From the NCBI GenBank assembly GCA_049323115.1, contig JBMOMP010000031.1, positions 36,018 through 100,017 of the forward strand: a DNA stretch of 64,000 nucleotides, written 5' to 3'. Shown here piece by piece: positions 1 through 64,000 of this stretch; positions within the stretch are counted from its first letter, which is position 1, and the number at the start of each line of letters is the position of its first letter. The translations under genes and the position numbers were made by a program. The notes beneath the pieces are model-generated. The model ran no database searches, had not been told where the DNA came from, and saw only the letters and a program-made list of their open reading frames with translations. The DNA comes from Chloroflexota bacterium (GTDB taxonomy: Bacteria > Chloroflexota > Anaerolineae > Anaerolineales > Villigracilaceae).

Positions 1-801
1 GCGCGTCAACCTGCGCATCTGGAGTTTTGCTTCTTCCACGTTCATCTCGCCTCGCAGGACAGCCGCTGCTTCCCGGTAGCCGATGGCCGACAAACTCGGC
101 ATGCCGGGGGAATAGCCCTTATCGAGCAAGCCCTGCACTTCGTCCAGCAAGCCAGTTGCAAACATGGTCTCGATGCGCTCGTCTATGCGCTTGTACAGTT
201 CTGCGCGTGGGCGTTTCAGCCCGATGGTCAGCAGACGGTATGGCGAGTCGCCGCGGCTGCGCTGTTCCGAAAAACGTTGACCGGTGGTCAGGATGACCTC
301 CAGCGCGCGGATGGTACGGCGTTCATTTCGAGGGTCGATCTTCTGCGCCGCCTGCGGATCGAGAAAATGTAGTTTTTTGTGTAGCCACAATCCGCCTTTT
401 CCTTCTGCCAATCTTTCCAGCGCGCCTCGCAGCCGTTCGTCCGGCGCGACCTCCGGCGGACTCCAGCCCTCTGTCATAGCGCGGACGTATTGCCCCGTCC
501 CGCCCACCAGGAAGGGCAGTTTGCCGCGCGCGTGGATGTCCGCAATGGCTTCCTGGGCCGCCTTCTGGAAGACCGCCAGCGACCAGGTCTGGTCGGGATC
601 GGCCACATCAATCAGGTGGTGAGGGACGTGCGCACACTCGGCGGATGTGGGCTTGGCAGTGCCGATGTCCATGCCTCGGTAGAAGAGACGCGAGTCTGCG
701 CTGACGATCTCGCCGTCCAGCCGCCCGGCCAGTTGAATGGACAACGCGGTCTTGCCAACGGCGGTTGAGCCGACCAGGAGGATGAGCGGGTGAGGTTGCA
801 T
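1..801 (-). CDS. miaA: tRNA dimethylallyltransferase (partial; 3' end lies beyond the window start)
   Basis: Reverse translation from the ATG at 801 gives MQPHPLILLVGSTAVGKTALSIQLAGRLDGEIVSADSRLFYRGMDIGTAKP.... This shows the P-loop GxTAxGKT plus the SADS..YRGMDIGTAKP MiaA signature. The frame stays open to position 1. It is absent from the ORF track because no stop lies in the window. Confidence 0.85.
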   Translation of the reverse strand, partial: MQPHPLILLVGSTAVGKTALSIQLAGRLDGEIVSADSRLFYRGMDIGTAKPTSAECAHVPHHLIDVADPDQTWSLAVFQKAAQEAIADIHARGKLPFLVGGTGQYVRAMTEGWSPPEVAPDERLRGALERLAEGKGGLWLHKKLHFLDPQAAQKIDPRNERRTIRALEVILTTGQRFSEQRSRGDSPYRLLTIGLKRPRAELYKRIDERIETMFATGLLDEVQGLLDKGYSPGMPSLSAIGYREAAAVLRGEMNVEEAKLQMRRLTR

Positions 802-808
802 CTCTCTG

Positions 809-2131
809 CTACTCAATGGGTGTACGCATCACCGGCGACGGCGCAACGGGCTGCGCGCGCGGCGGATCCTTCACCACGAAAACCAACATGGCGGCCATCA
901 ACAATCCGCACATAATCGAGACCATGAAAGTAGCCTGGAAGCCTACCGAATCAGCCAGCCAGCCGCCCAGGACTGGCGCCAGGATGGTCGCCGGGGCCGT
1001 GAGCGTGCTGGAGAGACCAATGTAATAAGGTCGCTCTTCTTCGGTCCCGAAGCGCACCGTAAGCGGCAGGGGGATGGTCCAGATGGCGACGATGGCCAGG
1101 CTGGTCAGGATGAAACTGGCATAGAACCAGTTTGCCGAAGGCGCCCCCAGCGCGATGGCGGCGCTCAGGGAAGCCGCCAGCCCGCCAGCCGCCATCACCA
1201 TGCGCGGACTCCAGCGATCGGCCAGCCGCCCCATTACCAAGCCAGACAGGATAGATGTCATCAAGAAGACGCCCGTCATGAGGCCGGTCTCGGCTTCGCT
1301 GACCCCAAATGTCCACACCACGTAAACGATGTAAAACGAAAAAGCCATGGCGGCAAACTGACTGAGCGAACGCATCGCCAGGAAAGCGACGAAATTCGCA
1401 TTGGCTTTCAGGATACGCTTGGATTCTTTCCAAAATCCGGCAGGTTTGCCTTCGGTGGGGCGCGGCTGGCCGTCTGGCTCACGGGTTAGCGAGATGAAGA
1501 GAAATGAGATGACTAGCGAGACGCTGGCAGCCAGGAAGCAGAGCGTAAAATCCAGCGGGCCGTCCAGGTGGTCCAGGATCAATCCTGATACTATTGCCGA
1601 AAACCCTTCCAGGCCGGTGAAAGCGGCCATTTGCGCGCCGAAAAATGTACCATGTAAGTGTGTTGGCATGATCTTGGTGATCAGGCTGGTCCAGGCGTTG
1701 GCCGCAAAGCCGCCGCCAAATCCCTGCCAGGCGAGCAGGATGAAGGTCAGGATGAGCGCAGTGTCCGCATTGAGGTGGGGCAGGAACCACGCAACGACGG
1801 CCAGTCCCAGGAACGGGATGCGTTCATGGATCGTCGTCCACAGCACGAGCGGTTTGATGTGTTTCGCGCGCGAAATCCAGCCGGCGGTGAGCAGTTGGGG
1901 GAGTAACCAACCAACGTTGTGGATGGCAGGCACCAATCCGATCAGCAGGGCCGAATCGGTCATTTGGGAAACGAAGAGCGGAATGACCGTGATGAAGGAG
2001 GCAAAGCCCAGCGCCAGGCCGAAAAAGCCGCCATCCAGCAGGTTGACGGTCAGGTTGAAGGGCAGGTTCTTGTGAATGAAGTGTTCGTTGGTGGAGGCGT
2101 GCGACATGGCCTGGATTGTACCCTGCTGCAC
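809..2131 (-). CDS. MFS transporter
   Basis: The 440-aa ORF is polytopic and hydrophobic, with about 12 predicted TM segments and MFS-like loops. It lies divergent to the TetR gene. The start is uncertain: GTG at 2131 or ATG at 2107. Confidence 0.8.
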   Translation of the reverse strand: MQQGTIQAMSHASTNEHFIHKNLPFNLTVNLLDGGFFGLALGFASFITVIPLFVSQMTDSALLIGLVPAIHNVGWLLPQLLTAGWISRAKHIKPLVLWTTIHERIPFLGLAVVAWFLPHLNADTALILTFILLAWQGFGGGFAANAWTSLITKIMPTHLHGTFFGAQMAAFTGLEGFSAIVSGLILDHLDGPLDFTLCFLAASVSLVISFLFISLTREPDGQPRPTEGKPAGFWKESKRILKANANFVAFLAMRSLSQFAAMAFSFYIVYVVWTFGVSEAETGLMTGVFLMTSILSGLVMGRLADRWSPRMVMAAGGLAASLSAAIALGAPSANWFYASFILTSLAIVAIWTIPLPLTVRFGTEEERPYYIGLSSTLTAPATILAPVLGGWLADSVGFQATFMVSIMCGLLMAAMLVFVVKDPPRAQPVAPSPVMRTPIE

Positions 2132-2137
2132 AGCCTC

Positions 2138-2165
2138 TTGACAATTGCAAAAAAGTAATTATAAT
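2138..2165 (+). promoter_or_regulatory. sigma70-type promoter for the TetR/ABC operon
   Basis: TTGACA (2138-2143), a 16-nt spacer, then TATAAT (2160-2165). It sits 35 nt upstream of the TetR ATG. Confidence 0.5.
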
Positions 2166-2169
2166 AATA

Positions 2170-2183
2170 AACGAACGTTCGTT
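2170..2183. promoter_or_regulatory. Perfect 14-bp palindrome, candidate TetR operator
   Basis: AACGAACGTTCGTT is its own reverse complement. It lies immediately downstream of the -10 box and between the divergent MFS and TetR genes. Confidence 0.5.
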
Positions 2184-2199
2184 CATTTTTAGGAGTTCA

Positions 2200-2823
2200 A
2201 TGACAGAAGATACTCTTTCCAAAGGTGAGCGCACCCGGTTGGTCATCCAGGAAGCGGCATACGAATTGTTTCTCGAGCAAGGTTACTCGGCCACCTCCAT
2301 GCGCCAGATCGCCGAGCGGGCTGGGATCGCGTTGGGTGGTATCTATAACCACTTTACCAGCAAGGATGAGATTTTCCAGGAACTGGTCATTGCCAAACAC
2401 CCCTATGTGCAGATTTTTCCGCTCTTGCACAATGTGCCTGGTGATACGGCCGAGGAATTTTTGACCAACGCTGCGCAAGTTATCGAGGCAGAAATGGGGC
2501 AACGTCCCGACTTTTTCAAACTAATGTTCATTGAGCTTGTCGAGTTCAGTGGAAGACATTTTGCCAAGCTGATCGAGAAAATTTTGCCGCTGGCGATGTC
2601 GATTTTGCAGCGTTTTGCAGATCCCCATAGTGGAATCAAACCGTTCTCGCCCATGTTGATCATGCGCACTTTTCTGGGGATTATCATTGGCTTTTATGTC
2701 ACCGGGCTTCTGATGGGTGATCCCAGTGTGCCCGCAGAATTGCGTAATGTACGGCTGAGTGATTTTGTCGATATATACTTGCACGGCATTTTGCAGAATC
2801 AGAAGACGACGCCTGTCTCTTGA
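2200..2823 (+). CDS. TetR/AcrR family transcriptional regulator
   Basis: The N-terminal HTH reads RTRLVIQEAAYELFLEQGYSATSMRQIAERAGIALGGIYNHFTSKDEIF. An internal ATG at 2200 is preceded by AGGAG (2191-2195). The upstream part of the ORF overlaps the promoter. Confidence 0.85.
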   Translation: MTEDTLSKGERTRLVIQEAAYELFLEQGYSATSMRQIAERAGIALGGIYNHFTSKDEIFQELVIAKHPYVQIFPLLHNVPGDTAEEFLTNAAQVIEAEMGQRPDFFKLMFIELVEFSGRHFAKLIEKILPLAMSILQRFADPHSGIKPFSPMLIMRTFLGIIIGFYVTGLLMGDPSVPAELRNVRLSDFVDIYLHGILQNQKTTPVS

Positions 2824-2879
2824 CGTCAGGCTGTCGAACTCAGGAGACTTTCAACTCCCTGTCACCCTTCGGAGAACTT

Positions 2880-4007
2880 ATGAACTCACGCCTCCTCTCC
2901 ATCATCCGAAAAGAATTCATCCAGATCGGCCGCGACGTGCGTACCTTGATCATGATCCTGGTCATCCCGATCATGCAATTGTTCCTGCTCGGATACTCAG
3001 CCACCAATGACGTGCGCAACGTTCCGCTGGCCGTGCTGGACCAGAGCCGCAGCCCCGAATCACGCGCCCTGCTGGAAGCCTACCGCGCCGCCGATTACTT
3101 CCGCATTGCTTACACGGTCGCCTCTGAGGCTGATATAGAGAACCTGATCGCTGGCGGCAAGGCGCGTGCAGCCGTCATCATCCCGCCCGACTATGCAGAG
3201 CGACTCAATGAGGGCAACGCCCAGGTTGCGTTCATCCTGGATGGTTCGGACCCAACGAGCGCCTCCACTGCGCTTTCGGCCGCGCAACTGATCAGCCAGT
3301 CTCATTCCACTGACTTGCTGACCCAGCGCTTTGCCCGCACCGGCATGGACTTGCAGGTCAAGCCGCCGGTCGAAGTCCGCACCACTGTTTGGTACAACCC
3401 CGACCTGGTCAGCGCCTACTTCATGATCCCTGGCGTGATCGGCATGATCTTATATGCCATTGCCGCCATCCTCACCGCTACTTCGATCGTGCGCGAGCGC
3501 GAGCGCGGCACCATCGAGCAACTCATCGTAACGCCCATCCGCCCGTGGGAATTGATCGTCGGCAAACTCATGCCCTACGTTATCCTGGGCTTTTTGAATA
3601 CCATCGAAGTTCTAGCCTTCGGCCACTGGTGGTTCGGCGTCCCCATCCGCGGCGACCTGGGACTCATCCTCCTGCTCTCGGGCATCTTCCTCGTCACCGG
3701 CCTTGGTATCGGACTGTTCGCCTCCACCATAGCCAACACCCAGCAGGAGGCCATGCTCACCGTTTGGATGACGCTCTTACCGAGCATTTTCCTTTCGGGC
3801 TTCTTTTTCCCATTGGAGGCTATGCCCGCTTTCTTGCAATGGCTGTCCTATTTGATGCCCTTGCGCTATTACCTCGTCATCATCCGTTCGTTGCTGCTCA
3901 AGGACGTCAGCCTTGCCATGATCCAGACTGACGTGATCGCCATGACCCTTTTCGCGGTTGGCATCATGACGGCCGCCGCCCTGCGCTTCCGCAAGAGACT
4001 CGACTAA
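2880..4007 (+). CDS. ABC-2 type transporter permease
   Basis: The N-terminus MNSRLLSIIRKEFIQIGRDVRTLIMILVIPIMQL is typical of ABC-2 permeases. A large extracytoplasmic loop is followed by 5 C-terminal TM segments. Start chosen at the internal ATG 2880. Confidence 0.8.
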   Translation: MNSRLLSIIRKEFIQIGRDVRTLIMILVIPIMQLFLLGYSATNDVRNVPLAVLDQSRSPESRALLEAYRAADYFRIAYTVASEADIENLIAGGKARAAVIIPPDYAERLNEGNAQVAFILDGSDPTSASTALSAAQLISQSHSTDLLTQRFARTGMDLQVKPPVEVRTTVWYNPDLVSAYFMIPGVIGMILYAIAAILTATSIVRERERGTIEQLIVTPIRPWELIVGKLMPYVILGFLNTIEVLAFGHWWFGVPIRGDLGLILLLSGIFLVTGLGIGLFASTIANTQQEAMLTVWMTLLPSIFLSGFFFPLEAMPAFLQWLSYLMPLRYYLVIIRSLLLKDVSLAMIQTDVIAMTLFAVGIMTAAALRFRKRLD

Positions 4008-4028
4008 CTTATTCCAAGGAGATTTTTC

Positions 4029-5336
4029 ATGAACCACAAACGCCCGCCGCTTCCCGTGATTATCGTCATCCTGTTGGTCGTTGCTGCCAGCGTCTATTTC
4101 ATCTTCAGCCAGAGCCTGAATGATCGCAATGGTGCCCTGGCCGCTTCCGGCGCGGTCGAAGCCGTCCAGGTGAACATTGCCCCCGAGCTCTCCGGCAAGG
4201 CATTGGAAGTCCTGGCCGAGGAAGGCCAGTCCGTTGCAAAGGATGACGCGCTTCTTTTCCTGGACCCCAGCCTGCTGACCGCCCAACGGGAGGTGGCCGC
4301 CGCTCAGGTGGACTCTGCCAGGGCCGCCCTTGCCTCTGCGCAGGCCAATTATGACCTGACCGTGCAGGCCGCGCTTGCCAGCCAGCAGGCCTCGCAGGCC
4401 AGGGATTGGCGTTTTTCTGCGCCCGATGAATTCAACCAGCCAGCCTGGTACTTCGAACAGGGCGAGCAATTGAAATCTGCCCAAACCGAAGTGGAAACAG
4501 CCAAGACTGCCCTCGAAACTGCGCAGGCTGATCTTGGCAAAGTCATCGCAGACTTGAATAACGCCGACTTGATTGCCGCCGAGCAACGCCTCGCCGATGC
4601 GCGCGCGGCCTTCCTGGTTGCGGATACGGTCAAGACCAACGCCGATTACGCCGCCGAAGGCGGTTTCCTCCAGAAGGCCGCCGATGACGCCTACAACAAC
4701 GCGCTGGACGAATTACGCGCTGCCCAGGATGCCTACAATGCGATGCTTGATACCCAGGCCACAGACGAGGTGGAAAAAGCGCGTGGCGCTGTGGTGGTTG
4801 CCCAGCAACGTTACGACGCGGCCTATGCCCGGTATGTTTCCCTGCAAACGGGATTGAATTCGCCGTCCGTCGTCACCGCGCAAAAGGCGCTCGATCAGGC
4901 TGCGTCTGCCCTTACCCAGGCCGAAGCCAACCTGGCCTTGCTCGATACGCAAATTGCCAAACTGACCGTCCTTGCGCCGATGGACGGCGTGGTCTTGACC
5001 CGCAGCGTGGAGCCGGGCGAGTTCGTCCAACCCGGTTCGACGGTCTTTGTCCTGGGCCAGTTGCACGACCTGACCATCACCGTCTACGTCCCCGAAGACA
5101 GGTACGGCGAGATCGATCTGGGGCAACAGGCGCAACTGACCGCCGATTCGTTTCCCGGCGAAACCTTCCAGGCTGTGGTCACCCAGATCGCGGATAGCGC
5201 CGAATACACCCCGCGCAACGTCCAAACTGTGGAGGGCCGCAGCAGCACGGTCTATGCTATCAAACTCAGCGTCAGCGACCCGGCTGGGAAACTCAAGCCC
5301 GGTATGCCTGCGGACGTGGTGTTCAGTAATCAGTAA
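4029..5336 (+). CDS. HlyD-family efflux adaptor (periplasmic membrane-fusion protein)
   Basis: It has an N-terminal TM anchor, a long Ala/Gln-rich coiled-coil hairpin, and a C-terminal beta-barrel (LTVLAPMDGVVLTRSVEPGEFVQPGSTVFVLG ... KPGMPADVVF). Confidence 0.8.
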   Translation: MNHKRPPLPVIIVILLVVAASVYFIFSQSLNDRNGALAASGAVEAVQVNIAPELSGKALEVLAEEGQSVAKDDALLFLDPSLLTAQREVAAAQVDSARAALASAQANYDLTVQAALASQQASQARDWRFSAPDEFNQPAWYFEQGEQLKSAQTEVETAKTALETAQADLGKVIADLNNADLIAAEQRLADARAAFLVADTVKTNADYAAEGGFLQKAADDAYNNALDELRAAQDAYNAMLDTQATDEVEKARGAVVVAQQRYDAAYARYVSLQTGLNSPSVVTAQKALDQAASALTQAEANLALLDTQIAKLTVLAPMDGVVLTRSVEPGEFVQPGSTVFVLGQLHDLTITVYVPEDRYGEIDLGQQAQLTADSFPGETFQAVVTQIADSAEYTPRNVQTVEGRSSTVYAIKLSVSDPAGKLKPGMPADVVFSNQ

Positions 5337-5358
5337 TCAGTAATCAGTTTTCAGTACT
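5324..5358. repeat. Heptanucleotide tandem array (CAGTAAT x3, CAGTTTT, CAGTACT) spanning the HlyD stop codon
   Basis: Read directly from the sequence. TAA occurs at 5327, 5334 and 5341, which covers all three frames. The reverse strand reads ATTACTG repeats, giving TGA every 7 nt. Confidence 0.8.
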
Positions 5359-5395
5359 GCAACATTTATGTTGCCCTTTGCAAGATGCATCTTGC
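5359..5395 (+). other. Two consecutive hairpins/palindromes in the HlyD-DUF385 intergenic region
   Basis: GCAACA-TTTA-TGTTGC (5359-5374) and the perfect 16-bp palindrome GCAAGATGCATCTTGC (5380-5395). Confidence 0.5.
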
Positions 5396-5419
5396 GGTAC
5401 TGACAGCCAGGAGATAACC

Positions 5420-5899
5420 ATGGCCGCAAAGTTCGATTGGTTGAAGATGAAAAATGTTCAAAAAATCCATCGTGTCCTCTACGCGATCGGGTTGGGCCCG
5501 CTTATCGGGAAGATCATCCTCCTGTTGACGACGACCGGCCGAAAGTCGGGAAAGAAGCGGGTGACGCCATTGCAATTCGAGAAGATCGGCGAGGATTATT
5601 ATCTTGGCGCGGCGCGCGGTCTCAAGGCGGACTGGGTGTGCAACATCCAGGCGAATCCGCAAGTGGAAGTCCGCGTCGGCGCGAGACGTTTTATCGGCCA
5701 GGCCGAAGTGGTCACCGACCCCAGCCGATTCGCCGACTTCATGGAAGTGCGCCTCGAACGTCATCCGCGCATGGTCGGATTCATCATGGAAAAAGCACAT
5801 CATTTACCGAGACGACCGACGCGCGAGCAATTGATGGAATTGGCAAAGAATGAGGCAATGGTAATCGTTCGGCCGGCGAGAGGTGCAAATGAAAAATAA
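5420..5899 (+). CDS. Deazaflavin (F420)-dependent nitroreductase family protein (DUF385/PNPOx-like)
   Basis: The family motif reads LLLTTTGRKSGKKRVTPLQF...YYLGAARGLKADWVCNIQANPQVEV. The ATG at 5420 is preceded by AGGAG (5410-5414). Confidence 0.65.
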   Translation: MAAKFDWLKMKNVQKIHRVLYAIGLGPLIGKIILLLTTTGRKSGKKRVTPLQFEKIGEDYYLGAARGLKADWVCNIQANPQVEVRVGARRFIGQAEVVTDPSRFADFMEVRLERHPRMVGFIMEKAHHLPRRPTREQLMELAKNEAMVIVRPARGANEK

Positions 5900-6290
5900 C
5901 GCTGTCCATTGGCTGCGCGTCAGTTACTGGGTCGGCGCGATTGTAGACTTCGCGGCGGGCCTGATGATGGTGATCCCCGCCCTGTTTGCCTTCATGAACC
6001 AGCCCGTGGATTTCCACCCAACCGCTGACTACCGCTACGCAATGGGCATGGGCGCGCCCTTGATGTTCGGCTGGACCGCCCTGCTGCTTTGGGCAGACCG
6101 TCAGCCGCTGGAGCGAAAAGGGATTCTCCCGATCACGTTACTTGTGGTCATTGGGGAGGTCCTCACGCAGGCTTGGGGTGTGACGGTTGGCTTTGTCCCG
6201 CTCGGCGCGCTGGTTCCAACGTTCCTCCTGCAAGCGGTTATTTTCGCGCTGTTGTTGTTTTCCTGGCTCACCGCAAGGAGAGTGGAATGA
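5883..6290 (+). CDS. Hypothetical small membrane protein (about 4 TM)
   Basis: The 135-aa ORF has four hydrophobic segments. It overlaps the upstream gene by 17 nt and the downstream ATPase start by 4 nt. No family was recognised. Confidence 0.45.
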   Translation: MQMKNNAVHWLRVSYWVGAIVDFAAGLMMVIPALFAFMNQPVDFHPTADYRYAMGMGAPLMFGWTALLLWADRQPLERKGILPITLLVVIGEVLTQAWGVTVGFVPLGALVPTFLLQAVIFALLLFSWLTARRVE

Positions 6291-7270
6291 CTGTGCTTGT
6301 TCAGGCCAACAGCCTACGAAAGACCTTTGGCGCAAATGCGGCCGTCGACGATGTGTCCCTGCGCATCGCGCCCGGCGAAATCTATGGCCTGGTCGGCTCG
6401 GACGGCGCGGGGAAGACGACCACCATACGCCTCCTGGTCGGCGCGCTCAAACCCGACGCAGGCGAGATCGAAATCTGCGGGTACAACGTGCTCAAGCAAG
6501 TCGAGCAGGCGCGTTCACAGATCGGCTACCTCTCGCAGCGTTTCTCCATGTACGAAGACCTGACCGTATTGGAAAACATCCGTTTCTTTGCCGAAGTGCG
6601 CGGGCTTTCCCAAACAGAGTGGCTGCCGCGCTCCATGGAGATCCTGGAATTTGTCGGGCTGGCCGGTTTCAAGGACCGCCGAGCCGGTCAACTCTCCGGC
6701 GGCATGAAGCAAAAATTGGGACTGGCCTCGGCCCTCGTCACCCGTCCGCGTGTTCTACTGCTCGACGAACCCACCACCGGCGTCGATCCCGTCACGCGCC
6801 AGGACTTCTGGCAACTGGTTATCAAACTTGTTTCGACCCCTCTCTCCGACTCTCCCCCTACTTTCGGAGAAAATGGGGGGAGTCGGAGTGGGGTAAGCGT
6901 CATCATCTCCACCCCCTACATGGACGAGGCCTCGCGCTGCCATCGTGTGGGTTTCATGAAAACGGGCCGCATCATCGCCGAAGATACTCCCTCCAACCTG
7001 CGCGCCCGGCTGAATGGGCGTGTGCTCGAATTGCGCGGCGAGCCGCTGGACGTGATGCGCCATGTCGCGCACCAGGATGAAGATGTGGAGGACGTAGCCG
7101 CATTCGGCGACCGGCTGCACCTGCGCGTGCGCGCCGGTAAATCAGAACATGTCTTGAGCCGCCTGCCAGGTGAAATCGAAAACGCGCACGGCAAACTGAC
7201 CGAATTGCGCTCCATCCCGCCCGTTCTCGAAGACGTGTTCATTGCCTTGTCGGAGCCGAACCATGGCTGA
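6287..7270 (+). CDS. ABC transporter ATP-binding protein (NBD 1; altered H-loop, carries an in-frame insert)
   Basis: Walker A GSDGAGKTT, signature LSGGMKQKL, Walker B LLLDEPTTGVD. The H-loop region reads STPYMDEA, with Pro where His is expected. Start at the internal ATG 6287 (MTVLVQANSLRKTFG). Confidence 0.85.
   Translation: MTVLVQANSLRKTFGANAAVDDVSLRIAPGEIYGLVGSDGAGKTTTIRLLVGALKPDAGEIEICGYNVLKQVEQARSQIGYLSQRFSMYEDLTVLENIRFFAEVRGLSQTEWLPRSMEILEFVGLAGFKDRRAGQLSGGMKQKLGLASALVTRPRVLLLDEPTTGVDPVTRQDFWQLVIKLVSTPLSDSPPTFGENGGSRSGVSVIISTPYMDEASRCHRVGFMKTGRIIAEDTPSNLRARLNGRVLELRGEPLDVMRHVAHQDEDVEDVAAFGDRLHLRVRAGKSEHVLSRLPGEIENAHGKLTELRSIPPVLEDVFIALSEPNHG
6837..6893. repeat. Imperfect ~57-nt palindromic element inserted in frame in the ABC ATPase gene
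   Basis: Left arm CCCCTCTCTCCGACTCTCCCCC (6837-6858); right arm GGGGGGAGTCGGAGTGGGG (6875-6893). It encodes the extra peptide STPLSDSPPTFGENGGSRSG, which is absent from the paralog at 7263-8174. Confidence 0.6.
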
Positions 7271-8174
7271 TTCCGTAATCGTTGTCGAAAACCTGACGCG
7301 CAAATTTGGCGATTTTGTGGCTGTTGACCACATCAGTTTCCGCGTAGAACCTGGTGAGGTCGTTGGCTACCTCGGCCCGAACGGTTCCGGCAAGACCACC
7401 ACCATCCGCATGTTGCTGGGCCTGTTGATCCCCAGCGATGGCAGGGCGACCGTCCTGGGATATGACGCATCTACACAAAGCGAAGCCGTCCGCGCGCGCG
7501 TGGGATACATGTCGCAGAAATTTGCGATTTATGATGACCTGACAACCCTGGAGAACTTGACTTTCTATGGCGGCGTCTACGGCATTACCGACAAAGCCCG
7601 CATCATGCGGACCCTCGAACTGGTCGGCCTCCACGGGCATGAGCATACGCTGACGAGGGACCTGTCCACCGGCTGGCGGCAGCGGCTTTCGCTTGCCATT
7701 GCGCTGGTGCATGAGCCGAAACTGCTCTTTCTCGATGAACCTACCTCAGGCGTAGACCCCACCGCGCGCCGCGCCTTTTGGGATTTGATCTACGAACTGG
7801 CCGAAGGCGGTGTGACCATCCTGGTGACCACCCATTACATGGACGAGGCCGAATATTGCGAGCGGGTTGGCATCATGCGTGAAGGTAAACTGCTGGCAAT
7901 GGATACACCCTCGAACCTGAAAGCCAACATTATTTCTGGCGATGTCTGGGAAGTCTTCGCCGAGCCGCTGCAACGCAGCCTGGACCTTTTGCTTGGCGTG
8001 CAGGGCGTACTGCGCGTGGGGTTGTCGGGCGATCATTTACGTGTGATTGTACAACGCCACCTGAAAAAAGATGTTTTGACAAAAGCGCTTAAATCACAAG
8101 GCGCACATGTCAGTCAAATCATAGTGGGAGAGCCAACATTGGAAGATGTATTCCTTAACTTAGCAAAGGGATAG
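7263..8174 (+). CDS. ABC transporter ATP-binding protein (NBD 2; degenerate signature motif)
   Basis: Walker A GPNGSGKTT, Walker B LLFLDEPTSGVD, H-loop TTHYMDEA. The signature is LSTGWRQRL instead of LSGGQ. The ATG at 7263 overlaps the upstream stop by 8 nt. Confidence 0.85.
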   Translation: MADSVIVVENLTRKFGDFVAVDHISFRVEPGEVVGYLGPNGSGKTTTIRMLLGLLIPSDGRATVLGYDASTQSEAVRARVGYMSQKFAIYDDLTTLENLTFYGGVYGITDKARIMRTLELVGLHGHEHTLTRDLSTGWRQRLSLAIALVHEPKLLFLDEPTSGVDPTARRAFWDLIYELAEGGVTILVTTHYMDEAEYCERVGIMREGKLLAMDTPSNLKANIISGDVWEVFAEPLQRSLDLLLGVQGVLRVGLSGDHLRVIVQRHLKKDVLTKALKSQGAHVSQIIVGEPTLEDVFLNLAKG

Positions 8175-8177
8175 TAG

Positions 8178-9173
8178 ATGAAAACTTTTATCACTGGCGG
8201 TACTAGTTCGATAGGAAGAGTATTGCTGAAGGAGTTCTCGAGACGGGGAGAACAAATGCGTGTGTTGGTGAGAAAATCCAGCAATATTAAAGGAGTGGAG
8301 CTGCCAGGGGTGGAATTGATACGCGGAGATGTGACGGATGCGAAAGCCATTTGCGCCGGTATGGAAGGTTGCCAGCGCGTGATCCACATGGCGGCCGTTG
8401 TTGGACATAATGTCCCAGAAGCTGAATGGTGGCAGATAAACCGGGACGGCAGCAAACTTGTATTCGAAGAGGCGTGCAAGCATGCTGTGGCAAGTATTGT
8501 ACATGTTAGTTCGCTTTCGGTGCTTGGGTTTACCGAACCTGGTGAACTGGCTGATGAAACGCGCCCGATTGATACAACCAAGCATCTTACCCTGTATCAA
8601 AAGACGAAATTTGCAGCGGATGAAATAGCGCGTGCATTTGCTGTGCAAGGATTGCCTATCAAGATTGTTTATCCGGCGTTTGGATATGGATGTTCTTTTG
8701 CATCCAGTCACCCAAGTATGCAGGACCAAACTTTATTGCGTATGGCATCTGGTAAGCCGACGGCTATCATAGGAAGTGGCAAGAATCGCTTATGCCTGGC
8801 TTATTACAAGGATACTGTTCGCGGAATTGAACTGGCGCACGAGCGGGGCAGGGCGGGTGAAGGTTATATTCTTGGCGGACAGAACTTGACGTTTCCTGAA
8901 ATCTGGGAAGTTGTGGCGGCATTGCTTGGCAAGGAAGTACCCAAGCGTCGTGTACCTCTACCCCTGCTCAGAACGATTTCTGCTCTAAGTCGGTTTATTA
9001 CCCATAAATCTGTTTTCCCACCGGAATTTTTCGAAATGATCGCCTTTGATTGGAATTATTCCAGCGCAAAAGCTGAACGTGAATTGGGTTGGTCCTTTAC
9101 GCCATTTGTTGAAGGGATTGCAGAAACTTGGTCAGGATATCAGGCGCAAGCATGGAAGCCTGAGGTACGATAG
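8178..9173 (+). CDS. NAD-dependent epimerase/dehydratase family protein (extended SDR)
   Basis: The N-terminal Rossmann motif is MKTFITGGTSSIGRVL. A YxxxK motif (YQKTK) is present. 331 aa. Confidence 0.8.
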   Translation: MKTFITGGTSSIGRVLLKEFSRRGEQMRVLVRKSSNIKGVELPGVELIRGDVTDAKAICAGMEGCQRVIHMAAVVGHNVPEAEWWQINRDGSKLVFEEACKHAVASIVHVSSLSVLGFTEPGELADETRPIDTTKHLTLYQKTKFAADEIARAFAVQGLPIKIVYPAFGYGCSFASSHPSMQDQTLLRMASGKPTAIIGSGKNRLCLAYYKDTVRGIELAHERGRAGEGYILGGQNLTFPEIWEVVAALLGKEVPKRRVPLPLLRTISALSRFITHKSVFPPEFFEMIAFDWNYSSAKAERELGWSFTPFVEGIAETWSGYQAQAWKPEVR

Positions 9174-9186
9174 ACATATAATAAAA

Positions 9187-9216
9187 CAGGGACAGTTGGA
9201 TGCTTGTCTGTCCCTG
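9187..9216. terminator. Bidirectional rho-independent terminator between convergent genes
   Basis: A perfect 9-bp stem, CAGGGACAG (9187-9195) with CTGTCCCTG (9208-9216). A T-rich run lies downstream and an A-rich run upstream. Confidence 0.55.
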
Positions 9217-9236
9217 TTTCTGTGTTCTTGTTGTTC

Positions 9237-10451
9237 TTATGGCGCCGGCAGGAAATCCCAGGGGTTGACTTTGAAAGTCGGCGTCATCAACTCGAAATGC
9301 AGGTGCGCCCCAGACGAGCGCCCGGTGCTTCCGATAGCGCCAATCGCATCGCCTTGCCCAACGCTCTGGCCGCAGAAACGGTAGATGGCGCTCAGGTGGG
9401 CATACAGGGATTGCCAGCCGTTCCCGTGATCTACGATCAGCATGTTCCCGTAGCCGTAGTTGTTCCAGCCAGAATAGACGATGACACCCGCGTCCACAGC
9501 ATAGACGCCCTCGCCCTCGGAACCGGCAATATCGATGCCCCAATGATTCGATTTGGGCGAGTAGTCGTAACCTGACAGGTAATGCTTATTGGTCGGCCAA
9601 ACGAATGCGCCGTATCCCACTGCGCCGCCCACCACCGGGTCACATGCGCCTGCGCCCAGCACGCGGGCAGTGGCGGGATCCTCGCGCGTCACACCCAGCG
9701 GCGCGCTCCAGGAGACGAATTCCCTTTTGCCGCCAGGCACGAACAACCAGGTCCCATCCGGGATGTTCGGGTCGGCGTAATCGCCGATCGTAGCCGGGTC
9801 GAGATTGTTGACGGGTGAATTGATGATGTCTTCTACGCTGGCACCGAAGTATTCTGCAAAACCGATCAAGCCGCCTTTGTTTTCCTTGACCCATTCCCAA
9901 TACACGCCATCTGACGGCATGATGTTCAATTCCTGCCCGGACTGCAGTGCGTGGGGGTCGTCCAGCAGGATGTCGTAGTTGCCCCACAGCACCGTTTGAG
10001 GCTGCAAGCCATATTTTTCGGCAATCGCGAAGACCGTATCGCCTTCCTGCACCACATACTTGGTGATCTGCTGCCGCGGGCGCGACGGGATGACCGTAAA
10101 GGGTAATGCGATTCGCGGAATGCCCTCATACTCAATGTTGACGGCGGCCGGGACAGCCTCCATGTCCACGATTGGGGTTGCCGCCGGGGCCTGGGCCGCG
10201 GCAGCGCTGGCCTGGGGGGCGGCTGGCTGCTTGAAGAATATTTGCGCCAGCCAGATCACCGCCGCAATGACGACCAGCGACAACGCGCTCGACCCCGCGC
10301 GCAACAAGGATTCGCCCAATCCCATCTGGAGCAGGGCCTCTGTCCAGCGGGAGAGCAATCCCTTTTCTTTCGATTGTATACTGGGGGCTTCCCCGTTCTC
10401 TATCTGCGCCCCTGGTGATACGGGTGAGTCTTCCCGGAATTCGTTTTTCAT
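9237..10451 (-). CDS. LysM domain-containing M23 family metallopeptidase
   Basis: LysM: YVVQEGDTVFAIAEKYGLQPQTVLWGN. M23: HWGIDIAG...GYGNMLIVDHGNGWQSLYAHLS...GSTGRSSGAHLHFEL. It has an N-terminal TM anchor. Confidence 0.85.
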   Translation of the reverse strand: MKNEFREDSPVSPGAQIENGEAPSIQSKEKGLLSRWTEALLQMGLGESLLRAGSSALSLVVIAAVIWLAQIFFKQPAAPQASAAAAQAPAATPIVDMEAVPAAVNIEYEGIPRIALPFTVIPSRPRQQITKYVVQEGDTVFAIAEKYGLQPQTVLWGNYDILLDDPHALQSGQELNIMPSDGVYWEWVKENKGGLIGFAEYFGASVEDIINSPVNNLDPATIGDYADPNIPDGTWLFVPGGKREFVSWSAPLGVTREDPATARVLGAGACDPVVGGAVGYGAFVWPTNKHYLSGYDYSPKSNHWGIDIAGSEGEGVYAVDAGVIVYSGWNNYGYGNMLIVDHGNGWQSLYAHLSAIYRFCGQSVGQGDAIGAIGSTGRSSGAHLHFELMTPTFKVNPWDFLPAP

Positions 10452-10534
10452 TCGCTCACGGTCTCCGTTATGGGAGCATCATAACACGGGCGGAAAAGCC
10501 CCGTCAAGCCGGTTGGGCGGACGCTTATCCTGCG

Positions 10535-11830
10535 TTAAGCCTGTGATTTCCGAATATTTGGGTTGGTAAAGTGCATCCCGCTCAATATCGCCAGGCAGAC
10601 CACCCCACACACCAGTAACGTTTGCGGCACGCCCCAGCTTTGCGACATCCAGCCGATCAACAGGCTGCCAAACGGCGCCACGCCTTGGATCGCCCACAGG
10701 TAAGTGCTGAATACCCGCCCGCGCAACCCGTTCGGCACCTGCACCTGGATGAGGACGTTCATGATGGCCAGTTGCGTGACCGTCCCCCAGCCGATCAGCG
10801 TCAACAAAATGTAGGCTGGCGCGGCTGCGCGCATGAAGGACAGCGTGATCAATGCCAGCACGAAAGCGGACTGCCCAAACGTCAACCACACTCCCTTTTT
10901 CTTGTAGGAGGTAAAAAATGCGATGGAAAAGGCCGCAACTAACGCGCCGACGCCTTGCGCGGTGTACAGGGCGCTGTTGCGCGTAGCCACGATTTGCTCT
11001 GTGTCGCCCGCCTGCGCCAGCACATCTTTGGCCAGGGCAGGGATCTGTTGCAACAAGGGAAAGCCGAAGAAACCGACCACGGCCATCATGATGATGATCT
11101 GCCCCACCAGGCTGTTCTGGCGGATATAGCGTTGCCCTTCGCTGAATTCTTCCAGTAAGTTGCGGACGGGACCCGCTTCTTTCTGGACCTTGTACCTGGT
11201 GCGGACAAAAAAGAGTCCCCCGATCACGAACAGGTAACTGATCCCGTTCGACAGGAAAACCAAGCCTGCGCCATCCTTCAGCGTCAAGATGATGGCGGCC
11301 AGCGAAGGCCCGATGACGCGCCCCAGGTTGAAGGCCGTGGTTTGCACGGCGATGGCGTTGGGAAGCGCTTCGCGGCCAGCCAGTTCGATCAGCATGGCCT
11401 GGCGGGCGGTGATCTCGATAGCGCTGGCAGTGCCCAGCACAAACGCCAGCAGCGTGATATGCCAGACCTGGATGCGCCCGTTCAGGGTCAGGGCAGCCAG
11501 CGCAAAGGCTTGCAGCATCATCACCGATTGCATGGCGATGACCGTTTTGCGTTTGTCCCAGCGTTCGACGAATACGCCGGCCGGCATGGCCAGGAACAGC
11601 ATGGGCAGTGTAGTGGCAAACCCGATCAGGCCGAGGTCGAGGGAACTGCCCGTGATCTGGTACGCCAGGTAGGGCAGGGTGGTGTTCTGCATCCAGGTGC
11701 CGATGACCGAAAGGAATTGTCCTACCCAGAAGATGGCATAGTCGCGGGAGGTCAACGCCGGGAAGTGGCTGGCAAAGAAGGCCTGGAAGCGATTCATTGC
11801 AAGCGGCTGGCTAGCGGACAGGCGCAACAC
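10535..11830 (-). CDS. MFS transporter
   Basis: 431 aa with about 12 TM segments. The N-terminus FRALTSRDYAIFWVGQFLSVIGTWMQ is typical of the EntS-like MFS subfamily. Confidence 0.8.
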   Translation of the reverse strand: MLRLSASQPLAMNRFQAFFASHFPALTSRDYAIFWVGQFLSVIGTWMQNTTLPYLAYQITGSSLDLGLIGFATTLPMLFLAMPAGVFVERWDKRKTVIAMQSVMMLQAFALAALTLNGRIQVWHITLLAFVLGTASAIEITARQAMLIELAGREALPNAIAVQTTAFNLGRVIGPSLAAIILTLKDGAGLVFLSNGISYLFVIGGLFFVRTRYKVQKEAGPVRNLLEEFSEGQRYIRQNSLVGQIIIMMAVVGFFGFPLLQQIPALAKDVLAQAGDTEQIVATRNSALYTAQGVGALVAAFSIAFFTSYKKKGVWLTFGQSAFVLALITLSFMRAAAPAYILLTLIGWGTVTQLAIMNVLIQVQVPNGLRGRVFSTYLWAIQGVAPFGSLLIGWMSQSWGVPQTLLVCGVVCLAILSGMHFTNPNIRKSQA

Positions 11831-12482
11831 ATTCGGCGCGGTCGTTTTGGGGGCTGTTGACCAGGGCGGAAACGGGGTACGCGGTCATCTTTTCGGCGGG
11901 GTAGGGTTTGATGAACGGGAGCAGGCTTTCGGGAGTCCGAGGCGCAGTATCCATCCATTGCGTGTAATCATCAGGGCGCAATATGACCGGCATCCGGTTG
12001 TGGATCGGCGCTATCAGTTCGTTTGGCGCGGTGGTGATGATGGTGCATGATTTGACGAGGCTGCCATCGGGCGCGTGCCATTCGTCCCACAGACCGGCAA
12101 AGGCGAAAGGTTGGCGGCTTGCCAGGTGGATGAAATAGGGTACTTTGGTCTTTGCGCCGGGTTGGGCTTTCCACTCGTAGAAGCCGTCGGCAGGGATCAG
12201 GCAGCGCTTGTATTTGAAACTGCCGCGGAAAGACGGTTTCTCGGCCAGCGTTTCGCCGCGCGCGTTGATCAGGCGGTTCCCGATGACCGGGTCTTTGGCC
12301 CAGGAGGGGATCAGCCCCCACAGGAAGAAATCGGCGCGTTTTTGGCCGTCGTTGGGGATTGCCAGGACCGGCTGCGACGGCGCAATGTTGAAGCGCGGGG
12401 CGAACTGCTCCGGGAAGGTGTAGCCTTCGAAGGCTTCCTGCAGTTCGGCGGGGTCAATCGTCAGGGTGAATCGTCCGCACAT
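11811..12482 (-). CDS. SOS response-associated peptidase (SRAP/YedK/HMCES family)
   Basis: The N-terminal catalytic motif is MCGRF. Also present are NIAPSQP, INARGET, KRCLIPADGFYEW and ITTAPN, all SRAP hallmarks. Confidence 0.85.
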   Translation of the reverse strand: MCGRFTLTIDPAELQEAFEGYTFPEQFAPRFNIAPSQPVLAIPNDGQKRADFFLWGLIPSWAKDPVIGNRLINARGETLAEKPSFRGSFKYKRCLIPADGFYEWKAQPGAKTKVPYFIHLASRQPFAFAGLWDEWHAPDGSLVKSCTIITTAPNELIAPIHNRMPVILRPDDYTQWMDTAPRTPESLLPFIKPYPAEKMTAYPVSALVNSPQNDRAECVAPVR

Positions 12483-13113
12483 CGTTTCGGTTTCTCTCCA
12501 TTTGCGACTCTAAAAATTCCACTGCTTCGTTTACGTCAAGATCGAGCGGGGTGGGTTTGGGGCGTTGGAACGGCCAGCGCGGCTGCGGGTAATCGGCGAA
12601 GGAACCGTTCAAGCCCACGTCCAGGTAATTTTGCACTGGTTTGGAGGGCTGCCAGTCCCGCCCGGTAAGCGGGGACATGCCCTGTGTGTTGGCGCGCTCG
12701 CCTCGTTGGATGAGCAGGTTGCGCGCAAGTTTTCCCAGGCGGTGGGCGACCTGCCACCTGGCGTAGATGCCGCGCCGGGATTTTTCGATGGCAAGCGCCA
12801 GGCTTTCTATTGCGCCGGGCGCGGATTTGGGCTTTGGTTCTTCTCGCGGTTTGCCCGTTCCCTCGGCGGTCAGGTTGCCCAGTAAAATGAAAAGGACGAA
12901 GACGACGACCACAACCCATAGAATGAGTTGGGGAAAAGAACGGTAGTATAACCCCAGCAGCCACCAGGCGTATGCCAGCGGCAGGATGACGACCTGGCGG
13001 ACGACGTCTTGCAGGGCGAACGCCAGGAGGAAGGCTGCGCATATGATCCCCGCCAGCGCCAGGATTTGCCTGCGGTTCATGCCGTCTCTCCTGGCTCCCC
13101 GCTGGGCGCGCAA
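12454..13113 (-). CDS. Hypothetical membrane protein
   Basis: The 219-aa ORF has 2-3 N-terminal TM segments. It overlaps both the upstream and downstream genes, which suggests operon coupling. No family was recognised. Confidence 0.45.
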   Translation of the reverse strand: MRAQRGARRDGMNRRQILALAGIICAAFLLAFALQDVVRQVVILPLAYAWWLLGLYYRSFPQLILWVVVVVFVLFILLGNLTAEGTGKPREEPKPKSAPGAIESLALAIEKSRRGIYARWQVAHRLGKLARNLLIQRGERANTQGMSPLTGRDWQPSKPVQNYLDVGLNGSFADYPQPRWPFQRPKPTPLDLDVNEAVEFLESQMERNRNDVRTIHPDD

Positions 13114-13988
13114 TAGCGCAGGATGGCTGTCAGGCAGGAGGTGGCTTCGTTGATCTCATCCTGCCCCGACTTCCTCGCGCCGTAGCGGACGGCTTCGAAG
13201 AGCCGGGTCAATCGTTGCACCGGGGCGCTTGGCAGACCGGCCTGCTCCAACCGGCGGGCGAACTCGGCCGGCGTCGTGGCCTGCTGGCGCACCAGGCCGC
13301 GCTTTTTTTCTACGGTTTCGCTCATGCGGGCATAGCAGCGCAGGATGACGTCTTGCGTGTCCTGTCCTGATGCAAGCGCAGCCAACGATGATCGGGCAGC
13401 GGCGGCCAGGTCGTTGAGCGGCCGCATCGAGGCGCGCAGGTCGCGAATCCGCTTCCACCAGCGCAGCAGGCCCCAGGTCAGGAGCAGAAGCGCGAGCACC
13501 AGTCCCAGGCTGATCAGGAAACTTTGCCAGGGCAGGATGTCTGGCGGCGAAAAGACCGGGGCAGGCGGGATGTTCTCCAGCGCCTGGCTGTCGCCCAGCA
13601 TTGGCCCGGCAGCGTTTTCTTCGAGGTTTACCCAGCGGAGCAGGCGGTTTTCCAGCAAATAGGATAAAACCCACATGGTCGCGATGAACGTGAGCAGGGA
13701 ACGGATGAAGCGCTTGCGCAGGGCGGGCGATAGCAGCGAGGCCAACAGGGCGGCCAGGATCGCCAATAACAGCCAGAAGGAAAATTGCTTCCAGGCCGGG
13801 ATACCGGCGGATCCTTGCAAAAGTCCGCCAAACGGGAAGGCGACAGGCGCAACGCCCTGGCTCGATAACGGTTCTGCAGGCGCAAAGTCGAAATCGTGGA
13901 AAGCGATTGCCAGCAATACCAGGGCGCCAAGACCGACGACGGCCAGGAGCAGACGCGACCTTTTATCGAGATCGAGGATGCGCTTCAT
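13077..13988 (-). CDS. DUF4129-like membrane protein
   Basis: Several TM segments are followed by the C-terminal motif ATTPAEFARRLEQAGLPSAPVQRLTRLFEAVRYGARKSG, which is typical of DUF4129. Confidence 0.55.
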   Translation of the reverse strand: MKRILDLDKRSRLLLAVVGLGALVLLAIAFHDFDFAPAEPLSSQGVAPVAFPFGGLLQGSAGIPAWKQFSFWLLLAILAALLASLLSPALRKRFIRSLLTFIATMWVLSYLLENRLLRWVNLEENAAGPMLGDSQALENIPPAPVFSPPDILPWQSFLISLGLVLALLLLTWGLLRWWKRIRDLRASMRPLNDLAAAARSSLAALASGQDTQDVILRCYARMSETVEKKRGLVRQQATTPAEFARRLEQAGLPSAPVQRLTRLFEAVRYGARKSGQDEINEATSCLTAILRYCAPSGEPGETA

Positions 13989-14115
13989 CTTGGGGACATT
14001 GTACCACTCGAAGGAACGACGCTTCCCTCCGTGTTATACTGCCGCTGTGCGCGCCTCCGACTCCCTCCGGCTGGCTCCTGCCCGATCTGCCTGCGCGCCA
14101 ACGAGGAAAATTGCC

Positions 14116-14895
14116 ATGAGCGATCTCCCCTTCTCTGACAAAATTGCCCTGGTGACCGGTTCCGGGCGCGGGATCGGGCGGGCGATTGCGCTGCATTTTG
14201 CCCAAAACGGCGCGGACGTGGTGATCAATTTCTTCCGCAACCGCAAGCCTGCCGAAGGGACGGCGCAGGAGGTGGAACGGCTGGGCCGCCGCGCCCTGCT
14301 GGTCAAAGCCGATGTGGGCGACCTGGAAGACTTACAGCGTTTGTTCGACGAAACCGGGAAGGCCTTTGGCGGGCTGGATATCTTCGTCCATAACGCCGCG
14401 TCGGGGTACAACCGTCCGGCCATGCAGCAAAAACCCAAAGGCTGGGAGTGGACGATGAACATCAACGCGCGCAGCCTGCTCTTTGGGGCGCAGCAGGCCG
14501 CCCCGTGGATGGAGAAGCGCGGCGGAGGGTACATCGTCAGCCTCAGCAGCCCGGGAGCGGTCCGCGTGCTGCCGGAGTACGTGGTGGTGGGCGCCAGCAA
14601 GGCGGCGCTGGAAGCCCTGACCCGTTACCTGGCGGTGGAACTGGCGCCCAGGAACATCGTCGTCAACGCGGTTTCGCCGGGCGTGGTCGAGACGGAGGCG
14701 CTGCAACACTTCGACGCGGTCCGCTCGGGGGAGGACGTCATTGCGCGGGCGGTTGCCGCCACACCGGCTGGACGCATCTTGACGCCGCAGGATGTGGCCG
14801 GGGTGGTGGGCTTCTTGTGCACGCCCGCCGCAGCCATGATCCGCGGGCAGACCATCCTGGTGGATGGGGGGTATACGCTGGGGGTGCGGCAATGA
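14116..14895 (+). CDS. fabL: Enoyl-[acyl-carrier-protein] reductase, FabL-like SDR
   Basis: It starts at the internal ATG 14116. It reads VTGSGRGIGRAIALHFAQNGADVVINF..., NNAASG, WEWTMNINA, YVVVGASKAALEALTRYLAVELAP and MIRGQTILVDGG. From memory this is near-collinear with Bacillus subtilis FabL. Confidence 0.65.
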   Translation: MSDLPFSDKIALVTGSGRGIGRAIALHFAQNGADVVINFFRNRKPAEGTAQEVERLGRRALLVKADVGDLEDLQRLFDETGKAFGGLDIFVHNAASGYNRPAMQQKPKGWEWTMNINARSLLFGAQQAAPWMEKRGGGYIVSLSSPGAVRVLPEYVVVGASKAALEALTRYLAVELAPRNIVVNAVSPGVVETEALQHFDAVRSGEDVIARAVAATPAGRILTPQDVAGVVGFLCTPAAAMIRGQTILVDGGYTLGVRQ

Positions 14896-15106
14896 GGTGG
14901 CGGTCGGGGTAATTCAGGCAGCCGGTTTCCTGGCAGCCTGGGGAGTGCGATTTGCCTGGGAGCGGCTGGCTGCACAAGGGTGATCCGCCGCGCTTTTCTT
15001 GCTTTCGAGAATACCAGCAAGTTCTCCTACACGTTTGGGCTATCGTAGCAAATCCCAAGCAGCCTCTTTTGTCAAGGTATAATTGCGGAGAAGAGGTCAA
15101 TAAACC

Positions 15107-16360
15107 ATGACAAAATTCACTGGCTATCGTTGTTCGCTTTGCAAGGCCGAATACCTGCCGGGGCAGGTCACTTACACCTGCCCGCGCGACGGCGGCAACT
15201 TGGACGTCGTGCTGGATTACGAAGGCATGCGCGGGAAATACCAGCCCGAAGACATCACCAGCCGGGCCGACGCCTCGCTGTGGCGCTATGCGCCCCTGCT
15301 GCCCGTCCCGGAAGTGACGGGGGGCGGCACGCCCTTGCACGCCGCCGGTTGGACGCCGGTCTTCGAAATGCCGCTCCTGGCCAGGAAATTGGGCTTGCAA
15401 AAACTTTGGCTCAAGGACGAATCCCGCAACCCGACCGCCTCCTTCAAGGACCGTGCCAGCGCCATCGTGGTGGCGCGCGCGCGGGAGATCAAGGCTGAGG
15501 TGGTCGTCACTGCTTCCACGGGCAACGCCGGGGCGGCGCTGGCGGGCATGGCGGCGGCGGTAGGACAGAAGGCGGTCATCTTTGCGCCCAAATCTGCTCC
15601 CCCGGCCAAGGTGGCGCAGTTGCTGGTCTTTGGCGCCAAGGTCGTGCTGGTGGACGGCACCTACGACGACGCCTTCGACCTCACGGTCAAGGCCGCGCAG
15701 GAGTTCGGCTGGTACTGCCGCAACACGGGCTACAATCCCTTCACCGCCGAGGGCAAGAAAACCGCCGCCTTCGAGATTTGGGAGTATATGCGCTCGGCCA
15801 TTGGGGATGCGCCTTTCACGGTCTTCGTCTCGGTCGGCGACGGCAACATCATCTCCGGCATCCACAAGGGATTCAAGGATTTGCTGGAACTGGGCTGGAT
15901 CGAGACCATGCCGCGCATCGTCGGCGTGCAGGCGGAGGGATCGGCGGCGGTAGCCAATGCGTTTCGCGCGGGGACCGAGAGGATCGTTCCTGTTTCGGCA
16001 ACCACCCTGGCCGACAGCATTTCCGTTGACCTGCCGCGCGACGGGGTGCGTGCGGTCCGCGCAGCGCGCGATACCGGCGGGACCTATGTTACCGTGTCGG
16101 ACGAGGAGATCCTGTCTGCGATTGCGGAACTTGGCAAGGTGGGCGTGTTCGCGGAGCCGGCCGGGGCCACCTCCTATGCCGGGTTGGTCAAGGCAGCAGC
16201 CTCCCCCTACGGGGACGGTGCAGGCGTAGTGCGAAGCGATGAAGCCGTCCTGGTGCTGAATACCGGCAGTGGACTGAAAGATGTCAAAGCGGCCATGCGG
16301 GCGGTGGTCGAGGCGCCGGTCATCGAACCCACGCTGGAGGCCGTCAAACGCTTGTTATGA
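15107..16360 (+). CDS. thrC: Threonine synthase
   Basis: It has an N-terminal Zn-ribbon-like motif (CSLC...TCPRDGG), a PLP-lysine motif (NPTASFKDRASA) and TASTGNAG. 417 aa. Confidence 0.85.
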   Translation: MTKFTGYRCSLCKAEYLPGQVTYTCPRDGGNLDVVLDYEGMRGKYQPEDITSRADASLWRYAPLLPVPEVTGGGTPLHAAGWTPVFEMPLLARKLGLQKLWLKDESRNPTASFKDRASAIVVARAREIKAEVVVTASTGNAGAALAGMAAAVGQKAVIFAPKSAPPAKVAQLLVFGAKVVLVDGTYDDAFDLTVKAAQEFGWYCRNTGYNPFTAEGKKTAAFEIWEYMRSAIGDAPFTVFVSVGDGNIISGIHKGFKDLLELGWIETMPRIVGVQAEGSAAVANAFRAGTERIVPVSATTLADSISVDLPRDGVRAVRAARDTGGTYVTVSDEEILSAIAELGKVGVFAEPAGATSYAGLVKAAASPYGDGAGVVRSDEAVLVLNTGSGLKDVKAAMRAVVEAPVIEPTLEAVKRLL

Positions 16361-17517
16361 AACCCAATTGGAGTTTGCCATTCCGGTACCTGGTTGGCGT
16401 CCTGGCGTTTGCTGCGCTGGCGGCGTTCCTTTTTTATGCCCGCCAGGCGGTCAGCGCGTTAGTAGTGGCCGGGTTTGTCGCTTATTTGATCAACCCTGCG
16501 GTGGCGCTTCTTACGCGCAATGCGCGCATGTCCAGGGCGGCAGCGGTGAACATTGTCTATTTTTCGGCCTTGATCCTCCTGGTGGGTATCCCGGCTACCC
16601 TGACGCCCATATTTTTCAACGAAGCGCAACTGGTTTTGCAGGATTTGCTCGACCTGACCAGCCAGTTGAACGAGATACTCTCCAAGCCGGTGGAGTTCGG
16701 CGGGTATGTTTTCCATTTCGAGCAGTTGGGGAAAGACCTGTCTGAGATCCAAATGGCGGTCTTGTCGCCGCTGCCGGAAGAGATGCTGCAATTGCTCGAA
16801 TCGACTTCGGTGGGGGTGCTGTGGTTCCTGGTGATCCTGGTGAGCGTGCACCTGTTCCTTTCGCATTGGCCTGAGATGCGCGACTGGTTGATCGGCCTGG
16901 CGCCTGCGGACTACCAGGAGGAAGTGCGTGAACTCTACCAGCGCATCCGGCGGGTGTGGATGGCCTACTTGCGCGGACAAATCGTGCTGATGTTGATCGT
17001 TGGCATTGTTTTCACAATAGCCTGGACGGTCATTGGAATTCCCGGCGCGCTGGCGCTGGGCGTAATCGCCGGGTTCTTTACGCTGGTGCCGGACGTGGGG
17101 CCGTTCCTGGCGGCCATCCTGGCGGTGGGAGTGGCTCTGTTGGAAGGCTCCAATTGGATCCCGCTTTCCAATTTCTGGGTGGCGGGGATCACGCTGGCGA
17201 CTTACCTGGTGCTGATCAACTTGAAGAATTTCTTCCTGCGCCCGTATGTGATGGGACGCAGCGTCCACATGAACGAGGGGCTGGTCTTCATTGCGATCTT
17301 GATCGCTACGATCCTGGAAGGCATCATGGGCGCATTGTTGGTTGTCCCTGTGCTGGCTTCGGTGGCGGTGATCGGGGAATATATCCGGCGGCGCGTGCTG
17401 GGTTTACCCGCCTTCGACGAGAGCGAAGGAATGCAGTTCGTCAAGCCGGAGGAAGAAGCGAAGCCCATCCGGCGCGGACGGAAGCGGAGCGCTGAAAAGG
17501 AAGGGCAGGCCAAATGA
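16357..17517 (+). CDS. AI-2E family transporter (PerM-like permease)
   Basis: 386 aa, polytopic. Motifs typical of AI-2E/UPF0118 are present (FFTLVPDVGPFLAAI, LRPYVMG). An ATGA overlap couples it to the thrC stop. Confidence 0.8.
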   Translation: MKPNWSLPFRYLVGVLAFAALAAFLFYARQAVSALVVAGFVAYLINPAVALLTRNARMSRAAAVNIVYFSALILLVGIPATLTPIFFNEAQLVLQDLLDLTSQLNEILSKPVEFGGYVFHFEQLGKDLSEIQMAVLSPLPEEMLQLLESTSVGVLWFLVILVSVHLFLSHWPEMRDWLIGLAPADYQEEVRELYQRIRRVWMAYLRGQIVLMLIVGIVFTIAWTVIGIPGALALGVIAGFFTLVPDVGPFLAAILAVGVALLEGSNWIPLSNFWVAGITLATYLVLINLKNFFLRPYVMGRSVHMNEGLVFIAILIATILEGIMGALLVVPVLASVAVIGEYIRRRVLGLPAFDESEGMQFVKPEEEAKPIRRGRKRSAEKEGQAK

Positions 17518-18446
17518 AGACCGCGTTTTCTATCATTGCTCCCATTTACAATGAAATAGACAATCTTGCCGAACTCCATCGCCGCGTGAAAGAAGTGATG
17601 GATGTTACCGGAAAGCCCTGGGAATTGATCCTGGTGGATGACGGTTCGACAGATGGCTCGACCGAAAAAATCCGTGAACTGGCAGCGGCGGACAAGCGCG
17701 TCCGCCCGGTCATTTTTGCGCGCAATTTCGGCCACCAGATCGCCGTCACAGCCGGGCTGGATTATGCGCGCGGCGAGGCGATGATCATCATTGACGCCGA
17801 TTTGCAGGACCCGCCGGAAGTCATCCTCGATCTGATCCAGAAATGGGAAGAGGGTTACGAGGTGGTCTACGCCGTGCGCGCCGAGCGCGAAGGTGAATCC
17901 TGGTTCAAGTTATGGACCGCTTCATTGTTCTATCGCATCATTTATCGCATCACAGATGTCAAGATTCCGCTCGACACCGGCGATTTCCGCCTATTGGACC
18001 GTAAAGTAGTGGACGTGATGAAGTCCATGCGCGAGCGCCATCGCTTCCTGCGCGGCATGGCCTCCTGGGTGGGGTTCAATCAGGTGGGCGTGGAATACAA
18101 GCGCGCCGCCCGCTACGCCGGCGTGACCAAGTACCCGTTCAGGAAGATGCTCAAACTGGCGTTGAACGCCATCACCAGTTTTTCGTATTTTCCCCTGCAA
18201 GTGGCGACTTTTGTCGGTTTCTTTGCAGCGGGGATCGCCATCCTGGCTATCCCGGTGGTCATTTACATGCGTATCACCGGTTCGCAGGCCTTCTTTGGGC
18301 AGGCTACTACCTTGATCGCTACGTTGTTCCTGGGCGGGGTGCAGTTGATCTCTTTGGGCGTGCTGGGCGAGTACATTGGCCGCCTGTATGACGAAGCCAA
18401 GGGCCGGCCTTTGTATATCGTCCGTGAAACGCCGAGTGACCAGTGA
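17514..18446 (+). CDS. Family 2 glycosyltransferase (polyprenyl-phosphate sugar transferase-like)
   Basis: SIIAPIYNE...LILVDDGSTDGS...IIDADLQDPPE...GDFRLLDR, followed by two C-terminal TM segments. Confidence 0.85.
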   Translation: MKTAFSIIAPIYNEIDNLAELHRRVKEVMDVTGKPWELILVDDGSTDGSTEKIRELAAADKRVRPVIFARNFGHQIAVTAGLDYARGEAMIIIDADLQDPPEVILDLIQKWEEGYEVVYAVRAEREGESWFKLWTASLFYRIIYRITDVKIPLDTGDFRLLDRKVVDVMKSMRERHRFLRGMASWVGFNQVGVEYKRAARYAGVTKYPFRKMLKLALNAITSFSYFPLQVATFVGFFAAGIAILAIPVVIYMRITGSQAFFGQATTLIATLFLGGVQLISLGVLGEYIGRLYDEAKGRPLYIVRETPSDQ

Positions 18447-18475
18447 TCAGTCATCAGTGATCAGTGGTCAATGAA
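18434..18475. repeat. Heptanucleotide tandem array (GAGTGAC CAGTGAT CAGTCAT CAGTGAT CAGTGGT CAATGAA) spanning the GT2 stop codon
   Basis: Read directly from the sequence. TGA at 18437, 18444, 18458 and 18472 covers all three frames. The reverse strand reads CTGATCA/CTGATGA repeats that are also rich in TGA. Confidence 0.8.
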
Positions 18476-18504
18476 GGTGAGGGGGGCCGTATTTTCGAGC
18501 CAAT

Positions 18505-19872
18505 ATGAATCTCTCTTTCCTGCGCGATAAAACTTTCATGCGCGCCATGCTGGGGCTTGCAATCCCGGTCGCTTTCCAGCAATTGATTACTGCAAGCATG
18601 AACATGCTTGATGTGCTGATGGTCGGCCAGTTGGGGGAAGCCTCCATTGCCGCCTTGGGGCTTGCCAACCAGATCTTCTTCTTGCTGATCCTGTTCCTGT
18701 TCGGCGTCACCAGCGGTATGGCTATTTTCACTGCCCAGTTCTGGGGCAAGAATGATGTGGAAAGTATCCATACTGTGATGGGCATCTGCCTGACGGTGGC
18801 GGTCTCGGTGGGGTTATTGTTTTCACTGGCGGCCATCCTCATCCCCGAAACGCTGATGCGCTTCTACACCGAGGACCCGCAGGTGGTTGCGCTGGGCGCC
18901 AGTTATCTGCGCATCGTCGGTTTCAGTTACGCCTTCATGGGCATCACTACTTCTTATATGGCGGTGCTGCGTTCGATCACCTGGGTCAAGTTGACGGTTA
19001 TAGTCTCTGTCACAGCCATCCTGGTCAAGACTGGCCTGGCTTATTTGCTCATCTTTGGCGTGGGGGGGTTGCCAGCCTTGGGCGTACGCGGGGCGGCGAT
19101 TGCCACCACGACAGCCTGGGTCTTCGAAAGCATTTTGATCGTCACCCTGTCCTATGTATTGAAATCGCCGCTGGCAGCCAATCCCTTGACCTTTTTCCGC
19201 CTCGACCGTCCCTTCCTGGCAAACGTGCTCAAAACCGCCATGCCGGCCGCCGCCAATGAAGTCTTTTGGTCGGTGGGTATTACCATCTACAATGCGGTCT
19301 ATGCCCGCATCGGCACGGACGCCATTGCGGCGATCAATATCAACGCCGCTATCGAAGAACTGGCTTTCGTTGCTTACATCGGCCTGGGCAATGCCTGCGC
19401 CGTGATGGTGGGCAACAAGATCGGCGCGGGCGAAAAGGACGCTGCCTTTGAATATGGCCGCCGCTTTACTCTCTTGACCATAGGGATCGCCGTGCTGATC
19501 GGCCTGGTTATTTTTTCGGCGCGGGACCCGGTAATCGGCCTGTATGAGATTTCTGAGGAGGCTGCAAATTACGTCCGCATATTGATGGCAATCTTTGCAG
19601 CCACTACGTGGCTGCGCGCTTTCAATTTCATTTTGTTCATTGGCGCCTTGCGCGCGGGCGGCGACACCCGCTTTGCCATGTTCATGGAACTTTTTTCCAT
19701 CTGGGCCATTGGCGTCCCGGCAGCCCTGATCGGCGGCTTCGTCTTGCGCCTGCCGGTCTATGGGGTCTATCTCATGGTGCTGCTCGAAGAAGCGGTCAAA
19801 GCCGTTGTCATGTTCCGGCGTTACATTTCCCGCCGTTGGATTCATGACCTGGTTAACGCAGCACCGGTCTAA
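18505..19872 (+). CDS. MATE family efflux transporter
   Basis: 455 aa with 12 TM segments. The N-terminus LAIPVAFQQLITASMNMLDVLMVGQLGE is typical of MATE proteins. Confidence 0.85.
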   Translation: MNLSFLRDKTFMRAMLGLAIPVAFQQLITASMNMLDVLMVGQLGEASIAALGLANQIFFLLILFLFGVTSGMAIFTAQFWGKNDVESIHTVMGICLTVAVSVGLLFSLAAILIPETLMRFYTEDPQVVALGASYLRIVGFSYAFMGITTSYMAVLRSITWVKLTVIVSVTAILVKTGLAYLLIFGVGGLPALGVRGAAIATTTAWVFESILIVTLSYVLKSPLAANPLTFFRLDRPFLANVLKTAMPAAANEVFWSVGITIYNAVYARIGTDAIAAININAAIEELAFVAYIGLGNACAVMVGNKIGAGEKDAAFEYGRRFTLLTIGIAVLIGLVIFSARDPVIGLYEISEEAANYVRILMAIFAATTWLRAFNFILFIGALRAGGDTRFAMFMELFSIWAIGVPAALIGGFVLRLPVYGVYLMVLLEEAVKAVVMFRRYISRRWIHDLVNAAPV

Positions 19873-19880
19873 TGCGGACA

Positions 19881-19916
19881 AAAAGCGGTCGCTGGCTAAA
19901 ATTGGCGACCGTTTTT
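19881..19916. terminator. Rho-independent terminator between convergent MATE and MerR/B12 genes
   Basis: AAAAA, then GCGGTCGC (19885-19892), a 12-nt loop, GCGACCG(T) (19905-19912), then TTTTT. Confidence 0.5.
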
Positions 19917-19991
19917 CGATATTCTCCCATCTTCGAGCGGATCCTGCCCGCTTCACCCAACCCGCAGCCTGGATCTTGACCGAGGTGCACT

Positions 19992-21290
19992 TTACTCGCC
20001 GGTTTCCGCTTTCGCCGTGAGCCAGTCGGAGACGATTTGCCCTACACTGCCCATTGCCTTCTCGACCGATTGCGCATAGGCTCGAAGATAGGCTTTCAGG
20101 GTGGGGTATGTTATGTTGCGCTGCTGCATGAGGCCGCGAATCCAGTCCATTTCGGCATAGACGCTGTCCAGGGTGCCGAGCGCCAGGGCTGCTTCGAGAT
20201 CATCCCCCAGGCTTTGCGTGGCAATGTGCATGTGCTCAATGGGCAGGCCGAGTTCATGAATCTCGGTCGCTAAGTAAAATTCGATCATTGGACGGTTGTA
20301 CTTGAAGTCTTGTAACAATCTGTTTTCGGGTTTTGTAAGTGGCGCAACGCTGGGCGCGGCAGGTTTTGTAGACAGGATGTTCTCGATGGTCTCAAGGGAT
20401 GTTCCCAGCATTTCTCCGAGAAAATGCGCCGGGATGCGCATGCGCAGTTCAGGCCGCAGGTTGAAGATGCGGCCTCCGTAACCGACGGTTGCGCCTCTGG
20501 CATCCAGGTAGCGCGCTGTTTCTTGCAGGCTGGCGGCGGTATGCAGTTGTTGGGCTGCCAGTACGACCAGGTTGGGGCGTACGATGGATAGGGTCTCTTC
20601 GAAGCGCTCGGTGGGGACGTTGGCGCCCAGGTAGAAGACGTTCATTCCGCGGCGGCGCAGGAGGAGTGTCATCAGCAGCAGGGGCAGGGTATGCCATTCG
20701 GCGGGCGGGCAGCCAATCAGCACGGTCTGTGGGCGGGTGGGGAGGGGTGTGGCAGCGATGAGCGCGTCGAGGCGGCGCGCGATCAGCCCGGAGGCGAAAT
20801 GCTCGTGTTGGACGGTGACTTCGCCCGTGTACCACATCTCGCCGATCTGGTGCAGTCCGCGCTGGAGCAGTTCGATGCAGACGGTTTCGACAGGGTACAT
20901 GGCGAAGGCCTGGTTGATGGCCTGCTCGGCGGCAATTTCGTCGAAGGCCAGGCAGGCTTCCAGCCACTGTTGGCGGGCAGAGGCGAGGTTGGCGGTCGGG
21001 ACCGCGAAAACGCCGGTTGGACGGGGAGCAGCCAGCGGGTCCAGGCCCGAGGCGCATTCTTCCTTCCACAGGTCCACGGCGCGAGAAATGGACAGCCCCT
21101 CTCCTTGTTTTGTCATCAACCATTTGATGGTCTCGATGTCGCGCTGGGAATAGAGACGATGCCCACCGGGCGTGCGCTCGGGCATGGGCAGGCCATAGCG
21201 GCGCTCCCAGGCGCGCAAGGTGTCGGCGGCGATGCCGGTCTCTTTGAGTACGACTTTCAGGTTGAAGGTGGGGGCGGCGCTGGGGGACAT
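19992..21290 (-). CDS. MerR-family, cobalamin-binding CarH/LitR-like regulator with an extra C-terminal domain
   Basis: MerR HTH: LKETGIAADTLRAWERRYGLPMPERTPGGHRLYSQRDIETIKWL. The 4-helix-bundle motif W-x9-EH is present (WYTGEVTVQHEH). The B12-binding Rossmann segment reads IGCPPAEWHTLPLLLMTLLLRRRGMNVFYLGANVP...YGGRIF. The ATG at 21290 is preceded by GGAGAG. The annotated ORF start at 21329 is a TTG that lies inside the repeats. Confidence 0.7.
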   Translation of the reverse strand: MSPSAAPTFNLKVVLKETGIAADTLRAWERRYGLPMPERTPGGHRLYSQRDIETIKWLMTKQGEGLSISRAVDLWKEECASGLDPLAAPRPTGVFAVPTANLASARQQWLEACLAFDEIAAEQAINQAFAMYPVETVCIELLQRGLHQIGEMWYTGEVTVQHEHFASGLIARRLDALIAATPLPTRPQTVLIGCPPAEWHTLPLLLMTLLLRRRGMNVFYLGANVPTERFEETLSIVRPNLVVLAAQQLHTAASLQETARYLDARGATVGYGGRIFNLRPELRMRIPAHFLGEMLGTSLETIENILSTKPAAPSVAPLTKPENRLLQDFKYNRPMIEFYLATEIHELGLPIEHMHIATQSLGDDLEAALALGTLDSVYAEMDWIRGLMQQRNITYPTLKAYLRAYAQSVEKAMGSVGQIVSDWLTAKAETGE

Positions 21291-21317
21291 GGATCTCTCC
21301 GGTTGCAGGTTGAAAAT

Positions 21318-21350
21318 GTCGGATTGCAAAGATATTGCACAGATATTGTA
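21318..21350. promoter_or_regulatory. Three tandem 11-bp direct repeats upstream of the CarH-like gene (candidate operator overlapping -10-like hexamers)
   Basis: Plus strand: GTCGGATTGCA / AAGATATTGCA / CAGATATTGTA. Minus strand: TACAATATCTG / TGCAATATCTT / TGCAATCCGAC. They lie 28-60 nt upstream of the ATG at 21290. Confidence 0.5.
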
Positions 21351-21558
21351 CCTGATTTCCAGGCGCTATGGGTCAAGGACGCACTATGAAGAAGCAGCCG
21401 GTGTCGTTGTGGCGCTTTAGTTTCTCAGTAGTAGCACCGATAAAGGCCAGCAGGGCACAGGCTTCTGTGCATCCTCCAAAGGCGGATATTTTATCCTTGG
21501 GCCGACATTTCACCATTTTCCCATTGACAAAGATGGCCGCCTCCGCTACCCTCGAAGC

Positions 21559-23652
21559 GTGCCAGAACTTACTGCTCCGCAACGCCAGGGTGCCCACTTT
21601 GGGCTGGACGCCAAACGCTTCCTCTCCGGCCCGGCCGGCGCTGGCAAGACCACGGTCGGCGTGGAACGGATGCGCTTCCTGCTCGACAATGGGATGCGCG
21701 CCGATTCTATCCTCGTCCTGACGCCCCAACGCACCCTGCAAGAGCCATACCTCGCTTCTTTTCACGGACCTGGAACTGCTCCCGGCAGCGAAGTGACGTT
21801 TGCCACCCTGGGCGGACTGGCGCGCCGCATGGCCGAACTGTTCTGGCCGTTGGCGGCCGAGGCAGCCGGCTTTGCCCGTCCCGACCAGCCGCCCACCTTC
21901 CTGACGCTCGAGACGGCGCAATATTACATGGCGCACCTCGTCCGTCCGCTGCTGGATGAGGGCTACTTCGAATCAGTCACCATTGACCGCAACCGCCTGT
22001 ACAGCCAGATCATCGACAACCTGAACAAAGCCGCCGCCATCGGCTTCCCGCATACCGAGATCGGCGCGCGCCTCGACTCTGCCTGGTTCGGCGACCCGGC
22101 CCAGCGCCGCGTCTACGCCGATGCGCAGGAGTGCGCCAACCGCTTCCGCGCCTACTGCCTGGAATATAACCTGCTGGATTTTTCGCTGCAACTGGAAGTC
22201 TTCTGGCAAGTTCTGTGGCCGGAAGGGTTTGTGCGCGAGTACCTGACCGGGGCGCACCGCCACCTGATCTACGACAACGTGGAAGAAGACGTTCCGCGCG
22301 CCCATGACCTGCTGCGCGATTGGCTGGCGGAATTCGACTCGGCGCTGTTGATCTACGACGAAGGCGGGGGCTACCGCCGCTTCCTGGGCGCAGACGTGGA
22401 GACCGGCTGGGCCCTGCGCGACCTGTGCGACGAAGCGATGACGCTGGACGGCAGTTTCGTCATTTCCAGGCAGATTGCCGGGCTCGAAAAATCCCTCTGC
22501 CACGCCATTGCCCCCAGCCGCTACCCCGGCCCCCTTTTGCCGGTCGAGGAAAGCGCACTGGCTTTCATCCAACGCCGCTATTACCCGGACCTGCTGGATG
22601 CGGTTGCAAACGAAGCCCATTCGCTGGTCGCCGAACAGGAAATCCCGCCTGATGAAATTGTCATCGTAGCGCCCTACCTGTCCGACGCGCTGCGCTTCTC
22701 GTTGACCCAACGCCTGGAGGCGCGCGGCGTGCCCTGGCGCTCGCACCGTCCCTCCCGTTCCCTGCGCGATGAACCCGCCAGCCAGGCGCTGCTGACGCTG
22801 GCTGCGCTGGCGCATCCCGCTTGGGACGTCCGCCCGCCGCGCTTCGATGTGGCCTACGCCCTGCTGCAATCCATCCAGGGAATGGATCTCGTCCGCGCCC
22901 AACTGCTGGCTGAGATCGTCTACCGCCAGCGCGATTTCTGGCTGGCTCCGTTCGAGGGGATCAAAGCCGATATCCAGGAACGAATTACCTTCCTGTTTGG
23001 CTCCCGTTACTCCCTGCTGCGGGAATGGCTGCTCGCCTACCGGGAAAGTGAATGGCTGCCGCTCGACCACTTCCTGCGGAAACTGTTCGGCGAGGTGCTC
23101 TCGCAGCCCGGCTTTGGCTTTCACAGCAACTTCGACTCCGTCCGCGTGGCAGCCAGCCTGGTCGAATCGGTCAAGAAGTTCCGCCAGGCGCTCGAACCTT
23201 CCTTGCGATCCAGCGAGGCTCCATTCCCGGACCTCGGCAGGGAATACCTTGCCATGCTGCAAGACGGGGTGATTGCGGCGCAATATCTCGAAGGCTGGCA
23301 GGCGGAGGCAAACGAGGCCGTGCTGGTCGCCCCGGCATATACCTTCCTGATGATGAACCGTCCGGTCACGGTCCAGTTCTGGCTGGATGCGGGTTCCAGC
23401 GGTTGGCATGAGCGCCTGTCGCAGCCGCTCACCCATCCTTACGTCTTGAGCCGCGAATGGGAAGCAGGCCGAATGTGGTCTGATGCGGACGAGGTCGAAC
23501 AGGGGCGGGAGACGCTGGCGCGCCTGGTATCCGGTCTGCTGCGGCGCTGTGAGGGTCGCATTTACCTGGGTTTGAGTGAACTGGGTGAAAGCGGTTTTGA
23601 GCAACGCGGCGACCTGCTGAGGGCATTCCAGAAAATACCAGTCCCGGGTTGA
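21559..23652 (+). CDS. UvrD/AddB-like P-loop helicase family protein
   Basis: Walker A is GPAGAGKTTVGVERM. A Walker B-like motif LIYDNVEED is present, and the architecture is UvrD_C-like. 697 aa. It uses a GTG start, and no nuclease motif was recognised. Confidence 0.6.
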   Translation: MPELTAPQRQGAHFGLDAKRFLSGPAGAGKTTVGVERMRFLLDNGMRADSILVLTPQRTLQEPYLASFHGPGTAPGSEVTFATLGGLARRMAELFWPLAAEAAGFARPDQPPTFLTLETAQYYMAHLVRPLLDEGYFESVTIDRNRLYSQIIDNLNKAAAIGFPHTEIGARLDSAWFGDPAQRRVYADAQECANRFRAYCLEYNLLDFSLQLEVFWQVLWPEGFVREYLTGAHRHLIYDNVEEDVPRAHDLLRDWLAEFDSALLIYDEGGGYRRFLGADVETGWALRDLCDEAMTLDGSFVISRQIAGLEKSLCHAIAPSRYPGPLLPVEESALAFIQRRYYPDLLDAVANEAHSLVAEQEIPPDEIVIVAPYLSDALRFSLTQRLEARGVPWRSHRPSRSLRDEPASQALLTLAALAHPAWDVRPPRFDVAYALLQSIQGMDLVRAQLLAEIVYRQRDFWLAPFEGIKADIQERITFLFGSRYSLLREWLLAYRESEWLPLDHFLRKLFGEVLSQPGFGFHSNFDSVRVAASLVESVKKFRQALEPSLRSSEAPFPDLGREYLAMLQDGVIAAQYLEGWQAEANEAVLVAPAYTFLMMNRPVTVQFWLDAGSSGWHERLSQPLTHPYVLSREWEAGRMWSDADEVEQGRETLARLVSGLLRRCEGRIYLGLSELGESGFEQRGDLLRAFQKIPVPG

Positions 23653-23664
23653 ATTACTCCTACA

Positions 23665-23718
23665 CTCGCTACCCTGGGGTGAATTTGTCCGCTTTATGGA
23701 CAAATTCACCCCAGCGAG
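23665..23718 (+). terminator. Long hairpin downstream of the helicase gene (probable terminator)
   Basis: A 15-bp perfect stem, GGGGTGAATTTGTCC (23676-23690) with GGACAAATTCACCCC (23698-23712). An outer 6-bp stem pairs CTCGCT with AGCGAG. A TTTTT run follows 7 nt downstream. Confidence 0.5.
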
Positions 23719-23905
23719 CCGCGCCTTTTTCGGGGAAGTGCTTGTAAATTTTCGTCATGAATAATTCCTTTGTGCTAAAATTCAGCGCAGTTTATCGGGG
23801 AGGCGCTACCGCCGAACCATTTGGCGCGCTTCGTGGTGATGGTGACTGCGTAGTTGGATTTGAGCAAGGTTTATGCGCGGTACGCGTCGGTAGAAGGCGA
23901 AGCCA

Positions 23906-25171
23906 TTGCGCCGGAAATTCTGTTGGGATTGTTGTTCTATGGCTATGCCTGTTTTCCGCTGGTTTGCAGTTCTCCAACTGGTTGTGATTTTACCGGCATT
24001 AGCGTCGCGCCTGTTTGTCTGGCAGAACGGTCAGGAATCGGTCTTGCGGATGATGTGGGCGGGGTTAGTGACAGCCATCCTCTTGCTGGGATATTTATTT
24101 TGGCGCAACCTGCCTGCCAGGATGGGCAAAGTCTACCTGCCCCTTGGCTTGGCAATTGCCACGTTGGGTCCCAGCCTGGGACATTTCTACATGTTGCTCG
24201 CGCCAGACTGGCAGTCCGCGCCGGCGCCGTTGGTGGGAGCGTGGCAATTGGTTCCATTGCTTTTTGTGCCGCTGGTTATCATTGCTGTGCAGTACAACTA
24301 TCATGCCGTCACCGCCTATTGCCTGGGGACAGCCGCGCTCAACATCGGGCTGATGAGGGCTGCGCTTGGCGGTTTGAATGCGGACATGACGCCGACCTTT
24401 GCCATGTTGGTGGTGCGGACGTTTACCTTCCTGGTGGTGGGATACAGCGTGGTCTGGCTGACGGGTGTCCAGTACAAGCAACGGCGGGCGTTGGCAGAAG
24501 CAAACCGCCGCCTGGCGCAATACGCCGCTACCCTGGATCAACTCGCCACGCAGCGCGAACGGAATCGCATTGCGCGGGAACTGCATGATGTGCTGGCGCA
24601 CTCCCTGAGCGGGCTTGCCGTCCAATTGGAAGCCGTCAAAACGCTGTGGGATTCGAAGCCGCCCAAAGCCCGCCAGATGCTGGAACAGGCGCTCGCCGCC
24701 ACGGATGTCGGGCTGACAGAGACCCGCTGCGCCATGCAGGCGTTGCGCGCCGCGCCCCTGGAAAACCTGGGACTGGCGCTGGCAATTGCCGACTACGCCG
24801 AGGCCGCCGCCCAACGTGCGGGCTTGCAGTTGGAACTGCGCCTGCCGGAAAAAATCTACCCGCTGCCCACTGCCATCGAGCAGGATATTTACCGCGTTGC
24901 CCAGGAAGCCATCGAGAACGTTGTGCGCCATGCCAGGGCGCGGACCATCTCGATTGCGTTATCCCAGGAAAACGGGCAGGTCACATTGACTATCCGCGAC
25001 GACGGGCAGGGATTCGATCCGCAAGCGCTACAAGCGGGGTCGGAACGATCCGGCTTTGGCATCCGGGGAATGCGGGAACGCGCCGAGATGTTGGGCGGCG
25101 AATTGGGTGTAAAAAGCCAGCCTGCCCAGGGCACGACGGTTCAACTGATCTATCGGGAAGACCATGATTGA
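23906..25171 (+). CDS. Membrane sensor histidine kinase, HisKA_3 (NarX/DesK) type
   Basis: About 6 TM segments, then the H-box RNRIARELHDVLAHSLSGL. The HATPase_c domain shows NVVRHA...DDGQGF...GFGIRGMRERAEMLGG. Confidence 0.85.
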   Translation: MRRKFCWDCCSMAMPVFRWFAVLQLVVILPALASRLFVWQNGQESVLRMMWAGLVTAILLLGYLFWRNLPARMGKVYLPLGLAIATLGPSLGHFYMLLAPDWQSAPAPLVGAWQLVPLLFVPLVIIAVQYNYHAVTAYCLGTAALNIGLMRAALGGLNADMTPTFAMLVVRTFTFLVVGYSVVWLTGVQYKQRRALAEANRRLAQYAATLDQLATQRERNRIARELHDVLAHSLSGLAVQLEAVKTLWDSKPPKARQMLEQALAATDVGLTETRCAMQALRAAPLENLGLALAIADYAEAAAQRAGLQLELRLPEKIYPLPTAIEQDIYRVAQEAIENVVRHARARTISIALSQENGQVTLTIRDDGQGFDPQALQAGSERSGFGIRGMRERAEMLGGELGVKSQPAQGTTVQLIYREDHD

Positions 25172-25817
25172 CATATTGATTTGCGACGACCAGGATTTGG
25201 TCTGTGAGGGACTGCGCGCCATTTTGGAGGCTTCGCCGGAACTGCGGGTGATCAGCGTGGCGCACGATGGCGCCGAAGCGGTGGAGTTGGTTTCCAAATC
25301 CGCGCCGGATATTGTCTTGATGGATTTGAAAATGCCGGTCATGAACGGCTTGCAAGCCACGCAAGCCATCCGGCAGAATCATCCGCAGGTGAAGGTGCTG
25401 GTGCTGACCACTTACGACGCCGACGAATGGGTGTTCGACGCTATCCGCAGCGGGGCATCTGGCTACCTGCTGAAAAACACGCCGCGCGAGGCATTGATCA
25501 AAGCCATCAAAGACACCGTCGTAGGCAAGACGCATGTTGACCCTGCCGTGGCGGGCAAATTATTCTCGCGCCTGGCGCTGAACACGCCTGCCCCCGAAGC
25601 CTCGATCAGCAAAGACCTGACCGAAAGGGATTTGGATGTGCTGCGCCTGGTGGCGCGCGGTCTTTCCAATGCGGAGATTGCCCAGCGGCTCTTTCTGACC
25701 GAGGGCACGGTGCGGAACTACGTCAGCCAGGTGTTGACCAAATTGGGGGTGACCGACCGGACACAGGCAGCCGTCATCGCGCTGCGTCATGGTCTGGTCG
25801 ACTTGAACGAACTGTAG
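25164..25817 (+). CDS. NarL/FixJ-family response regulator (REC + LuxR HTH)
   Basis: REC: ILICDDQDLV...DIVLMDLKMPVMNG. LuxR HTH: LTERDLDVLRLVARGLSNAEIAQRLFLTEGTVRNYVSQVLTKLGV. An 8-nt overlap couples it to the kinase gene. Confidence 0.9.
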   Translation: MIDILICDDQDLVCEGLRAILEASPELRVISVAHDGAEAVELVSKSAPDIVLMDLKMPVMNGLQATQAIRQNHPQVKVLVLTTYDADEWVFDAIRSGASGYLLKNTPREALIKAIKDTVVGKTHVDPAVAGKLFSRLALNTPAPEASISKDLTERDLDVLRLVARGLSNAEIAQRLFLTEGTVRNYVSQVLTKLGVTDRTQAAVIALRHGLVDLNEL

Positions 25818-25843
25818 AAAATTGACTTCAGTCAAAAACGAGA

Positions 25844-25877
25844 TGACTGCAATCAACTGAGTAGATGATTGCAGTCA
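25844..25877. promoter_or_regulatory. 12-bp perfect inverted repeat upstream of or overlapping the next gene start
   Basis: TGACTGCAATCA (25844-25855), a 10-nt spacer, then TGATTGCAGTCA (25866-25877). A smaller inverted repeat, TTGACT-TC-AGTCAA, lies at 25822-25835. Confidence 0.3.
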
Positions 25878-26375
25878 ATGGTGCATTCCGAGGGGACTGA
25901 ACATAATAGAGACATGATTACCTTGCTCAACCTTCTGCTCGATGTGTCCCTGCTGCTGCTCTTTCCCCTCTCATTTGCTTCGGCGTATCTCAGCAAATCC
26001 ATTCATCCGTGGGTGGGAGGCGGCATGGCGGCGGTCGTTTTCATCCACCAGAATTTGCACTGGGGTTGGATCAAGGCAATTGGTCAGCGCATCCTGAAAC
26101 CGATGACGGGAAAAGTGCGCCTGAAAGTCATTCTGGACGCTTTGCTTCTGACTGATTTCCTGTTGTTGGCGACAAGCGGACTGATCGTTTCCGTCATTTA
26201 CGCGCCCAACATGACCCATTTCCACCAGAACTGCATGTACGTTTTCGCTGGGCTGCTGCTGGTACATCTTTCCCTCAACTGGAAATGGTTGTGGTCCAAA
26301 CTTATCAGTTTCGCACCCGGCGGTTTGCGAAAGATGGATAAATCCCTCGTGCGTTCAACGACAACAAAAATCTAA
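25869..26375 (+). CDS. Hypothetical His-rich polytopic membrane protein (DUF4405-like?)
   Basis: About 4 TM segments with conserved-looking His residues (HQNLHWGW, HFHQN, LLVHLSLNW). The start is uncertain: TTG 25869, ATG 25878 or ATG 25914. Confidence 0.45.
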   Translation: MQSMVHSEGTEHNRDMITLLNLLLDVSLLLLFPLSFASAYLSKSIHPWVGGGMAAVVFIHQNLHWGWIKAIGQRILKPMTGKVRLKVILDALLLTDFLLLATSGLIVSVIYAPNMTHFHQNCMYVFAGLLLVHLSLNWKWLWSKLISFAPGGLRKMDKSLVRSTTTKI

Positions 26376-26391
26376 AATAAGGAGTTTTGAC

Positions 26392-27054
26392 ATGAGTCAA
26401 TCGAAACGTTTCGGACGACGGGACTTTCTTATCCTCGGAGCCGCCACCCTTGGGGGAGCCGCCTGGGCGGCGTTGCGGCAGCCTGCCATCGAAATGGACG
26501 AGTATGTTTGCGGGCTGGCGGCAAATTCACAGGGGAAAATTCTGGTCACGTACACCAGCCGCTACGGCTCCACCGTTGGCGTCGCCTCTGTTATCGCGGA
26601 AACGCTGTGCAAAACCGGCATGGCGGCAGACGCCAGACACATCACCAGCGTCACCGACCTCTCTGCCTACAGCGCTGCAATTATCGGTTCACCGGTCAAT
26701 TCGGATGAGTGGATGCCGGAAGCGGTCGAATTCGTCCAGGCAAACCGCAGCCGGTTGAGCCAGATGCCGGTGGCTTATTTTCTAACGTGCATGACCCTCG
26801 GCCTGACGGACCAACCCGAGGCAAGGGAGAAAATCGCTGGAGTGCTCCAGGCGGTCGAAACGCAAATCCCCGAAGTGAAACCGTTGGAGAAGGGGCTTTT
26901 TGCCGGCGCGCTGGATTACAACAAGATGTCCGTTGCCATGCAGATGATATACCGCGCCTTCGCTGAGGATGGCACCTCCGGCGATTTCCGCAACTGGGAT
27001 GCCATCCGCGCCTGGGCGGAAGCCACGGGTTACAAACTGCTGGAAAAAATTTAG
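26392..27054 (+). CDS. Flavodoxin-like protein with a twin-arginine (Tat) signal peptide
   Basis: The Tat motif is FGRRDFLILGAATLGGAAWA. The flavodoxin-like fold starts at KILVTYTSRYGSTVGVA...IIGSPV. Confidence 0.65.
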   Translation: MSQSKRFGRRDFLILGAATLGGAAWAALRQPAIEMDEYVCGLAANSQGKILVTYTSRYGSTVGVASVIAETLCKTGMAADARHITSVTDLSAYSAAIIGSPVNSDEWMPEAVEFVQANRSRLSQMPVAYFLTCMTLGLTDQPEAREKIAGVLQAVETQIPEVKPLEKGLFAGALDYNKMSVAMQMIYRAFAEDGTSGDFRNWDAIRAWAEATGYKLLEKI

Positions 27055-27067
27055 CAGTCATAAAAAT

Positions 27068-27093
27068 CTCCCTCGAAAGAGGGAGTTTTTGTT
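27068..27093. terminator. Bidirectional rho-independent terminator
   Basis: CTCCCTC-GAAA-GAGGGAG (27068-27085), followed by TTTTTGTTG and preceded by AAAAA. It lies between convergent genes. Confidence 0.6.
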
Positions 27094-27099
27094 GTAGAT

Positions 27100-28215
27100 C
27101 TACGGTTCCCATTGCGGTTGCCAGTCGGGCTCAGGATCGTCCGTCAATTGGCGCTCGTCGCTGCCGTCGGCGCGGATGATGTAGATGTCGGCCTGGCCGC
27201 CATTGCGCAGGGAGTTGTAGGCCACCCGTTGCCCGTCTGGTGACCAGGCGGGCGAATTGTTGTTGCCGCCATTCGTCAGCCGCAGGATGGTATTGGCTGC
27301 CAGGTTGAGCAGGAAAATATCCTTGTCCCCGGGTGGCCCGGCCGAGATGAGCAGGGATTTGCCGTCTGGCGACCAGTCCAGGCTGCCGGTGATGCCGAGC
27401 AAGCCTGTGTTCAACTGGCGCGCTTGTGTTCCACCTGCAGTTGAACTGCGGGTGGAAATTGCGTCGTCCGCGTTGACGAGGAAGATGTCGTATTCGAACA
27501 ATTGTGTGGTGCTCATTGCAAAGGCAATGGTCTGTCCGTCCGGCGACCAGGCCGCGCCGACGATAGAGGTCGGCCCGGCGTAATTCGGGCCTTCGTAGAG
27601 CAAGCGCAGGTTTTTGCCGGTGCGGTCCACGATCCACAGGGAGGTTTGTCCCTGCTCGACGCGGTTGGCAAACACGACTCGCTCCCCGTCTGGCGAGAAG
27701 TCTGGCGAGAAGGCGTTGCCAATCTCATTTGTCAATTGGATGGTCGAAGAGGTGCTCAACACCATGAAATACAGGTCGAACGTGCCCAGGCTGCGATTGG
27801 ATGCAAAGGCGATCGCGCCTCCCAGGGGAGAAAAGGCGGGATAATAATCATTGGCGAATTCGTCTGTCAGGCGCAACAGGCCGCTGCCATCCTGGTTGAC
27901 CATGCACAAGTGATTGTAGTCGCCGCGTGTGCAGGTAAAGATAATCCGCCCGCCATGCAAGCCGGTGGGCAGCGGGGCGGGCGTGTAGGTGGGCGGAGGC
28001 GGGGGCGTTGCCGGTACGGTGCGCGTAGGGAGGGGCGTGAAGGTGACGGGGATGGTAATTTCCTCCGGCCTGTAGATGGGGACGAGAAAAAAAAGCAGCG
28101 CAAGCAGGCCAACTACCACCAGGCTGACCGGCAAGCGCCCACTTCTTTTTTTGCTGAAGATCTTTTTGGGGCGGTTACGGTGGAACATAACAGGTTTCGT
28201 AGGACAAATTGTCAA
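27100..28215 (-). CDS. TolB-like beta-propeller (PD40/WD40-like repeat) protein, membrane anchored
   Basis: An N-terminal TM anchor and a Pro/Thr linker are followed by repeated motifs (SPDG..IAF, WSPDG, SPAWSPDG..VAY). The start is uncertain: 28215 or 28188. Confidence 0.75.
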   Translation of the reverse strand: MTICPTKPVMFHRNRPKKIFSKKRSGRLPVSLVVVGLLALLFFLVPIYRPEEITIPVTFTPLPTRTVPATPPPPPTYTPAPLPTGLHGGRIIFTCTRGDYNHLCMVNQDGSGLLRLTDEFANDYYPAFSPLGGAIAFASNRSLGTFDLYFMVLSTSSTIQLTNEIGNAFSPDFSPDGERVVFANRVEQGQTSLWIVDRTGKNLRLLYEGPNYAGPTSIVGAAWSPDGQTIAFAMSTTQLFEYDIFLVNADDAISTRSSTAGGTQARQLNTGLLGITGSLDWSPDGKSLLISAGPPGDKDIFLLNLAANTILRLTNGGNNNSPAWSPDGQRVAYNSLRNGGQADIYIIRADGSDERQLTDDPEPDWQPQWEP

Positions 28216-28226
28216 TTTGTCCTACG
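28198..28226. other. 13-bp perfect inverted repeat covering the TolB-like start codon
   Basis: CGTAGGACAAATT (28198-28210), loop GTC, then AATTTGTCCTACG (28214-28226). Confidence 0.5.
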
Positions 28227-28229
28227 ACT

Positions 28230-28433
28230 TTACAAAGCCCAGGCCAACATCAAGCCAAAGATGGCGATGACCAGTCCCAGATGCAGGAACAGGTTGGATT
28301 GCGCCACCCAGTGCGGGTAGATCATCCATTGCAAGACGTAGTTGAAGATGATCAGGGCAATCCCGATCAGGGGGAGCAATCCTTTGCGATGTGCAAGATA
28401 TTCTGAAAACCAATCCAGTAATTTCGAGATCAT
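28230..28433 (-). CDS. Small hypothetical membrane protein (2 TM)
   Basis: The 67-aa ORF has a 4-nt ATGA overlap with the hflX stop and contains two hydrophobic helices. Confidence 0.45.
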   Translation of the reverse strand: MISKLLDWFSEYLAHRKGLLPLIGIALIIFNYVLQWMIYPHWVAQSNLFLHLGLVIAIFGLMLAWAL

Positions 28434-29806
28434 ACGTCTTCCTCTCCAGGAGTGAGTTCATCCTCAGCAAGTACGGTGACTGTTTTAGCGGTAGCAAGCC
28501 AGGGCGTGAACTGAGCGAGCAGGCGTCCAGGGATGCGCCCGTGGATGTCGACCCCGCCGCGTCCATGTTCGATGCGTTCCACCTGTCCCATTTCGTGGAA
28601 CAGGGAAATCAGCGCGCCCTGCTGGTAGGGCAGGTGGACTTTGATGGGGGTATACGTTTCGTACAGTTCCTGCTGGATCACGCGCAACAGATCAGAGACG
28701 CCGCTTCCGTTCAAGCCTGAAATTGCCACTGCTTTCGGATAGTGTGCCAGCGTCTCCAGGGCCTGTTCCGGGCGCTTCAGTAGATCGAGTTTGTTCAAGA
28801 CCGTGATGGTGGGGATGTGCGCCGCGTCAATTTCCTCTAATGTTTGCTGGACGGCCTCGAACTGGTTGAGCGCGTTGGGATGGGAAATGTCCACCAGATG
28901 TAACAGCAGGTCGGCTTCGGCGATCTCCTCCAGCGTGGCGTGGAAGGCGGCCACCAACGTAGTCGGCAATTTCTGGATGAAACCGACAGTGTCGGTAAAG
29001 AGCGCCTGGTAGCCGCCGGGGAGTTCCACGCGCCGGGTGGTGGGATCGAGCGTGGCAAACAGTTGGTCGGCCACATATACGTCTGCGCGCGCCAGGCGGT
29101 TGAGCAGGGTGGATTTCCCGGCATTCGTATAGCCAACAAGCGCAATGATTGGCAGGCGGGCGCGTTTCCTTTGGGAACGGTAGCGTTCGCGGTGGGCGCG
29201 CACTTTTTCCAGTTGGCGCTTGAGGTGGGCGATGCGCTCACGGATCTGGCGGCGGTCCACTTCCAGTTGGGTCTCGCCCGGACCGCGCAGGCCTACGCCG
29301 CCGGTGGAGCCGGCGCGTCCGCCTCCGCCGCCTGCCTGGCGCGCCAGGTGCGTCCATTGACGGGTCAGGCGGGGCAGGTAGTATTCATACTGCGCCAGTT
29401 CGACCTGTAACATGCCTTCGCTGGTGTGGGCATGTTGGGCGAAGATATCCAGGATCAGCGCGGTGCGGTCGAGGACGCGCACTTTGTCCCCGAGCGCCTT
29501 TTCCAGTTCGCGCTGGTGGCGTGGGGATAGTTCGTCGTCGAAGACGATCACCTGGGCAAGCGTCTCTTCGGCCAGCGCCTTGAGTTCATCCACCTTGCCG
29601 GGGCCGATGTAGGTTTCCATGTGCGGATGGTCGAGTTTCTGGGTCAGTTCGCCAACCACCTCCAGCCCGGCGGTCTCGGAAAGCAGGGCCAGTTCGGCGA
29701 GCGAATCTTCCATGCCCAAGATGCCGGGTTTTTGATAGATTTCCACGCCGACCAGGAAAGCGTGTTCCCTTGGGGGCAGGGTTGGTTCGGGGGTTTTCTT
29801 TGCCAT
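28430..29806 (-). CDS. hflX: GTPase HflX
   Basis: The HflX N-domain is present, plus G1 LVGYTNAGKSTLLN and G3 DTVGFI...LP..LV.AF..TLEE, and NKLD. Confidence 0.9.
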   Translation of the reverse strand: MAKKTPEPTLPPREHAFLVGVEIYQKPGILGMEDSLAELALLSETAGLEVVGELTQKLDHPHMETYIGPGKVDELKALAEETLAQVIVFDDELSPRHQRELEKALGDKVRVLDRTALILDIFAQHAHTSEGMLQVELAQYEYYLPRLTRQWTHLARQAGGGGGRAGSTGGVGLRGPGETQLEVDRRQIRERIAHLKRQLEKVRAHRERYRSQRKRARLPIIALVGYTNAGKSTLLNRLARADVYVADQLFATLDPTTRRVELPGGYQALFTDTVGFIQKLPTTLVAAFHATLEEIAEADLLLHLVDISHPNALNQFEAVQQTLEEIDAAHIPTITVLNKLDLLKRPEQALETLAHYPKAVAISGLNGSGVSDLLRVIQQELYETYTPIKVHLPYQQGALISLFHEMGQVERIEHGRGGVDIHGRIPGRLLAQFTPWLATAKTVTVLAEDELTPGEEDV

Positions 29807-29836
29807 AACTGATGTTCGGTTGTGTATCCTGGGCAG

Positions 29837-31075
29837 TTAAGCCCCCGGAGCGGGGTTCGTGTGGGGCCTTTCCGTTGGGAAGAGTTTTTCCAGTTTGGGG
29901 TCCGCTGCATCGGTTCGAATGGGCAACAGGATGTGGAAGGTAGAACCCGGGCATTTCTTCTCGTCGCAACCCTCAGATTCGACCCAGATTGTGCCGCCGT
30001 GCGCTTCGATGATGCCGCGTGTGATGGGCAAGCCCAACCCCGGCCCGCCGCCCTTGAACTTGGTCTTGCCGCTGGAATGCAGGTTGGGATGGCCCAATTG
30101 CCCGAATTTCTCGAAGATCGCCGTTTGGTGTTCGGGTGAGATGCCGATGCCGTTGTCTTTGATGGTCATTTCGATGAAACCGGGCAACGTGCGCCCATCC
30201 ACAATGATTTTACCCTTGTCGGGTGTGTATTTGATCGCATTGATCAGTACGTTTCGAAAGGCCTGATACAGGCGTTCGCTGTCGGCGTAGATCCAAGTCT
30301 GGCTGCCGGGGAACCTGCGGATTTCCAGTTTTTGCATCCTTTCCAGGACGGAAGAGACCAGGTCGTTCTTGAGCAGGTTCAAGATGTGAAGGATCGTGGT
30401 CTGTTGGAATTGCAGGGAGAGCAGGTTGTTGTCTATCAGCGAGACATCGATCATGTCGTCGATGATTTCGTGCAAGCGGACTACACCCTTATTCATGCCG
30501 AAAAGCAAGTCATCGAATTGGGTCTGGCCGGACTCTTCGATCATGTCGCGCATCATAGAGGCGTAACCCTCAATCAGGGTCAAGGGCGTCTTCAATTCGT
30601 GCGCCGCTACGGAGATGAAATTCGACTTGGTCTGGTCGAGTTGCTCCAGTTGCTGCTGCACTTTGATAAGTTCCTTCGACATATAGGCCAGGCGGGTTTC
30701 CATTTCCAGCCGGGCAGCCTTGTCCAGTACATGTGTGTAAATCGGCAGAAGCGCCGCCAGCAGGTTGAGGGCTTCTTTTTCATTCAAGGTTTCGTGCGCG
30801 AGTTCATTCGTCGCGGCGATCATGCGACCTAGAAGTTGGGAGACATTGTTCCTGCCTTCTTCCAGGTCGGTTTGGGTCGGCGACGCGGTCCATTCGACCA
30901 GGATGGAATCCAGCCAGGCCGGGTCGCCCGTTGCGACCGCTTGCTGCATGTGCGTGAAGAACTGGTCGAGTTGGGTTTGGAAATCCGCCCGCACGTCTGC
31001 GCCGCGCGCGATGCTGTGCGCCACGCGGTAGGTCCAGGCGGGGCGAATCCTGGCAAGTAGTTCTTGGGCGTTCAT
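29837..31075 (-). CDS. Cytoplasmic sensor histidine kinase
   Basis: H-box: FISVAAHELKTPLTLIEGY. HATPase_c: NAIKYTP...DNGIGI...GGPGLGLPITRGIIEAHGG. Confidence 0.85.
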   Translation of the reverse strand: MNAQELLARIRPAWTYRVAHSIARGADVRADFQTQLDQFFTHMQQAVATGDPAWLDSILVEWTASPTQTDLEEGRNNVSQLLGRMIAATNELAHETLNEKEALNLLAALLPIYTHVLDKAARLEMETRLAYMSKELIKVQQQLEQLDQTKSNFISVAAHELKTPLTLIEGYASMMRDMIEESGQTQFDDLLFGMNKGVVRLHEIIDDMIDVSLIDNNLLSLQFQQTTILHILNLLKNDLVSSVLERMQKLEIRRFPGSQTWIYADSERLYQAFRNVLINAIKYTPDKGKIIVDGRTLPGFIEMTIKDNGIGISPEHQTAIFEKFGQLGHPNLHSSGKTKFKGGGPGLGLPITRGIIEAHGGTIWVESEGCDEKKCPGSTFHILLPIRTDAADPKLEKLFPTERPHTNPAPGA

Positions 31076-31140
31076 CTAGTATAGTTTACGCGCTCTCCCG
31101 CTTTTTGGCAAATTGGGATTGGTAAATGTGGGCGCGCCCG

Positions 31141-32049
31141 CTATTCGGGCAAATAGCGTTTTAACAGCCACTCTTGCAGCGTTTCGCCAACGGTGGCCAG
31201 GCTTTCGGCTGAAACTTTATCGGGCGTATCGGCGGTGGTGTGCCAGTACGGGTAATCGAAATCAATGATGTCTACGGCAGGGATGCCGGCCTGTAGGAAT
31301 GGCGTGTGGTCGTCCAGGAGGCTGTGTTTCGGCTGCGCAATGAACCGGTCTGCGTAGCCCAGGTCTGCCGCCGCTGTCCAGATTTCATTTACCAGGACGG
31401 GGTCGGAATTCCGTTCGATGTAGATGTCCTGGCCGGCGTCGCCGATCATGTCTACGATGACCACCGCCTCGGGGCGCGCCTCCAGTTGCTCCACGAAGGC
31501 GCGCGAGCCGAGGATCCAGTCCCAGCCCTGGATGTCCCCGTTGTCTTCCGCGTCGAAGAAGACCAGCCACAGCGGCGGCGTCTCTTCGGGCAGGGTGCGC
31601 GCCAGTTCGAGCAGCACGGCCACGCCCGAAGCGCCGTCGTTTGCGCCCGGCACAGACTGGAGTTGCTTGAGTGGATCGGGATCGTGGTCGGCGAAGAGGC
31701 GCGTGTCGTAGTGCGCGCCGAGGATAACCTGCGGCGGCTCGTCCCCGCGCCAGGCGATGAGGTTTTGGATGGGATGCCCCAGCATTTCGGCGGACTGGAT
31801 GCGCGAGTCCCAGCCCGCAGCGGACAATTCCGCGCGCATCCATTCCAGGACGCGGGCCTGCCCGGCCGACCCGGGCGTTCGCGCCCCGAAAGCGACCTGC
31901 GTTTCGACGTCGGCCAGGGCGCGCTGCCCGTCGAATGCAACGGGAGCAGGTCCCGGCTGGGTCCAGAACGCGAAGACGTACCAGCCTGTTGCGGCGGCGA
32001 GCAGGAGTCCGATCAGGGAAAGGTAGATTGCGATTCGTTTTTTTGTCAT
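31141..32049 (-). CDS. M28 family peptidase (glutaminyl-cyclase/aminopeptidase-like), membrane anchored
   Basis: An N-terminal anchor is followed by ILGAHYDT...[17 protein letters not shown]...FFDAEDNG...DDHTPF, the metal-ligand pattern of M28. Confidence 0.75.
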
Positions 32050-33398
32050 AGGCTTAAATACGTTTCCAGCGCGGCCAGGGCGCGGTCGGCGTAGGCTTTC
32101 CCGCGCTCGCGTTTGCCGGGCGGTTTTTTGCCCGTGTGTTCCAGGGGCGGCAGGATGCCGAAGTTGGCCTTCATGGGTTGGAAGTCTTGCATGTCAGCGT
32201 GGGTGACGTAGCGGCAGAGCGCGCCCAGCATGGTTTCGGGCGGCAGTTCGAGCAGGGGACGACCGGTGAGCAGGCGCGCGGCGTTAAGTCCCGCCAGCAG
32301 GCCGGTGGCGATGTTGCCCATGTAGCCTTCTACGCCGGTGATCTGGCCGGCGAAGAACAGGTCGTCGCGCGTTTTGTGTTGTAATGTGGGGCGCAGCAGT
32401 TTGGGGCTGGCCAGGAAGGTGTTGCGGTGCATCTGGCCGTAGCGCGCGAACTCGGCGTTTTGGAGGCCGGGGATCAGGCGCAGGACGCGGCGCTGTTCCG
32501 GGAATTTCAGGTTGGTCTGGAAGCCGACCAGGTTGTAGAGATCCCCCGCCAGGTTGTCCTGCCGCAGTTGGACGACGGCATACGGGCGGCGCCCGGTGCG
32601 GGGATCGGTCAGACCGACCGGGCGCATGGGACCGAAGGCCAGCGAGTCGCGTCCGCGCCCGGCGATGATCTCGACCGGCAGGCAGCCTTCGAAGAAGTGA
32701 TGCGCGCCCGCCCTGACGCCGGCTTTGATGGCGTCTTCGAAGGAGCGCAATTCGATGCGCTCGGCCTCCAGCAGGGCGTGGACGAAGGTTTCGTATTCTT
32801 CTTTCGTGAAGGGACAGTTGAGGTAATCGCCCTCATCCTGCTCGCCCTTGCCGTAGCGCGAAGCGTGGAAGGCGATCTCCATGTCGATGCTGTCCGCTTC
32901 CACGATGGGGGCAATGGCGTCGAAGAAGTACAGGTTTTCTTCGCCGTTCAGTTCGGCCAGCGCTTGCGAGAGCGCCGGGGAGGTGAGCGGGCCAGAGGCG
33001 ATGACGGCGGGCGTCCCTGGGATGCCGGTGGCTTCCCGGCGGATGACTTCGATATTGGAGTGGTTCTGGATGCGTTCGGTGACGGCGCGCGCGAAGCCTT
33101 CCCGGTCTACGGCCAACGCCCCGCCTGCGGGCAGGGCGGTCGCTTCGGCGCAGGCCAGCAGCATGGAGCCCAGCCGGCGCAGTTCGTTCTTGAGCAGGCC
33201 GGATGCACGGTCGGGCAGGTTGGAGCCAAGTGAATTCGAACAAACTAACTCGGCCAGGTCCGCGGTCTGGTGCGCGCCGGTGGAGGTTTCCGGGCGCATC
33301 TCGTACAGCCGCACTTTGAGTCCGCGTTGGGCGGCTTGCCAGGCGGCCTCGCTGCCCGCCAGTCCGCCGCCGATGACGGTGAGGGAGGGGGTATTCAT
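32046..33398 (-). CDS. trmFO: Methylenetetrahydrofolate--tRNA-(uracil-5-)-methyltransferase TrmFO
   Basis: From the internal ATG 33398 it reads [23 protein letters not shown] (FAD motif). LVCSNSLG and GQITGVEGY are also present. The upstream part of the ORF overlaps the divergent gene. Confidence 0.9.
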
Positions 33399-33440
33399 GT
33401 GAGAACCGATTGTACCATTTCCAGTTGTTTCGACTCGTGT

Positions 33441-33449
33441 TGTATAATC
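33441..33449 (+). promoter_or_regulatory. Extended -10-like element for the multi-GAF kinase operon
   Basis: TGTATAATC lies 10-18 nt upstream of the ATG at 33459, so any leader would be very short or absent. No good -35 was seen. Confidence 0.35.
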
Positions 33450-33458
33450 AGGTTGTTT

Positions 33459-36089
33459 ATGAAAGAATCCAGCAGAGTGCTTCATCTTATCAAAGAAGCG
33501 GCCCATATCACTGGCGCGGATTGGGGGGCGCATTTGGAGCGCCAGGGCGGAAAGTGGCATTTTTTGCATGTGTATCGTATCAATAAGAAGCGAGTTGTTG
33601 CGCTGGGCGAGTACCTTTCCCGGGCGTCTGTGGATTCTTGGTTGTGTGGGGCGTTAGGTAGCCGTTCCAGCCGCTCGCGCAGTATTTTGGATGAATCGGT
33701 TTTGGGTTGTCCGCGTTTGTATGCGTATCCGGTGGGTAAGAGCACGGATGTATTGTTGGTCGGTGGAGGGGAGCAAGACAAAACCTCGCGGGCTGTTTGG
33801 AAATTGGCGGCAGACGCATTGTCTGATGGCGCTGCGCAGGAGCCGGAGGTTTTGCCAGTGGTTAGCGACACGCTCGTCCCGGCTATCCAGGAGGGAGTGC
33901 CTTATGACCTTCCGGCGGCCTTGGATAGGATTCTGGCCTTGATCGCGCAACAAATTCCTTGCCAGGGGGCATGGTTGGGCGTGCGGCGCGGCGATATCTT
34001 CGATCTGCGTTCTCACTGGCGAGCGCCGCAATGCAAGAATATCTCCCTGGCAATGGAGGCTTACGATGCGCTGCGAGAGATCGGCCTGACTCATGCTGGT
34101 TTGCGCTTCGAGCGCGACCAGCCGGGCTGGGAGTTCATTCCGCAAATGGGTTTGAAACCGACGACTGGCGCGTGGGGTTGCGTTCCGTTGGTAGTGGGCC
34201 GACGGTTGATTGGGGCCGTTGCATTGTGGCGTTTGCGTACTTTCAACGACCAGGAGTGGAAACAGTTTTTGGAACTGGTTGCGCGCGCTGCGCCGTCCGT
34301 TGAAATCATCCTTACTTTTACGGAATTGAGCGGCCATTTGCGTCGTTTGGCCTTGCTGAATGATTTTGTGTTGACCGTTTCTTCCGGCCAGAATTTGGAC
34401 CAGATTGCGCGGCGCGCATTTGCGTTGGTTTCGCGCGCATTTCAGACCGAGTCGATCAGTATGTATCTGTTATCCACTGATGGGCGTATGTTGCGAGAAT
34501 ATCAAAATGACAGTGGACGGTTGTCAATTCAGACCGGCAGTGTAGCAGGACACCCCTTTGCTTCTGTTCTGAAACTTGGACACATTCAATCTTTTGACAG
34601 GGAGTCGGCCCCCAGTGACTTGCAATTTGCTTTGGATGAAACACACACATTGATGTTGGTACCGCTGAAATATCGTGGGCGCAATAATGGTTTACTCGTC
34701 CTTGGGCAGGAACGATTAGATGAGTTTTCGGTTTATGATATCCACTCTTTGACGGTTTTGTCGGGCTATTTGGCGGGTTTGGTCGAATATAGTCGCCTGC
34801 GTGAGGAAGCGGAGGGGCGTGCAAGAAATCTTGGCTTGATTCATGAGGTGGTGCAAGAGGTAATTGGCCTGGTGAATAAGCAGGAAGTCGTGCAGATCAC
34901 GGCTGAACTATTGGTACAGTATTTCGGGTACGAATTTGCAGTGATTGTTTTAGTTGACAATGACGGGAATGTAACAATATGTGGTGTCGGCGGTTCCCAT
35001 GCCCCTTCTGTGCAAACGATCTTATCTGAACTTTTGGTGTCGGCCAAAGAAGGGGAGGGAGGTATACCTCGTCATGTGTTGCAGACAGGAGAGAGTTTGC
35101 TTGTGAACGATGTAAGCAGGTCGCCGTTATACCATCCACTTCGAGGTTGGGAAGCGGGATCAGAATTGTGCATTGCCCTAAAAGAGGGGAATCACGTTAT
35201 CGGTTTGATGGACATCGAAAGCAGCGTTCAGAATGCTTTTGGGCAAAATGATTTTATGGCATTAGAATCTTTAGCGGGTATCTTGAGTAGCGTACTATCC
35301 AGCGCTGACCAGTACCAGCGTTTGCAAGAGAATGTTCTTCAGTTGCGGCAAATCCAACTTGAATTGCAGACCAGGATTGAGGCGCAGATGGAAGCGGAGC
35401 GTAGATTGATCCAGGCGGAAAAACTGGCAGCGGTCGGTGAAATGGCGGCCGGCATTGCGCATGAATTGAACAATCCACTGACAACAGTGACCGGGTTTAC
35501 AGAACTTGTGCTGGATGAAATGTCAGAAGATGCGTCCAACCGGCCTGACCTTGAGATGGTTTTGAAAGAGGCACGACGTGCACGGGATGTCGTGCGTCGT
35601 TTATTGGATTTTTCTCGCCGTAGCGAAAGCGAACGTACGCGTGTGGACATAAATCAATTGGTGAACGACGCCCTTTCTTTGACAAAGCATTTGATTCATA
35701 CGAGTGGCGTCCAACTGGACCTGCGCTTAGGAAAGAATTTACCCTGGGTTTCCGTAGACCGGAATCAGATTAAACAGGTTTTCCTGAATTTGTTTCACAA
35801 TGCGTTGCAAGCAATGCCGGCGGGTGGTAGCCTGGTGGTAGAGACTTGTTTTCGTGAGCGTGATGAACGGAAGTGGGTGGTTGCTGTTGTAGCGGATACG
35901 GGCAGTGGAATCGCTGAGGCTCACAAAGAGCGTATTTTCGAACCATTTTTCACTACCCGCTCTGGGCAAGGTGGTACCGGCCTGGGCCTTTCAGTGACAT
36001 ATGGGATCGTTTCTGACCACGGTGGCATGATCGACGTGGATAGTGGTGTAGGACAAGGGGCTCGTTTTACCGTGTGGTTACCTTTTTAG
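33459..36089 (+). CDS. Multi-GAF sensor histidine kinase
   Basis: It starts at the internal ATG 33459. Several GAF-like modules precede a coiled coil. H-box: [15 protein letters not shown]. HATPase_c: [19 protein letters not shown]. Confidence 0.85.
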
Positions 36090-36098
36090 GTTTTTTAG

Positions 36099-37691
36099 AT
36101 GAAGAAGATGGAAGAGCGGATTCTTGTACTAGACGACGAGCCGGGGATCACTTTGTTGTGTAACCGCTTATTGAAAAGGCAAGGATACCAGGTTACTCCC
36201 TTTACTTCCGCAGCGCCCGCTATCGAGTATTTGCGTGCCAATCAGGTTGATTTGCTCCTTGTTGATATTCGAATGCCCGATATAGATGGGTTTGAAGTGA
36301 TTGAATACGCCAGGAAATTACAGCCTGATATTGCCGTTTTGGTCATGACTGGGTTTGGGACGGTAGAGACAGCTATTCAGGCTCTTCGAAGGGGCGTTGA
36401 TGGGTTATTGCTTAAACCATTCGAAAAAAGTAGCGAATTGGTCGATTCGGTAAAACAATCCCTGGTTGATAGTGAGAAAAAGCATGATGCTGCGCGTATC
36501 CAGGCCCTGCGACCATTGTTTGCTGTAACTGAATCTTTTTTTTCGGAGACTCATCCTGAGCAATTGTTGAGTTTGATCATCAAGGCGATCCGTAGCCATC
36601 TTCGCTGCTCTTGTTCCGGTTATTACCAATATGAAGGAGAAAACCTGGAATTGCTTCTTGGTGAAGGGAGCGTGATTGACCCGCTAAGAAGCAAGGTGGA
36701 GAAGGATCTGCTTCTTGAGATTGCGGCATTTGGTGGGCCGCTTTTGGTTAATTGTTCTGGCCCAGGGAATCCCACTTTACAATCACGTTTACGGAAACTT
36801 GGTTTTGGCGCAATTTTATTTGTGCCAGTAACGCGGTTGAAAGTGCGTAGTATGTTGTTCGCAGGGCGAGAGTCCCAGGATTCTCCTTTCCGCGAATCCG
36901 ATATGGAAATGTTCCTTATTCTTGCCAATCAGGCTGCTGTTGCTATCGAGAACGCGCGTCTGTATGCTGAGTTGCGAGATTATGTAAAACAAGTCGAAGA
37001 ATCGCAACAGGCCCTGCTCCAGGCTGAAAAGATGGCAGCCGCCGGGCGCCTGACCGCCTCTATTGCCCACGAAGTGAATAATCCCTTGCAGGCGGTGCAA
37101 AACTGCCTGCATCTCGCTGGGCGCGAAGACCTGTCTGGAGAACAACGTACAGAGTATTTTGAGCTTGCAAAAACCGAATTGAATCGGTTGATGTCCACAG
37201 TGCAAAGGATGTTGGATTTTTATCGTCCTGGTGCTGTTGCTCCGAGTGAAGTGATCATCCCTGACGTTTTGAAGCATGTGATGGATCTCATGTCTCAACA
37301 ATTGACAAAGCGTGGTATCGTCGTAGATGTGGGCGTTCCTGCTTCCTTGCCGCCTGTTTTTGCAGTGAGCAGCCAAATCCAACAAGTATTTATCAATTTG
37401 ATTCTAAATGCTTTTGATGCTATGCCTGAAGGAGGGGTTCTTCAAATCCATGTACATGTGGTGCGACGAGGTGTTGAGATATTGTTTCAGGATAATGGTC
37501 CGGGCATTCCCCAGGACCGGCTGGCGCACATTTTTGAACCGTTTTATAGTACAAAAAGTGGGGGCACAGGTTTGGGCTTAACCGTCAGTTACAATATCAT
37601 TACTGCACATGGTGGTTCTTTAGATCTTGTCACAAATAATAAACCGGGAGCATGTTTCCGTGTTTACTTGCCGTTTGGAGGAAAAAGATGA
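36099..37691 (+). CDS. Hybrid REC-GAF-histidine kinase
   Basis: N-terminal receiver: ILVLDDEPGI...LLLVDIRMPDIDG. A GAF domain follows. H-box: SIAHEVNNPLQAV. HATPase_c: GGTGLGLTVSYNIITAHGG. Confidence 0.85.
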   Translation: MKKMEERILVLDDEPGITLLCNRLLKRQGYQVTPFTSAAPAIEYLRANQVDLLLVDIRMPDIDGFEVIEYARKLQPDIAVLVMTGFGTVETAIQALRRGVDGLLLKPFEKSSELVDSVKQSLVDSEKKHDAARIQALRPLFAVTESFFSETHPEQLLSLIIKAIRSHLRCSCSGYYQYEGENLELLLGEGSVIDPLRSKVEKDLLLEIAAFGGPLLVNCSGPGNPTLQSRLRKLGFGAILFVPVTRLKVRSMLFAGRESQDSPFRESDMEMFLILANQAAVAIENARLYAELRDYVKQVEESQQALLQAEKMAAAGRLTASIAHEVNNPLQAVQNCLHLAGREDLSGEQRTEYFELAKTELNRLMSTVQRMLDFYRPGAVAPSEVIIPDVLKHVMDLMSQQLTKRGIVVDVGVPASLPPVFAVSSQIQQVFINLILNAFDAMPEGGVLQIHVHVVRRGVEILFQDNGPGIPQDRLAHIFEPFYSTKSGGTGLGLTVSYNIITAHGGSLDLVTNNKPGACFRVYLPFGGKR

Positions 37692-38428
37692 AATTTAACA
37701 TTCTGGTTGTTGACGATGAACCTGTTTCACGTAAATCGCTTACTGATATTTTGCGATTGGAAGGTTATAGTGTTGCTTCTGTCCCGAATGGGCAGGCTGC
37801 AATTGAGCATATCCGAACCCATCACATTGACTTGATGATCGTGGACCTTCGTATGCCGGGCATGGATGGCTTGGAAGTTGTCCAAGTTGTGAACCAGATT
37901 GCTTCCGACACAGAGGTGATTGTGTTGACTGCTTATGGCTCTACTGAAACGGCCATCCAAGCATTACGCTTAAGGATACATGATTATTTGTTGAAACCCG
38001 CCCCTCCTGCGCAGGTTTTGACCAGCGTTAAAAAAGGATTGGAGCGTCGCGCGTTGCGAGTGCGCGCAAAAGGTGTGGATTCAGATTCGTCTGATCTGGA
38101 AGAAATCTTGGATTCTGTTTCGCTTCCTGATGGGACAGTAGTGGACTTGTCACGCCGGCAAATCCGGCGCGGGGAAGTTTTAGTTAGCCTGACGCCGGCT
38201 GAGGGTCGCTTGTTGCGTGTATTATTGATCAACGAGGGCAAGGTTTTTGCTCATCGTGATCTGGTATTGCTTGTCCAGGGGTATGATACGTCGCAACGAG
38301 AAGCGCCGGAGATCCTGCGACCTTTGGTAAGCCGGCTTCGACATAAACTTGAAGCATTTCCGGCGCTGTCTGAACAAATTGTCAGTATCCGGGGAACAGG
38401 GTATGTTTTTGAAGGGAAGACAGAATGA
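37688..38428 (+). CDS. OmpR/PhoB-type response regulator (REC + winged helix)
   Basis: MKFNILVVDDEP...LMIVDLRMPGMDG, with a C-terminal LTPAEGRLLRVLL...IVSIRGTGYVF. An ATGA overlap couples it to the upstream kinase. Confidence 0.85.
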   Translation: MKFNILVVDDEPVSRKSLTDILRLEGYSVASVPNGQAAIEHIRTHHIDLMIVDLRMPGMDGLEVVQVVNQIASDTEVIVLTAYGSTETAIQALRLRIHDYLLKPAPPAQVLTSVKKGLERRALRVRAKGVDSDSSDLEEILDSVSLPDGTVVDLSRRQIRRGEVLVSLTPAEGRLLRVLLINEGKVFAHRDLVLLVQGYDTSQREAPEILRPLVSRLRHKLEAFPALSEQIVSIRGTGYVFEGKTE

Positions 38429-38449
38429 GCGGAAATGGTTGAATTGTTC

Positions 38450-39382
38450 TCAGGGTAGGTCAGGGGGAAAACTGGTTGGTGGGCGCAGCCACCCCAGCCA
38501 ACCACTCTTTGCAGGTTTGCGCACTTTGGCAGGCTTGTCGAAGTATATTAAGAGTATGCTTATGCTAAGGATGCCAGCACCAATCCATTGTGCCTGCGCA
38601 AGTTTCTCATGTAACCATGCAATGCTCAGTCCAATGGCGACAAGTAACTCCAATAATCCCAGAAGCGCGGTTTGCATCCCGCCAAGGTATTTTACACCTT
38701 GAAATAGTGCGAGCCGGGAAAGGAAAGTAACCAGCGTCAACCCAATTATGGGGTACCAACTCGCATTAGAAGGCAGTGGTTGGCCCACAAGAAGAAACAC
38801 TGGTACAACAACCAAACTCATAGCAATTAGCGTATATAGCGTGACAGTAGGAGCGGGGACGTCATAGAGTACACGTTGGTTGATAGGCAGGTGAAGCGCG
38901 TATAGGATCGATGCGAGTAGCATTTGACCAACACCAATCATGTCAATGTGGACTGATTCTGAATAAGTCAATAGAAAAACGGCAATCATCGCAAGAGTAA
39001 TGCGAAAAAGGGTTAATTTGTTAGGAGGTTGCGAGTCCAAAACCAGCCAAATTGCTACGAAGAGAGGGTAAAGGGAATAGAGCAATTGTCCAAGACTCGC
39101 ATCGATACGGCCCAGTGCCGAATAATATAATATAGAACCAACTCCATTGAATAATCCTGCCAATCCGCACCCAATTAACCCTGCTGGATATATGTAGAGA
39201 TACTCACGCCGAAATACAATCACGATAAACAATAACAAGAGGGCAGCCATCAATGTTCGGATACCAACTACTGCGAGAGGTGAAAACCCCAGGTTGATTG
39301 CTTGTTTGCCAAAAACAGGCGTAAAGCCAAGGAAGGTTGCAGACAGCAAAACAGCCCGGACCCCCGTTTTACGTTTTTGCAT
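38450..39382 (-). CDS. EamA/DMT family transporter (last gene of the large minus-strand operon)
   Basis: 310 aa with 10 TM segments in two EamA-like halves. It starts 11 nt downstream of the ThrC-REC gene. Confidence 0.8.
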   Translation of the reverse strand: MQKRKTGVRAVLLSATFLGFTPVFGKQAINLGFSPLAVVGIRTLMAALLLLFIVIVFRREYLYIYPAGLIGCGLAGLFNGVGSILYYSALGRIDASLGQLLYSLYPLFVAIWLVLDSQPPNKLTLFRITLAMIAVFLLTYSESVHIDMIGVGQMLLASILYALHLPINQRVLYDVPAPTVTLYTLIAMSLVVVPVFLLVGQPLPSNASWYPIIGLTLVTFLSRLALFQGVKYLGGMQTALLGLLELLVAIGLSIAWLHEKLAQAQWIGAGILSISILLIYFDKPAKVRKPAKSGWLGWLRPPTSFPPDLP

Positions 39383-39393
39383 GGGTTTTGACC

Positions 39394-41064
39394 TTAATCC
39401 AGTAAAGAGCGGACTTCATCAAGAAATTCATCGTTGAGAAAATCTCCTTTTTGCATCAACGATTGAATTTGCCCTTCCAGTCTGTTTTTTTCATCGGGTG
39501 TCAGTTCTTTGGCTGAAGCAACAATTACAGGAATATTTGCTGTTTCGGGGTTGCGCTTCAGGATATCAATGACTTCAAATCCATCCATTTCTGGCATGAT
39601 AAGATCCAGAATAAGCAGGTCCGGTCTTTCTTTCTCAATCAGTGTCAAGGCCGCTTTGCCGTTTTCGGCTTCGAAAATAGTGAAATCGCCTTGCGATTGT
39701 AATATCCTCCTGATCAAGCGGCGTGCATCAGCGCTATCATCTGCAATTGCAATGCGCGGGAATCCTTCTGGCGCCACACGGTTTAGCGCAGCGAGCAAGC
39801 CATCTTGTTGGGGTATCTCACCGCGGCTTGGCATTTCTACATCCAGCGACCAATCCTCTCCAAGCAACCATTGTTCGGCGGGCATCGTATGGCCTGTGCA
39901 ATTCACAACCACAGTATCTGTGGGCTTTATGATGCCATGTCGTACCAGCTTGAATAATCCTGCAAACGCGACCCCTGCAGCAGGTTCTACAGAGAGTCCT
40001 TCCATCTTTGCAACCACATGCATAGCTCGGAAAGCTTCCCCGTCGCTGACGCTTTCAAATATCCCCTGCGTTTCATCAACCTCCCGCTTCAGCAACTTGT
40101 AGGTTCGGCCTGGATCGCCAGTTGCAAGCGTCTCGATATGAGTTTGGGGTGTAGTAATCACAATTGGAGTTTCAAGGCCTTGTTTCCAACTTGTGACCAT
40201 CGGTGCGCACCCTTCTGCTTGGATGGCAGCAATTGCGGGTAAGCCATTGACAAAACCCATTTTGGAGAGTTCGCGAAATCCTTTAGAGACTCCTAATGGT
40301 CCCATGCCGCCACTGACGGATTGGATATACCAATCCGGCGTGCGCCACTTGGGTGGATTTTTACTGCCGTTCGAAGAATATCCGGGTTTCTGGGCAAGTT
40401 GTTCGGCCACTTCATAGGCAATCGTTTTCATTGCCTCTACAGAAGTAATTGTCCTTGCTCCCATATCATGGTACAAACCGCGCTGGCGAGCAAACTCGGA
40501 TGCCATTTGTTTGGTTTGGTCATAGGAGCCGGTTACTTTGACAACTTGGCTTCCATATAAGGCAATTTCGCGCATTTTAACCCCAGGCACCAAGCTGGTT
40601 ACAAACGCCCAGAGTTTTATTCCAGCACGTGCAGCGTACGCAGAGTATGAAATCGCTACATTCCCGGTAGATGCAGCAACCAATTCTGTGATACCAGCCT
40701 CTTTTAATGCTGCAATGGTGACAGCCGCTTGCCGGTCCTTGAATGAAGCCGTGGGTCCTTGACGCTCATCTTTGATATATAGGTTCGAACATCCAAGCAT
40801 CATACCCAAGTTAACTGCCTGGATGAGTGGCGTGCCGCCTTCTCCCAGGCTGATGTTGGCGTTAGGAGTGCGAACTGGTAATAACTCGTGATACCTCCAA
40901 AGATCGAACGTGCGTTCGTGTAGTTGCGCTCTCCAGATCTCCGCTACTGACGCCAGGTCATATTCCGCAACTCTCCACTGGCTGTTGCATTTGGGGCAAC
41001 TTGCAATTGTTGGATGGAATGGCGCTGCATGATTGCAGTCCAAACATCTGATTTGAAATGTCAC
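39394..41064 (-). CDS. Threonine-synthase-like PLP enzyme fused to a C-terminal response-regulator receiver domain
   Basis: Zn-ribbon: CLDCN...CPKCN. PLP-lysine motif: GPTASFKDRQAA. Also ASTGNVA. The REC domain reads RIAIADDSADARRLI...DLLILDLIMPEMDGFEVI...PVIVASAK. The GTG at 41064 lies 7 nt after AGGAGG. The ORF-track start at 41085 is a TTG. Confidence 0.8.
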   Translation of the reverse strand: MTFQIRCLDCNHAAPFHPTIASCPKCNSQWRVAEYDLASVAEIWRAQLHERTFDLWRYHELLPVRTPNANISLGEGGTPLIQAVNLGMMLGCSNLYIKDERQGPTASFKDRQAAVTIAALKEAGITELVAASTGNVAISYSAYAARAGIKLWAFVTSLVPGVKMREIALYGSQVVKVTGSYDQTKQMASEFARQRGLYHDMGARTITSVEAMKTIAYEVAEQLAQKPGYSSNGSKNPPKWRTPDWYIQSVSGGMGPLGVSKGFRELSKMGFVNGLPAIAAIQAEGCAPMVTSWKQGLETPIVITTPQTHIETLATGDPGRTYKLLKREVDETQGIFESVSDGEAFRAMHVVAKMEGLSVEPAAGVAFAGLFKLVRHGIIKPTDTVVVNCTGHTMPAEQWLLGEDWSLDVEMPSRGEIPQQDGLLAALNRVAPEGFPRIAIADDSADARRLIRRILQSQGDFTIFEAENGKAALTLIEKERPDLLILDLIMPEMDGFEVIDILKRNPETANIPVIVASAKELTPDEKNRLEGQIQSLMQKGDFLNDEFLDEVRSLLD

Positions 41065-41106
41065 GTTGCGGCCTCCTGGCAACAAGCATATTCCTATGAT
41101 TTTTTC

Positions 41107-44100
41107 TCAGTTATCTATGCGTTTGAGCGCATTTTCAATCGTGCCGATGAGTTCTTGTTCTTGCAAGGAACTTTTTTGTAATAACCTTTGTCCAAACATT
41201 TGAAGTTGGCCATATTGTTCGTTTGTCAAGTCGCTACTACTTACAACAACTACAGGGATATCCCTTAGTTCATTGTTTTCATGTAATTTCTCAAGAATCG
41301 AGAATCCATCTACATCTGGCATGAATAGATCCAAGACAATGGCATGTGGCGTCTTTGATTGAATGGCGTTCCACCCTGCCTGCCCACCTTCTGCTAGAAT
41401 AGGTTTGTACCTTCCTTGATTAGAAATCATCGTTCCTAACAGGCGCAGATCGTTTGGGTCGTCGTCTATGATTAGTATTTCTCGAATACTTCCATCGTTG
41501 TTTAGCCGATCTAGCGAAGAGAGTAAATCATCTTCTACGATTGGTTTGACCAGATAATCTGCTGCTCCTAAGCTAAAGCCTTTTTCTTCTTCCTCCAGGA
41601 TGCTGCAAATGATTATTGGGACACTGCGTGTTTCGGGGTCGGATTTTAGGTCATCGAGAACGTGCCAGCCGTCGTACCCTGGCATCATAATGTCCAATAT
41701 GACTGCAAAAGGTTTCAATTGTCTTACTCGTTCTTTTGCCCGTTGTGGATCTTTCAAACTGATTACTTGGAAACCTTTTGGCCTCAGATACCGCTCATAC
41801 AGGTTGAGGATTTGTGGGTCATCGTCAATAGTCAAGATTGTCTTGAAGCCGCTTTTTGAAATCTTTTGTTCTTTCACGAAGATAGGAACGGTAAAATAAA
41901 ATGAACTTCCTCTTCCTGGCATGCTGTGTATACCGATGCGACCATGATGCATTTGAACCAGATGATGGCAAATTGATAATCCAAGGCCTGACCCGCCAAC
42001 TTTGCGAGTTAATGACGCATCAACTTGTGAGAAGGGCTGGAACAGTTTGGCTTGATCTTCGGGGGAAATGCCTGGTCCAGTGTCGGTCACAGTGACGATT
42101 ACAGAAGATTGTCCAGTGGTCAGGTCGTCAACCTCGGCCCTTACGGTGATTTCTCCCTTTTCTGTGAATTTGGCTGCGTTAGAGAGCAAGTTAATCAATA
42201 CCTGCCTGATGCGCATGGGATCGGCGCGGACTGTTGGAAGATCAGTTGCAATCTCTTGTTTCAATGTAATTGGTTTGTCTTTGATCAAGCCAGCAGCAGT
42301 GGACATCACGCTTGTAACCAGATCGTCGATATTTACTTCGCTAAAGGAAAGTTCCATCTTGCCCGCTTCGATGCGGGAAAGATCAAGGATGTCGTTGATC
42401 AGACCGAGCAAATGTTGTCCGGCGTTGAAAATCGCTGTCAGGTCTTGTTGTTGTAGTTCTGTAACAGGACCGTCAATGCCTTTGAGGATGACGCGCGCAA
42501 ACCCAATGATCGAATTGAGCGGGGTGCGAAGTTCATGGCTCATATTTGCCAGGAATTGACTTTTTAGACGGTCAACCTCCCGCATTTCTTGAACGGCCTG
42601 CTGGGCGATGTTGTAAGAGCGCGCATTGTCAATACCAATGGCAATTTGGTCGGCCAATAGTTGAAGAATTGCTACGTCGTCTTGGGAAAAAGCATTTACT
42701 TCCGTGGACTGAATATCCAAAACGCCGATGATTCGGTTGCCAATGTGCAGGGGAATGGCGGCTTCGGCTCTTGTATCGGGTAGTAGAGGGTTCGGTTTGT
42801 GGATAGGATCAAGCGCTGTGTTGTTGATGACGATTGCGTTTCCGGTTTCGGTCGCTTGTCCTACGGTTGATTTGGAGCCGACTGTCAAGGAATGCCCACG
42901 TTGCTTCATCTGCTCTCCGGCTTCGCCGGTGGCTTCCTGTAGCACCGCATTGAAACCGGTCTCTTCGACAATGAAGATGGCAGCGTGGTAGTATCCAAAG
43001 CGTTCTTTTACCAGGTTTACAGCGCGCGAGAAGATGGCTTTCAAGTCCAGGGAAGATGTGACCAGGCGTCCGATCTCGGCTGAGGCGGCCAGGTACTCGT
43101 TTCGGCGTCGCAGCGCTTCTTCGTTTTGCTTGCGTTCGGTAATGTCGCGCGCGATGCTCATGATAACGGTTCTTCCCGCATAGGACACCAGGCTGGAACT
43201 GATCTCCACCGGGATGTCTTTTCCATCTTTCGTCCTGTGTGAAGTCTCGAAAACTTGGACCTTATCCCTGGGCATGTTACTGGCAAGGTTTTGGATCTGT
43301 TCAGGGATCAGATTTACATCTATGTCGGAGATTTTCATGGACAGGAGTTCTTCCCGGCTGTAACCCAGGGCGGTCATGGCGGCGTTATTGACGTCCAAAA
43401 TCGTCGTATCGAAATCAATGACCCAGATGGTATCGTTCATGCCATTGAGCAAATCCCGGTATTTTTCCTCGCTTTCTCGCAAGTTTTCTTCCGCACGCTT
43501 GCGTTCGGTGGTGTCTCGCGCAACCCAGAAGACGTGGTTTTCGGTCAGTTTTGAGACGCTGGCGTCGAACCAATATTCAGCGCCGTTTATTTCCAGCGGA
43601 TATTCGATTTCTTGCGATTGCCCGGTGTCAAGTGTAGTCCGAATTGTCGATAAGAAGGGTTCATGAAGGTTTTCGGGCAATACTTCTTGCAATGTCCGGC
43701 CAAGCATTTCTTCAGTGGGACGGAACAGGTGGTTTGGGTTTGTCTCTGCAATGCGCTCATACCTGCCTTCACGGTCATAGATAATGATGACATCTTCCAT
43801 GGCGGCGAACAGCGCTTTTAGTTCGGACTCGGACTGTTGTGTTTGTTGGAAAAGACGGGCATTTTCAATGGCAAAGCCGATTTGCCGCCCAATTGATTGC
43901 GTCAGGCTAATCACATTTTCCGACATTGGCTCAGGGTTTTCGTTGAAAACACATAATGTGCCAACGATTTGCCCTTTTGCTTCCAGGGGGACGCCCAAAT
44001 ATGCAAACAATCCGTTGTTAATTAGCCCTGTGAAATCAACAGGCGTCCCTTCCCGCGTGTCAGAAACAGCCAATGTAGATTGCGATTTGAATACATGGTC

Positions 44101-45282
44101 GCACGGAGTCCCTGCCAGTCCCGCGGCTTGCAGTTTTTCTAGAACAGGTAATGGCAAGTTTTGGTGTGTAAATAATTCCAACTGACCCGAGGCTTCATTC
44201 TTGAGTGAAATGAGACCGCAACTGAAACCAAGCATATCCAAGATTTGTGCAAGGAGCGTTTCCAAGAGTTGCGTTAATTCCAGTGTTTGGCTGGAAGAGA
44301 AGATGATTCGGTTGAGGGCGCTTAATTCCTCAGCCCGAGCCTGTGTCTCTTGGAATAACCTGGCGTTGTCTAGGGCAACTGCAGCCTGGTTGGATAAAAT
44401 CATAGCCAGGTTCAATTCTTGTTGGGAGAACTGTCTTTCCTGGTAAAGTTCTTCGAGATGGATCATCCCTGTTGCACGGCCCTGCATGATGAGCGGCAAA
44501 CGCACCTGTGATTTGACACCATATTTCCTCATGTAGTCCTGTTCGGCGCTATCCAGGCTCGGATCATTAATTTGCAGGATGACAGGTTGCAACGTTGCCA
44601 GCATTTGTTGCGTGGCCGGGTAGTCTGCTGGGTCTGTTTCCAGGTTTGTCCATAATTCGTCTTCGGGGCGTTTTTTGTTTTCTGGTATGTAATCAACAAT
44701 GGTGCGCATTTTCCCTTGAGGGGTGAGCAAGAGAATAGAACATTCTGTTACCTGGAAAATTTGTATGAAGTATTTTGCAATCAGGTTCGCAATTTCTTCC
44801 AGTTGTAATGGCAACTCTGCCAGGTTCTGGCTTACGTTGAGTAGTGTTGTCAATTCTTGAACACGCTGTTGCGTTTCCTGGAACAGGCGCGCATTTTCCA
44901 TCGCAAGGGACAGTTGGTCGGCTACTTGTTTGACCAGCAATTGTTCTTCGGCGCCCCAAGTGCTTTTTCCTGATTCATCAACGACCTTGAGCGTCGACCA
45001 ATTCTTTTCGTCTATTCGGAAAGCGGTAGAAAGCATTGCAGTGGGGGAAACCTGCGTTGTAACGGGAGCAAGCCTGTCGTCGGCTTGAAGCGTCATCCCC
45101 GTCCCTGATAAAATTTCGGATATTTCATCCGAAAGGCTCATGGGAACGGACGGAAGGCTGGGCGCCTGTTTGGGCTTTCGACCGCCGCTTCTGCCCGGAC
45201 GTTCGGCTTGCGTCTCTGCTTCGTTGCTTTTTATCTCGTCGAAAAGTTTGTCAAGCCTGTTGTTTATCTTTTTCTTCGACAT
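41107..45282 (-). CDS. Giant hybrid sensor histidine kinase (half-GAF module, multiple GAF, 2 PAS, GAF, HisKA, HATPase_c, 2 REC)
   Basis: H-box: MSHELRTPLNSIIGF. HATPase_c: GGSGLGLSICHHLVQMHHG. The two receivers read ILTIDDDPQ...ILDIMMPGYDG and ILIIDDDPN...VLDLFMPDVDG. PAS-like segments are present. Start taken at ATG 45282 (MSKKKINN...), because the TTG at 45399 would overlap the ParA gene by about 150 nt. Confidence 0.85.
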   Translation of the reverse strand: MSKKKINNRLDKLFDEIKSNEAETQAERPGRSGGRKPKQAPSLPSVPMSLSDEISEILSGTGMTLQADDRLAPVTTQVSPTAMLSTAFRIDEKNWSTLKVVDESGKSTWGAEEQLLVKQVADQLSLAMENARLFQETQQRVQELTTLLNVSQNLAELPLQLEEIANLIAKYFIQIFQVTECSILLLTPQGKMRTIVDYIPENKKRPEDELWTNLETDPADYPATQQMLATLQPVILQINDPSLDSAEQDYMRKYGVKSQVRLPLIMQGRATGMIHLEELYQERQFSQQELNLAMILSNQAAVALDNARLFQETQARAEELSALNRIIFSSSQTLELTQLLETLLAQILDMLGFSCGLISLKNEASGQLELFTHQNLPLPVLEKLQAAGLAGTPCDHVFKSQSTLAVSDTREGTPVDFTGLINNGLFAYLGVPLEAKGQIVGTLCVFNENPEPMSENVISLTQSIGRQIGFAIENARLFQQTQQSESELKALFAAMEDVIIIYDREGRYERIAETNPNHLFRPTEEMLGRTLQEVLPENLHEPFLSTIRTTLDTGQSQEIEYPLEINGAEYWFDASVSKLTENHVFWVARDTTERKRAEENLRESEEKYRDLLNGMNDTIWVIDFDTTILDVNNAAMTALGYSREELLSMKISDIDVNLIPEQIQNLASNMPRDKVQVFETSHRTKDGKDIPVEISSSLVSYAGRTVIMSIARDITERKQNEEALRRRNEYLAASAEIGRLVTSSLDLKAIFSRAVNLVKERFGYYHAAIFIVEETGFNAVLQEATGEAGEQMKQRGHSLTVGSKSTVGQATETGNAIVINNTALDPIHKPNPLLPDTRAEAAIPLHIGNRIIGVLDIQSTEVNAFSQDDVAILQLLADQIAIGIDNARSYNIAQQAVQEMREVDRLKSQFLANMSHELRTPLNSIIGFARVILKGIDGPVTELQQQDLTAIFNAGQHLLGLINDILDLSRIEAGKMELSFSEVNIDDLVTSVMSTAAGLIKDKPITLKQEIATDLPTVRADPMRIRQVLINLLSNAAKFTEKGEITVRAEVDDLTTGQSSVIVTVTDTGPGISPEDQAKLFQPFSQVDASLTRKVGGSGLGLSICHHLVQMHHGRIGIHSMPGRGSSFYFTVPIFVKEQKISKSGFKTILTIDDDPQILNLYERYLRPKGFQVISLKDPQRAKERVRQLKPFAVILDIMMPGYDGWHVLDDLKSDPETRSVPIIICSILEEEEKGFSLGAADYLVKPIVEDDLLSSLDRLNNDGSIREILIIDDDPNDLRLLGTMISNQGRYKPILAEGGQAGWNAIQSKTPHAIVLDLFMPDVDGFSILEKLHENNELRDIPVVVVSSSDLTNEQYGQLQMFGQRLLQKSSLQEQELIGTIENALKRIDN

Positions 45283-46036
45283 ATTCCAGTAGCTCCTGGG
45301 CAAGGACACGATATTGTTGCGAGCCGCGACTATTGGGTTTGTATTGCGTAATTGGCTGGCCGGCAATAGGGCTTTCCCGCAGTTTCGTGTCAATTTCAAT
45401 CACGGTTTCGAACAGGCCTTTGCCAAAGGTATTTTGCAGTTGCTCTTGGATGTTACGGTGGGTGCGGTTCCTGCGATCCAGCATGGTGATGAGGATGCGG
45501 TAGGCGAGGTCGGGGTTGCTTTCCTGCCGTATCCGACGGATCATCCCCATCATATTGCGCAGGGCATAGGCAGAAAAGAACTCGGCTTGCGTAGGGATGA
45601 CCAGCAAATTTGCTGCGCTCAAGGCGTTTTGGGTAATGGCCCCCAGGAAGGGCGGACAGTCCAACAGGACAAACTGGTAGGGTAAGGGGGCTGCTGCTCC
45701 CAACGCGCGTCTTAGGATGGCTGTGTAGTTGTTGCGGATAGGGAGGTATTGCTCTGCAGTTTCGATGTTGGAGTGCGCCGGGATCAAGTCAATATTCTCG
45801 ATTTCTGTCTTTTGGATGGCGCTCAACAAGGGGGCTCCTTCTACCAGTATGTTGCTGGACGAAACCGGCGCCTGGTTGATTTCCAACCCAACGGCCAGAG
45901 TTAAATTTGCCTGGGGATCCAGATCCATCAGTAATACTCTTTGTCTGGTTTCTGCCAGGGCGGCGCCAAGAGATAAGGTGGATGTTGTTTTTGCCACCCC
46001 GCCTTTCTCGTTTGCAATTGCAATTATGTAAGTCAT
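45251..46036 (-). CDS. ParA/MinD-like deviant Walker-A ATPase (orphan; no ParB or parS nearby)
   Basis: IAIANEKGGVAKTTSTLSLG is the KGGxxK[ST] motif, followed by LLMDLDPQAN and VLLDCPP. The ATG at 46036 lies 6 nt after GGAGA; an alternative ATG is at 46042. Confidence 0.85.
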   Translation of the reverse strand: MTYIIAIANEKGGVAKTTSTLSLGAALAETRQRVLLMDLDPQANLTLAVGLEINQAPVSSSNILVEGAPLLSAIQKTEIENIDLIPAHSNIETAEQYLPIRNNYTAILRRALGAAAPLPYQFVLLDCPPFLGAITQNALSAANLLVIPTQAEFFSAYALRNMMGMIRRIRQESNPDLAYRILITMLDRRNRTHRNIQEQLQNTFGKGLFETVIEIDTKLRESPIAGQPITQYKPNSRGSQQYRVLAQELLEYVEEKDKQQA

Positions 46037-46076
46037 ACGCATTCTCCGTGCCCGGTTTTATCAATTTGAGCTGTTT

Positions 46077-48104
46077 TCATTTTTCATTGCTCTCTGGTTT
46101 TGGCAGGACGTGAGGCAATAACTGTACTTGTGTAGCCCCAAGCGCCACTTTGAGTTCTTCAAGGGCGATTCGTACCATGTCATCTGGATCGCTGGCGCTT
46201 CGTATTTTTGTTGTAATATCGGATACAAGGCGTTCTCGCTCTGCACGGCGCGTTGTCTCTTCCAAGAGGCGTGCATTCTCTGCCGAAATCGCCACGCGGC
46301 CAGCAACTGCCTTGATTAAATCCAGTTGATCCACACTCGGTTCTACTGTCAACGGAAGGTGGACGTCCAGCGTACCAATACGCTCTCCGCGGATCTCGAT
46401 TGGCATGGAGACTGAGTGGGTTCGCTCCTCGGTTGCAAGCAGGCTTTTATCCTGATTGAACCGTTGCCAGTCGCTTGGTTTTTCGACCTGGCTAACTCCG
46501 TCGGCTGTATAAATGATCCCGGCCAATGCCTGCTCTTTTGGTAATCTGTTCCAGGCTTGTCGGATGTATTGCCGGTAAACTGTCTCGGCTTCGTCCAGGG
46601 ATTTCCGCGCCTGGTCAAACAGGCGTGCATTTTCGATTGCAAGGCTCACCTGATCTGCCAGGAGGGAGAGCGCGCGAACATCATCTTCGCTAAAGGCGGC
46701 CGGCTCGGTGCTTTGTACATCCAGGGCACCAACGATAGATTTGCCAATCCTCAATGGTAGCGCTATTTCTGAGCGAGTTTGTGGCAGGTCGGGATTGTCG
46801 AAAAATACTGCATCTTCGCCAACATCCAGCGCGATACGCGGGTTGCCCGATCCGGTTGTGTAACCAACGATACCTTGTTCTCCTATCTTCAACTTATGCC
46901 CGCGCTCAAGCATGTGTTGGCCGCCTTCACTGTTCGCCGCCCTGAGAAGAGCATATTCTTTTCGGTCGTCGGTAAGGAAAATACCGACATGGTAAAAGCC
47001 AAACTCGCGACTGATCAGCTGGGTTATTTGGGGTAACAGTTCGTCCAAAGAGCGGATGGACGAAATTGCGCTGCTGACCAAAGTGATGGCCTCGAACTGT
47101 TTTGCACGCCGGTTGCTTTCTCTGCTCGCTAGTGCCAGGTCGCGGGTGCGTTCTTGCACTCTCTGCTCCAGTCCTGTCAGCGTCTCTCGAAGTTGTCTGG
47201 ACATATTGTTGAGCGTAGAAGCGAGGGCGGATATTTCGTCATTGCCGCCAATCGAAATAATAGCGCGCCTGTCCAGGTAACCTTCTTCCATAGCCTGTGC
47301 GGCATTTTGCACAACTTGCAATCTTTTGCTGACAGAGCGGGCGATGGAATAAGAAAGCAACAGACCAAAAATGATTGCTAGAAGTAGAGCCAGGACCATC
47401 CGTAAAATGATATCCTGGTAGGCGATTTGGATCATTTCGTTCAGCACGGTGGAAGCGTCGTCATTAATTTCAATTAATTGTTCAATGGAAGAGCGCGCCG
47501 ACGCAAGCGCTAAGAGTGCATCTTGATTTGCTTCGATGTCTAGAGCGCCTGCTTCTATTGCAACGACCATTGCGTTATATGATGATGAATATTTGGCATA
47601 TTCACTCGCAAACCGGTTAAAGTTCTCCAACTCCTTTGCCTGTAAGTCGTTGACCTTTTGTTCGATCTCGAGTTGTTTTGTTTGGCGCAGACCGGCAGGG
47701 AACTCTAAGGGTATAGGAGACAACCAAGTTGCCGCATACGTATCAATAATTGGTTTTATTTGTTCTTCCGCAGCGTGGATCGTTTGAATGTGATGGGTTT
47801 GTTCAGCCGTCAGGAGGTTTTTGTTTTGTAATGCAATCAGTGCAGTTTGAATATCGGCTAAAGCAGTGTTTACTTGACTGACTTTGGTGAAAGGTAGCAA
47901 TACTGTTTCGTAGTTTTTGTCTTGTTGGGCGCGAATTAACGTTAAACCACGGAGTGCGGTCAGGAAGACACCTATCGTGCCTAGCGCCATTACAAAGATC
48001 AATACGTTTAATTTCCAACTGACCTTTATATTTGCGAAGATGTCTTCCTGCGATTCTGCAGGCGCTTGCATTGTTTGTATTTGGCGGATATCGTTTGCGG
48101 TCAT
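46077..48104 (-). CDS. Receptor-like protein P1: TM / 4-helix-bundle-like sensor / TM / HAMP / signalling helix / GAF / half-GAF module / conserved tail; no output domain
   Basis: HAMP: IARSVSKRLQVVQNAAQAMEEGYLD...NDEISALASTLNNMSRQL. S-helix: LEQRVQERTRDL. GAF: FGFYHVGIFL...RSEIALPL...GALDVQS...LADQVSLAIENARLF. Tail: RERLVSDITTKIRSASDPDDMVRIALEELKVALGATQVQL. Confidence 0.8.
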   Translation of the reverse strand: MTANDIRQIQTMQAPAESQEDIFANIKVSWKLNVLIFVMALGTIGVFLTALRGLTLIRAQQDKNYETVLLPFTKVSQVNTALADIQTALIALQNKNLLTAEQTHHIQTIHAAEEQIKPIIDTYAATWLSPIPLEFPAGLRQTKQLEIEQKVNDLQAKELENFNRFASEYAKYSSSYNAMVVAIEAGALDIEANQDALLALASARSSIEQLIEINDDASTVLNEMIQIAYQDIILRMVLALLLAIIFGLLLSYSIARSVSKRLQVVQNAAQAMEEGYLDRRAIISIGGNDEISALASTLNNMSRQLRETLTGLEQRVQERTRDLALASRESNRRAKQFEAITLVSSAISSIRSLDELLPQITQLISREFGFYHVGIFLTDDRKEYALLRAANSEGGQHMLERGHKLKIGEQGIVGYTTGSGNPRIALDVGEDAVFFDNPDLPQTRSEIALPLRIGKSIVGALDVQSTEPAAFSEDDVRALSLLADQVSLAIENARLFDQARKSLDEAETVYRQYIRQAWNRLPKEQALAGIIYTADGVSQVEKPSDWQRFNQDKSLLATEERTHSVSMPIEIRGERIGTLDVHLPLTVEPSVDQLDLIKAVAGRVAISAENARLLEETTRRAERERLVSDITTKIRSASDPDDMVRIALEELKVALGATQVQLLPHVLPKPESNEK

Positions 48105-48107
48105 GCC

Positions 48108-50576
48108 TTACCTGTCAGTTTCTTTTTGCTTCAAGCGAATGGATACTTCGGAGCCAGGGATGGCCCGTCCCAACTCTTCAACAGCAGTGCGCAGAATGTT
48201 TTTAACATTGACGGATTCACCAATTTTCGATGTTATCTCGCTAATCGTTCTCTCACGGGTGGCGCGGCGGCGGGCTTCATCCAATAGATAGGCGCTTTCC
48301 AATGCCAACGCAGCGCGTTCGGCAGCGGCTTTTGTTAGGACCAATTCGTCATCGGTCCACTTGCGTTGGGTTTGCTTGGGCTTGATTTCGAGCATCCCCA
48401 TGGTTTGCCCGCGCAGTACGAGCGGGATGCTCATTTTGTCATCGTTGCTATCCATAAGGGAGGGCGCAATGGGCGCATCAAGCGGTAGGGTTGTTCCATC
48501 TCTGTAAAGGTAGCCCGTTTTTTTTGTTTGGCGGGTATATTGGGACCAAGCCTGGCCAAAATATTTATGATATGTTTCTTCTGCTTTTGCCAGTGCTCGT
48601 TGTGTTTCTGTAAATGAGCGCGAGTTCTCGATAGCAACTGCAACCTGGTCTGCCAGGGTGGAGATTACTGCAATATCTTCCTGCGAGAAAGCGTTTGTTT
48701 CGGTGCTTTGAACGTCCAGTACGCCAATCAATTGTTGACCAACTTTGAGGGGCAAGGCCATTTCTGAGCGTGTCTCTGGGAGGTCGGGATTATTGAAAAA
48801 GACAGCGTCTGCGCCGGTATCAAGGGCAATACGCGCTGATTGGGTACTGGCTGCGAAGCCGACAATGCTGTGCGGTTCGACAGCCAATTTGTGTTGGCGC
48901 GCCAGCATTTTTTGTCCTCCTTCGCTATTGGCGGCTACCAGCACGACATCTTGCCCGCTTGTATCTAATAAGAAAATGCCAGTATGATAGAAACCAAATT
49001 GCTCGGAGATCTCCCGGGTGATATCGGACAGGAGCAGGCCCAGGTCGCGGATGGATGCGGCGGCGCGCGCAACTTCTGAGACCGCCTGGAGTTGATTCGC
49101 TCGTTTTTGTAGCGCGGACGTACGTTCCTGTACCCGTTCTTCGAGAGAGGAGATCAAATCGCTCAATCTTGCCGACATGGTGTTCAGAGTCTCGGCCAGG
49201 GTCGTGATCTCGTCCTTCACTCTTGTGGTGATACTGGCTTGGGCTGCCAGGTTTCCGGATGCAATTTCAGATGCTGTTTGTGTTAACTTGGTTAGTGGTG
49301 AGGTGAGCAGGTTGCTGACACCCCAAGAGACAAGTGTTGCAACTCCTATAACGACACCCAGTACGATGAAGACAAAAATGATCGTTGTGGCGGTTTCGCG
49401 TTCCAGCGTCTGGATAGCGGTAAGGAATGGCTGGCGCAGTTCACTGACCGGTACGACGATGCCCAGGCTGTAGTTGACATTTGGGATGGGGCGGTAGGCA
49501 ACATATTTATCAACCCCATTGACCTGTACGATTTGCAGACCTCGTTGCCCTCCGGTCATCTTGATTACAATCTTGAACATTTCAAGGGGTACTTTGTCTG
49601 GCAGGGTGTATTGAACGATTTCGTCGTCCGGGATGTCGGCGGGAATGCCAAAATCTGCATACCCTTCTTTTGGCATTGAGATCACGCGACCTTCTTTGTC
49701 AACCAGGAAAGCATAACCTGTGTTACCGGCTCGGATGGAGGAGACTGCCTGGGTCACGCTGGTCATGAGTACATCGGCTGCCACCACGCCTCGAAATTCG
49801 TTGGAAGCGTCATAAATAGGAGCGCTGCTTGTAATCACCAGACCGTGCAAAGCGGCATCTTGGTAAGGGACAGACCATACGGTCTCTCGGTTTGGGTCCG
49901 ATACAGGCAAGGCTGCTAAAAACCAGGGTCTTTGCGTAACATCGAAATCAGCCGGCACAATGTTGGCGAGGTCTATATTTGGGTAATACAATGTTTCCTT
50001 ATCGTTTCCACCAAAGTACAATGCAATGATATTTGGGTTTTCCTTCAGTATGATCGGCGCAATCGTATCCAATTGTTTTAGTGCATTAATCTCACTTGCC
50101 AGTTTCCCAGTCAATACCACTTTGGCCGGGATGAAGATCGAGCCAGTTTCCTGGTTGGGATTATCCAAACTTCCGCCAGGAAGAGGAAATAGGGTTTCGC
50201 TTGCGTTCCATAAGACTCCAGAAATATAGATGCCATTAGCCAGTTCGTTTTCCTGCTCGATGAAAGTTTCTGTGGCAATGCGAGCCGTTTCCAGGTTCTT
50301 TTCAGTAGTTTTAAAGAAAGAATTTAGCGCTGACGCCCCTTCGATTAGCGTAGCATTCAAGCGGTTTTCAGTTTCCTGTTGCACGCTTTTGTCTAATTGC
50401 TCTGTCAACAAAGTACTGAGCGCTTGGGCACGATTAAGCAGGTAGTATCCAACAAAGATGATTGCTGCAATTGTAATAAACAGGTTGGCAACAATCAATT
50501 TTGTGCGCAGGGAGACAAAATTGGAGCGTGGCGCCTTATTTTTGGGAGTGTGATTTTCTGGAAGCGTGTCTGTCAT
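48108..50576 (-). CDS. Receptor-like protein P2: TM / dCache_1-like sensor / TM / HAMP / GAF / half-GAF module / conserved tail
   Basis: The double-Cache pattern is present (RPWFLAA, VPYQDAALHGLVITSSAPIYD...GVVAADV, GYAFLVDKEGRV). HAMP and LEERVQERTSAL follow. The GAF core is the same as in P1. Tail: RERTISEITSKIGESVNVKNILRTAVEELGRAI. Confidence 0.8.
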   Translation of the reverse strand: MTDTLPENHTPKNKAPRSNFVSLRTKLIVANLFITIAAIIFVGYYLLNRAQALSTLLTEQLDKSVQQETENRLNATLIEGASALNSFFKTTEKNLETARIATETFIEQENELANGIYISGVLWNASETLFPLPGGSLDNPNQETGSIFIPAKVVLTGKLASEINALKQLDTIAPIILKENPNIIALYFGGNDKETLYYPNIDLANIVPADFDVTQRPWFLAALPVSDPNRETVWSVPYQDAALHGLVITSSAPIYDASNEFRGVVAADVLMTSVTQAVSSIRAGNTGYAFLVDKEGRVISMPKEGYADFGIPADIPDDEIVQYTLPDKVPLEMFKIVIKMTGGQRGLQIVQVNGVDKYVAYRPIPNVNYSLGIVVPVSELRQPFLTAIQTLERETATTIIFVFIVLGVVIGVATLVSWGVSNLLTSPLTKLTQTASEIASGNLAAQASITTRVKDEITTLAETLNTMSARLSDLISSLEERVQERTSALQKRANQLQAVSEVARAAASIRDLGLLLSDITREISEQFGFYHTGIFLLDTSGQDVVLVAANSEGGQKMLARQHKLAVEPHSIVGFAASTQSARIALDTGADAVFFNNPDLPETRSEMALPLKVGQQLIGVLDVQSTETNAFSQEDIAVISTLADQVAVAIENSRSFTETQRALAKAEETYHKYFGQAWSQYTRQTKKTGYLYRDGTTLPLDAPIAPSLMDSNDDKMSIPLVLRGQTMGMLEIKPKQTQRKWTDDELVLTKAAAERAALALESAYLLDEARRRATRERTISEITSKIGESVNVKNILRTAVEELGRAIPGSEVSIRLKQKETDR

Positions 50577-50599
50577 ACAAACTCGTTTCGATACTTAAC

Positions 50600-52564
50600 T
50601 TAGAGCGCTTGGTTTTCAGGTTGATTGGGCGTATCGTCTGAAAGGATCTTGACGCTTACTTCACAATCGGTCAATAAAGTACCCAGGCTTTCGGCAGTGG
50701 CCCGCAGGATTGTATCCACTTCCGGTTCGGCCCCGATGCGGCTGGAAACATTGGCGATTGCGCGTTCCAGTTCGACGCGGCGTTGCGTGTCTTGGTACAA
50801 TCGCGCGCTTTCCAGCGCAGCGCTAATTTGATAAACCAGCCTGTTCACAACGCCTATTTCATCGAGCGTCCAATCTTGCGTTTCGGGTGACTTCACCAAA
50901 CGCACAATGCCGATTGTCTGGTTGCGCACTTGAATTGGAGCAGCCAGCGTTTTTCGGTCGTCGCTCAAGATAGGTTCGCCTGCCTTACTGGCTTGGACCG
51001 CCTCCGGTTGTTGCAGCGTGGCATCGCTGGGCATTATTTCTCCATGTGCATACCCGATAAAACCTGTTTTGCTTACCCTGGTGAGTACCCGTCGCCATCC
51101 TTCTTGGCTGCTTTCCGCATAAGCCCGGCGGACAGCCGCAAGAGCCTGCTGTGTTTTCTCCAATAAGCGGGCGTTTTGCAAGGCGGTTGCCAGTTGATCT
51201 GCCAGTACCTGGAGGGTAGGAATATCATCTTCGGCAAAAGCGTTTGGCTCAGTACTCTGGATGTCCAATATCCCCAGCGTTTCTCCTCCTGCAATGATGG
51301 GGAGGGACATCTCGGAGCGCGTTTGAGGTAATTGCGGATTATTGAAATAAACTGCGTCCTTACCGACATCCAGCGCGATTCTTGCCTGGCCCGAACCTGC
51401 TACCGTTCCAACGATGCCTACCTCACCGACTTTCAGCTTGTGTCCTTGCGCCAACATGCGCGCCCCGCCAGGACTGTTCGAGGCTCGCAATATAGCGTAC
51501 TCTTTAGGGTCGTCTAATAAAAAGATGCCAACATGATAGAAACCAAACCGGTCACTGATTAATTGGCTGGTCCTGTGTAGCAACTCATTCAACTCATGTT
51601 GCGCAGCGACTGACTTTCCGACCTCAACAGCCGCTTGAATTTGGGATACCCGTCTTTCCAGCGCTTTTGTGCGCTCTGCAACCTGCTCCTCCAAATTCGT
51701 TACAAGTTTTCGCAATTGGCCAGCCATGTCGTTGAATGTGTCTGCAACCAATCCCATTTCATCGGCGCTGTTGAGCTCGATCTTGGCATCGAGGTTCCCG
51801 CCTGCCAGTTGTTTGACGCCAATTGTTAGGGTTTCAAGGGGAGTGGTCAAGTTTTTGCCAAACAGCCATCCAAGTCCTGCAATGAGAGGAATGGATAAGA
51901 GAAGAACGATTGCCGCTGTAAAGAGGGCTTGTTGTTCCTTTTCAAGCACTTTGGAGGCCGATATGTCTATGCCGACGATTCCTTCGCGCTGGCCATCTGA
52001 GCGATAAAAAGGAGCATAGGCGGTGAGCCAGGTCCCCCACTTGTCAGTGTAAAAATCTGCCTCTACCACAGGCTCTTGTAAAGTCGAAAACGACTCGCGA
52101 AGTAAGGGGCCAGCATCATCATATACATCCCCCAAATGAGAAATATCCTCCTCGCTCTCTTCTGCGTCAACGATGAACACAATATTTCCATCTGCATTCT
52201 GGCGCATTGTATATACAAAGCGGATGTCTGTGCCAGAGTCGCGGATATCTTGTAAAACTCTTTTTAGCGCAAGATAGGTTTCGTTTCCTTCTTGAGATGG
52301 ATCGGTCAGCAGGGCATGTTCATCTCCATCAATCTGTAATGCGCCAACAGCGGCAACATCTCGCAGGCGCTCCCGGATATCCTGGCGCAATTGTGCGCGT
52401 GCGCTCCAATAATATGCAAGCGTTATCAGGCCGACAAAGAAGATGGCCAGGAAGGAAAAGGCAAACGCTGATTTTATTCGCAGACTCAAATAATATTGGG
52501 ACCGTCTGGTGTTATTCACGCGTTTGCCCTCCTGAGATTGCGCGTTTGCTGTCGGTCGAGGCAT
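50600..52564 (-). CDS. Receptor-like protein P3: TM / single-Cache-like sensor / TM / HAMP / GAF / half-GAF module / conserved tail
   Basis: The periplasmic segment reads IRFVYTMRQNADGNIVFIVDAE...WGTWLTAYAPF...GIVGIDIS. HAMP and LEEQVAERTKAL follow, then the GAF core. Tail: LERAIANVSSRIGAEPEVDTILRATAESLGTLL. Confidence 0.8.
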   Translation of the reverse strand: MPRPTANAQSQEGKRVNNTRRSQYYLSLRIKSAFAFSFLAIFFVGLITLAYYWSARAQLRQDIRERLRDVAAVGALQIDGDEHALLTDPSQEGNETYLALKRVLQDIRDSGTDIRFVYTMRQNADGNIVFIVDAEESEEDISHLGDVYDDAGPLLRESFSTLQEPVVEADFYTDKWGTWLTAYAPFYRSDGQREGIVGIDISASKVLEKEQQALFTAAIVLLLSIPLIAGLGWLFGKNLTTPLETLTIGVKQLAGGNLDAKIELNSADEMGLVADTFNDMAGQLRKLVTNLEEQVAERTKALERRVSQIQAAVEVGKSVAAQHELNELLHRTSQLISDRFGFYHVGIFLLDDPKEYAILRASNSPGGARMLAQGHKLKVGEVGIVGTVAGSGQARIALDVGKDAVYFNNPQLPQTRSEMSLPIIAGGETLGILDIQSTEPNAFAEDDIPTLQVLADQLATALQNARLLEKTQQALAAVRRAYAESSQEGWRRVLTRVSKTGFIGYAHGEIMPSDATLQQPEAVQASKAGEPILSDDRKTLAAPIQVRNQTIGIVRLVKSPETQDWTLDEIGVVNRLVYQISAALESARLYQDTQRRVELERAIANVSSRIGAEPEVDTILRATAESLGTLLTDCEVSVKILSDDTPNQPENQAL

Positions 52565-54218
52565 CCTGGGGGGTGGTCAATCGTACTTCGGCCTCTTGTA
52601 AATTTAACGCGCGTTGTAACTCTTGCGCTGCCGTGCGTAGAACGGTCTCCAAATCCAGAGTCTCTCTTATTCGGCTGCTTATATCTGTCACAGCCTGCTC
52701 GCGCAAGGCGCTTTCACGCGCCTGCTTGATCAATCGGGCGTTATCGAGTGCCAGTGCAGTTTGCGTGGCTATTTCATTTGCTAACTGGCGCTCATTACTC
52801 GTCCAGTCTGGCTGGCTGGGTTTTCGTTGGAGGGTAATTCTTCCGATCTTTTGCCCGCGGAACAATATAGGTATGGACATTGTATAGCGCTCATTGCTGG
52901 GAATTGCCTCCTGTTGCAATGAGCGAACGCCGGTCTGTGAATAATGATAACCAGGTATTTTGGAACTTAGTTGCTCTTGCCAATCCTGGCGAGCAAATTC
53001 CGTTGACATCATCTCCAGTTCGTGAATTAGAACTTGGCTTTCAGTGATCAAACGGACATTTTCTATTGCAACGGCTATTTGATCTGCCAGGGTTTGAAGG
53101 ATATCTACATCATCCTGATTGAATGCTTGAGGTTCGGTGGATTGAACATCCAGAACGCCAATCAGCCTGTCTTGTGCTATGAGCGGAATTGCAATTTCTG
53201 AGCGGGTTTTAGGGAGCTCCGGGTTGTTGAAAAACACAGCATCTTCCCCAACATCCAGCGCAATGCGTGGTCTTTTTTCTGCCGCTACAAAGCCCACGAT
53301 CCCTTCTGTGCCGATGCGCAACCGATGCCCACGTTCTATCATCCGCCTACCGCCCTCTGAAGAGGTTGCCTGTAGGACGGCATAGTCTTCTTTTTCTGAA
53401 ATCAGGAAAATACCGGCATGGTAAAAGCCAAATTCTTTGGAAATCAATTGCGCTACATTGGGAAGCAGGACACTCAAATCTTTGAACTCCGCCGCCTGCT
53501 GGGCGATATAGGCGGCAGCGTTTAACTGATTGGCTTTTTTCTCGAGTTCCTTTGTTCGCTCTGCAACGCGTTGTTCCAAAGACGTGCGTTCTTCCTCAAG
53601 GGTTCGAAGGGCTTGGGTAAGGTCTTCGTTTGACTCTATGAAACCAAGTTGAAGTCTACGCAAACCGGCAACAACGATAACGGAAAGGAAAAGTTGTGTT
53701 GTTATGCTGCTGACCCAGTCTTCTAAATTTCCGGCGTTTGCTGTTGTATCTAAGAGCTGGTAATAGCCTCCCAGTATGGCCATTGCACCGGCGATGAGCG
53801 TGGCTATGCTCACTGCAATAGCAAGGATTCCAGCCCTGGGCGAAAAAAGCAGAGTAGTAATAGCAACAAACGTAAGCAAATAGATATCTGCGTTGCTAGT
53901 GATCCCGTTTTCGAGGATGTCGCCGATGCCAATTGCCAGCAACAAGAATAAGATTACTCCGCCTCGGACTTGATAAGGAAATGGAATGAAAATAACTGCA
54001 AGCAAAATGACATAACTTACAACGTAAACGATGAACAGGCTTTGGTCTGATATACTGAAGAAAGCGGAGGTGAGCGCAATCAAGCCAAAGATAGCTGCCC
54101 CGGCGAATAGGGAGTGCAAGAAACGGTTCCGCCATTCTTGTGGAGAAGTCAATTCTGATTCTGGGGTGTCAATTTGTTCGGGGCGTTTCATAGCATTTAC
54201 ATAATTTCCATCAATCAT
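52512..54218 (-). CDS. Receptor-like protein P4: polytopic (about 6 TM) N-terminus / signalling helix / GAF / half-GAF module / conserved tail (no HAMP seen)
   Basis: A hydrophobic N-terminal third is followed by LEQRVAERTKEL and the GAF core FGFYHAGIFL...RSEIAIPL...GVLDVQS...LADQIAVAIENVRL. Tail: REQAVTDISSRIRETLDLETVLRTAAQELQRAL. Confidence 0.8.
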   Translation of the reverse strand: MIDGNYVNAMKRPEQIDTPESELTSPQEWRNRFLHSLFAGAAIFGLIALTSAFFSISDQSLFIVYVVSYVILLAVIFIPFPYQVRGGVILFLLLAIGIGDILENGITSNADIYLLTFVAITTLLFSPRAGILAIAVSIATLIAGAMAILGGYYQLLDTTANAGNLEDWVSSITTQLFLSVIVVAGLRRLQLGFIESNEDLTQALRTLEEERTSLEQRVAERTKELEKKANQLNAAAYIAQQAAEFKDLSVLLPNVAQLISKEFGFYHAGIFLISEKEDYAVLQATSSEGGRRMIERGHRLRIGTEGIVGFVAAEKRPRIALDVGEDAVFFNNPELPKTRSEIAIPLIAQDRLIGVLDVQSTEPQAFNQDDVDILQTLADQIAVAIENVRLITESQVLIHELEMMSTEFARQDWQEQLSSKIPGYHYSQTGVRSLQQEAIPSNERYTMSIPILFRGQKIGRITLQRKPSQPDWTSNERQLANEIATQTALALDNARLIKQARESALREQAVTDISSRIRETLDLETVLRTAAQELQRALNLQEAEVRLTTPQDASTDSKRAISGGQTRE

Positions 54219-56139
54219 TGGTTAATTCAATCGTAGCTTCTGTCGCATCAAGGGTTATTCCAAGCTCGCGAATTGCTGTTTGCAAAATACCTTCCATGGT
54301 CGTTGAAGTCCAAATTTTGTTGCTAATGTCTGCAATCGTTTTCTCTCGGTTGGCGATGTTTTGTGTTTCCTCGAGCAAGCGTGCATTCTCTAGTGCCAAA
54401 GCCGTTTGTGTGGCAATTGCTTGCATCCAGGTTTGTTCTTCTGGGGTAACGTTTTCTCCCCTTTCAAGCCGGATTTTTCCGATAACCTGGTCGCGCAAGG
54501 CTATTGGAATTTCAACAGCATGTTCGTTGTCCGTTTCCGTGTCATCGCCAATTGATAGTGTCGTTTCTCCTCGAGGCAGGTTGGATTCCCCCCATGCTTG
54601 GCGGAGATATTGCCGCTGGATGTTGCGTAGTTCTTGCAAGTTTCGTTGGGTTTCTTGGAAAAGGTGGGCATTTTCGAGTGCAATGGCGACTTGATTGGTC
54701 ATATTTTGGAGAGTTTCGATGTCCTGCTGGCTAAAAGCTGCTTCTTGTGTTGATTGCACATCTAGCGCCCCAAGGATCCTGTCGCCTATGATCAGTGGTA
54801 AGGCTGTTTCGGAACGAGTATAAGGCAACAGGGGGTGCTCGAACCGTGCATTATCTTTGTCTGTATCCAATGCTACTTGCGCTTCTCTTCTTTTGATAGC
54901 GCGCCCGATTATCGTTTGCTCGTTGATTTCCAAGCGATGTTTGCTGTTTTTCATAACTTGGCCAGCTTCGCCGGTGGCTTCTACGAGTTCTGCCCAGCGG
55001 TTGCTTGAATCAACCAGATAAATGGCGGTGTAATAATGTCCAAATTGCTCTCGAATTAGGCTGACTATACTGCTCATCAATTTATCTGGGTCGAGGATGG
55101 ATGTGGCTACCCGCCCGACCTCGTTAATTGCTCTAAGTTGAGCAGTTCTGTCTTCTACTTGCCTTTCCAGGGTTTCTTGCAGTTCATCTAGCCGGGAAAT
55201 CATGCGGTTAAAGTAAATGGTTACTTGTGCAATTTCGTCAGATGCGCTAATCCGAGCCCGTTGCTTCAGGTTGCCTTGTTCGACCTTCTTGAAAACGCTT
55301 ATCATTTCGTTCAGGGGACGGGTGAGGGAGATCGAAAACAGAGAGACGAGCCCAAGTCCAAGGAAGATCGCAAAAGCGCTTACAAGGATGGACTGTACCT
55401 GTAATTCGGATAAAACCTGGGTGGAGCCAATTTCCTCGTAAAGTACTCTGAAAGTTTGGTGGTATCCAATTGGCGCAACGAGCAAAATGCTGAGGACGAT
55501 CATGGCGGGTACCACTATGTAAATTCGCCCCAAGAGGGTAAACCCGCTTGCGCCTGCCAGTTGCGTATCAAAATCTTTTGGCAGAAGGGCATGGCGGACA
55601 GAGACGAGAAGTCGATCAAGAATACTTACATCGAGCGTGACAATGGATAAGGTAATGATCGTTATGCTAATTACGATGTAAACTAGTTGGTCATACGTGG
55701 CGTGGAGGTAAAAATACGAGTAAGACAAAAGTGATATACCCACTACAATAAAATTAATGCAAGATGCTATGATTGCATATTTCCAAGTCCAGGTGCCGGC
55801 TTGTTGCCATGCTGTTAGTTCATCTACAGATCCAGGAATTAGCGAGCTCCCCTTTTTATATCGTTGCAGGCCGCGGAAAGCCTTTTTATTAAGAAAGTAT
55901 GAAGAAAACCATACAATGGCATTCCCAAGCAAGGCTAAGAATCCGGCTAATCTTGTAAGTTGGTCAAACTCTGCAGGTGAAAACTCGGCGTTGATTTGAG
56001 CAATGATGATAACCGGAATAGCGACAAAATTTGATCCCATCTGTGCCACAAAACTTGACAGCACGAGGTAGTACCCGCCCGACCATTTTAGAACCTGGCT
56101 CAGAAATCTTTGAATAGAACTTTCGCTTTGCGATTCCAT
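54211..56139 (-). CDS. Receptor-like protein P5: polytopic N-terminus / HAMP / GAF / half-GAF module / conserved tail
   Basis: HAMP: LTRPLNEMISVFKKVEQGNLK...SDEIAQVTIYFNRMISRL. S-helix: LERQVEDRTAQL, then the GAF core. Tail: REKTIADISNKIWTSTTMEGILQTAIRELGITL. Start chosen at ATG 56139, with AAGGA upstream. The ORF track extends to a TTG at 56199, and another ATG lies at 56187. Confidence 0.75.
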   Translation of the reverse strand: MESQSESSIQRFLSQVLKWSGGYYLVLSSFVAQMGSNFVAIPVIIIAQINAEFSPAEFDQLTRLAGFLALLGNAIVWFSSYFLNKKAFRGLQRYKKGSSLIPGSVDELTAWQQAGTWTWKYAIIASCINFIVVGISLLSYSYFYLHATYDQLVYIVISITIITLSIVTLDVSILDRLLVSVRHALLPKDFDTQLAGASGFTLLGRIYIVVPAMIVLSILLVAPIGYHQTFRVLYEEIGSTQVLSELQVQSILVSAFAIFLGLGLVSLFSISLTRPLNEMISVFKKVEQGNLKQRARISASDEIAQVTIYFNRMISRLDELQETLERQVEDRTAQLRAINEVGRVATSILDPDKLMSSIVSLIREQFGHYYTAIYLVDSSNRWAELVEATGEAGQVMKNSKHRLEINEQTIIGRAIKRREAQVALDTDKDNARFEHPLLPYTRSETALPLIIGDRILGALDVQSTQEAAFSQQDIETLQNMTNQVAIALENAHLFQETQRNLQELRNIQRQYLRQAWGESNLPRGETTLSIGDDTETDNEHAVEIPIALRDQVIGKIRLERGENVTPEEQTWMQAIATQTALALENARLLEETQNIANREKTIADISNKIWTSTTMEGILQTAIRELGITLDATEATIELTND

Positions 56140-56158
56140 AAAAGTGTTTCCTTGGCCG

Positions 56159-58300
56159 TTATGAGGCGGTTTCGTTGCCGTCGTCATTTTTAATGCCAAT
56201 TGTAATTTGCGCTTTGCGCGCGCTCGTTACTCGACTTAATTCACCAACGGTGGTCATCAAGATTGTTTGCATATCTGTGGACTGGCGGATTTTGCTTGTG
56301 ATTTCATATAAAAGCCGCTCACGTTCGGCTTGCCTTCGTATTTGCTCCAAGAGCCGAGCATTGGCAATAATGGCTGCCAAGCTGCCCGCCAGTGTTCCGA
56401 GCATTTCTTCGTCGTTATCTGTATAGGCTGCAATCTGTTCGCTTTCAACATTTAATACACCCAATAGTTCATTTCGAAAGATGAGAGGGATTGTCATCTC
56501 AGATCGGGTGTTGGGGCTTAATTGGATATAGCGAGTATCTTCGGCAATGTCATCGATGCGCAACGATTTCCGATGCGCAGCCACCCAACCGGTAATACCC
56601 GTTCCAATTGGAATAATGCGATTTACCACGTCCTCTGAATAACCGACCCATGCTTTAGGGATCAAATTCTTTCGCTCAAGGTCAGTCAACATGATTAAGA
56701 CCCGGTCTCCGCCCAGGCTGACTTGCAACCCTTTGACAGCGCTTTCCAACGCCTCGTCCAAGGTCGTGCCCGACGCAGCAGAGGTCGTGATGTGATGTAA
56801 CAATCGGTGTTGGGATAAGTGTTCTTGCGTTTCAGCAAAAAGTTCCGAATTGTTAACGGCAATAGCCAACTGGTCGGCGAGAATTTGCAAAGTATCCAAG
56901 TCGGACGGCCCGAACGAGAATGGAACTACGCTTTGTACATCCAAGACGCCCAGAGTGTGGTCGCCAATTTTCAGCGGAATAGCGGCTTCGGCGCGCGTAT
57001 CAGGCAACAGGGGGTTAGGTAGATGCGTGGCATCTTTAGCAGTATCGTTGACAACCAGAGGGTCGCCTTGTCCTGCCACGAAGCCAACAATTGATTTTGA
57101 GCCTATAGCCAGTTTATGTCCGCTGCGTTTCATCTGGGCGCCGGCCTCTCCTGTTGCTTCGCGGATGATTACATTCTTGCCCGTGTTGTCAACCAAGAAA
57201 ATGGCTGCGTGATAGAAATTCAGTCGTTCGCGGATAAGATTGACTGCTTTCAGGAGTAGTTCGTCTAAATTCAAGGCGCTGCTGATGTCGCGGGCAATCT
57301 GTGCTGCTGTCTGGATTTGAAACACCTGGCGGTGGCTTTCATCTAGGAGCATCTTGCTGTGAAGGATGCCGGCAACTTGTTGAGCAAGCATGTACAGGGT
57401 TTGAATGTCTTTTTGGCGAAACATTCCATCCCGTTCCAAGTCTTGTACGATGAATGCACCAATTACCTGGTTGGCAATCATCAGCGGAACCCCCATCCAT
57501 GATCTGGCTGGCTTGCCAATCACTTTTGCGCCTAGAGACTCGGCCTGTCTTTCAACATCTTCATTAAGCAACAGCGGCTGTTTGGTGTGAATTAGTATAG
57601 TAATCAGGCCTTCACCGAGAGGAAATGTTTCGATTGAACTGATTTTGCCGTCTTCATAGGAGTAAGGAATTCGAATAGATGCGGTTTTTTCATCATACAG
57701 TGCAGCAATAAACGCATAATCACCGATTAGACGGCTTACTTGTTCGTGGATTGCACCGAAAACGCCTGCAATGTTGTCGGAGACACTTGCCTGGCTTATT
57801 GCTGTCAAGGCTTCTAATTGCGCGACATGTAAATTAGTTTGCTGTGTGGCTTCTGTTTGGTCGATTATTATTGTGGCAAGATTCACTATATTGATGCAGG
57901 GTTGAATATCTTCTGTTGTAAGTGTCTGGCTTTCCTTGGCCCCTACGAGAACGAGTCCGAGCATCTCACCTTTCCCCGGAAAAGCGACCAGGGCAACTTT
58001 TTTTACTTGAAAGTGGGCAATGAACTGAAAAATGCCTGATAGGCCTACACTGTCATCTGGAAGTGTGTGAAATTTGATATCTCCCCTAAGATGCTTTTCT
58101 AGCAGACTGATGTTGACTGGAATTTTTTGGGGGAGTTCTTCTTCTGTTGTATGTTCGATATTTGAAACCGAAATTAACTCAAGAGCCTCGTTACCTATTT
58201 CGAACACAGCGGTAAAATAGCATAACCCCTCTAGCGCCTTTGCAAGGTGTTTCAGCGTTCGAGACAATACATCTGGATTCACGGTTAACTGAGCTCCCAT
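56159..58300 (-). CDS. Receptor-like protein P6: soluble, about 4 tandem GAF domains plus the same conserved tail
   Basis: There are no TM segments. The third GAF shares the family core (LNFYHAAIFL...TRAEAAIPL...GVLDVQS). Tail: RERLLYEITSKIRQSTDMQTILMTTVGELSRVT. Confidence 0.8.
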   Translation of the reverse strand: MGAQLTVNPDVLSRTLKHLAKALEGLCYFTAVFEIGNEALELISVSNIEHTTEEELPQKIPVNISLLEKHLRGDIKFHTLPDDSVGLSGIFQFIAHFQVKKVALVAFPGKGEMLGLVLVGAKESQTLTTEDIQPCINIVNLATIIIDQTEATQQTNLHVAQLEALTAISQASVSDNIAGVFGAIHEQVSRLIGDYAFIAALYDEKTASIRIPYSYEDGKISSIETFPLGEGLITILIHTKQPLLLNEDVERQAESLGAKVIGKPARSWMGVPLMIANQVIGAFIVQDLERDGMFRQKDIQTLYMLAQQVAGILHSKMLLDESHRQVFQIQTAAQIARDISSALNLDELLLKAVNLIRERLNFYHAAIFLVDNTGKNVIIREATGEAGAQMKRSGHKLAIGSKSIVGFVAGQGDPLVVNDTAKDATHLPNPLLPDTRAEAAIPLKIGDHTLGVLDVQSVVPFSFGPSDLDTLQILADQLAIAVNNSELFAETQEHLSQHRLLHHITTSAASGTTLDEALESAVKGLQVSLGGDRVLIMLTDLERKNLIPKAWVGYSEDVVNRIIPIGTGITGWVAAHRKSLRIDDIAEDTRYIQLSPNTRSEMTIPLIFRNELLGVLNVESEQIAAYTDNDEEMLGTLAGSLAAIIANARLLEQIRRQAERERLLYEITSKIRQSTDMQTILMTTVGELSRVTSARKAQITIGIKNDDGNETAS

Positions 58301-58734
58301 ACCGGTTCGCCATTGAGAATTCGCCGGATTTGTTCAGGAAAACGATCTGGATCTAGAGGCTTTCCAAGAAAGCCATCGAAGCCCGAGTCGCGAGCCTTAC
58401 TAAGCTGTTCTTCGCTGGCTTCCGCGGTGACGGCTACTATTGGGATAGATTTTAGATGCTCGGATGCGCGAATTTTTTTAAGTGCCCCGTATCCATCTTC
58501 ATATGGCAGGCGGATATCCATCAGGATGAGGTCAAGGCGGGGAAGAGTGTCTGCATATTCCACTACCTCGTATCCCGACGTCTTCCATTCGCAGTGGATA
58601 CCCATATAGCCGAGCATACGGGCAATAAGGACAAAGTTGGATACATTGTCCTCAACCACCAGAACTGTCAGGTCCTTTGGAATGGCAACCCTTTTGGACA
58701 GGGTATCAGAGGTCTTTACGTCTGGATCTGCCAT
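58285..58734 (-). CDS. Single-domain CheY-like response regulator (REC-2)
   Basis: LVVEDNVSNF...LILMDIRLPYEDG...IPIVAVTA...GFDGFLGKP. It overlaps the P6 start by 16 nt. Confidence 0.85.
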   Translation of the reverse strand: MADPDVKTSDTLSKRVAIPKDLTVLVVEDNVSNFVLIARMLGYMGIHCEWKTSGYEVVEYADTLPRLDLILMDIRLPYEDGYGALKKIRASEHLKSIPIVAVTAEASEEQLSKARDSGFDGFLGKPLDPDRFPEQIRRILNGEPVWELS

Positions 58735-58735
58735 T

Positions 58736-59110
58736 TCAGCTCCTCAAAAAATGTTCGATGTGTTCCGTGAGCAGGTCAATGTCAATAGGCTTTTGTATAT
58801 ACCCATCGCATCCCGCTTCAAACGATTTTTCCCGGTCGCCGCGCATCACATTGGCTGTGATTGCAATGATGGGAATTTTGCTGAGACCCGGTATTTTCCT
58901 TATTTCGGTGGTTAAGGTGTAACCGTCTTTGTCTGGCATGTTGATGTCCATCAGGATCAAATGAGGCTTTGTGGTTTCCAATATTTTCAGCGCTTGCATA
59001 GCGTTTGCGGCCTCTAACATATTATATCCTTCGGCTGCCAGTACGCGCCGTACGAGTGTCCGGTTGTCGCTGTTGTCTTCAACGTAAAGGATTGTGATGT
59101 TTTTTGTCAT
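58736..59110 (-). CDS. Single-domain CheY-like response regulator (REC-1; first gene of the operon)
   Basis: The internal ATG at 59110 is preceded by GGAGG. It reads MTKNITILYVEDNSDN...LILMDINMPDKDG...IPIIAITANV...GCDGYIQKP. The ORF-track start at 59188 lies inside the tRNA terminator hairpin. Confidence 0.85.
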   Translation of the reverse strand: MTKNITILYVEDNSDNRTLVRRVLAAEGYNMLEAANAMQALKILETTKPHLILMDINMPDKDGYTLTTEIRKIPGLSKIPIIAITANVMRGDREKSFEAGCDGYIQKPIDIDLLTEHIEHFLRS

Positions 59111-59174
59111 CTGCCGAGCCTCCGCTTCGAATTTTACTTGCAGGTATCTTTTGGTTTCATAACAGCAACCTTGC

Positions 59175-59210
59175 AAAAACAAAAGCACGGCTTCTCAAGA
59201 AACCGTGCCT
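59175..59210 (-). terminator. Rho-independent terminator downstream of tRNA-Gly
   Basis: The minus strand reads AGGCACGG-TTTCTTGAGAAG-CCGTGCT followed by TTTTGTTTTT. Confidence 0.6.
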
Positions 59211-59214
59211 GATA

Positions 59215-59287
59215 AGCGGGTGATGGGATTCGAACCCACGAAATGGTAGCTTGGGAAGCTACTGCCTTACCGCTTGGCGACACCCGC
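59215..59287 (-). tRNA. tRNA-Gly (anticodon CCC)
   Basis: Reverse complement: GCGGGTG TC GCCAAGCGGTAAGGC A GTAGC TTCCCAA GCTAC CATTTC GTGGG TTCGAAT CCCAT CACCCGC T. It folds as a cloverleaf with G1:C72, C2:G71, G3:C70 and U73 (Gly identity elements). The anticodon loop is TT-CCC-AA. No CCA is encoded, and the variable loop appears to be 6 nt. Confidence 0.85.
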
Positions 59288-59416
59288 ACAAACAACCTTT
59301 TTTGTCTTTTGCCCTATTTGGAACGACCTTTTATCACTATAAATTCTGCTCTGGAGAAACCAAGCCAGTGTCCCTAAGTATGCCTGTAAACTGTATTCCC
59401 GTCAAGGCCACGTATT

Positions 59417-59558
59417 CTGGTGATTGCCCACAAGTCGTAAACTGGCAGGATTCTGGGCATTTTATTGGCTTGGGCTCGTTTTTTGCTCCCCAATGTGTCG
59501 TTGTCAAGGGCTTTTGCTACCCAAATATGGGGGTACAAAAGATGTGGGCAATCACCAG
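59417..59558. repeat. 16-bp perfect inverted repeats separated by 110 nt (MITE-like element or long-range RNA stem)
   Basis: CTGGTGATTGCCCACA (59417-59432) and TGTGGGCAATCACCAG (59543-59558) are exact reverse complements. They lie in the tRNA-rpoB intergenic region. Confidence 0.6.
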
Positions 59559-59568
59559 AAAATTGCGC

Positions 59569-59598
59569 TTGACCAATTCCTATTCCCTGGTTTATAAT
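59569..59598 (+). promoter_or_regulatory. sigma70-type promoter upstream of rpoB
   Basis: TTGACC (59569-59574), an 18-nt spacer, then TATAAT (59593-59598). Confidence 0.5.
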
Positions 59599-59607
59599 TA
59601 CCAATTG

Positions 59608-59633
59608 CTATCCTGCTATGAATAGCAGGATAG
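59608..59633 (+). other. 5'-leader hairpin immediately downstream of the rpoB promoter
   Basis: An 11-bp perfect stem, CTATCCTGCTA (59608-59618) with TAGCAGGATAG (59623-59633), and loop TGAA. Confidence 0.55.
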
Positions 59634-59689
59634 ATTCGTGTGTCTTAAGGCGGTTAAATCCGTGTTCAGCCCAATCTATGGAGAGACGA

Positions 59690-63586
<3,897 letters not shown>

Positions 63587-63625
63587 CCCCTAATCGGAGC
63601 GCCCGAGCAAGTGGCTGTACGGCAG

Positions 63626-63653
63626 GGCAGGGAGAGCGATCTTCCTGCCTTTT
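63626..63653 (+). terminator. Rho-independent terminator after rpoB
   Basis: GGCAGGGA-GAGCGATC-TTCCTGCC is an 8-bp stem with one G-U pair, followed by TTTTGCGTT. It starts 40 nt after the rpoB stop. Confidence 0.5.
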
Positions 63654-63726
63654 GCGTTCCCTGACTTGCTGGTAGCCCGGAAAGCGTATAACACCAGCAA
63701 GGCCCTCCATCCAGCCCAGAAAATAT

Positions 63727-64000
63727 TCACCTTCCACCAGCCAAACGAACCTGCTACGAGAGGCGCTGTGCAAAATCCTGCTCCAGTGCCTGCTGCCCAT
63801 GTTGGATAGTCTTTTCATCCCTCCCAGTAATTTGCGACATCAACTGTATGCCACCATGTCCTATCTGGCTGGCTTCTGTTGCAACATACCAGCGACGTTG
63901 TTGTTCATCCAGCCGGTTGAGCAGCAAGTTCATCTGCTGATGCAGTTTCTTATCCAGGTGTTCCCCAGCACTCTGGCAGTTTGCGATGGTCAGGGGACCA
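63727..64000 (-). pseudogene. Degraded N-terminal fragment of an ISAzo13-like (DDE) transposase; continues beyond the window end
   Basis: Minus-strand frame: ...LLNRLDEQQRRWYVATEASQIGHGGIQLMSQITGRDEKTIQHGQQALEQDFAQRLS*QVRLAGGR*. From memory this resembles the HTH N-terminus of ISAzo13-family transposases. In-frame TAG (63754-63756) and TGA (63727-63729) interrupt it. No DDE domain can follow, because rpoB ends at 63586. Confidence 0.35.

What the first reader, a model, noticed from the sequence alone, without database searches (positions are those of the whole stretch)
38450..59110. A ~20.7-kb, 12-gene operon that looks like a chemosensory array without CheA, CheW or a methyl-accepting domain
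Twelve minus-strand genes are packed with overlaps or gaps of at most 34 nt. In order they are two CheY-like single receivers, then six paralogous receptor-like proteins (P6-P1), an orphan ParA-like ATPase, a ~1390-aa hybrid histidine kinase, a ThrC-like enzyme fused to a receiver, and an EamA exporter.

The six receptors differ in their input modules: soluble 4xGAF, two polytopic membrane types, single-Cache, double-Cache and 4-helix-bundle. P1, P2 and P5 show a recognisable HAMP domain and P3 probably has one. None was seen in P4, and P6 has none. All six share the same downstream core. It consists of an LExRVxERT signalling helix, a highly conserved GAF (FGFYHxGIFL...TRSExALPL...GxLDVQSTE...LADQxAxAIENARL), a half-GAF module and a common tail. 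None carries a kinase, MA, GGDEF or other recognisable output domain.

Variable sensors on a constant signalling core is the design logic of MCP families. A ParA-like ATPase embedded in the operon recalls the ParC/PpfA ATPases that position chemoreceptor clusters. I infer that the six receptors feed the single large hybrid kinase. The kinase would then signal to the two CheY-like proteins and to the ThrC-REC enzyme. I do not recognise this architecture as a described system.
Basis: partly seen in the sequence, partly recalled or inferred. Interest (0 to 1): 0.85.

Follow-up and report, generated by a model that had tools for sequence, protein, structure and literature searches.

The report
Kinase-less GAF sensor battery with ParA-tagged kinase
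A gene cluster conserved across the Anaerolineales (filamentous Chloroflexota) encodes six sensor proteins with no output domain beside one large histidine kinase, a ParA-type positioning ATPase, three receiver proteins and an amino-acid-type enzyme and exporter; this wiring is not described in the papers I could search.

Summary
Window 38450-59110 holds twelve tightly packed minus-strand genes with the stated domain content. Pfam, NCBIfam and an AlphaFold model searched against the PDB found no MCP-signal, CheW, CheA, HPt, GGDEF or other output domain in the six receptors.

The cluster is conserved across the order. In 58 of 59 species-representative genomes the order is tail-bearing receptor, ParA, hybrid kinase, ThrC-like-REC. 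EamA follows in 55 of 55. A convergent OmpR / REC-HK / GAF-HK trio (window 33270-38428) follows in 43 of 55. REC1-REC2 plus a P6-like protein head the operon in dozens of metagenome contigs.

New points:
- The kinase starts inside the 3' end of parA. In 60 of 65 loci it begins with a conserved basic peptide, then a Pro-rich variable linker. This is the signature of ParA/MinD partner proteins, so ParA is probably not orphan.
- The kinase's DHp-proximal GAF is the same subtype as the receptors' core GAF.
- The receptor "tail" is a truncated GAF start and is always C-terminal (256 of 256).
- REC1 and REC2 resemble receivers of hybrid kinases more than CheY.

Receptor-to-kinase coupling, clustering and the output remain inferred. 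I rate it an undescribed variant of two-component signalling, not a chemotaxis system.

The parts
58736..59110 (-). REC1, a stand-alone receiver (124 aa from the ATG at 59110)
   Evidence: Pfam Response_reg 100 bits. The acidic pocket (ED), the phospho-acceptor Asp (LILMD), Thr and Lys are visible in the sequence. The best NCBIfam matches are receivers of hybrid kinases. It precedes REC2 in most related loci.
58285..58734 (-). REC2, a stand-alone receiver that is very highly conserved
   Evidence: Pfam Response_reg. It is 75-89% identical in 446 metagenome relatives and is followed by a P6-like protein and then tail-bearing receptors.
56159..58300 (-). P6, a soluble multi-GAF receptor (unassigned N-terminus, GAF, core GAF, complete third GAF, tail at 56198-56347)
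54211..56199 (-). P5, a polytopic membrane receptor (HAMP, core GAF, reduced GAF, tail at 54226-54372)
52512..54218 (-). P4, a MASE11 membrane receptor without HAMP (core GAF, reduced GAF, tail at 52581-52724)
   Evidence: Pfam MASE11 52.5 bits.
50600..52564 (-). P3, a two-TM receptor with an unassigned periplasmic domain (HAMP, core GAF, reduced GAF, tail at 50645-50794)
48108..50576 (-). P2, a dCache_1 receptor (HAMP, core GAF, reduced GAF, tail at 48135-48281)
   Evidence: Pfam dCache_1 94 bits.
46077..48104 (-). P1, a 4HB_MCP receptor (HAMP, core GAF, reduced GAF, tail at 46113-46262)
   Evidence: The AF2 model of aa 320-675 has pLDDT 85 and gave only GAF-type PDB matches.
45251..46042 (-). 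ParA/Soj-type ATPase
   Evidence: Pfam AAA_31 155 bits and CbiA. The deviant Walker A KGGVAKTT is visible in the sequence. The closest solved structures are 8ray (ParA family) and Thermus Soj 1wcv. It lies directly upstream of the kinase in 58 of 59 genomes.
41107..45282 (-). Hybrid histidine kinase (basic peptide, disordered linker, half-GAF, 2 GAF, 2 PAS, core-type GAF, HisKA, HATPase_c, 2 REC)
   Evidence: The start codon lies 32 nt inside parA. The H-box SHELRTPL is visible. No HPt was found.
45238..45282 (-). N-terminal basic peptide of the kinase (MSKKKINNRLDKLFD), the candidate ParA-interaction tag
   Evidence: The motif M[SP]KK..[KN][KR][LI][DN].[LI]F occurs in 60 of 65 loci. Mean net charge of the first 15 aa is +4. 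The start lies 20-38 nt inside parA. It is followed by a linker of 32-149 aa with 15.6% Pro.
44860..45042 (-). Conserved half-GAF (beta-hairpin plus alpha5) that opens the folded part of the kinase
   Evidence: partial match of the hairpin HMM at ORF aa 140-177.
42613..43068 (-). DHp-proximal GAF of the kinase, the same subtype as the receptors' core GAF
   Evidence: The core-GAF HMM scores 173 bits here, 190-272 bits in the receptors and 44 bits in the next best GAF in the window.
39394..41085 (-). ThrC-like PLP enzyme (N-terminal zinc ribbon plus PALP) fused to a C-terminal receiver
   Evidence: Pfam PALP 214 bits and Response_reg. NCBIfam threonine synthase PRK08197 scores 257.8 bits, below its cut-off of 303. 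The closest PDB entries are ThrC 2zsj, 2d1f and 1uim. It is 68-94% identical in at least 584 species genomes.
38450..39382 (-). EamA-family (DMT) transporter
   Evidence: Pfam EamA 106 bits, two repeats. It follows the PLP enzyme in 55 of 55 genomes.
37652..38428 (+). OmpR-type response regulator, convergent with the operon and part of the conserved neighbourhood
   Evidence: Pfam Response_reg plus Trans_reg_C. Present in 43 of 55 genomes.
36099..37691 (+). REC-GAF-HisKA-HATPase kinase in the conserved neighbourhood
33270..36089 (+). GAF-GAF-HisKA-HATPase kinase in the conserved neighbourhood (start codon uncertain)

Best explanation
This is an order-wide, conserved multi-sensor phosphorelay locus of the Anaerolineales.

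Shown:
- Six paralogous sensors carry different input modules on one constant cytoplasmic core: S-helix, conserved GAF, long helix, reduced GAF, then a truncated GAF start. They have no enzymatic or DNA-binding output.
- They are encoded between two stand-alone receivers and a parA gene.
- parA is translationally coupled to a soluble hybrid histidine kinase.
- The kinase opens with a conserved basic peptide, a disordered linker and a half-GAF. It also carries the receptors' GAF subtype next to its DHp.
- A ThrC-like PLP enzyme fused to a receiver, and an EamA transporter, always follow.

Inferred:
1. The sensors signal in trans, by protein contact, to the single hybrid kinase. They would act as detachable input modules.
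2. The ParA ATPase binds the kinase's N-terminal peptide and distributes the kinase, and whatever is docked to it, along the nucleoid of these long filamentous cells. This is how ParA/MinD ATPases treat their partner proteins.
3. Phosphoryl groups flow from the kinase to REC1, REC2, the enzyme's receiver and possibly the REC-HK/OmpR branch.
4. The end result would be controlled synthesis and export of an amino-acid-like compound, plus transcription.
For: Domain content and absence of any output.

Constant core and terminal tail. In relatives, 256 of 256 complete tail-bearing ORFs end a median of 11 aa after the tail.

Sensor diversity: 146 clusters at 50% identity among 204 receptors. Of these, 137 were scanned and gave MCP/HK-type input domains.

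Synteny:
- receptor, ParA, HHK in 58 of 59 genomes; EamA in 55 of 55; convergent trio in 43 of 55
- the same order in relatives whose P1 homologue is only 41-47% identical
- REC1, REC2, P6-like, then receptors at the 5' end

ParA-kinase link:
- the kinase start codon lies 20-38 nt inside parA, and the basic motif is present in 60 of 65 loci
- the linker is 32-149 aa, 15.6% Pro, with hydrophobic fraction 0.16 against 0.34 in the rest of the kinase
- the published rule is that ParA/MinD partners use a positively charged, disordered N-terminus, and that ParB stimulates ParA through its N-terminal peptide (PMC10241942 sections 17-18; PMC7333895 section 11)

Shared GAF subtype between the receptors and the kinase's DHp-proximal GAF.

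In the one locus without ParA (L065), the separate receptors, the basic peptide and the half-GAF are also absent, and a P6-like sensor is fused in frame to the kinase.

Residual co-variation (controlling for PALP-REC, EamA and the kinase core): HHK N-terminal module with ParA, partial r 0.52; with the adjacent receptor tail, 0.36; none with the kinase's own core GAF.
Against: No test here shows physical contact between receptor and kinase, or between ParA and the peptide.

The L065 fusion is a single protein from a single contig. It could be a strain-specific deletion or an assembly collapse between paralogous GAF sequences.

The co-varying segments (P1 tail, parA, 5' end of the kinase gene) are contiguous on the DNA. 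Local recombination explains the mirror-tree signal as well as co-evolution does.

The tail is not a unique docking domain. The same junction sequence is the ordinary inter-GAF junction in thousands of poly-GAF proteins and multi-GAF kinases. AF2 places its last helix with high confidence in the monomer, which suggests it packs in cis.

There is no HPt, so relay from the kinase's own receivers to the other receivers has no obvious carrier.

A single transcript is not shown. Promoter and terminator scans are at background.
Confidence: 0.45

Rival explanations
1. The sensors do not act on the hybrid kinase by contact. Their conserved GAF, shared with the kinase's DHp-proximal GAF, binds one common small ligand, for example the product or substrate of the ThrC-like enzyme or a nucleotide. 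The sensors would then buffer or sense that ligand in parallel with the kinase, or regulate another partner such as the enzyme, the transporter or ParA.
For: The core GAF is the most conserved part of every receptor, and the same subtype sits in the kinase. A full GAF fold is predicted, closest to the PtsP, Nlh2 and fRMsr GAFs. The tail is an ordinary GAF junction, not a dedicated docking domain. The enzyme and exporter are the most conserved genes of the locus.
Against: HAMP and S-helix modules upstream of the GAF imply that the GAF is driven by the transmembrane input rather than being the primary sensor. No ligand can be named. The cNMP-type NKFDE motif is not evident in the sequence (this motif is recalled from memory). 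This reading does not explain why receptors, ParA and the kinase's N-terminal module occur together in 58 of 59 loci and are absent together in the remaining one, L065.
Confidence: 0.2
2. Coupling works through pseudo-kinase-like heterodimers. A receptor protomer pairs with a kinase protomer through the homologous core GAF and the helices that flank it. The receptor's long post-GAF helix would pack against the kinase DHp, as RetS does with GacS. No docking on the kinase N-terminus is involved.
For: The same GAF subtype lies directly upstream of the DHp in the kinase and upstream of a 50-residue helix in the receptors. Tandem-GAF and GAF-PHY proteins, the closest structural matches, dimerise in parallel along such helices (the dimer geometry is from established knowledge).
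Against: Distances between receptor core GAF and kinase core GAF show no residual correlation (partial r -0.15). This model gives no role to the conserved N-terminal half-GAF of the kinase.
Confidence: 0.15
3. Strict form of the first reader's view: this is a chemotaxis-like array. REC1 and REC2 act as CheY-type switches on a motility apparatus, and ParA plays the ParC/PpfA role.
For: MCP-type input modules are present (4HB_MCP, dCache, HAMP). There are two single-domain receivers, and a ParA sits in the operon.
Against: There is no MCPsignal, CheW, CheA/HPt, CheR or CheB in the locus. REC1 and REC2 score higher against hybrid-kinase receivers than against CheY. The invariant downstream genes are an enzyme and a transporter, not motility genes. 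No motility gene was seen in the flanks examined.
Confidence: 0.1
4. The genes are only a co-located collection of signalling genes with no joint function.
For: The window lineage shows a GC drop over the cluster, so the block may simply move as an island.
Against: Order, orientation and overlaps are kept in 58 of 59 species-level genomes, down to 41% receptor identity. The parA-kinase overlap is conserved to within a few nucleotides.
Confidence: 0.03

Closest known systems
Chemosensory arrays (MCP-CheW-CheA), including those positioned by the ParA-like ATPases ParC/ParP or PpfA/TlpT
   Same: Several paralogous receptors carry MCP-type inputs (4HB, dCache, HAMP) on a constant cytoplasmic module. 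They are encoded with one kinase, single-domain receivers and a ParA-family ATPase.
   Different: No MCP signalling hairpin, CheW, CheA (HPt/P2/P5), CheR or CheB is present. The constant module is GAF-based. The kinase is a HisKA-type hybrid kinase. The candidate ParA partner is the kinase itself. The invariant downstream genes are an enzyme and a transporter.
ParA/MinD cargo-positioning pairs (ParA-ParB, MinD-MinE, McdA-McdB, PomZ-PomXY)
   Same: The ATPase gene lies immediately upstream of, and overlaps, the gene of a protein with a conserved, positively charged N-terminal peptide followed by a disordered linker. The ATPase has an intact deviant Walker A and is Soj-like.
   Different: The putative cargo is a hybrid histidine kinase. 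I found no paper in this library (seven full-text searches) that describes such a cargo. No centromere-binding protein and no MinE or McdB homologue is present.
Stressosome (RsbR paralogues / RsbS / RsbT)
   Same: The design logic is the same: paralogous sensors with variable N-terminal inputs and a constant C-terminal domain that together control one kinase.
   Different: The constant domain is STAS, not GAF. The kinase is a Ser/Thr kinase and the sensors are cytoplasmic. There is no sequence relationship.
Multikinase networks with sensor-only or pseudo-kinase partners (RetS/LadS-GacS, DivL-CckA)
   Same: Additional sensor proteins modulate one hybrid histidine kinase by direct contact instead of by phosphotransfer.
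   Different: Those partners are histidine-kinase homologues with DHp and CA domains. Here the sensors end in GAF modules and have no DHp or CA at all.
Tandem-GAF and GAF-PHY signalling modules (phytochromes, PDE2/5/6, CyaB)
   Same: The predicted fold of the receptor core is GAF, long helix, then a second GAF-like domain, and these are the best Foldseek matches.
   Different: Those modules are fused to an effector (kinase, cyclase or phosphodiesterase). Here the chain stops after the first helices and strand of a further GAF.

Membership tests
Chemosensory (Che) system | Receptors carry the methyl-accepting signalling domain (Pfam MCPsignal) | tested here: not met
   No MCPsignal hit at E<=0.1 in P1-P6. 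None in 137 relatives' N-terminal regions. The core plus tail fold matches only GAF.
Chemosensory (Che) system | CheA kinase (HPt + dimerisation + HATPase + CheW-like domain) and a CheW adaptor | tested here: not met
   The kinase is HisKA + HATPase_c + 2 REC. No Hpt or CheW domain occurs in any of the 15 genes.
Chemosensory (Che) system | CheY-type response regulator | tested here: inconclusive
   REC1 and REC2 are single-domain receivers with intact phospho-acceptor residues. They score 60 and 42 bits on the CheY models (cut-offs 189-200) and 85-102 bits on hybrid-kinase receivers.
Two-component / phosphorelay system | HisKA with a conserved His, plus HATPase_c | tested here: met
   HisKA 73 bits and HATPase_c 107 bits, both above cut-off. 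The H-box SHELRTPL is visible.
Two-component / phosphorelay system | Receiver domains with the acidic pocket, phospho-acceptor Asp, Thr/Ser and Lys | tested here: met
   Response_reg is above cut-off in REC1, REC2, HHK (twice), PALP-REC, REC-HK and OmpR. For REC1, REC2, both HHK receivers and PALP-REC the residues were read in the sequence; they were not read for REC-HK or OmpR.
Two-component / phosphorelay system | HPt carrier for a multistep relay from a hybrid kinase | tested here: not met
   No Hpt hit anywhere in the locus. A carrier elsewhere in the genome cannot be excluded.
ParA/MinD ATPase family | Deviant Walker A KGGxxK[ST] and the family fold | tested here: met
   KGGVAKTT is present. 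AAA_31 155 bits and CbiA 76 bits are above cut-off. The closest structures are ParA 8ray and Soj 1wcv.
ParA/MinD ATPase family | An adjacent partner protein with a positively charged, disordered N-terminus | tested here: met
   Met at the sequence level only: the conserved basic peptide occurs in 60 of 65 loci and the genes overlap; the linker is Pro-rich and variable. Binding and ATPase stimulation are not testable here.
ParC / PpfA chemotaxis-cluster ParA subfamily | Subfamily-specific sequence, and location in a che operon with ParP or TlpT | not tested
   No subfamily model was available. The operon context (che genes) is absent. No NCBIfam ParA/MinD/BcsQ model reaches its cut-off.
Threonine synthase (ThrC) | PLP fold-type II domain with the Schiff-base Lys and the ASTGN loop | tested here: met
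   PALP 214 bits. SFKDR and ASTGN align with ThrC 2zsj, 2d1f and 1uim.
Threonine synthase (ThrC) | Equivalog-level score and the conserved phosphate-binding loop (NSxNPxRxEGQKT in Thermus ThrC; residue roles recalled from memory) | tested here: not met
   PRK08197 scores 257.8 against a cut-off of 303, and TIGR00260 scores 143.5 against 167.1. The loop reads DMGARTITSVEAMKT in the alignment.
EamA / DMT transporters | Two EamA repeats | tested here: met
   EamA 106 bits, 2 stretches.
GAF domain proteins | GAF fold | tested here: met
   GAF, GAF_2 and GAF_3 are above cut-off in all six receptors. In the AF2 model, the GAF part matches PtsP and Nlh2 GAFs with TM-score 0.81-0.84, normalised to the target.

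The most novel reading that the evidence does not exclude
This could be a third kind of bacterial receptor-kinase assembly, beside sensor kinases and MCP-CheW-CheA arrays. Kinase-less transmembrane GAF receptors would dock through their truncated GAF stub (alpha1-alpha2-beta1) onto the incomplete half-GAF (beta-hairpin-alpha5) that opens the hybrid kinase. This would be split-domain complementation. The resulting clusters would be spaced along the filament by a dedicated ParA that reads a ParB-like tag on the kinase. The pathway's output would be phosphorylation-gated synthesis and export of an amino-acid-derived compound by the ThrC-like-REC enzyme and EamA, possibly a cell-to-cell signal in filamentous Anaerolineales.
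Probability: 0.15. Interest if true: 0.92.

Novelty: new variant of a known kind. Interest (0 to 1): 0.72.

Why it matters
Output-less HAMP-GAF proteins are annotated only as 'GAF domain-containing protein', yet they are very numerous. There were 7921 hits at E<=1e-10 among the 8000 candidates scored for P1, and 13,054 clusters at 50% identity share the junction profile. Placing them in a conserved operon with one kinase gives them a testable role as detachable input modules. If a ParA-family ATPase positions a histidine kinase through a ParB-like N-terminal tag, the known cargo range of ParA/MinD systems would extend to two-component kinases. A receiver-controlled ThrC-like enzyme that is always paired with an EamA exporter would be a new type of response-regulator output. 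It is also a candidate route for regulated metabolite release in a group that is abundant in wastewater sludge, sediments and soils.

Tried and rejected
1. Cryptic output domain. Pfam at E<=0.1, NCBIfam, and AF2 plus Foldseek against the PDB found only GAF.

2. Named family membership. No NCBIfam model reaches its cut-off for any of the proteins.

3. Operon proof. Promoter and terminator scans inside the cluster are at shuffle level (24 found against 21 expected, and 26 against 26), so they are uninformative.

4. Leader RNA. The strong hairpin upstream of REC1 is the terminator of a tRNA-Gly(CCC) gene, not an attenuator.

5. Integrative-island signature. There is no direct repeat of the tRNA 3' end. 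The direct repeats in the region are only paralogous coding segments.

6. Rosetta-stone argument. The L065 receptor-kinase fusion has no second example in the 5.8-billion-protein collection, so I give it little weight.

7. Mirror-tree co-evolution. There is a positive residual signal among the receptor tail, ParA and the kinase N-terminus. It is confounded because these segments are physically adjacent, so it is not decisive.

8. The tail as a unique docking domain. Rejected: the same sequence is the ordinary inter-GAF junction in poly-GAF proteins and multi-GAF kinases.

9. A ParB in the loci, for comparison with the kinase peptide. None was found. The resemblance to the ParB N-terminal GLG[RK]GLxAL[LF] motif rests on memory only.

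10. Literature. Seven full-text searches found no description of this architecture.

Full report
**Observation**

ORF listing and translation confirm twelve minus-strand genes between 38450 and 59110. Their gaps are at most 34 nt and several overlap. Pfam gives the following:
- EamA
- PALP + REC
- a hybrid kinase with 3 GAF, 2 PAS, GAF, HisKA, HATPase_c and 2 REC
- a ParA-type ATPase (AAA_31 / CbiA)
- six receptors: P1 is 4HB_MCP-HAMP-GAF, P2 is dCache_1-HAMP-GAF, P3 is HAMP-GAF, P4 is MASE11-GAF, P5 is HAMP-GAF and P6 is multi-GAF
- two single-domain receivers

No MCPsignal, CheW, Hpt, GGDEF or other output domain appears at E<=0.1. NCBIfam places none of the proteins in a named family.

The P3 periplasmic domain has no Pfam hit. 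P6 has three detectable GAFs plus an unassigned 160-aa N-terminus. P4's membrane module is MASE11.

**Anatomy of the constant core**

The six receptors align from the S-helix onward. An AF2 model of P1 residues 320-675 (pLDDT 85) shows the following elements in order:
- a complete GAF
- a 50-residue helix
- a reduced GAF-like module (beta-beta-alpha-beta-beta)
- a 45-residue helix
- one more helix
- about 20 unstructured residues

Foldseek against the PDB returns only GAF, GAF-PHY and tandem-GAF proteins, so there is no cryptic effector.

The tail is the alpha1-alpha2-beta1 start of a further GAF. A profile of it hits only the six receptors in the window. Across 1.84 billion representative proteins, however, the same junction recurs up to 18 times per protein in poly-GAF chains, and internally in multi-GAF kinases. 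It is therefore a truncated GAF stub and not a novel domain. Its position is nonetheless strict. In 256 of 256 complete tail-bearing ORFs from related loci it ends the protein, a median of 11 residues before the stop.

**Conservation**

The window matches a Chloroflexota MAG.

P1-like proteins number in the thousands. All are annotated only as GAF domain-containing, and nearly all come from Anaerolineales.

The PALP-REC fusion is 68-94% identical over its full length in at least 584 species-representative genomes.

I ran tblastn of the window proteins against 80 such loci:
- tail-bearing receptor, ParA, hybrid kinase, PALP-REC in 58 of 59 loci with enough upstream flank
- EamA in 55 of 55
- a convergent OmpR regulator, REC-GAF kinase and GAF kinase in 43 of 55

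The last three genes correspond to window 33270-38428, so the conserved unit is larger than the finding.

The same order holds in loci whose P1 homologue is only 41-47% identical.

A scan with REC2 (75-89% identical in 446 metagenome hits) shows REC1, REC2, a P6-like protein and then further receptors at the 5' end. ParA was never reached within 10 kb, so arrays of at least four or five receptors are usual.

Input modules are very diverse. There are 146 clusters at 50% identity among 204 receptors. I scanned 137 of them and found HAMP in 79, dCache_1 in 34, MASE11 in 18, Cache_3-Cache_2 in 10, GAF in 8 and 4HB_MCP in 4.

**The ParA link**

In 60 of 65 loci the kinase ORF starts 20-38 nt inside the 3' end of parA, with the motif M[SP]KK..[KN][KR][LI][DN].[LI]F. 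The mean net charge of the first 15 residues is +4.

A linker of 32-149 residues follows. It is hypervariable, 15.6% proline, and has less than half the hydrophobic content of the rest of the protein. Then comes a conserved beta-hairpin-alpha5 half-GAF.

A conserved basic peptide on a disordered N-terminus, encoded next to the ATPase gene, is the published hallmark of ParA/MinD partner proteins (PMC10241942; PMC7333895).

The ATPase has an intact deviant Walker A and is closest to Soj-type ParAs.

I therefore read the kinase as ParA's partner or cargo. This is inference from sequence pattern only. From memory, the peptide also resembles the ParB N-terminal GLG[RK]GLxAL[LF] motif. I could not test that, because no ParB lies in the loci.

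**The receptor-kinase link**

The evidence is indirect:
- The operon structure is conserved.
- The kinase's DHp-proximal GAF belongs to the receptors' core-GAF subtype (173 bits, against 190-272 in the receptors and 44 for the next GAF).
- In the one locus that lacks ParA (L065), the separate receptors, the basic peptide and the half-GAF are also missing, and a P6-like sensor is fused in frame to the kinase body.
- Distance matrices show residual correlation among the adjacent receptor's tail, ParA and the kinase's N-terminal module after controlling for three other genes. The kinase's own core GAF shows none.

Each point has a weakness. The fusion is a singleton in the protein collection. The co-varying segments are adjacent on the DNA, so recombination blocks could give the same pattern.

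**Output**

REC1 and REC2 have all phospho-acceptor residues. They resemble receivers of hybrid kinases more than CheY.

The PLP enzyme keeps the Schiff-base lysine and the ASTGN loop of threonine synthases. It falls below the equivalog cut-offs, and it differs in the loop that, as I recall, binds the substrate phosphate in Thermus ThrC. Its substrate is therefore open.

Its extreme conservation and its invariable pairing with an EamA transporter suggest receiver-gated synthesis and export (or uptake) of an amino-acid-like compound. A transcriptional branch would run through the convergent kinases and the OmpR regulator. No HPt was found.

**Comparison and novelty**

The locus works like a receptor battery feeding one kinase, as in chemosensory arrays or the stressosome. 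It fails every defining test of a Che system.

It is a two-component system by membership, combined with a ParA/partner pair.

Seven full-text literature searches found no description of this architecture.

I classify it as an undescribed variant of two-component signalling. There is a minority chance (about 0.15) that it is a truly new receptor-kinase assembly based on split-GAF docking.

**Uninformative or negative checks**

- Promoter and terminator scans are at background.
- The hairpin upstream of REC1 is the terminator of a tRNA-Gly(CCC) gene.
- There is no att-like repeat.
- The flanks at 23.9-33.5 kb encode unrelated housekeeping genes (TrmFO/GidA-like, M28 peptidase, HflX and others) and two further two-component sets unrelated to this locus.

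Noticed in passing
window 59215-59287 (-), hairpin at 59183-59210: A tRNA-Gly(CCC) gene with a strong terminator hairpin lies on the same strand, about 100 nt upstream of REC1. The same tRNA occurs upstream of REC1 on the same strand in 9 of 16 related loci. In about five of them it lies within a few hundred nt (for example L095 and L105); in the others it is 1.7-7.5 kb away. This leaves only about 70 nt for the operon's own promoter, or implies read-through.
   Followed up: partly
window 33270-59188 against its flanks: GC is 0.49 across the whole signalling cluster, 0.59 upstream (1-33000) and 0.55 in rpoB. Most relatives also show lower GC in the cluster than in the flank: 10 of 12 loci on the upstream side and about half of those on the downstream side. 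No tRNA-derived direct repeat was found. This is compatible with exchange of the whole block between Anaerolineales lineages.
   Followed up: partly
L065 5680-10657 (MFD02416.bin.2.106, 1.78-Mb contig): A variant locus has REC1 and REC2 followed directly by a 1366-aa kinase. The N-terminus of that kinase is a polytopic membrane region plus P6-like GAFs. It has no ParA, no separate receptors and no basic peptide. It is a singleton in the protein collection.
   Followed up: yes
L001 6561-7754: A periplasmic solute-binding protein gene (Peripla_BP_6 / ANF_receptor) is embedded among the receptor genes, next to a dCache receptor. This hints at indirect ligand sensing.
   Followed up: no
P0242 (3792 aa, 18 junction repeats), P0244 (1787 aa, 10 GAFs), P0246; also ~1300-aa HAMP-multi-GAF proteins P0391-P0509: Giant output-less poly-GAF proteins end in the same truncated GAF stub. 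The ~1300-aa proteins are annotated as Anaerolineales or Chloroflexi wherever a source name is given; P0242, P0244 and P0246 come from a library without taxonomy. Their context was not examined.
   Followed up: partly
L055 (labelled Blastopirellula marina MAG), L083 (Lewinellaceae MAG), P0089 (Thaumarchaeota MAG): Contigs that carry this cluster at about 70% identity to the Anaerolineales versions sit in bins of unrelated phyla. Mis-binning is the likely cause.
   Followed up: no
window 23906-25817 (+) and 29837-31075 (-): There are further two-component genes unrelated to the cluster: a HisKA_3 kinase with a LuxR-type regulator, and a lone HisKA kinase.
   Followed up: no
window 21559-23709: Two long ORFs overlap on opposite strands: 697 aa on the plus strand and 578 aa on the minus strand. 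The minus-strand ORF has no Pfam hit. Which one is real was not resolved.
   Followed up: no

Follow-up and report, generated by a model that had tools for sequence, protein, structure and literature searches.

What does a receiver domain control when it is joined to an enzyme of amino acid metabolism? This question is raised by a gene in the window analysed here (a whole stretch of 64,000 nucleotides from a Chloroflexota bacterium), which encodes a threonine synthase (ThrC)-like, PLP-dependent enzyme fused to a receiver (REC) domain and is placed between the gene for a histidine kinase and that for an EamA permease.

Domain organization of the fusion protein

The ORF of the fusion gene is 39394..41085 (-), and the GTG codon at 41064 is likely the start codon, since a Shine-Dalgarno motif (AGGAGG, 41072..41077 (-), read directly from the sequence) is located 7 nt before it. 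The gene (39394..41064 (-), including the TAA stop) would then encode 556 amino acid residues with the Pfam domains PALP and Response_reg, in agreement with the length of its homologues (554–558 aa). The N-terminus carries a Cys4 zinc ribbon (40987..41046 (-)), common to ThrC proteins of the PRK08197 type, whose four residues (Cys7, Cys10, Cys23 and Cys26) are invariant in an alignment of 128 sequences. The ribbon is followed by a fold-type II PLP (PALP) domain (39892..40854 (-), Pfam E-value 4.2e-63) with the Schiff-base residue Lys109 (codon 40738-40740), by a post-catalytic segment with a conserved GHT-P-E..LG pattern and a low-confidence linker (39754..39891 (-), from the AF2 model and the family alignment), and finally by the receiver domain (39448..39753 (-), Pfam Response_reg E-value 4.3e-20) with the phospho-acceptor Asp487 (codon 39604-39606). 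The linker is 31% conserved in distant family members, and the AF2 pLDDT is below 50 at residues 411-420; because of this low confidence, contacts between the receiver and the PLP domain are not readable from the AF2 model. Each motif quoted in the preliminary description (Cys4 ribbon, PLP lysine, STGN loop, receiver) was found, and all of them are invariant or nearly so among the 128 aligned sequences.

K109 (in SFK109DRQ) and the STGN substrate-carboxylate loop (S132-T-G-N-V) are kept in 128/128 family sequences, and the cofactor and carboxylate sites S251-G-G-x-G-P, E360 and G391, as well as Cys286 in the GCAPMV motif, are invariant in the same alignment. No degenerate PLP residue was found in it, with the lysine, the STGN loop and the glycine-rich loop being invariant in more than 100 relatives. 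Moreover, conservation within the protein is highest in the PLP core, which shows 60% identity among relatives that are 47–58% identical overall. The invariant lysine and cofactor loops and the conserved core bear out the earlier view of this gene as a specialised ThrC-like paralogue. In case of the receiver, the score against Pfam PF00072 is 72.4 bits (gathering threshold 30.2), and the pocket consists of D442-D443, D487, S517 and K539. These positions (E/D442, D443, D487, T/S517 and K539) are kept in 119/119 REC-bearing relatives, and the phospho-acceptor pocket is therefore complete in all of them.

Gene context of the fusion gene

The fusion gene belongs to a tightly spaced run of co-directional signalling genes from 58300 down to 38450 (-), in which it is the penultimate gene, just as first described. 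The last gene (38450..39382 (-)) encodes an EamA/DMT permease of 310 aa with two EamA repeats (Pfam E-value 2.2e-30) and about 9–10 hydrophobic segments in a hydropathy scan, and its start lies 11 nt downstream of the TAA stop of the fusion gene, the distance given before. On the other side, across a gap of 42 nt, there is a gene for a hybrid histidine kinase (41107..45399 (-), start codon uncertain) with three GAF, two PAS, HisKA, HATPase_c and two REC domains according to Pfam, which is presumed to be the cognate kinase. Further upstream are a ParA/MinD-like P-loop ATPase (45251..46042 (-), Pfam AAA_31, E-value 2.8e-45) and six sensor proteins (46077..58300 (-)), in which Pfam found 4HB_MCP, dCache or MASE11, then HAMP and then GAF, without a recognisable output domain. 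The tails of these six sensors are conserved. The run is headed by a stand-alone receiver (58736..59188 (-), Pfam Response_reg E-value 1.1e-28). A convergent trio for a kinase, a REC-GAF-kinase and an OmpR-type regulator (33270..38428 (+), assigned by Pfam) is the same in the related loci L001, L004 and L091 and is absent from L002.

No terminator-like site was found between the kinase, fusion and EamA genes, and the promoter and terminator scans gave counts at chance level; it is from their spacing and synteny that the genes are assigned to one operon. In addition, the Pfam scan detected no HPt domain among the cluster proteins scanned, and the Rfam scan of the window gave tRNA only, with no riboswitch or leader. 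The cluster is of low GC content, and the left edge of this low-GC region showed no direct repeat of tRNA-Gly that would be a sign of integration. An assembly chimera is unlikely to be the cause of the GC shift, because L091, a second metagenome contig with 87% DNA identity, has the same low-GC cluster with a different higher-GC flank.

Distribution of the family and conservation of gene order

Among the relatives found, the fusion family is present in Chloroflexota only (Anaerolineales, Thermoflexus and Aggregatilineales), where over 200 clusters were seen when sequences were grouped at 90% identity. One homologue, WP_352428621.1 of Thermoflexus sp., comes from metagenome-assembled genomes. 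The GTDB genome scan, run with a single protein, returned four full-length loci only, since most of its hits were to the generic receiver motif MPEMDGFE, which makes it a weak guide to the distribution outside Chloroflexota. The enzyme-REC fusion had been called uncommon, which holds across bacteria, where it is rare, but not within Anaerolineae, where it is common and ancient. At present the members of the family carry the annotation 'threonine synthase' or 'PLP-dependent enzyme', and the literature searched for ThrC together with receiver, response regulator or Anaerolineae gave no description of the architecture.

Gene order was scored in close relatives (80 metagenome loci), with the testable loci as denominators. 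EamA lies downstream of the fusion gene in 75/75 loci and a histidine kinase directly upstream in 59/59, while the ParA/MinD-like ATPase is found further upstream in 32/33. The order kinase - ThrC-REC - EamA occurs in L001-L004, L090 and L091, of which L090 is at 47% identity. The proposed pairing with EamA thus stands for the close relatives and extends to L090, but it is not universal: neither L088, which has a ThrC-REC-REC variant followed by a third receiver, nor L089, the Thermoflexus copy, has an adjacent EamA gene, and L089 is also an exception to the kinase pairing. Members of the SGGxGP clade without REC are located in polysaccharide clusters, adjoining a decarboxylase, which points to specialised functions in the wider clade, and REC-less proteins of the P0127 type are nested within the fusion clade. 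P0127 itself, the closest REC-less relative, passes both ThrC profiles PRK08197 (305.5 vs. cut-off 303) and TIGR00260, and by their sequences the proteins of its type could be genuine ThrC.

The PLP domain might serve as a ligand sensor in the manner of MocR/GabR and not as an enzyme of metabolism, so that within the phosphorelay the fusion would be a phosphate sink, or a connector, that is gated by an amino acid and serves the neighbouring kinases, with the EamA permease supplying or removing the ligand. Hybrid kinases and CheV likewise carry a C-terminal receiver (classical regulators have it at the N-terminus), the cluster is full of kinases and receivers and lacks an HPt domain, and the variant in L088 has two receivers with a third one next to it, all of which would suit this role. 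Sensing through aldimine formation is established for GabR, and the conservation of the PLP lysine also fits it. However, the entire catalytic apparatus is invariant, beyond the lysine alone, and no part of the protein is better conserved than the PLP core; furthermore, the REC-less clade members occur in biosynthetic clusters, and the tight coupling to a permease suits metabolite flux. A sensory function of the PLP domain is therefore considered unlikely.

The substrate pocket departs from that of threonine synthase

ThrC is the best match of the fusion by sequence, and ThrC structures rank first for the predicted fold (AF2 and Foldseek) with a TM-score of ~0.84 normalised to the target. The PLP lysine and the STGN loop align to K61 and S84-N87 of Thermus ThrC, and the fusion has the fold-type II PLP domain, SFKDR lysine motif and STGN loop that are looked for in a threonine synthase. 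Its scores, however, are below the cut-offs of PRK08197 (257.8–258.5 vs. 303) and TIGR00260 (143.5–144.9 vs. 167.1), and far under the curated cut-off of each of the remaining ThrC models. Of the residues in Thermus ThrC that we take to bind the phosphate of O-phosphohomoserine (T88, N154, S155, R160 and N188, numbering and identities confirmed), the alignment shows T88 replaced by V136, N154/S155 by x-G202 and R160 by S/A/G208 throughout the fusion clade, and N188, together with N191, is replaced by G/G (N188 corresponding to G252). Moreover, Q164 is replaced by M, the GNAGN cofactor loop of ThrC by SGGMGP in the fusion, and an invariant K/R at position 204 is new in the clade. Because the pocket departs from ThrC exactly at the presumed phosphate-binding positions, O-phosphohomoserine is not the obvious substrate; the conserved K/R204 could still bind phosphate, and phospho-amino-acid substrates are therefore conceivable. 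The zinc-ribbon ThrC-like proteins as a whole are highly variable at these positions, and some of them (P0247, P0235 and P0219) keep the canonical set fully. Judged from its sequence, the fusion is not a canonical ThrC, and the remodelled pocket marks a ThrC-derived clade that may have a chemistry of its own.

This bears directly on the idea that the fusion is a genuine threonine synthase, converting O-phosphohomoserine to threonine under two-component control, with the permease as an RhtA-like threonine/homoserine exporter for regulated overflow or cross-feeding. In its favour, nothing matches the fusion nearly as well as ThrC models and structures do, two ThrC profiles are passed by P0127, its nearest relative without REC, and RhtA is a member of the EamA/DMT family. 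In addition, the second thrC-like gene of the window (15107-16360), which the preliminary description took for a conventional thrC, does exist and passes TIGR00260 (186.2 vs. 167.1), but it is atypical: it fails PRK08197 (267 vs. 303) and shows T88A, S155T, R160T and N188D relative to canonical ThrC, so that the label 'conventional' is not established and either gene could be the housekeeping copy. On the other hand, the fusion does not reach any of the ThrC cut-offs (258 vs. 303 for PRK08197, 144 vs. 167 for TIGR00260), and R160, N188, N154/S155 and T88 are all replaced in it although zinc-ribbon proteins with the canonical residues exist. Besides, TIGR00950, the only amino-acid transporter model matched by the EamA protein, gave 63.8 vs. 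a cut-off of 230, which is a family-level likeness. We hold a threonine synthase proper to be quite unlikely.

An improbable reading is a sulfur-incorporating relative of ThrC that would provide a sulfur amino acid on demand, in the manner of cysteate synthase or MetM. Cysteate synthase uses O-phosphoserine and sulfite, and MetM uses O-phosphohomoserine and a thiocarboxylate to give homocysteine. Both enzymes are documented as ThrC offshoots often misannotated as ThrC (PMC12172450; bioRxiv 10.1101/2024.10.14.618325). Foldseek placed the cysteate synthase CapA2 (9k3c) among the significant fold matches, at rank 16, and Cys286 of GCAPMV is invariant; nevertheless, the sequence match to 9k3c is weak (E-value 5.4e-7), and the score against the cysteate synthase profile TIGR03844 (105.9–107.7 bits) is so far below the cut-off of 324.9 that this identity is rejected. 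Furthermore, a MetO-like sulfur-carrier gene adjoining the fusion gene is excluded because the flanking gaps are 42 and 11 nt, and the SAM riboswitch of the MetM context was not detected by the Rfam scan of the window. A decayed pseudo-enzyme or pseudo-receiver kept as a scaffold, to which the failure at all curated equivalog thresholds might point, can safely be rejected, because the lysine, the cofactor loops and the phospho-acceptor pocket are 100% conserved in more than 100 relatives down to 47% identity.

Proposed function of the locus

On balance, and with moderate confidence, we favour a phospho-regulated ThrC-like enzyme that is the cognate output of the multi-sensor kinase and acts together with the permease, its substrate probably being other than O-phosphohomoserine or bound differently. 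The battery of HAMP-GAF sensors would feed the hybrid histidine kinase encoded upstream of the fusion gene, and this kinase would phosphorylate the receiver of the fusion directly, as no HPt domain was seen among the cluster proteins scanned. The C-terminal receiver is predicted to be a functional phospho-acceptor, and its phosphorylation may control how active the PLP domain is, for instance if the receivers dimerise and so act on the ThrC-type dimer. A beta-replacement or elimination, as put forward in the preliminary description, would be a possible reaction. The PLP enzyme, probably descended from zinc-ribbon threonine synthases, appears catalytically competent, and its remodelled pocket would most likely accept a substrate that is not O-phosphohomoserine, or hold O-phosphohomoserine in another way. 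The co-transcribed EamA permease would move an amino-acid-like substrate or product across the membrane; DMT permeases can transport in both directions, and export of the product of the fusion enzyme is plausible. The linkage of kinase, ThrC-REC and permease hints that the signalling pathway has a chemical reaction and not gene regulation as its end point. In its most specific form, which we put forward only as a doubtful possibility, a multi-sensor phosphorelay in filamentous Anaerolineae would have as its output, in place of a transcription factor, a repurposed threonine synthase that makes a non-proteinogenic amino acid when gated by phosphorylation, with immediate release via a dedicated EamA exporter.

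The outputs of two-component systems are overwhelmingly transcriptional or proceed via second messengers. If the receiver is indeed wired to the PLP enzyme and the permease, post-translational control of a metabolic step would join the two-component repertoire, and if the product is released, the system would have a secreted small molecule as its output, which might be a signal between cells or a precursor of the cell envelope. Anaerolineae are abundant in sludge, sediments and soils, and to our knowledge almost nothing is known about their regulation; the fusion would offer a handle on their signalling. Moreover, the current annotation of the family is probably incorrect, and pathways reconstructed from these genomes can be misjudged as a result.

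Comparison with known systems

In its Cys4 ribbon, fold-type II PLP domain, SFKDR lysine motif, STGN loop and E-P-A motif, the fusion agrees with zinc-ribbon threonine synthase (PRK08197; EC 4.2.3.1) and with ThrC structures of class II (2ZSJ, 2D1F, 1UIM/1V7C and 6NMX), but it differs from them in the scores below cut-off, the replaced pocket residues, SGGMGP in place of GNAGN and the C-terminal receiver. Cysteate synthase (TIGR03844; CapA2 9K3C) and MetM set the precedent for a ThrC scaffold reused with other substrates or nucleophiles and still annotated as 'threonine synthase'; the fusion, in contrast, is far under the cysteate synthase cut-off and has no sulfur-carrier gene nearby, and neither of the two enzymes is fused to a receiver. 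The permease has the pair of EamA repeats and the ~10 hydrophobic segments of EamA/DMT amino-acid permeases such as RhtA, EamA/YdeD and YddG, with a similarity at the family level only (TIGR00950, 63.8 vs. 230). Like the methylesterase CheB, the diguanylate cyclases PleD and WspR, the HD-GYP protein RpfG and the RssB/PP2C types, the fusion combines a canonical receiver with an enzyme and has a kinase adjacent to it. The partner, however, is a PLP-dependent amino-acid enzyme, a combination of which we found no description in the literature, and the receiver is C-terminal in the fusion, whereas it is N-terminal in those proteins, with two receivers being present in some variants of the fusion.

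Structure of the fusion gene

The ORF at 39394..41085 on the minus strand, proposed earlier as a ThrC-like (threonine synthase-like) enzyme joined to a receiver (REC), is a real gene. Its mechanical start, a TTG, is probably seven codons too far upstream: the GTG at 41064 is preceded by AGGAGG with 7-nt spacing and gives a protein of 556 aa, and homologues are 554–558 aa long. Within 39394..41064 (-), Pfam recognises PALP (E 4.2e-63) followed by a C-terminal receiver domain (E 4.3e-20), and each motif cited in the preliminary description is found in the protein. An insertion of about 20 aa in the PLP domain, QKPGYSSNGSKNPPKWRT (40336-40395 (-), residues ~224–243 of the 556-aa protein), lies immediately N-terminal of the PDWY-SGGMGP loop; it is lineage-specific, missing in most distant relatives, and AF2 confidence is lower there.

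Gene neighbourhood and linkage

The EamA permease gene (38450..39382 (-)), with two EamA repeats by Pfam and about 10 hydrophobic segments in its product, has its ATG 11 nt beyond the TAA stop of the fusion, as had been claimed. The genes 5' of the fusion share its strand and either leave small gaps or overlap. They encode a 1430-aa hybrid histidine kinase (41107..45399 (-); three GAF, two PAS, HisKA, HATPase_c and two REC), in which the domain scan found no HPt domain, a ParA/MinD-like ATPase (45251-46042 (-)) and six paralogous sensor proteins (46077-58300 (-)) carrying 4HB_MCP, dCache or MASE11 followed by HAMP and GAF, none with a recognisable kinase, cyclase or MCP-signal output domain. 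This run is headed by a stand-alone receiver gene (-), 5' of the sensor genes, and a kinase, REC-GAF-kinase and OmpR-type trio converges on the cluster from the opposite side. The six sensors and the ATPase resemble a receptor array feeding one kinase. Five of the six sensors have a conserved tail of 150–190 aa after the recognised domains, made up of the C-terminal half of a GAF and about 45 aa like the start of another; the sixth, with a 68-aa tail, retains only the final ~45-aa part. Promoter and terminator scans of the window gave counts no better than chance and the Rfam scan matched only a tRNA, so the operon call stands on spacing and synteny.

The order kinase, ThrC-REC, EamA is present in the relatives' loci L001 (850 kb contig) and L002 (453 kb contig), L003, L004 and L091 (94% identity), and is kept in L090 though the fusion and EamA are only 47% and 40% identical to the window copies. 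Among 80 metagenome loci of close relatives (67–87% identity), counting only those with sufficient flanking DNA, EamA is immediately 3' of the fusion in 75 of 75 and a kinase immediately 5' in 59 of 59, with a ParA-like gene farther 5' in 32 of 33. The link of the fusion to kinase and permease is obligate in this subfamily. Outside it, L088 (9001-11518) has a gene for a 714-aa ThrC-REC-REC protein 3' of a dCache-HAMP-GAF kinase gene and followed by a separate single-domain receiver gene, EamA being absent; P0122 and P0123 are further proteins of this kind. In L089 (7949-12420, a Thermoflexus MAG) the fusion starts 6 nt past an IF-2B-family gene (MtnA/ribose-bisphosphate isomerase-like) and is followed by an SBP_bac_5 solute-binding protein gene, with neither kinase nor EamA nearby.

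The signalling cluster (34300-59200), including ThrC-REC and EamA, has GC 0.47–0.50 and GC3 0.44–0.53, with 0.60 in the ParA-like gene; GC3 is 0.78–0.81 in trmFO, the M28 peptidase gene and the thrC-like gene on the flanks and 0.65 in rpoB. On the left, the composition changes within the 5' portion of kinase gene 33270..36089, and the L091 contig (87% DNA identity over 33426-44650) carries the same low-GC cluster with a different flank. The pattern suggests a compositional island or a recombined segment, not a chimeric assembly. At the right edge of the low-GC region tRNA-Gly(CCC) (59215-59287 (-)) adjoins the stand-alone receiver gene, and a search of the left edge (32.5-35.5 kb) gave no direct repeat of this tRNA.

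From domain content and gene order, we lean slightly towards a pathway in which the kinase would phosphorylate the receiver, the enzyme activity would change and the permease would move substrate or product. Since an HPt domain is absent from the cluster proteins scanned, the DHp domain of the kinase would phosphorylate D487 of the receiver directly, and this would alter the PLP enzyme probably via receiver-driven shifts in the ThrC-type dimer. A tentative and rather doubtful extension is a two-component pathway whose output is a small amino-acid-like molecule, made under control of the switch and then exported. The PLP domain might also operate inside the relay as a ligand sensor or phosphate sink, which we consider unlikely.

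Relation to threonine synthase

ThrC is clearly the nearest known family to the PLP domain. PRK08197 and TIGR00260 are the top-scoring curated models and 2ZSJ, 2D1F, 1UIM and 6CGQ the top PDB sequence matches; a structure search with the AF2 model (pLDDT 85, pTM 0.72) ranks the same ThrC structures first, with cysteate synthase CapA2 lower down and dehydratases and racemases after it. Every curated cut-off tried is higher than the score of the fusion (PRK08197, 258 vs 303; TIGR00260, 144 vs 167). When the family is mapped to Thermus ThrC numbering, an alignment recovering K61, S84–T88, N154, S155, R160 and N188, the carboxylate loop is retained, whereas T88 is an invariant Val, N154/S155 are x-Gly, R160 is Ser, Ala or Gly, Q164 is Met, the GNAGN cofactor loop is SGGMGP, and an invariant Lys/Arg is gained at position 204. 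T88, N154, S155, R160 and N188 are the residues which we take to hold the substrate phosphate in the Thermus enzyme; K/R204 could possibly hold a phospho-substrate in the fusion. The changes are specific to the clade and not general to ribbon-bearing ThrC, because the zinc-ribbon proteins P0247, P0235 and P0219 keep the complete canonical set. With this pocket, a true threonine synthase under regulation, partnered by an RhtA-like exporter, is quite unlikely. A sulfur-incorporating enzyme like cysteate synthase or MetM is improbable, the cysteate synthase model giving 107 against a cut-off of 325. Known ThrC offshoots, cysteate synthase and MetM homocysteine synthase among them (PMC12172450; bioRxiv 10.1101/2024.10.14.618325), show that the scaffold is easily repurposed and often carries the wrong annotation as a matter of routine.

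The gene at 15107..16360 (+), which has an AI-2E family transporter gene (16357-17517) after it, had been taken as a conventional thrC beside a specialised paralogue. The two are clearly paralogues, but this 417-aa zinc-ribbon ThrC-like protein is itself non-canonical (T88A, S155T, R160T and N188D in Thermus positions) and scores above the TIGR00260 cut-off (186 vs 167) and below that of PRK08197 (267 vs 303). Judged from the window, either of them, or neither, may be the housekeeping threonine synthase.

The SGGxGP signature is shared by the fusions with REC-less proteins at 40–52% identity, the majority of which also score under the ThrC cut-offs. In an NJ tree without support values the fusions group as a single clade, within which P0127-, P0274- and P0283-type REC-less proteins nest, suggesting receiver loss or transfer; Binatia-type proteins, P0136, P0150 and P0172 lie outside, followed by zinc-ribbon ThrC-like proteins. 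The Binatia-type proteins (435–438 aa; L083 8001-10724 and L087 8001-10708, Candidatus Binatia MAGs) retain R160 and are encoded in polysaccharide-biosynthesis clusters, directly 5' of an Orn/DAP/Arg-type PLP decarboxylase gene. At least part of the wider clade therefore serves specialised rather than housekeeping chemistry, and these loci hint at an unusual amino acid or amine made to decorate a glycan. The other REC-less members examined are solitary genes of uninformative context.

Conservation of enzyme and receiver

In an alignment of 128 family sequences, 119 of them REC-bearing, the four ribbon cysteines, S-F-K109-D-R, S132-T-G-N-V, S251-G-G-x-G-P, G-C286, E360 and G391 are invariant. 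The receiver pocket (acidic pair E/D442 and D443, acceptor D487, T/S517 and K539) is complete in 119/119. Among relatives 47–58% identical overall, the PLP core is best kept (60%), ahead of receiver (46%) and linker (31%). The catalytic residues, including K109 and the cofactor loops, are thus as complete and the receiver as canonical as had been claimed, with neither degenerate catalysis nor a missing Asp pocket. As judged from the alignment, both the PLP enzyme, whose pocket is remodelled, and the receiver are intact, and this invariance makes a decayed scaffold extremely improbable.

Distribution of the architecture

The first protein search gave, among the matches listed, 120 clusters at an identity of at least 72%, all 120 PALP plus REC, whose named members are Anaerolineales or Anaerolineae MAGs. 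A profile search seeded with REC-less relatives added about 100 fusion clusters, ~47–58% identical to the window protein, from Anaerolineae, Thermoflexus/Thermoflexia, Aggregatilineales and 'Chloroflexota'. Clustering at 50% leaves about six full-length fusion clusters, of which two are ThrC-REC-REC (708–715 aa), and the named fusion proteins come without exception from Chloroflexota hosts. Their database labels are only 'threonine synthase', 'PLP-dependent enzyme' or 'hypothetical protein', and our literature search found no paper describing the ThrC plus receiver architecture. The rarity ascribed to such a fusion holds across bacteria, but not within one class, where it is abundant. Response regulators carrying enzymatic partner domains are a well-known kind; one whose partner is a PLP amino-acid enzyme and whose receiver is C-terminal appears to be new to the literature.

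Follow-up and report, generated by a model that had tools for sequence, protein, structure and literature searches.

Why six receptors encoded side by side, none of them with an output domain, should all end in the same stretch of about 40 residues is the question raised by this locus. Output-less sensor proteins are frequent in genome censuses and ill understood. The Anaerolineales, to which Ca. Villigracilis of activated sludge belongs, are abundant and mostly uncultured, and any insight into their signalling is therefore new. The DNA analyzed here, called the window, is a continuous stretch of 64 kb. An earlier reading, made from the letters alone (the sequence-only reading), reported six receptor paralogs between positions 46077 and 58300; all six open reading frames are present, on the minus strand, as are the 40-residue strings quoted from their ends.

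The tailed receptors

P1, 46077..48104, minus strand: 4HB_MCP-like sensor, HAMP, GAF, mini-GAF and tail; output domain absent
P2, 48108..50576, minus strand: dCache, HAMP, GAF, mini-GAF and tail
P3, 50600..52564, minus strand: periplasmic sensor, HAMP, GAF, mini-GAF and tail
P4, 52512..54218, minus strand: MASE11, GAF, mini-GAF and tail
P5, 54211..56199, minus strand: multi-TM sensor, HAMP, GAF, mini-GAF and tail
P6, 56159..58300, minus strand: soluble multi-GAF protein with tail

Pfam detects no output domain in P1-P6, nor in the giant GAF arrays that end in the same tail. HisKA/DHp and HATPase_c are absent from the six proteins (Pfam, E<=0.1) and occur only in the downstream gene at 41107-45282. 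MCPsignal (PF00015) was not found in P1-P6 either, their Pfam matches being 4HB_MCP_1 or dCache sensor modules, HAMP and GAF.

A conserved terminal module

The tails lie 5-23 residues from the stop codons of their genes.

P1 tail, 46119..46238, minus strand: residues 623-662, tail HMM 60.9 bits; spine-helix end, return helix and short hydrophobic beta1-like segment
P2 tail, 48138..48257, minus strand: residues 774-813, tail HMM 48.7 bits
P3 tail, 50651..50770, minus strand: residues 599-638, tail HMM 35.4 bits
P4 tail, 52584..52703, minus strand: residues 506-545, tail HMM 55.9 bits
P5 tail, 54229..54348, minus strand: residues 618-657, tail HMM 32.0 bits
P6 tail, 56204..56323, minus strand: residues 660-699, after a complete GAF (class B), tail HMM 35.6 bits

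The six C-termini do align as the sequence-only reading had proposed. Their mean pairwise identity is 0.35 without gaps, against 0.082 +/- 0.011 for shuffled tails (maximum 0.125 in 2000 shuffles), and the tail HMM matches the window, translated in all six frames, at exactly these six places with 32-61 bits, the next best match reaching 1.8 bits. The paralogs are not, however, otherwise divergent, as that reading also held: their main GAF domain (162 residues) is 47% identical, compared with 35% for the tail.

The tail ends hundreds of related proteins of a conserved Anaerolineales signalling operon, and more than 800 distinct proteins carry it. In successive sets, no more than 50 residues separate 120 of 120, 384 of 387 and finally 629 of 638 tails from the end of the protein or the stop codon; the last count covers the scored tails of 160 related loci from independent assemblies. 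Between 5 and 40 variable residues follow the tail across the family. A complete GAF precedes the tail in 16% of cases (class B, including P6), and the conservation profile of these tails matches that of the others, class A (r=0.88). Positions R290, A291, R293, E294, T301, R305 and E320 of family alignment A2 form a near-invariant polar set, and more than 800 unique sequences retain the hydrophobic alternation in the last segment. Judged from codon comparison, the tail is under purifying selection, with 66 synonymous-only against 21 replacement differences between the window and locus L040.

These counts bear on the suspicion that the tail reflects truncation, frameshift or annotation error, and that the genes truly run on into a complete GAF. 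The motif is internal in a few rare proteins (P0197, P0220, P0161, P0162 and P0271), and some MAG assemblies contain frameshifted genes. Against this, the stop falls at the same place in six of six window genes and in the 629 tails counted above, the tail codons are selected, and the next gene begins a few bases on; neighbouring genes abut or overlap, and there is therefore no space for the rest of a GAF. The artefact is thus refuted, with a residual chance that is close to nil. The tail thus represents a previously undescribed module of GAF origin, conserved at protein ends, whose way of acting is inferred below.

Homology to phytochrome-class GAF domains

The proposed identity of the tail, a fragment from the start of a GAF, is upheld by a profile built from 70 tails, which matches GAF starts in the PDB with E-values from 5e-14 to 5e-4. 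The profile aligns with residues 11-53 of the SyB-Cph1 GAF (8W26/2LB5; 5e-14 for 8W26), with the start of the 6OAP GAF (2e-12) and with the first ∼40-60 residues of CBCR-type GAF chains (6BHN, 3W2Z); PDB matches beyond 8W26 and 6OAP comprise 2LB5, 6BHN, 8K9O, 6OZA, 3OOV, 6XHG, 6UV8 and 3W2Z. The tail carries the connector-alpha1-beta1 signature of phytochrome/CBCR GAF and PHY domains, R-E-R..I...IR.SLD...IL.T.V.E....L.....V. Furthermore, mini-GAF and tail together give one unbroken alignment to residues 151-251 of 8W26, its GAF-to-PHY junction (E=2.6e-20). These profile comparisons establish the tail as a homologue of the N-terminal part of GAF and PHY domains of the phytochrome/cyanobacteriochrome class, comprising connector helix, alpha1 and beta1.

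The tail was also said to resemble the starts of the full GAF domains in the same proteins, a likeness that disappears at the sequence level (HMM <=0.3 bits). Pfam GAF models (PF01590/PF13185/PF13492) give no match to the P1 or P6 tail alone, and a consensus-like tail reaches only 14 bits over Pfam GAF positions 1-31 (E=0.075), below the cut-off of 22.4. The complete GAF fold, a 5-6-stranded antiparallel sheet with flanking helices, is not present in the AF2 tail, whose two helices lead into an unpaired segment. The bilin pocket and chromophore cysteine are absent from the tail, in which the chain stops after beta1 and the body of the domain is missing.

The mini-GAF and the predicted structure of the tail

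The module between main GAF and tail in P1-P5 was described as the C-terminal part of a GAF, and Pfam agrees, placing it at GAF positions 72-132, the C-terminal half. The statement that the P6 tail follows a complete GAF is likewise correct.

P1 mini-GAF, 46239..46604, minus strand: between main GAF and tail; Pfam GAF 72-132
P2 mini-GAF, 48258..48599, minus strand
P3 mini-GAF, 50771..51148, minus strand
P4 mini-GAF, 52704..53036, minus strand
P5 mini-GAF, 54349..54645, minus strand

The P1 mini-GAF runs in the order W-helix, hairpin, helix, hairpin and alpha5, with four strands in AF2. Covariation pairs 28-80 and 31-78 from direct coupling analysis (DCA) place a strand of the first hairpin beside the last strand, and AF2 shows two hairpins. 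In the AF2 model of P1 (pLDDT 91), helices span residues 261-305 and 310-325, while residues 326-340 are strandless at pLDDT 85-94. Neither strand nor bridge is assigned by DSSP to the terminal tails of P1 and P0197 in AF2 monomer models, whereas internal tails with a mini-GAF downstream do form the beta1 strand (E145-148 and E294-300). The terminal tail is thus predicted to be a helix-turn-helix at the end of a continuous spine helix of ∼45 residues, followed by a well-ordered final segment that is unpaired as a strand. Covariation within the tail is strong: 67 of the 167 top DCA pairs fall inside it, linking helix 1 with helix 2 and helix 2 with the strand segment.

The sequence-only reading suggested that the last part of P1-P5 is a circularly permuted GAF, in which the tail would fold back, in cis or within a homodimer, and give alpha1 and beta1 to the preceding mini-GAF. 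Sixteen tail-to-mini-GAF couplings exceed 0.8, against 0-2 in shuffles, in a register with the segment of the tail beside alpha5 and its second helix on beta4 and beta5; proteins of tandem m-t-m-t layout are readable as repeats of a permuted unit. The models speak otherwise. Both terminal tails are strandless (internal tails do form the strand), each being modelled by AF2 as a helical hairpin whose last segment is unpaired. The last strand of the mini-GAF is already paired with a strand of its own. From the helix lengths, alpha5 and tail helix 1 would be continuous and carry the tail ∼30 A past the module, and the class B tails keep an unchanged profile after a complete GAF. Permutation is therefore very unlikely.

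The hairpin might instead be a passive cap that merely ends and stabilises the spine of a dimeric GAF array, a leftover of array growth that serves no particular partner. AF2 predicts it confidently as a self-contained unit, and its strong internal covariation fits such a role, as does its presence at the end of any output-less GAF array, after mini-GAF or full GAF and in a kinase-derived adaptor. Tails within one locus resemble each other no more than tails across loci, and this lack of concerted evolution fits a cap as well. A cap nevertheless leaves unexplained the near-invariant polar residues and hydrophobic alternation, an end point constant to a few residues and a beta1-like segment that is superfluous for simple helix capping. 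We consider it an improbable account of the tail.

The operon and a possible trans partner

The receptors belong to a synteny conserved in Anaerolineales, in which 4-8 tailed, output-less receptors are followed by a ParA-like ATPase, a hybrid histidine kinase and a PALP-REC protein.

45251..46042, minus strand: ParA/MinD-like ATPase, always between receptors and kinase (115 loci)
41107..45282, minus strand: hybrid histidine kinase with GAFs, 2 PAS, GAF, HisKA, HATPase and 2 REC
45226..45282, minus strand: conserved N-terminal peptide of the kinase, MSKKKINNRLDKLFDEIKS, with an LxxLFxD[ILV]-like motif
44866..45039, minus strand: orphan half-GAF of the kinase, two strands and alpha5 after a low-complexity linker, reciprocal to the tail
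39394..41085, minus strand: PALP (PLP-dependent enzyme)-REC fusion, the conserved last gene of the cluster

The start of the kinase gene is likely at MSKKK. The sequence-only reading had suggested that the tail may complete a partner in trans or serve as a shared docking site, and had pointed to the kinase N-terminus. An orphan half-GAF, consisting of the last two strands and last helix, begins the kinase after ParA in 86 of 107 loci, the window included. It is the best-conserved part of the kinase N-terminal region and is preceded by a low-complexity linker of 80-100 residues. Separate kinase-N-terminal proteins end in the tail too, and the protein that follows them opens with PAS or dCache, not with the remainder of a GAF.

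Docking of these two fragments could by itself be sufficient, with tail (alpha1 and beta1) and kinase half-GAF rebuilding one GAF-like domain, each receptor being linked end-to-end with the kinase, which would act as output in trans. GAF topology places beta1 beside the last strand and alpha1 against alpha5, and the two fragments are therefore contiguous in the fold. Besides the reciprocal fragments in one operon and the high conservation of the half-GAF behind its linker, the reading draws on internal tails, which turn into strands where a mini-GAF comes next. Sister operons hold full-length receptor-kinases with an internal mini-GAF, and an origin by fission is therefore plausible. On the other side, the half-GAF is missing from 21 loci that bear 1-8 tails, and it has neither the W-helix nor the first hairpin found in every mini-GAF after an internal tail. 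Genome-specific co-adaptation of tails was not seen, and 4-8 receptors would have to share one kinase. Split-domain docking as a sufficient account is thus doubtful.

A docking tip as the preferred reading

The tail probably forms the docking tip of the receptors. The fuller form of this reading, that an orphan phytochrome-class GAF/PHY start became fixed as a receptor C-terminus and couples the sensors to the kinase or a ParA complex, is tentative, at a chance somewhat short of even. The connector helix prolongs alpha5 of the preceding domain and leads into alpha1 and then the beta1-like segment. In a receptor dimer, two hairpins would make a four-helix tip on the end away from the membrane, and the 4-8 sensors of an operon may be linked through it with their one soluble kinase or with a ParA-organised complex. 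The tail is one of only three elements conserved family-wide (main GAF, mini-GAF and tail) in proteins that lack enzymatic output. The candidate partner of highest specificity in window-type operons is the orphan half-GAF at the N-terminus of the kinase, with which the tail could form a composite GAF-like domain in trans.

Several observations count against a docking tip. The main GAF is better kept than the tail and could be the true coupling surface. In 21 of 107 loci, 1-8 tails occur and the post-ParA protein carries no orphan half-GAF, and the separate kinase-N-terminal protein is itself tailed. Tails of one locus show no particular likeness to each other, and the tail covaries weakly with its own mini-GAF, which a docking tip does not account for.

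An extended version of the docking tip, which we regard as rather unlikely, is a GAF-built machine resembling a chemosensory array, in which the first-third GAFs of the receptors plug non-covalently into the last-third GAF of the kinase and the ParA-like ATPase positions the whole. Vacant mini-GAFs of other components would offer the tails alternative docking sites, and one shared hybrid kinase would read 4-8 different receptors. Such a machine would integrate signals through natural docking of split domains.

The tail provides a defined handle on output-less sensors, as a selected module of 40 residues that is nearly always C-terminal in more than 800 distinct proteins; its operon is strongly conserved and supplies a single kinase and a ParA-like ATPase. 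If it is a coupling site, it shows how several sensors can share one kinase without adaptors of the CheW/CheA type, and a fragment of a common fold would have been retained as an interaction module. If the kinase fragment completes it, the system would be a natural case of domain fission and reassembly serving signal integration, on which engineered split sensors could be modelled.

Comparison with known systems

The closest relatives are the GAF-to-PHY junction of knotless phytochromes (SyB-Cph1, 8W26; Cph2, 4BWI) and the GAF N-termini of CBCRs (6BHN, 3W2Z, 6OAP). The homology covers the final two strands and alpha5, the long spine helix between the domains, and then the first helix with beta1; the predicted helix-turn-helix-strand pattern is common to both. 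In the window, however, the chain ends after beta1, and the remaining sheet, bilin pocket and downstream domain are absent; the hosts are HAMP-GAF transmembrane sensors, unlike phytochrome photoreceptors.

S-helix or coiled-coil linkers join sensor to output domains (PMC1592074). As in the S-helix, a long continuous helix exits the sensor domain and a parallel dimer is expected, but the tail helix turns back and the protein ends. Ordinary tandem GAF sensor histidine kinases of Chloroflexota, among them the receptor-kinases of sister operons (L160 gene 15370-19659), share the sensor-HAMP-GAF-mini-GAF layout and the ENARLFEET motif of alpha5. There, the mini-GAF is followed by complete GAF/PAS domains and HisKA-HATPase, whereas the six window proteins stop 40 residues into the next unit.

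Chemosensory arrays of MCPs employ ParA-like positioning ATPases, ParC and PpfA. The window receptors lack MCPsignal, no CheA, CheW, CheR or CheB accompanies them, their stalk is built of GAF modules, and array formation would be by analogy. The earlier comparison with C-terminal motifs of MCPs fits only loosely, since the tail is a folded hairpin with 5-40 variable residues behind it and not a linear pentapeptide at the extreme C-terminus. What the two systems have in common is a set of many output-less transmembrane sensors, a conserved membrane-distal helical hairpin tip (predicted here), a single soluble kinase that serves them all, and a ParA-like ATPase encoded in the operon.

The receptor genes and their operon

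The genes of the six neighbouring sensor proteins P1-P6 are co-directional and abut or overlap one another. No HisKA, HATPase, GGDEF, EAL, MCPsignal or other output domain is detected in P1-P6 with Pfam, and NCBIfam returns sub-threshold partial matches only.

Genes of the signalling cluster and its surroundings (window positions; P1-P6 domains from Pfam)
39394-41085, minus strand: PALP-REC fusion, downstream of P1-P6
41107-45282, minus strand: hybrid histidine kinase with GAFs, two PAS, GAF, HisKA, HATPase and two REC domains
45251-46042, minus strand: ParA/MinD-like ATPase, downstream of P1-P6
46077-48104, minus strand: P1, 4HB_MCP-like sensor, HAMP, GAF
48108-50576, minus strand: P2, dCache sensor, HAMP, GAF
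50600-52564, minus strand: P3, transmembrane region, HAMP, GAF
52512-54218, minus strand: P4, MASE11 sensor, GAF, without HAMP
54211-56199, minus strand: P5, transmembrane region, HAMP, GAF
56159-58300, minus strand: P6, soluble, GAF domains, without HAMP
58736-59188: stand-alone REC gene, upstream of P1-P6
59618-63586: rpoB, where G+C increases again

The gene order is kept across related loci: four to eight tail-bearing genes are followed by the ParA-like ATPase, the kinase and PALP-REC, often with an EamA transporter next. The ATPase is a constant component of this receptor-kinase operon, seen in 115 loci. PALP-REC, always placed after the kinase, joins a PLP-dependent, threonine-synthase-like enzyme to a C-terminal REC domain and is possibly the metabolic output of the pathway. 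The G+C content falls from 0.56-0.63 at 1-36 kb of the window to 0.47-0.50 across the signalling cluster (36001-60000) and increases once more at rpoB; the minus-strand genes have a strongly negative AT skew. In five MAGs (L001, which is Ca. Villigracilis affinis, JADJKT010000037.1, and L017, L026, L030 and L036), receptor, kinase and PALP genes are split into two or three ORFs, which are probably long-read assembly frameshift errors and not real fragments. A contig labelled 'uncultured Propionivibrio sp.' (L065, CAZAGR010000008.1) carries nine tail-bearing receptor genes and is probably mis-binned Anaerolineales.

Conservation of the six tails

Each of P1-P6 contains its 40-residue C-terminal tail string, with a stop codon 5-23 residues further on. 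The six tails align without gaps. Their mean pairwise identity is 0.35; 2000 shuffles of the tails gave 0.082 +/- 0.011 and never more than 0.125. With an HMM built from homologous tails, the six tail sites, and no others, score 32-61 bits; the rest of a six-frame translation of the 64-kb window reaches at most 1.8 bits, which confirms the six alignable tails recognised in the sequence-only reading. The paralogs were also described there as otherwise divergent. This description does not hold, since mean identity across the six is higher in the main GAF (47%) than in the tail (35%); the module between them reaches 25-28%. The main GAF, the best-conserved part, has the same length in every paralog and a FGFYH.GIFL motif, suggesting a common ligand or a common interaction surface.

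Main GAF domains of the six receptors
46611-47096, minus strand: P1 main GAF, 162 residues
48606-49091, minus strand: P2 main GAF, 162 residues
51155-51640, minus strand: P3 main GAF, 162 residues
53040-53525, minus strand: P4 main GAF, 162 residues
54652-55137, minus strand: P5 main GAF, 162 residues
56831-57316, minus strand: P6 main GAF, 162 residues

Relation of the tail to GAF and PHY domains

Homology of the tail was assessed with a profile of 70 diverse tails plus the end of the preceding alpha5, compared with PDB sequences. The profile matches 8W26 (SyB-Cph1 GAF-PHY; E=4.6e-14) at residues 11-53, the start of the GAF, and 198-247, the start of the PHY domain. It also matches 6OAP (E=2e-12), 2LB5, 6BHN, 8K9O, 6OZA, 3OOV, 6XHG, 6UV8, 5ZOH and 3W2Z, and the matched regions, apart from the one PHY start, are where GAF domains of the phytochrome and cyanobacteriochrome classes begin. 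In P1-P5 the tail is preceded by a mini-GAF, a module of W-helix, hairpin, helix, hairpin and alpha5. The profile of this module plus the tail aligns contiguously with 8W26 residues 151-251, which span the last two GAF strands, GAF alpha5, the connecting helix and the first PHY helix and strand. Together, these matches support, with significant statistics, the reading of the tail as the connector helix, alpha1 and beta1 with which a phytochrome-class GAF/PHY unit begins, its first ~45 residues.

The module before the tail matches Pfam GAF positions 72-132 and is thus the late part of a GAF, as had been proposed from the sequence. The proposal that the tail itself is a GAF start stands with respect to the phytochrome-class GAF/PHY matches but not with respect to the full GAF domains of the window, whose starts score at most 0.3 bits with the tail HMM; the tail resembles these in secondary-structure pattern only. 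Neither Pfam nor NCBIfam has a model for the tail, and only a weak similarity to GAF positions 1-31 turned up. Literature searches on the operon, MASE11-GAF proteins and truncated, split or domain-swapped GAFs found nothing relevant, and this GAF-derived terminal module, in a widespread uncharacterised Anaerolineales signalling cluster, is new.

The tail as a protein end

Among database homologues of the module-plus-tail profile, the 120 best all stop 5-40 residues past the tail. In the 78 genome loci, which come without exception from Anaerolineales or other Chloroflexota MAGs, 384 of 387 tails lie within 50 residues of a stop codon, as do 629 of 638 across 160 loci that include 80 added metagenome loci. 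In the three exceptions inspected among the genome loci, the tail is followed by a long low-complexity extension or by masked sequence, and the 60-115 residues past the tail were accordingly rejected as a natural continuation. Between the window and L040, a locus at 89% identity, the 240 codons of the tails differ by synonymous changes alone in 66 cases and by replacements in 21, and each paralog retains its own tail, which indicates purifying selection on the tail protein sequence and no gene conversion. The counts over 160 loci and the codon analysis dismiss truncation or an annotation artefact, and the tail is a genuine protein end, as first read.

At E<=0.001 an exhaustive profile search returned 66,451 proteins, a number largely explained by the fact that the profile picks up any GAF-GAF junction. 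The best 150 of these are giant multi-GAF proteins, about a third of which end in the tail and the others in HATPase or REC. Multi-stretch matches within the giants are ordinary GAF-GAF junctions and not a tandem mini-GAF-plus-tail repeat; the tail-specific HMM mostly finds one match per protein, at the end. Six tail-ending giants contain GAF and PAS domains only (Pfam). The two giants with readable context lie directly after ParA in the same operon type, and the tail-ending GAF arrays were rejected as independent lineages.

Most tails (533, 84%) come after a W-helix-type mini-GAF, in proteins 93% of which have predicted transmembrane segments; the other 103 (16%) follow a different domain, which in most cases, P6 included, is a complete GAF. 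The only natural cases of an internal tail are rare P4-like relatives with two or three tandem mini-GAF-plus-tail units (P0197, of 790 residues, P0220, P0161, P0162 and P0271).

Covariation and predicted structure

From 821 unique tail-bearing C-termini, 652 with a complete mini-GAF plus tail were aligned (167 match columns, effective number 520) and analysed by mean-field DCA. The two mini-GAF hairpins are recovered (29-40, 30-39, 31-38; 69-74), together with strand-alpha5 contacts (70-105, 80-97, 32-104). Pairs 28-80 and 31-78 join the first hairpin strand to the last strand, and hence the mini-GAF has its own beta1-equivalent. The tail is the strongest self-covarying part, with 67 of the 167 top pairs. 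These link helix 1 to helix 2 (133-150, 124-151, 136-143), helix 2 to the last segment in antiparallel register (152-161, 154-163, 149-158), and the last segment to helix 1 (135-157, 134-160, 123-164).

Two AlphaFold2 monomer models were obtained. That of P1 residues 331-675 (mean pLDDT 91, from a 125-sequence alignment) has a canonical GAF, a 53-residue helix running from GAF alpha5 into the W-helix, and a four-stranded mini-domain (E199-203, E206-210, H213-226, E232-241, E244-254). Mini-domain alpha5 and the first tail helix form a single continuous helix (H261-305), followed by a return helix (H310-325); in the final residues 326-340 (GATQVQLLPHVL, pLDDT 85-94) DSSP assigns no strand or bridge. 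Foldseek searches with this model retrieve GAF and GAF-PHY structures only, with the main GAF driving the matches. The second model covers P0197 residues 296-790 (mean pLDDT 72.5), in which mini-GAF and tail alternate three times. Both internal tails form a beta1 strand (E145-148, with low confidence; E294-300, with pLDDT ~89), whereas the terminal tail has none, although it follows the best-predicted mini-GAF. The simplest reading of the models is that beta1 would pair when a mini-GAF comes after it, in canonical GAF order, leaving terminal tails as orphans.

The sequence-only reading had instead proposed a circularly permuted GAF, in which the tail completes the module preceding it. The sole point in its favour is a set of weaker couplings between tail and mini-GAF (16 above 0.8, where four shuffles that re-paired tails and modules gave 0-2), which place the last tail segment along alpha5 in parallel register (columns 96-114 against 157-164). 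This covariation is at odds with the monomer model and may reflect either the common ancestry of orthologue groups or one chain docking on another. Against permutation, the terminal tails form no strand in either model, the length of the continuous alpha5-to-tail helix would place the hairpin beyond the module, and the mini-GAF already has its own strand beside its last one. Moreover, consensus and per-column information are the same whether a tail comes after a complete GAF or after a mini-GAF (r=0.88). A permuted GAF is thus very improbable.

The kinase N-terminus as a candidate partner

The kinase N-terminus, which the sequence-only reading had singled out for a test of tail complementation in trans, has a conserved layout: a peptide, a linker, an orphan half-GAF and then complete GAFs. 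At the start, the peptide MSKKKINNRLDKLFDEI is rich in Lys and includes a short amphipathic helix; the linker is a variable, low-complexity region of 80-100 residues. The consensus of the half-GAF is LSLAFQ..NWATLQVVDE..R.W..EQLLVKQV.DQLSLALENARLFQETQ.

N-terminal features of the kinase
44866-45039, minus strand: orphan half-GAF, two strands plus alpha5, highly conserved
45226-45282, minus strand: conserved post-ParA N-terminal peptide, MSKKK..NNRLDKLFDEI in the window

Post-ParA proteins almost always start with such a short conserved peptide, M.D.DL..LEGLFSD[ILV] elsewhere, and the same motif stands at the start of further giant Chloroflexota kinases (in 9 of the 150 top representatives). 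The peptide could be an element that binds ParA, REC or the tail.

In the GAF fold, beta1 adjoins the last strand and alpha1 packs on alpha5, so the receptor tail and the kinase half-GAF are reciprocal, spatially contiguous parts. This relation, and the presence of the half-GAF in 86 of the 107 loci whose post-ParA gene could be read, favour a specific split-GAF docking between the two. The remaining 21 loci lack the half-GAF yet carry one to eight tails each, which rejects it as a universal tail partner; there the post-ParA protein starts with a related LxxLFSD[ILV] peptide, followed by a complete GAF or a region without a half-GAF match. The half-GAF also lacks the W-helix and first hairpin found in the mini-GAFs after internal tails. 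Tails of one locus are no more alike than those of other loci at matched divergence, so there is no sign of the concerted evolution that a shared genome-specific partner would leave. Finally, some operons encode the N-terminal part of the kinase as a protein of its own; this is itself tail-ended, and the next protein starts with PAS or dCache. Specific docking of this kind is therefore rather unlikely.

In such operons the separate N-terminal part comprises up to 1787 residues of GAFs, and the arrangement suggests that genes split or fused at the position of the tail.

Loci with a split kinase
L004 11848-18042: next protein is the kinase core, starting with PAS
L043 11823-20989: next protein is the kinase core, starting with PAS
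L160 10001-19659: next protein is a dCache-HAMP membrane protein with kinase core
L161 10001-18603: next protein is a dCache-HAMP membrane protein with kinase core

Proposed role and comparison with known systems

The tail is an orphan N-terminal piece of a GAF/PHY domain and has become the fixed C-terminal module of the output-less sensors and GAF arrays that this operon family encodes. Purifying selection acts on it, with constraints independent of the preceding domain, and the models predict a helical hairpin that ends a long spine helix. In a receptor dimer, two such hairpins would form the membrane-distal tip, which may act as a coupling or assembly surface to the single kinase and a ParA-organised complex. 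The reciprocal half-GAF of the kinase would be the best candidate partner in most operons. There is a low chance that the tail is a structural cap only.

P1-P6 show none of the defining features of the MCP/chemosensory family tested with Pfam. The logic of the tailed-receptor operon is nevertheless similar to that of MCP hairpin tips and of chemosensory arrays with ParA-like positioning proteins; ParC/PpfA proteins position chemoreceptor arrays, and the ParA/MinD-like ATPase of the operon recalls them.
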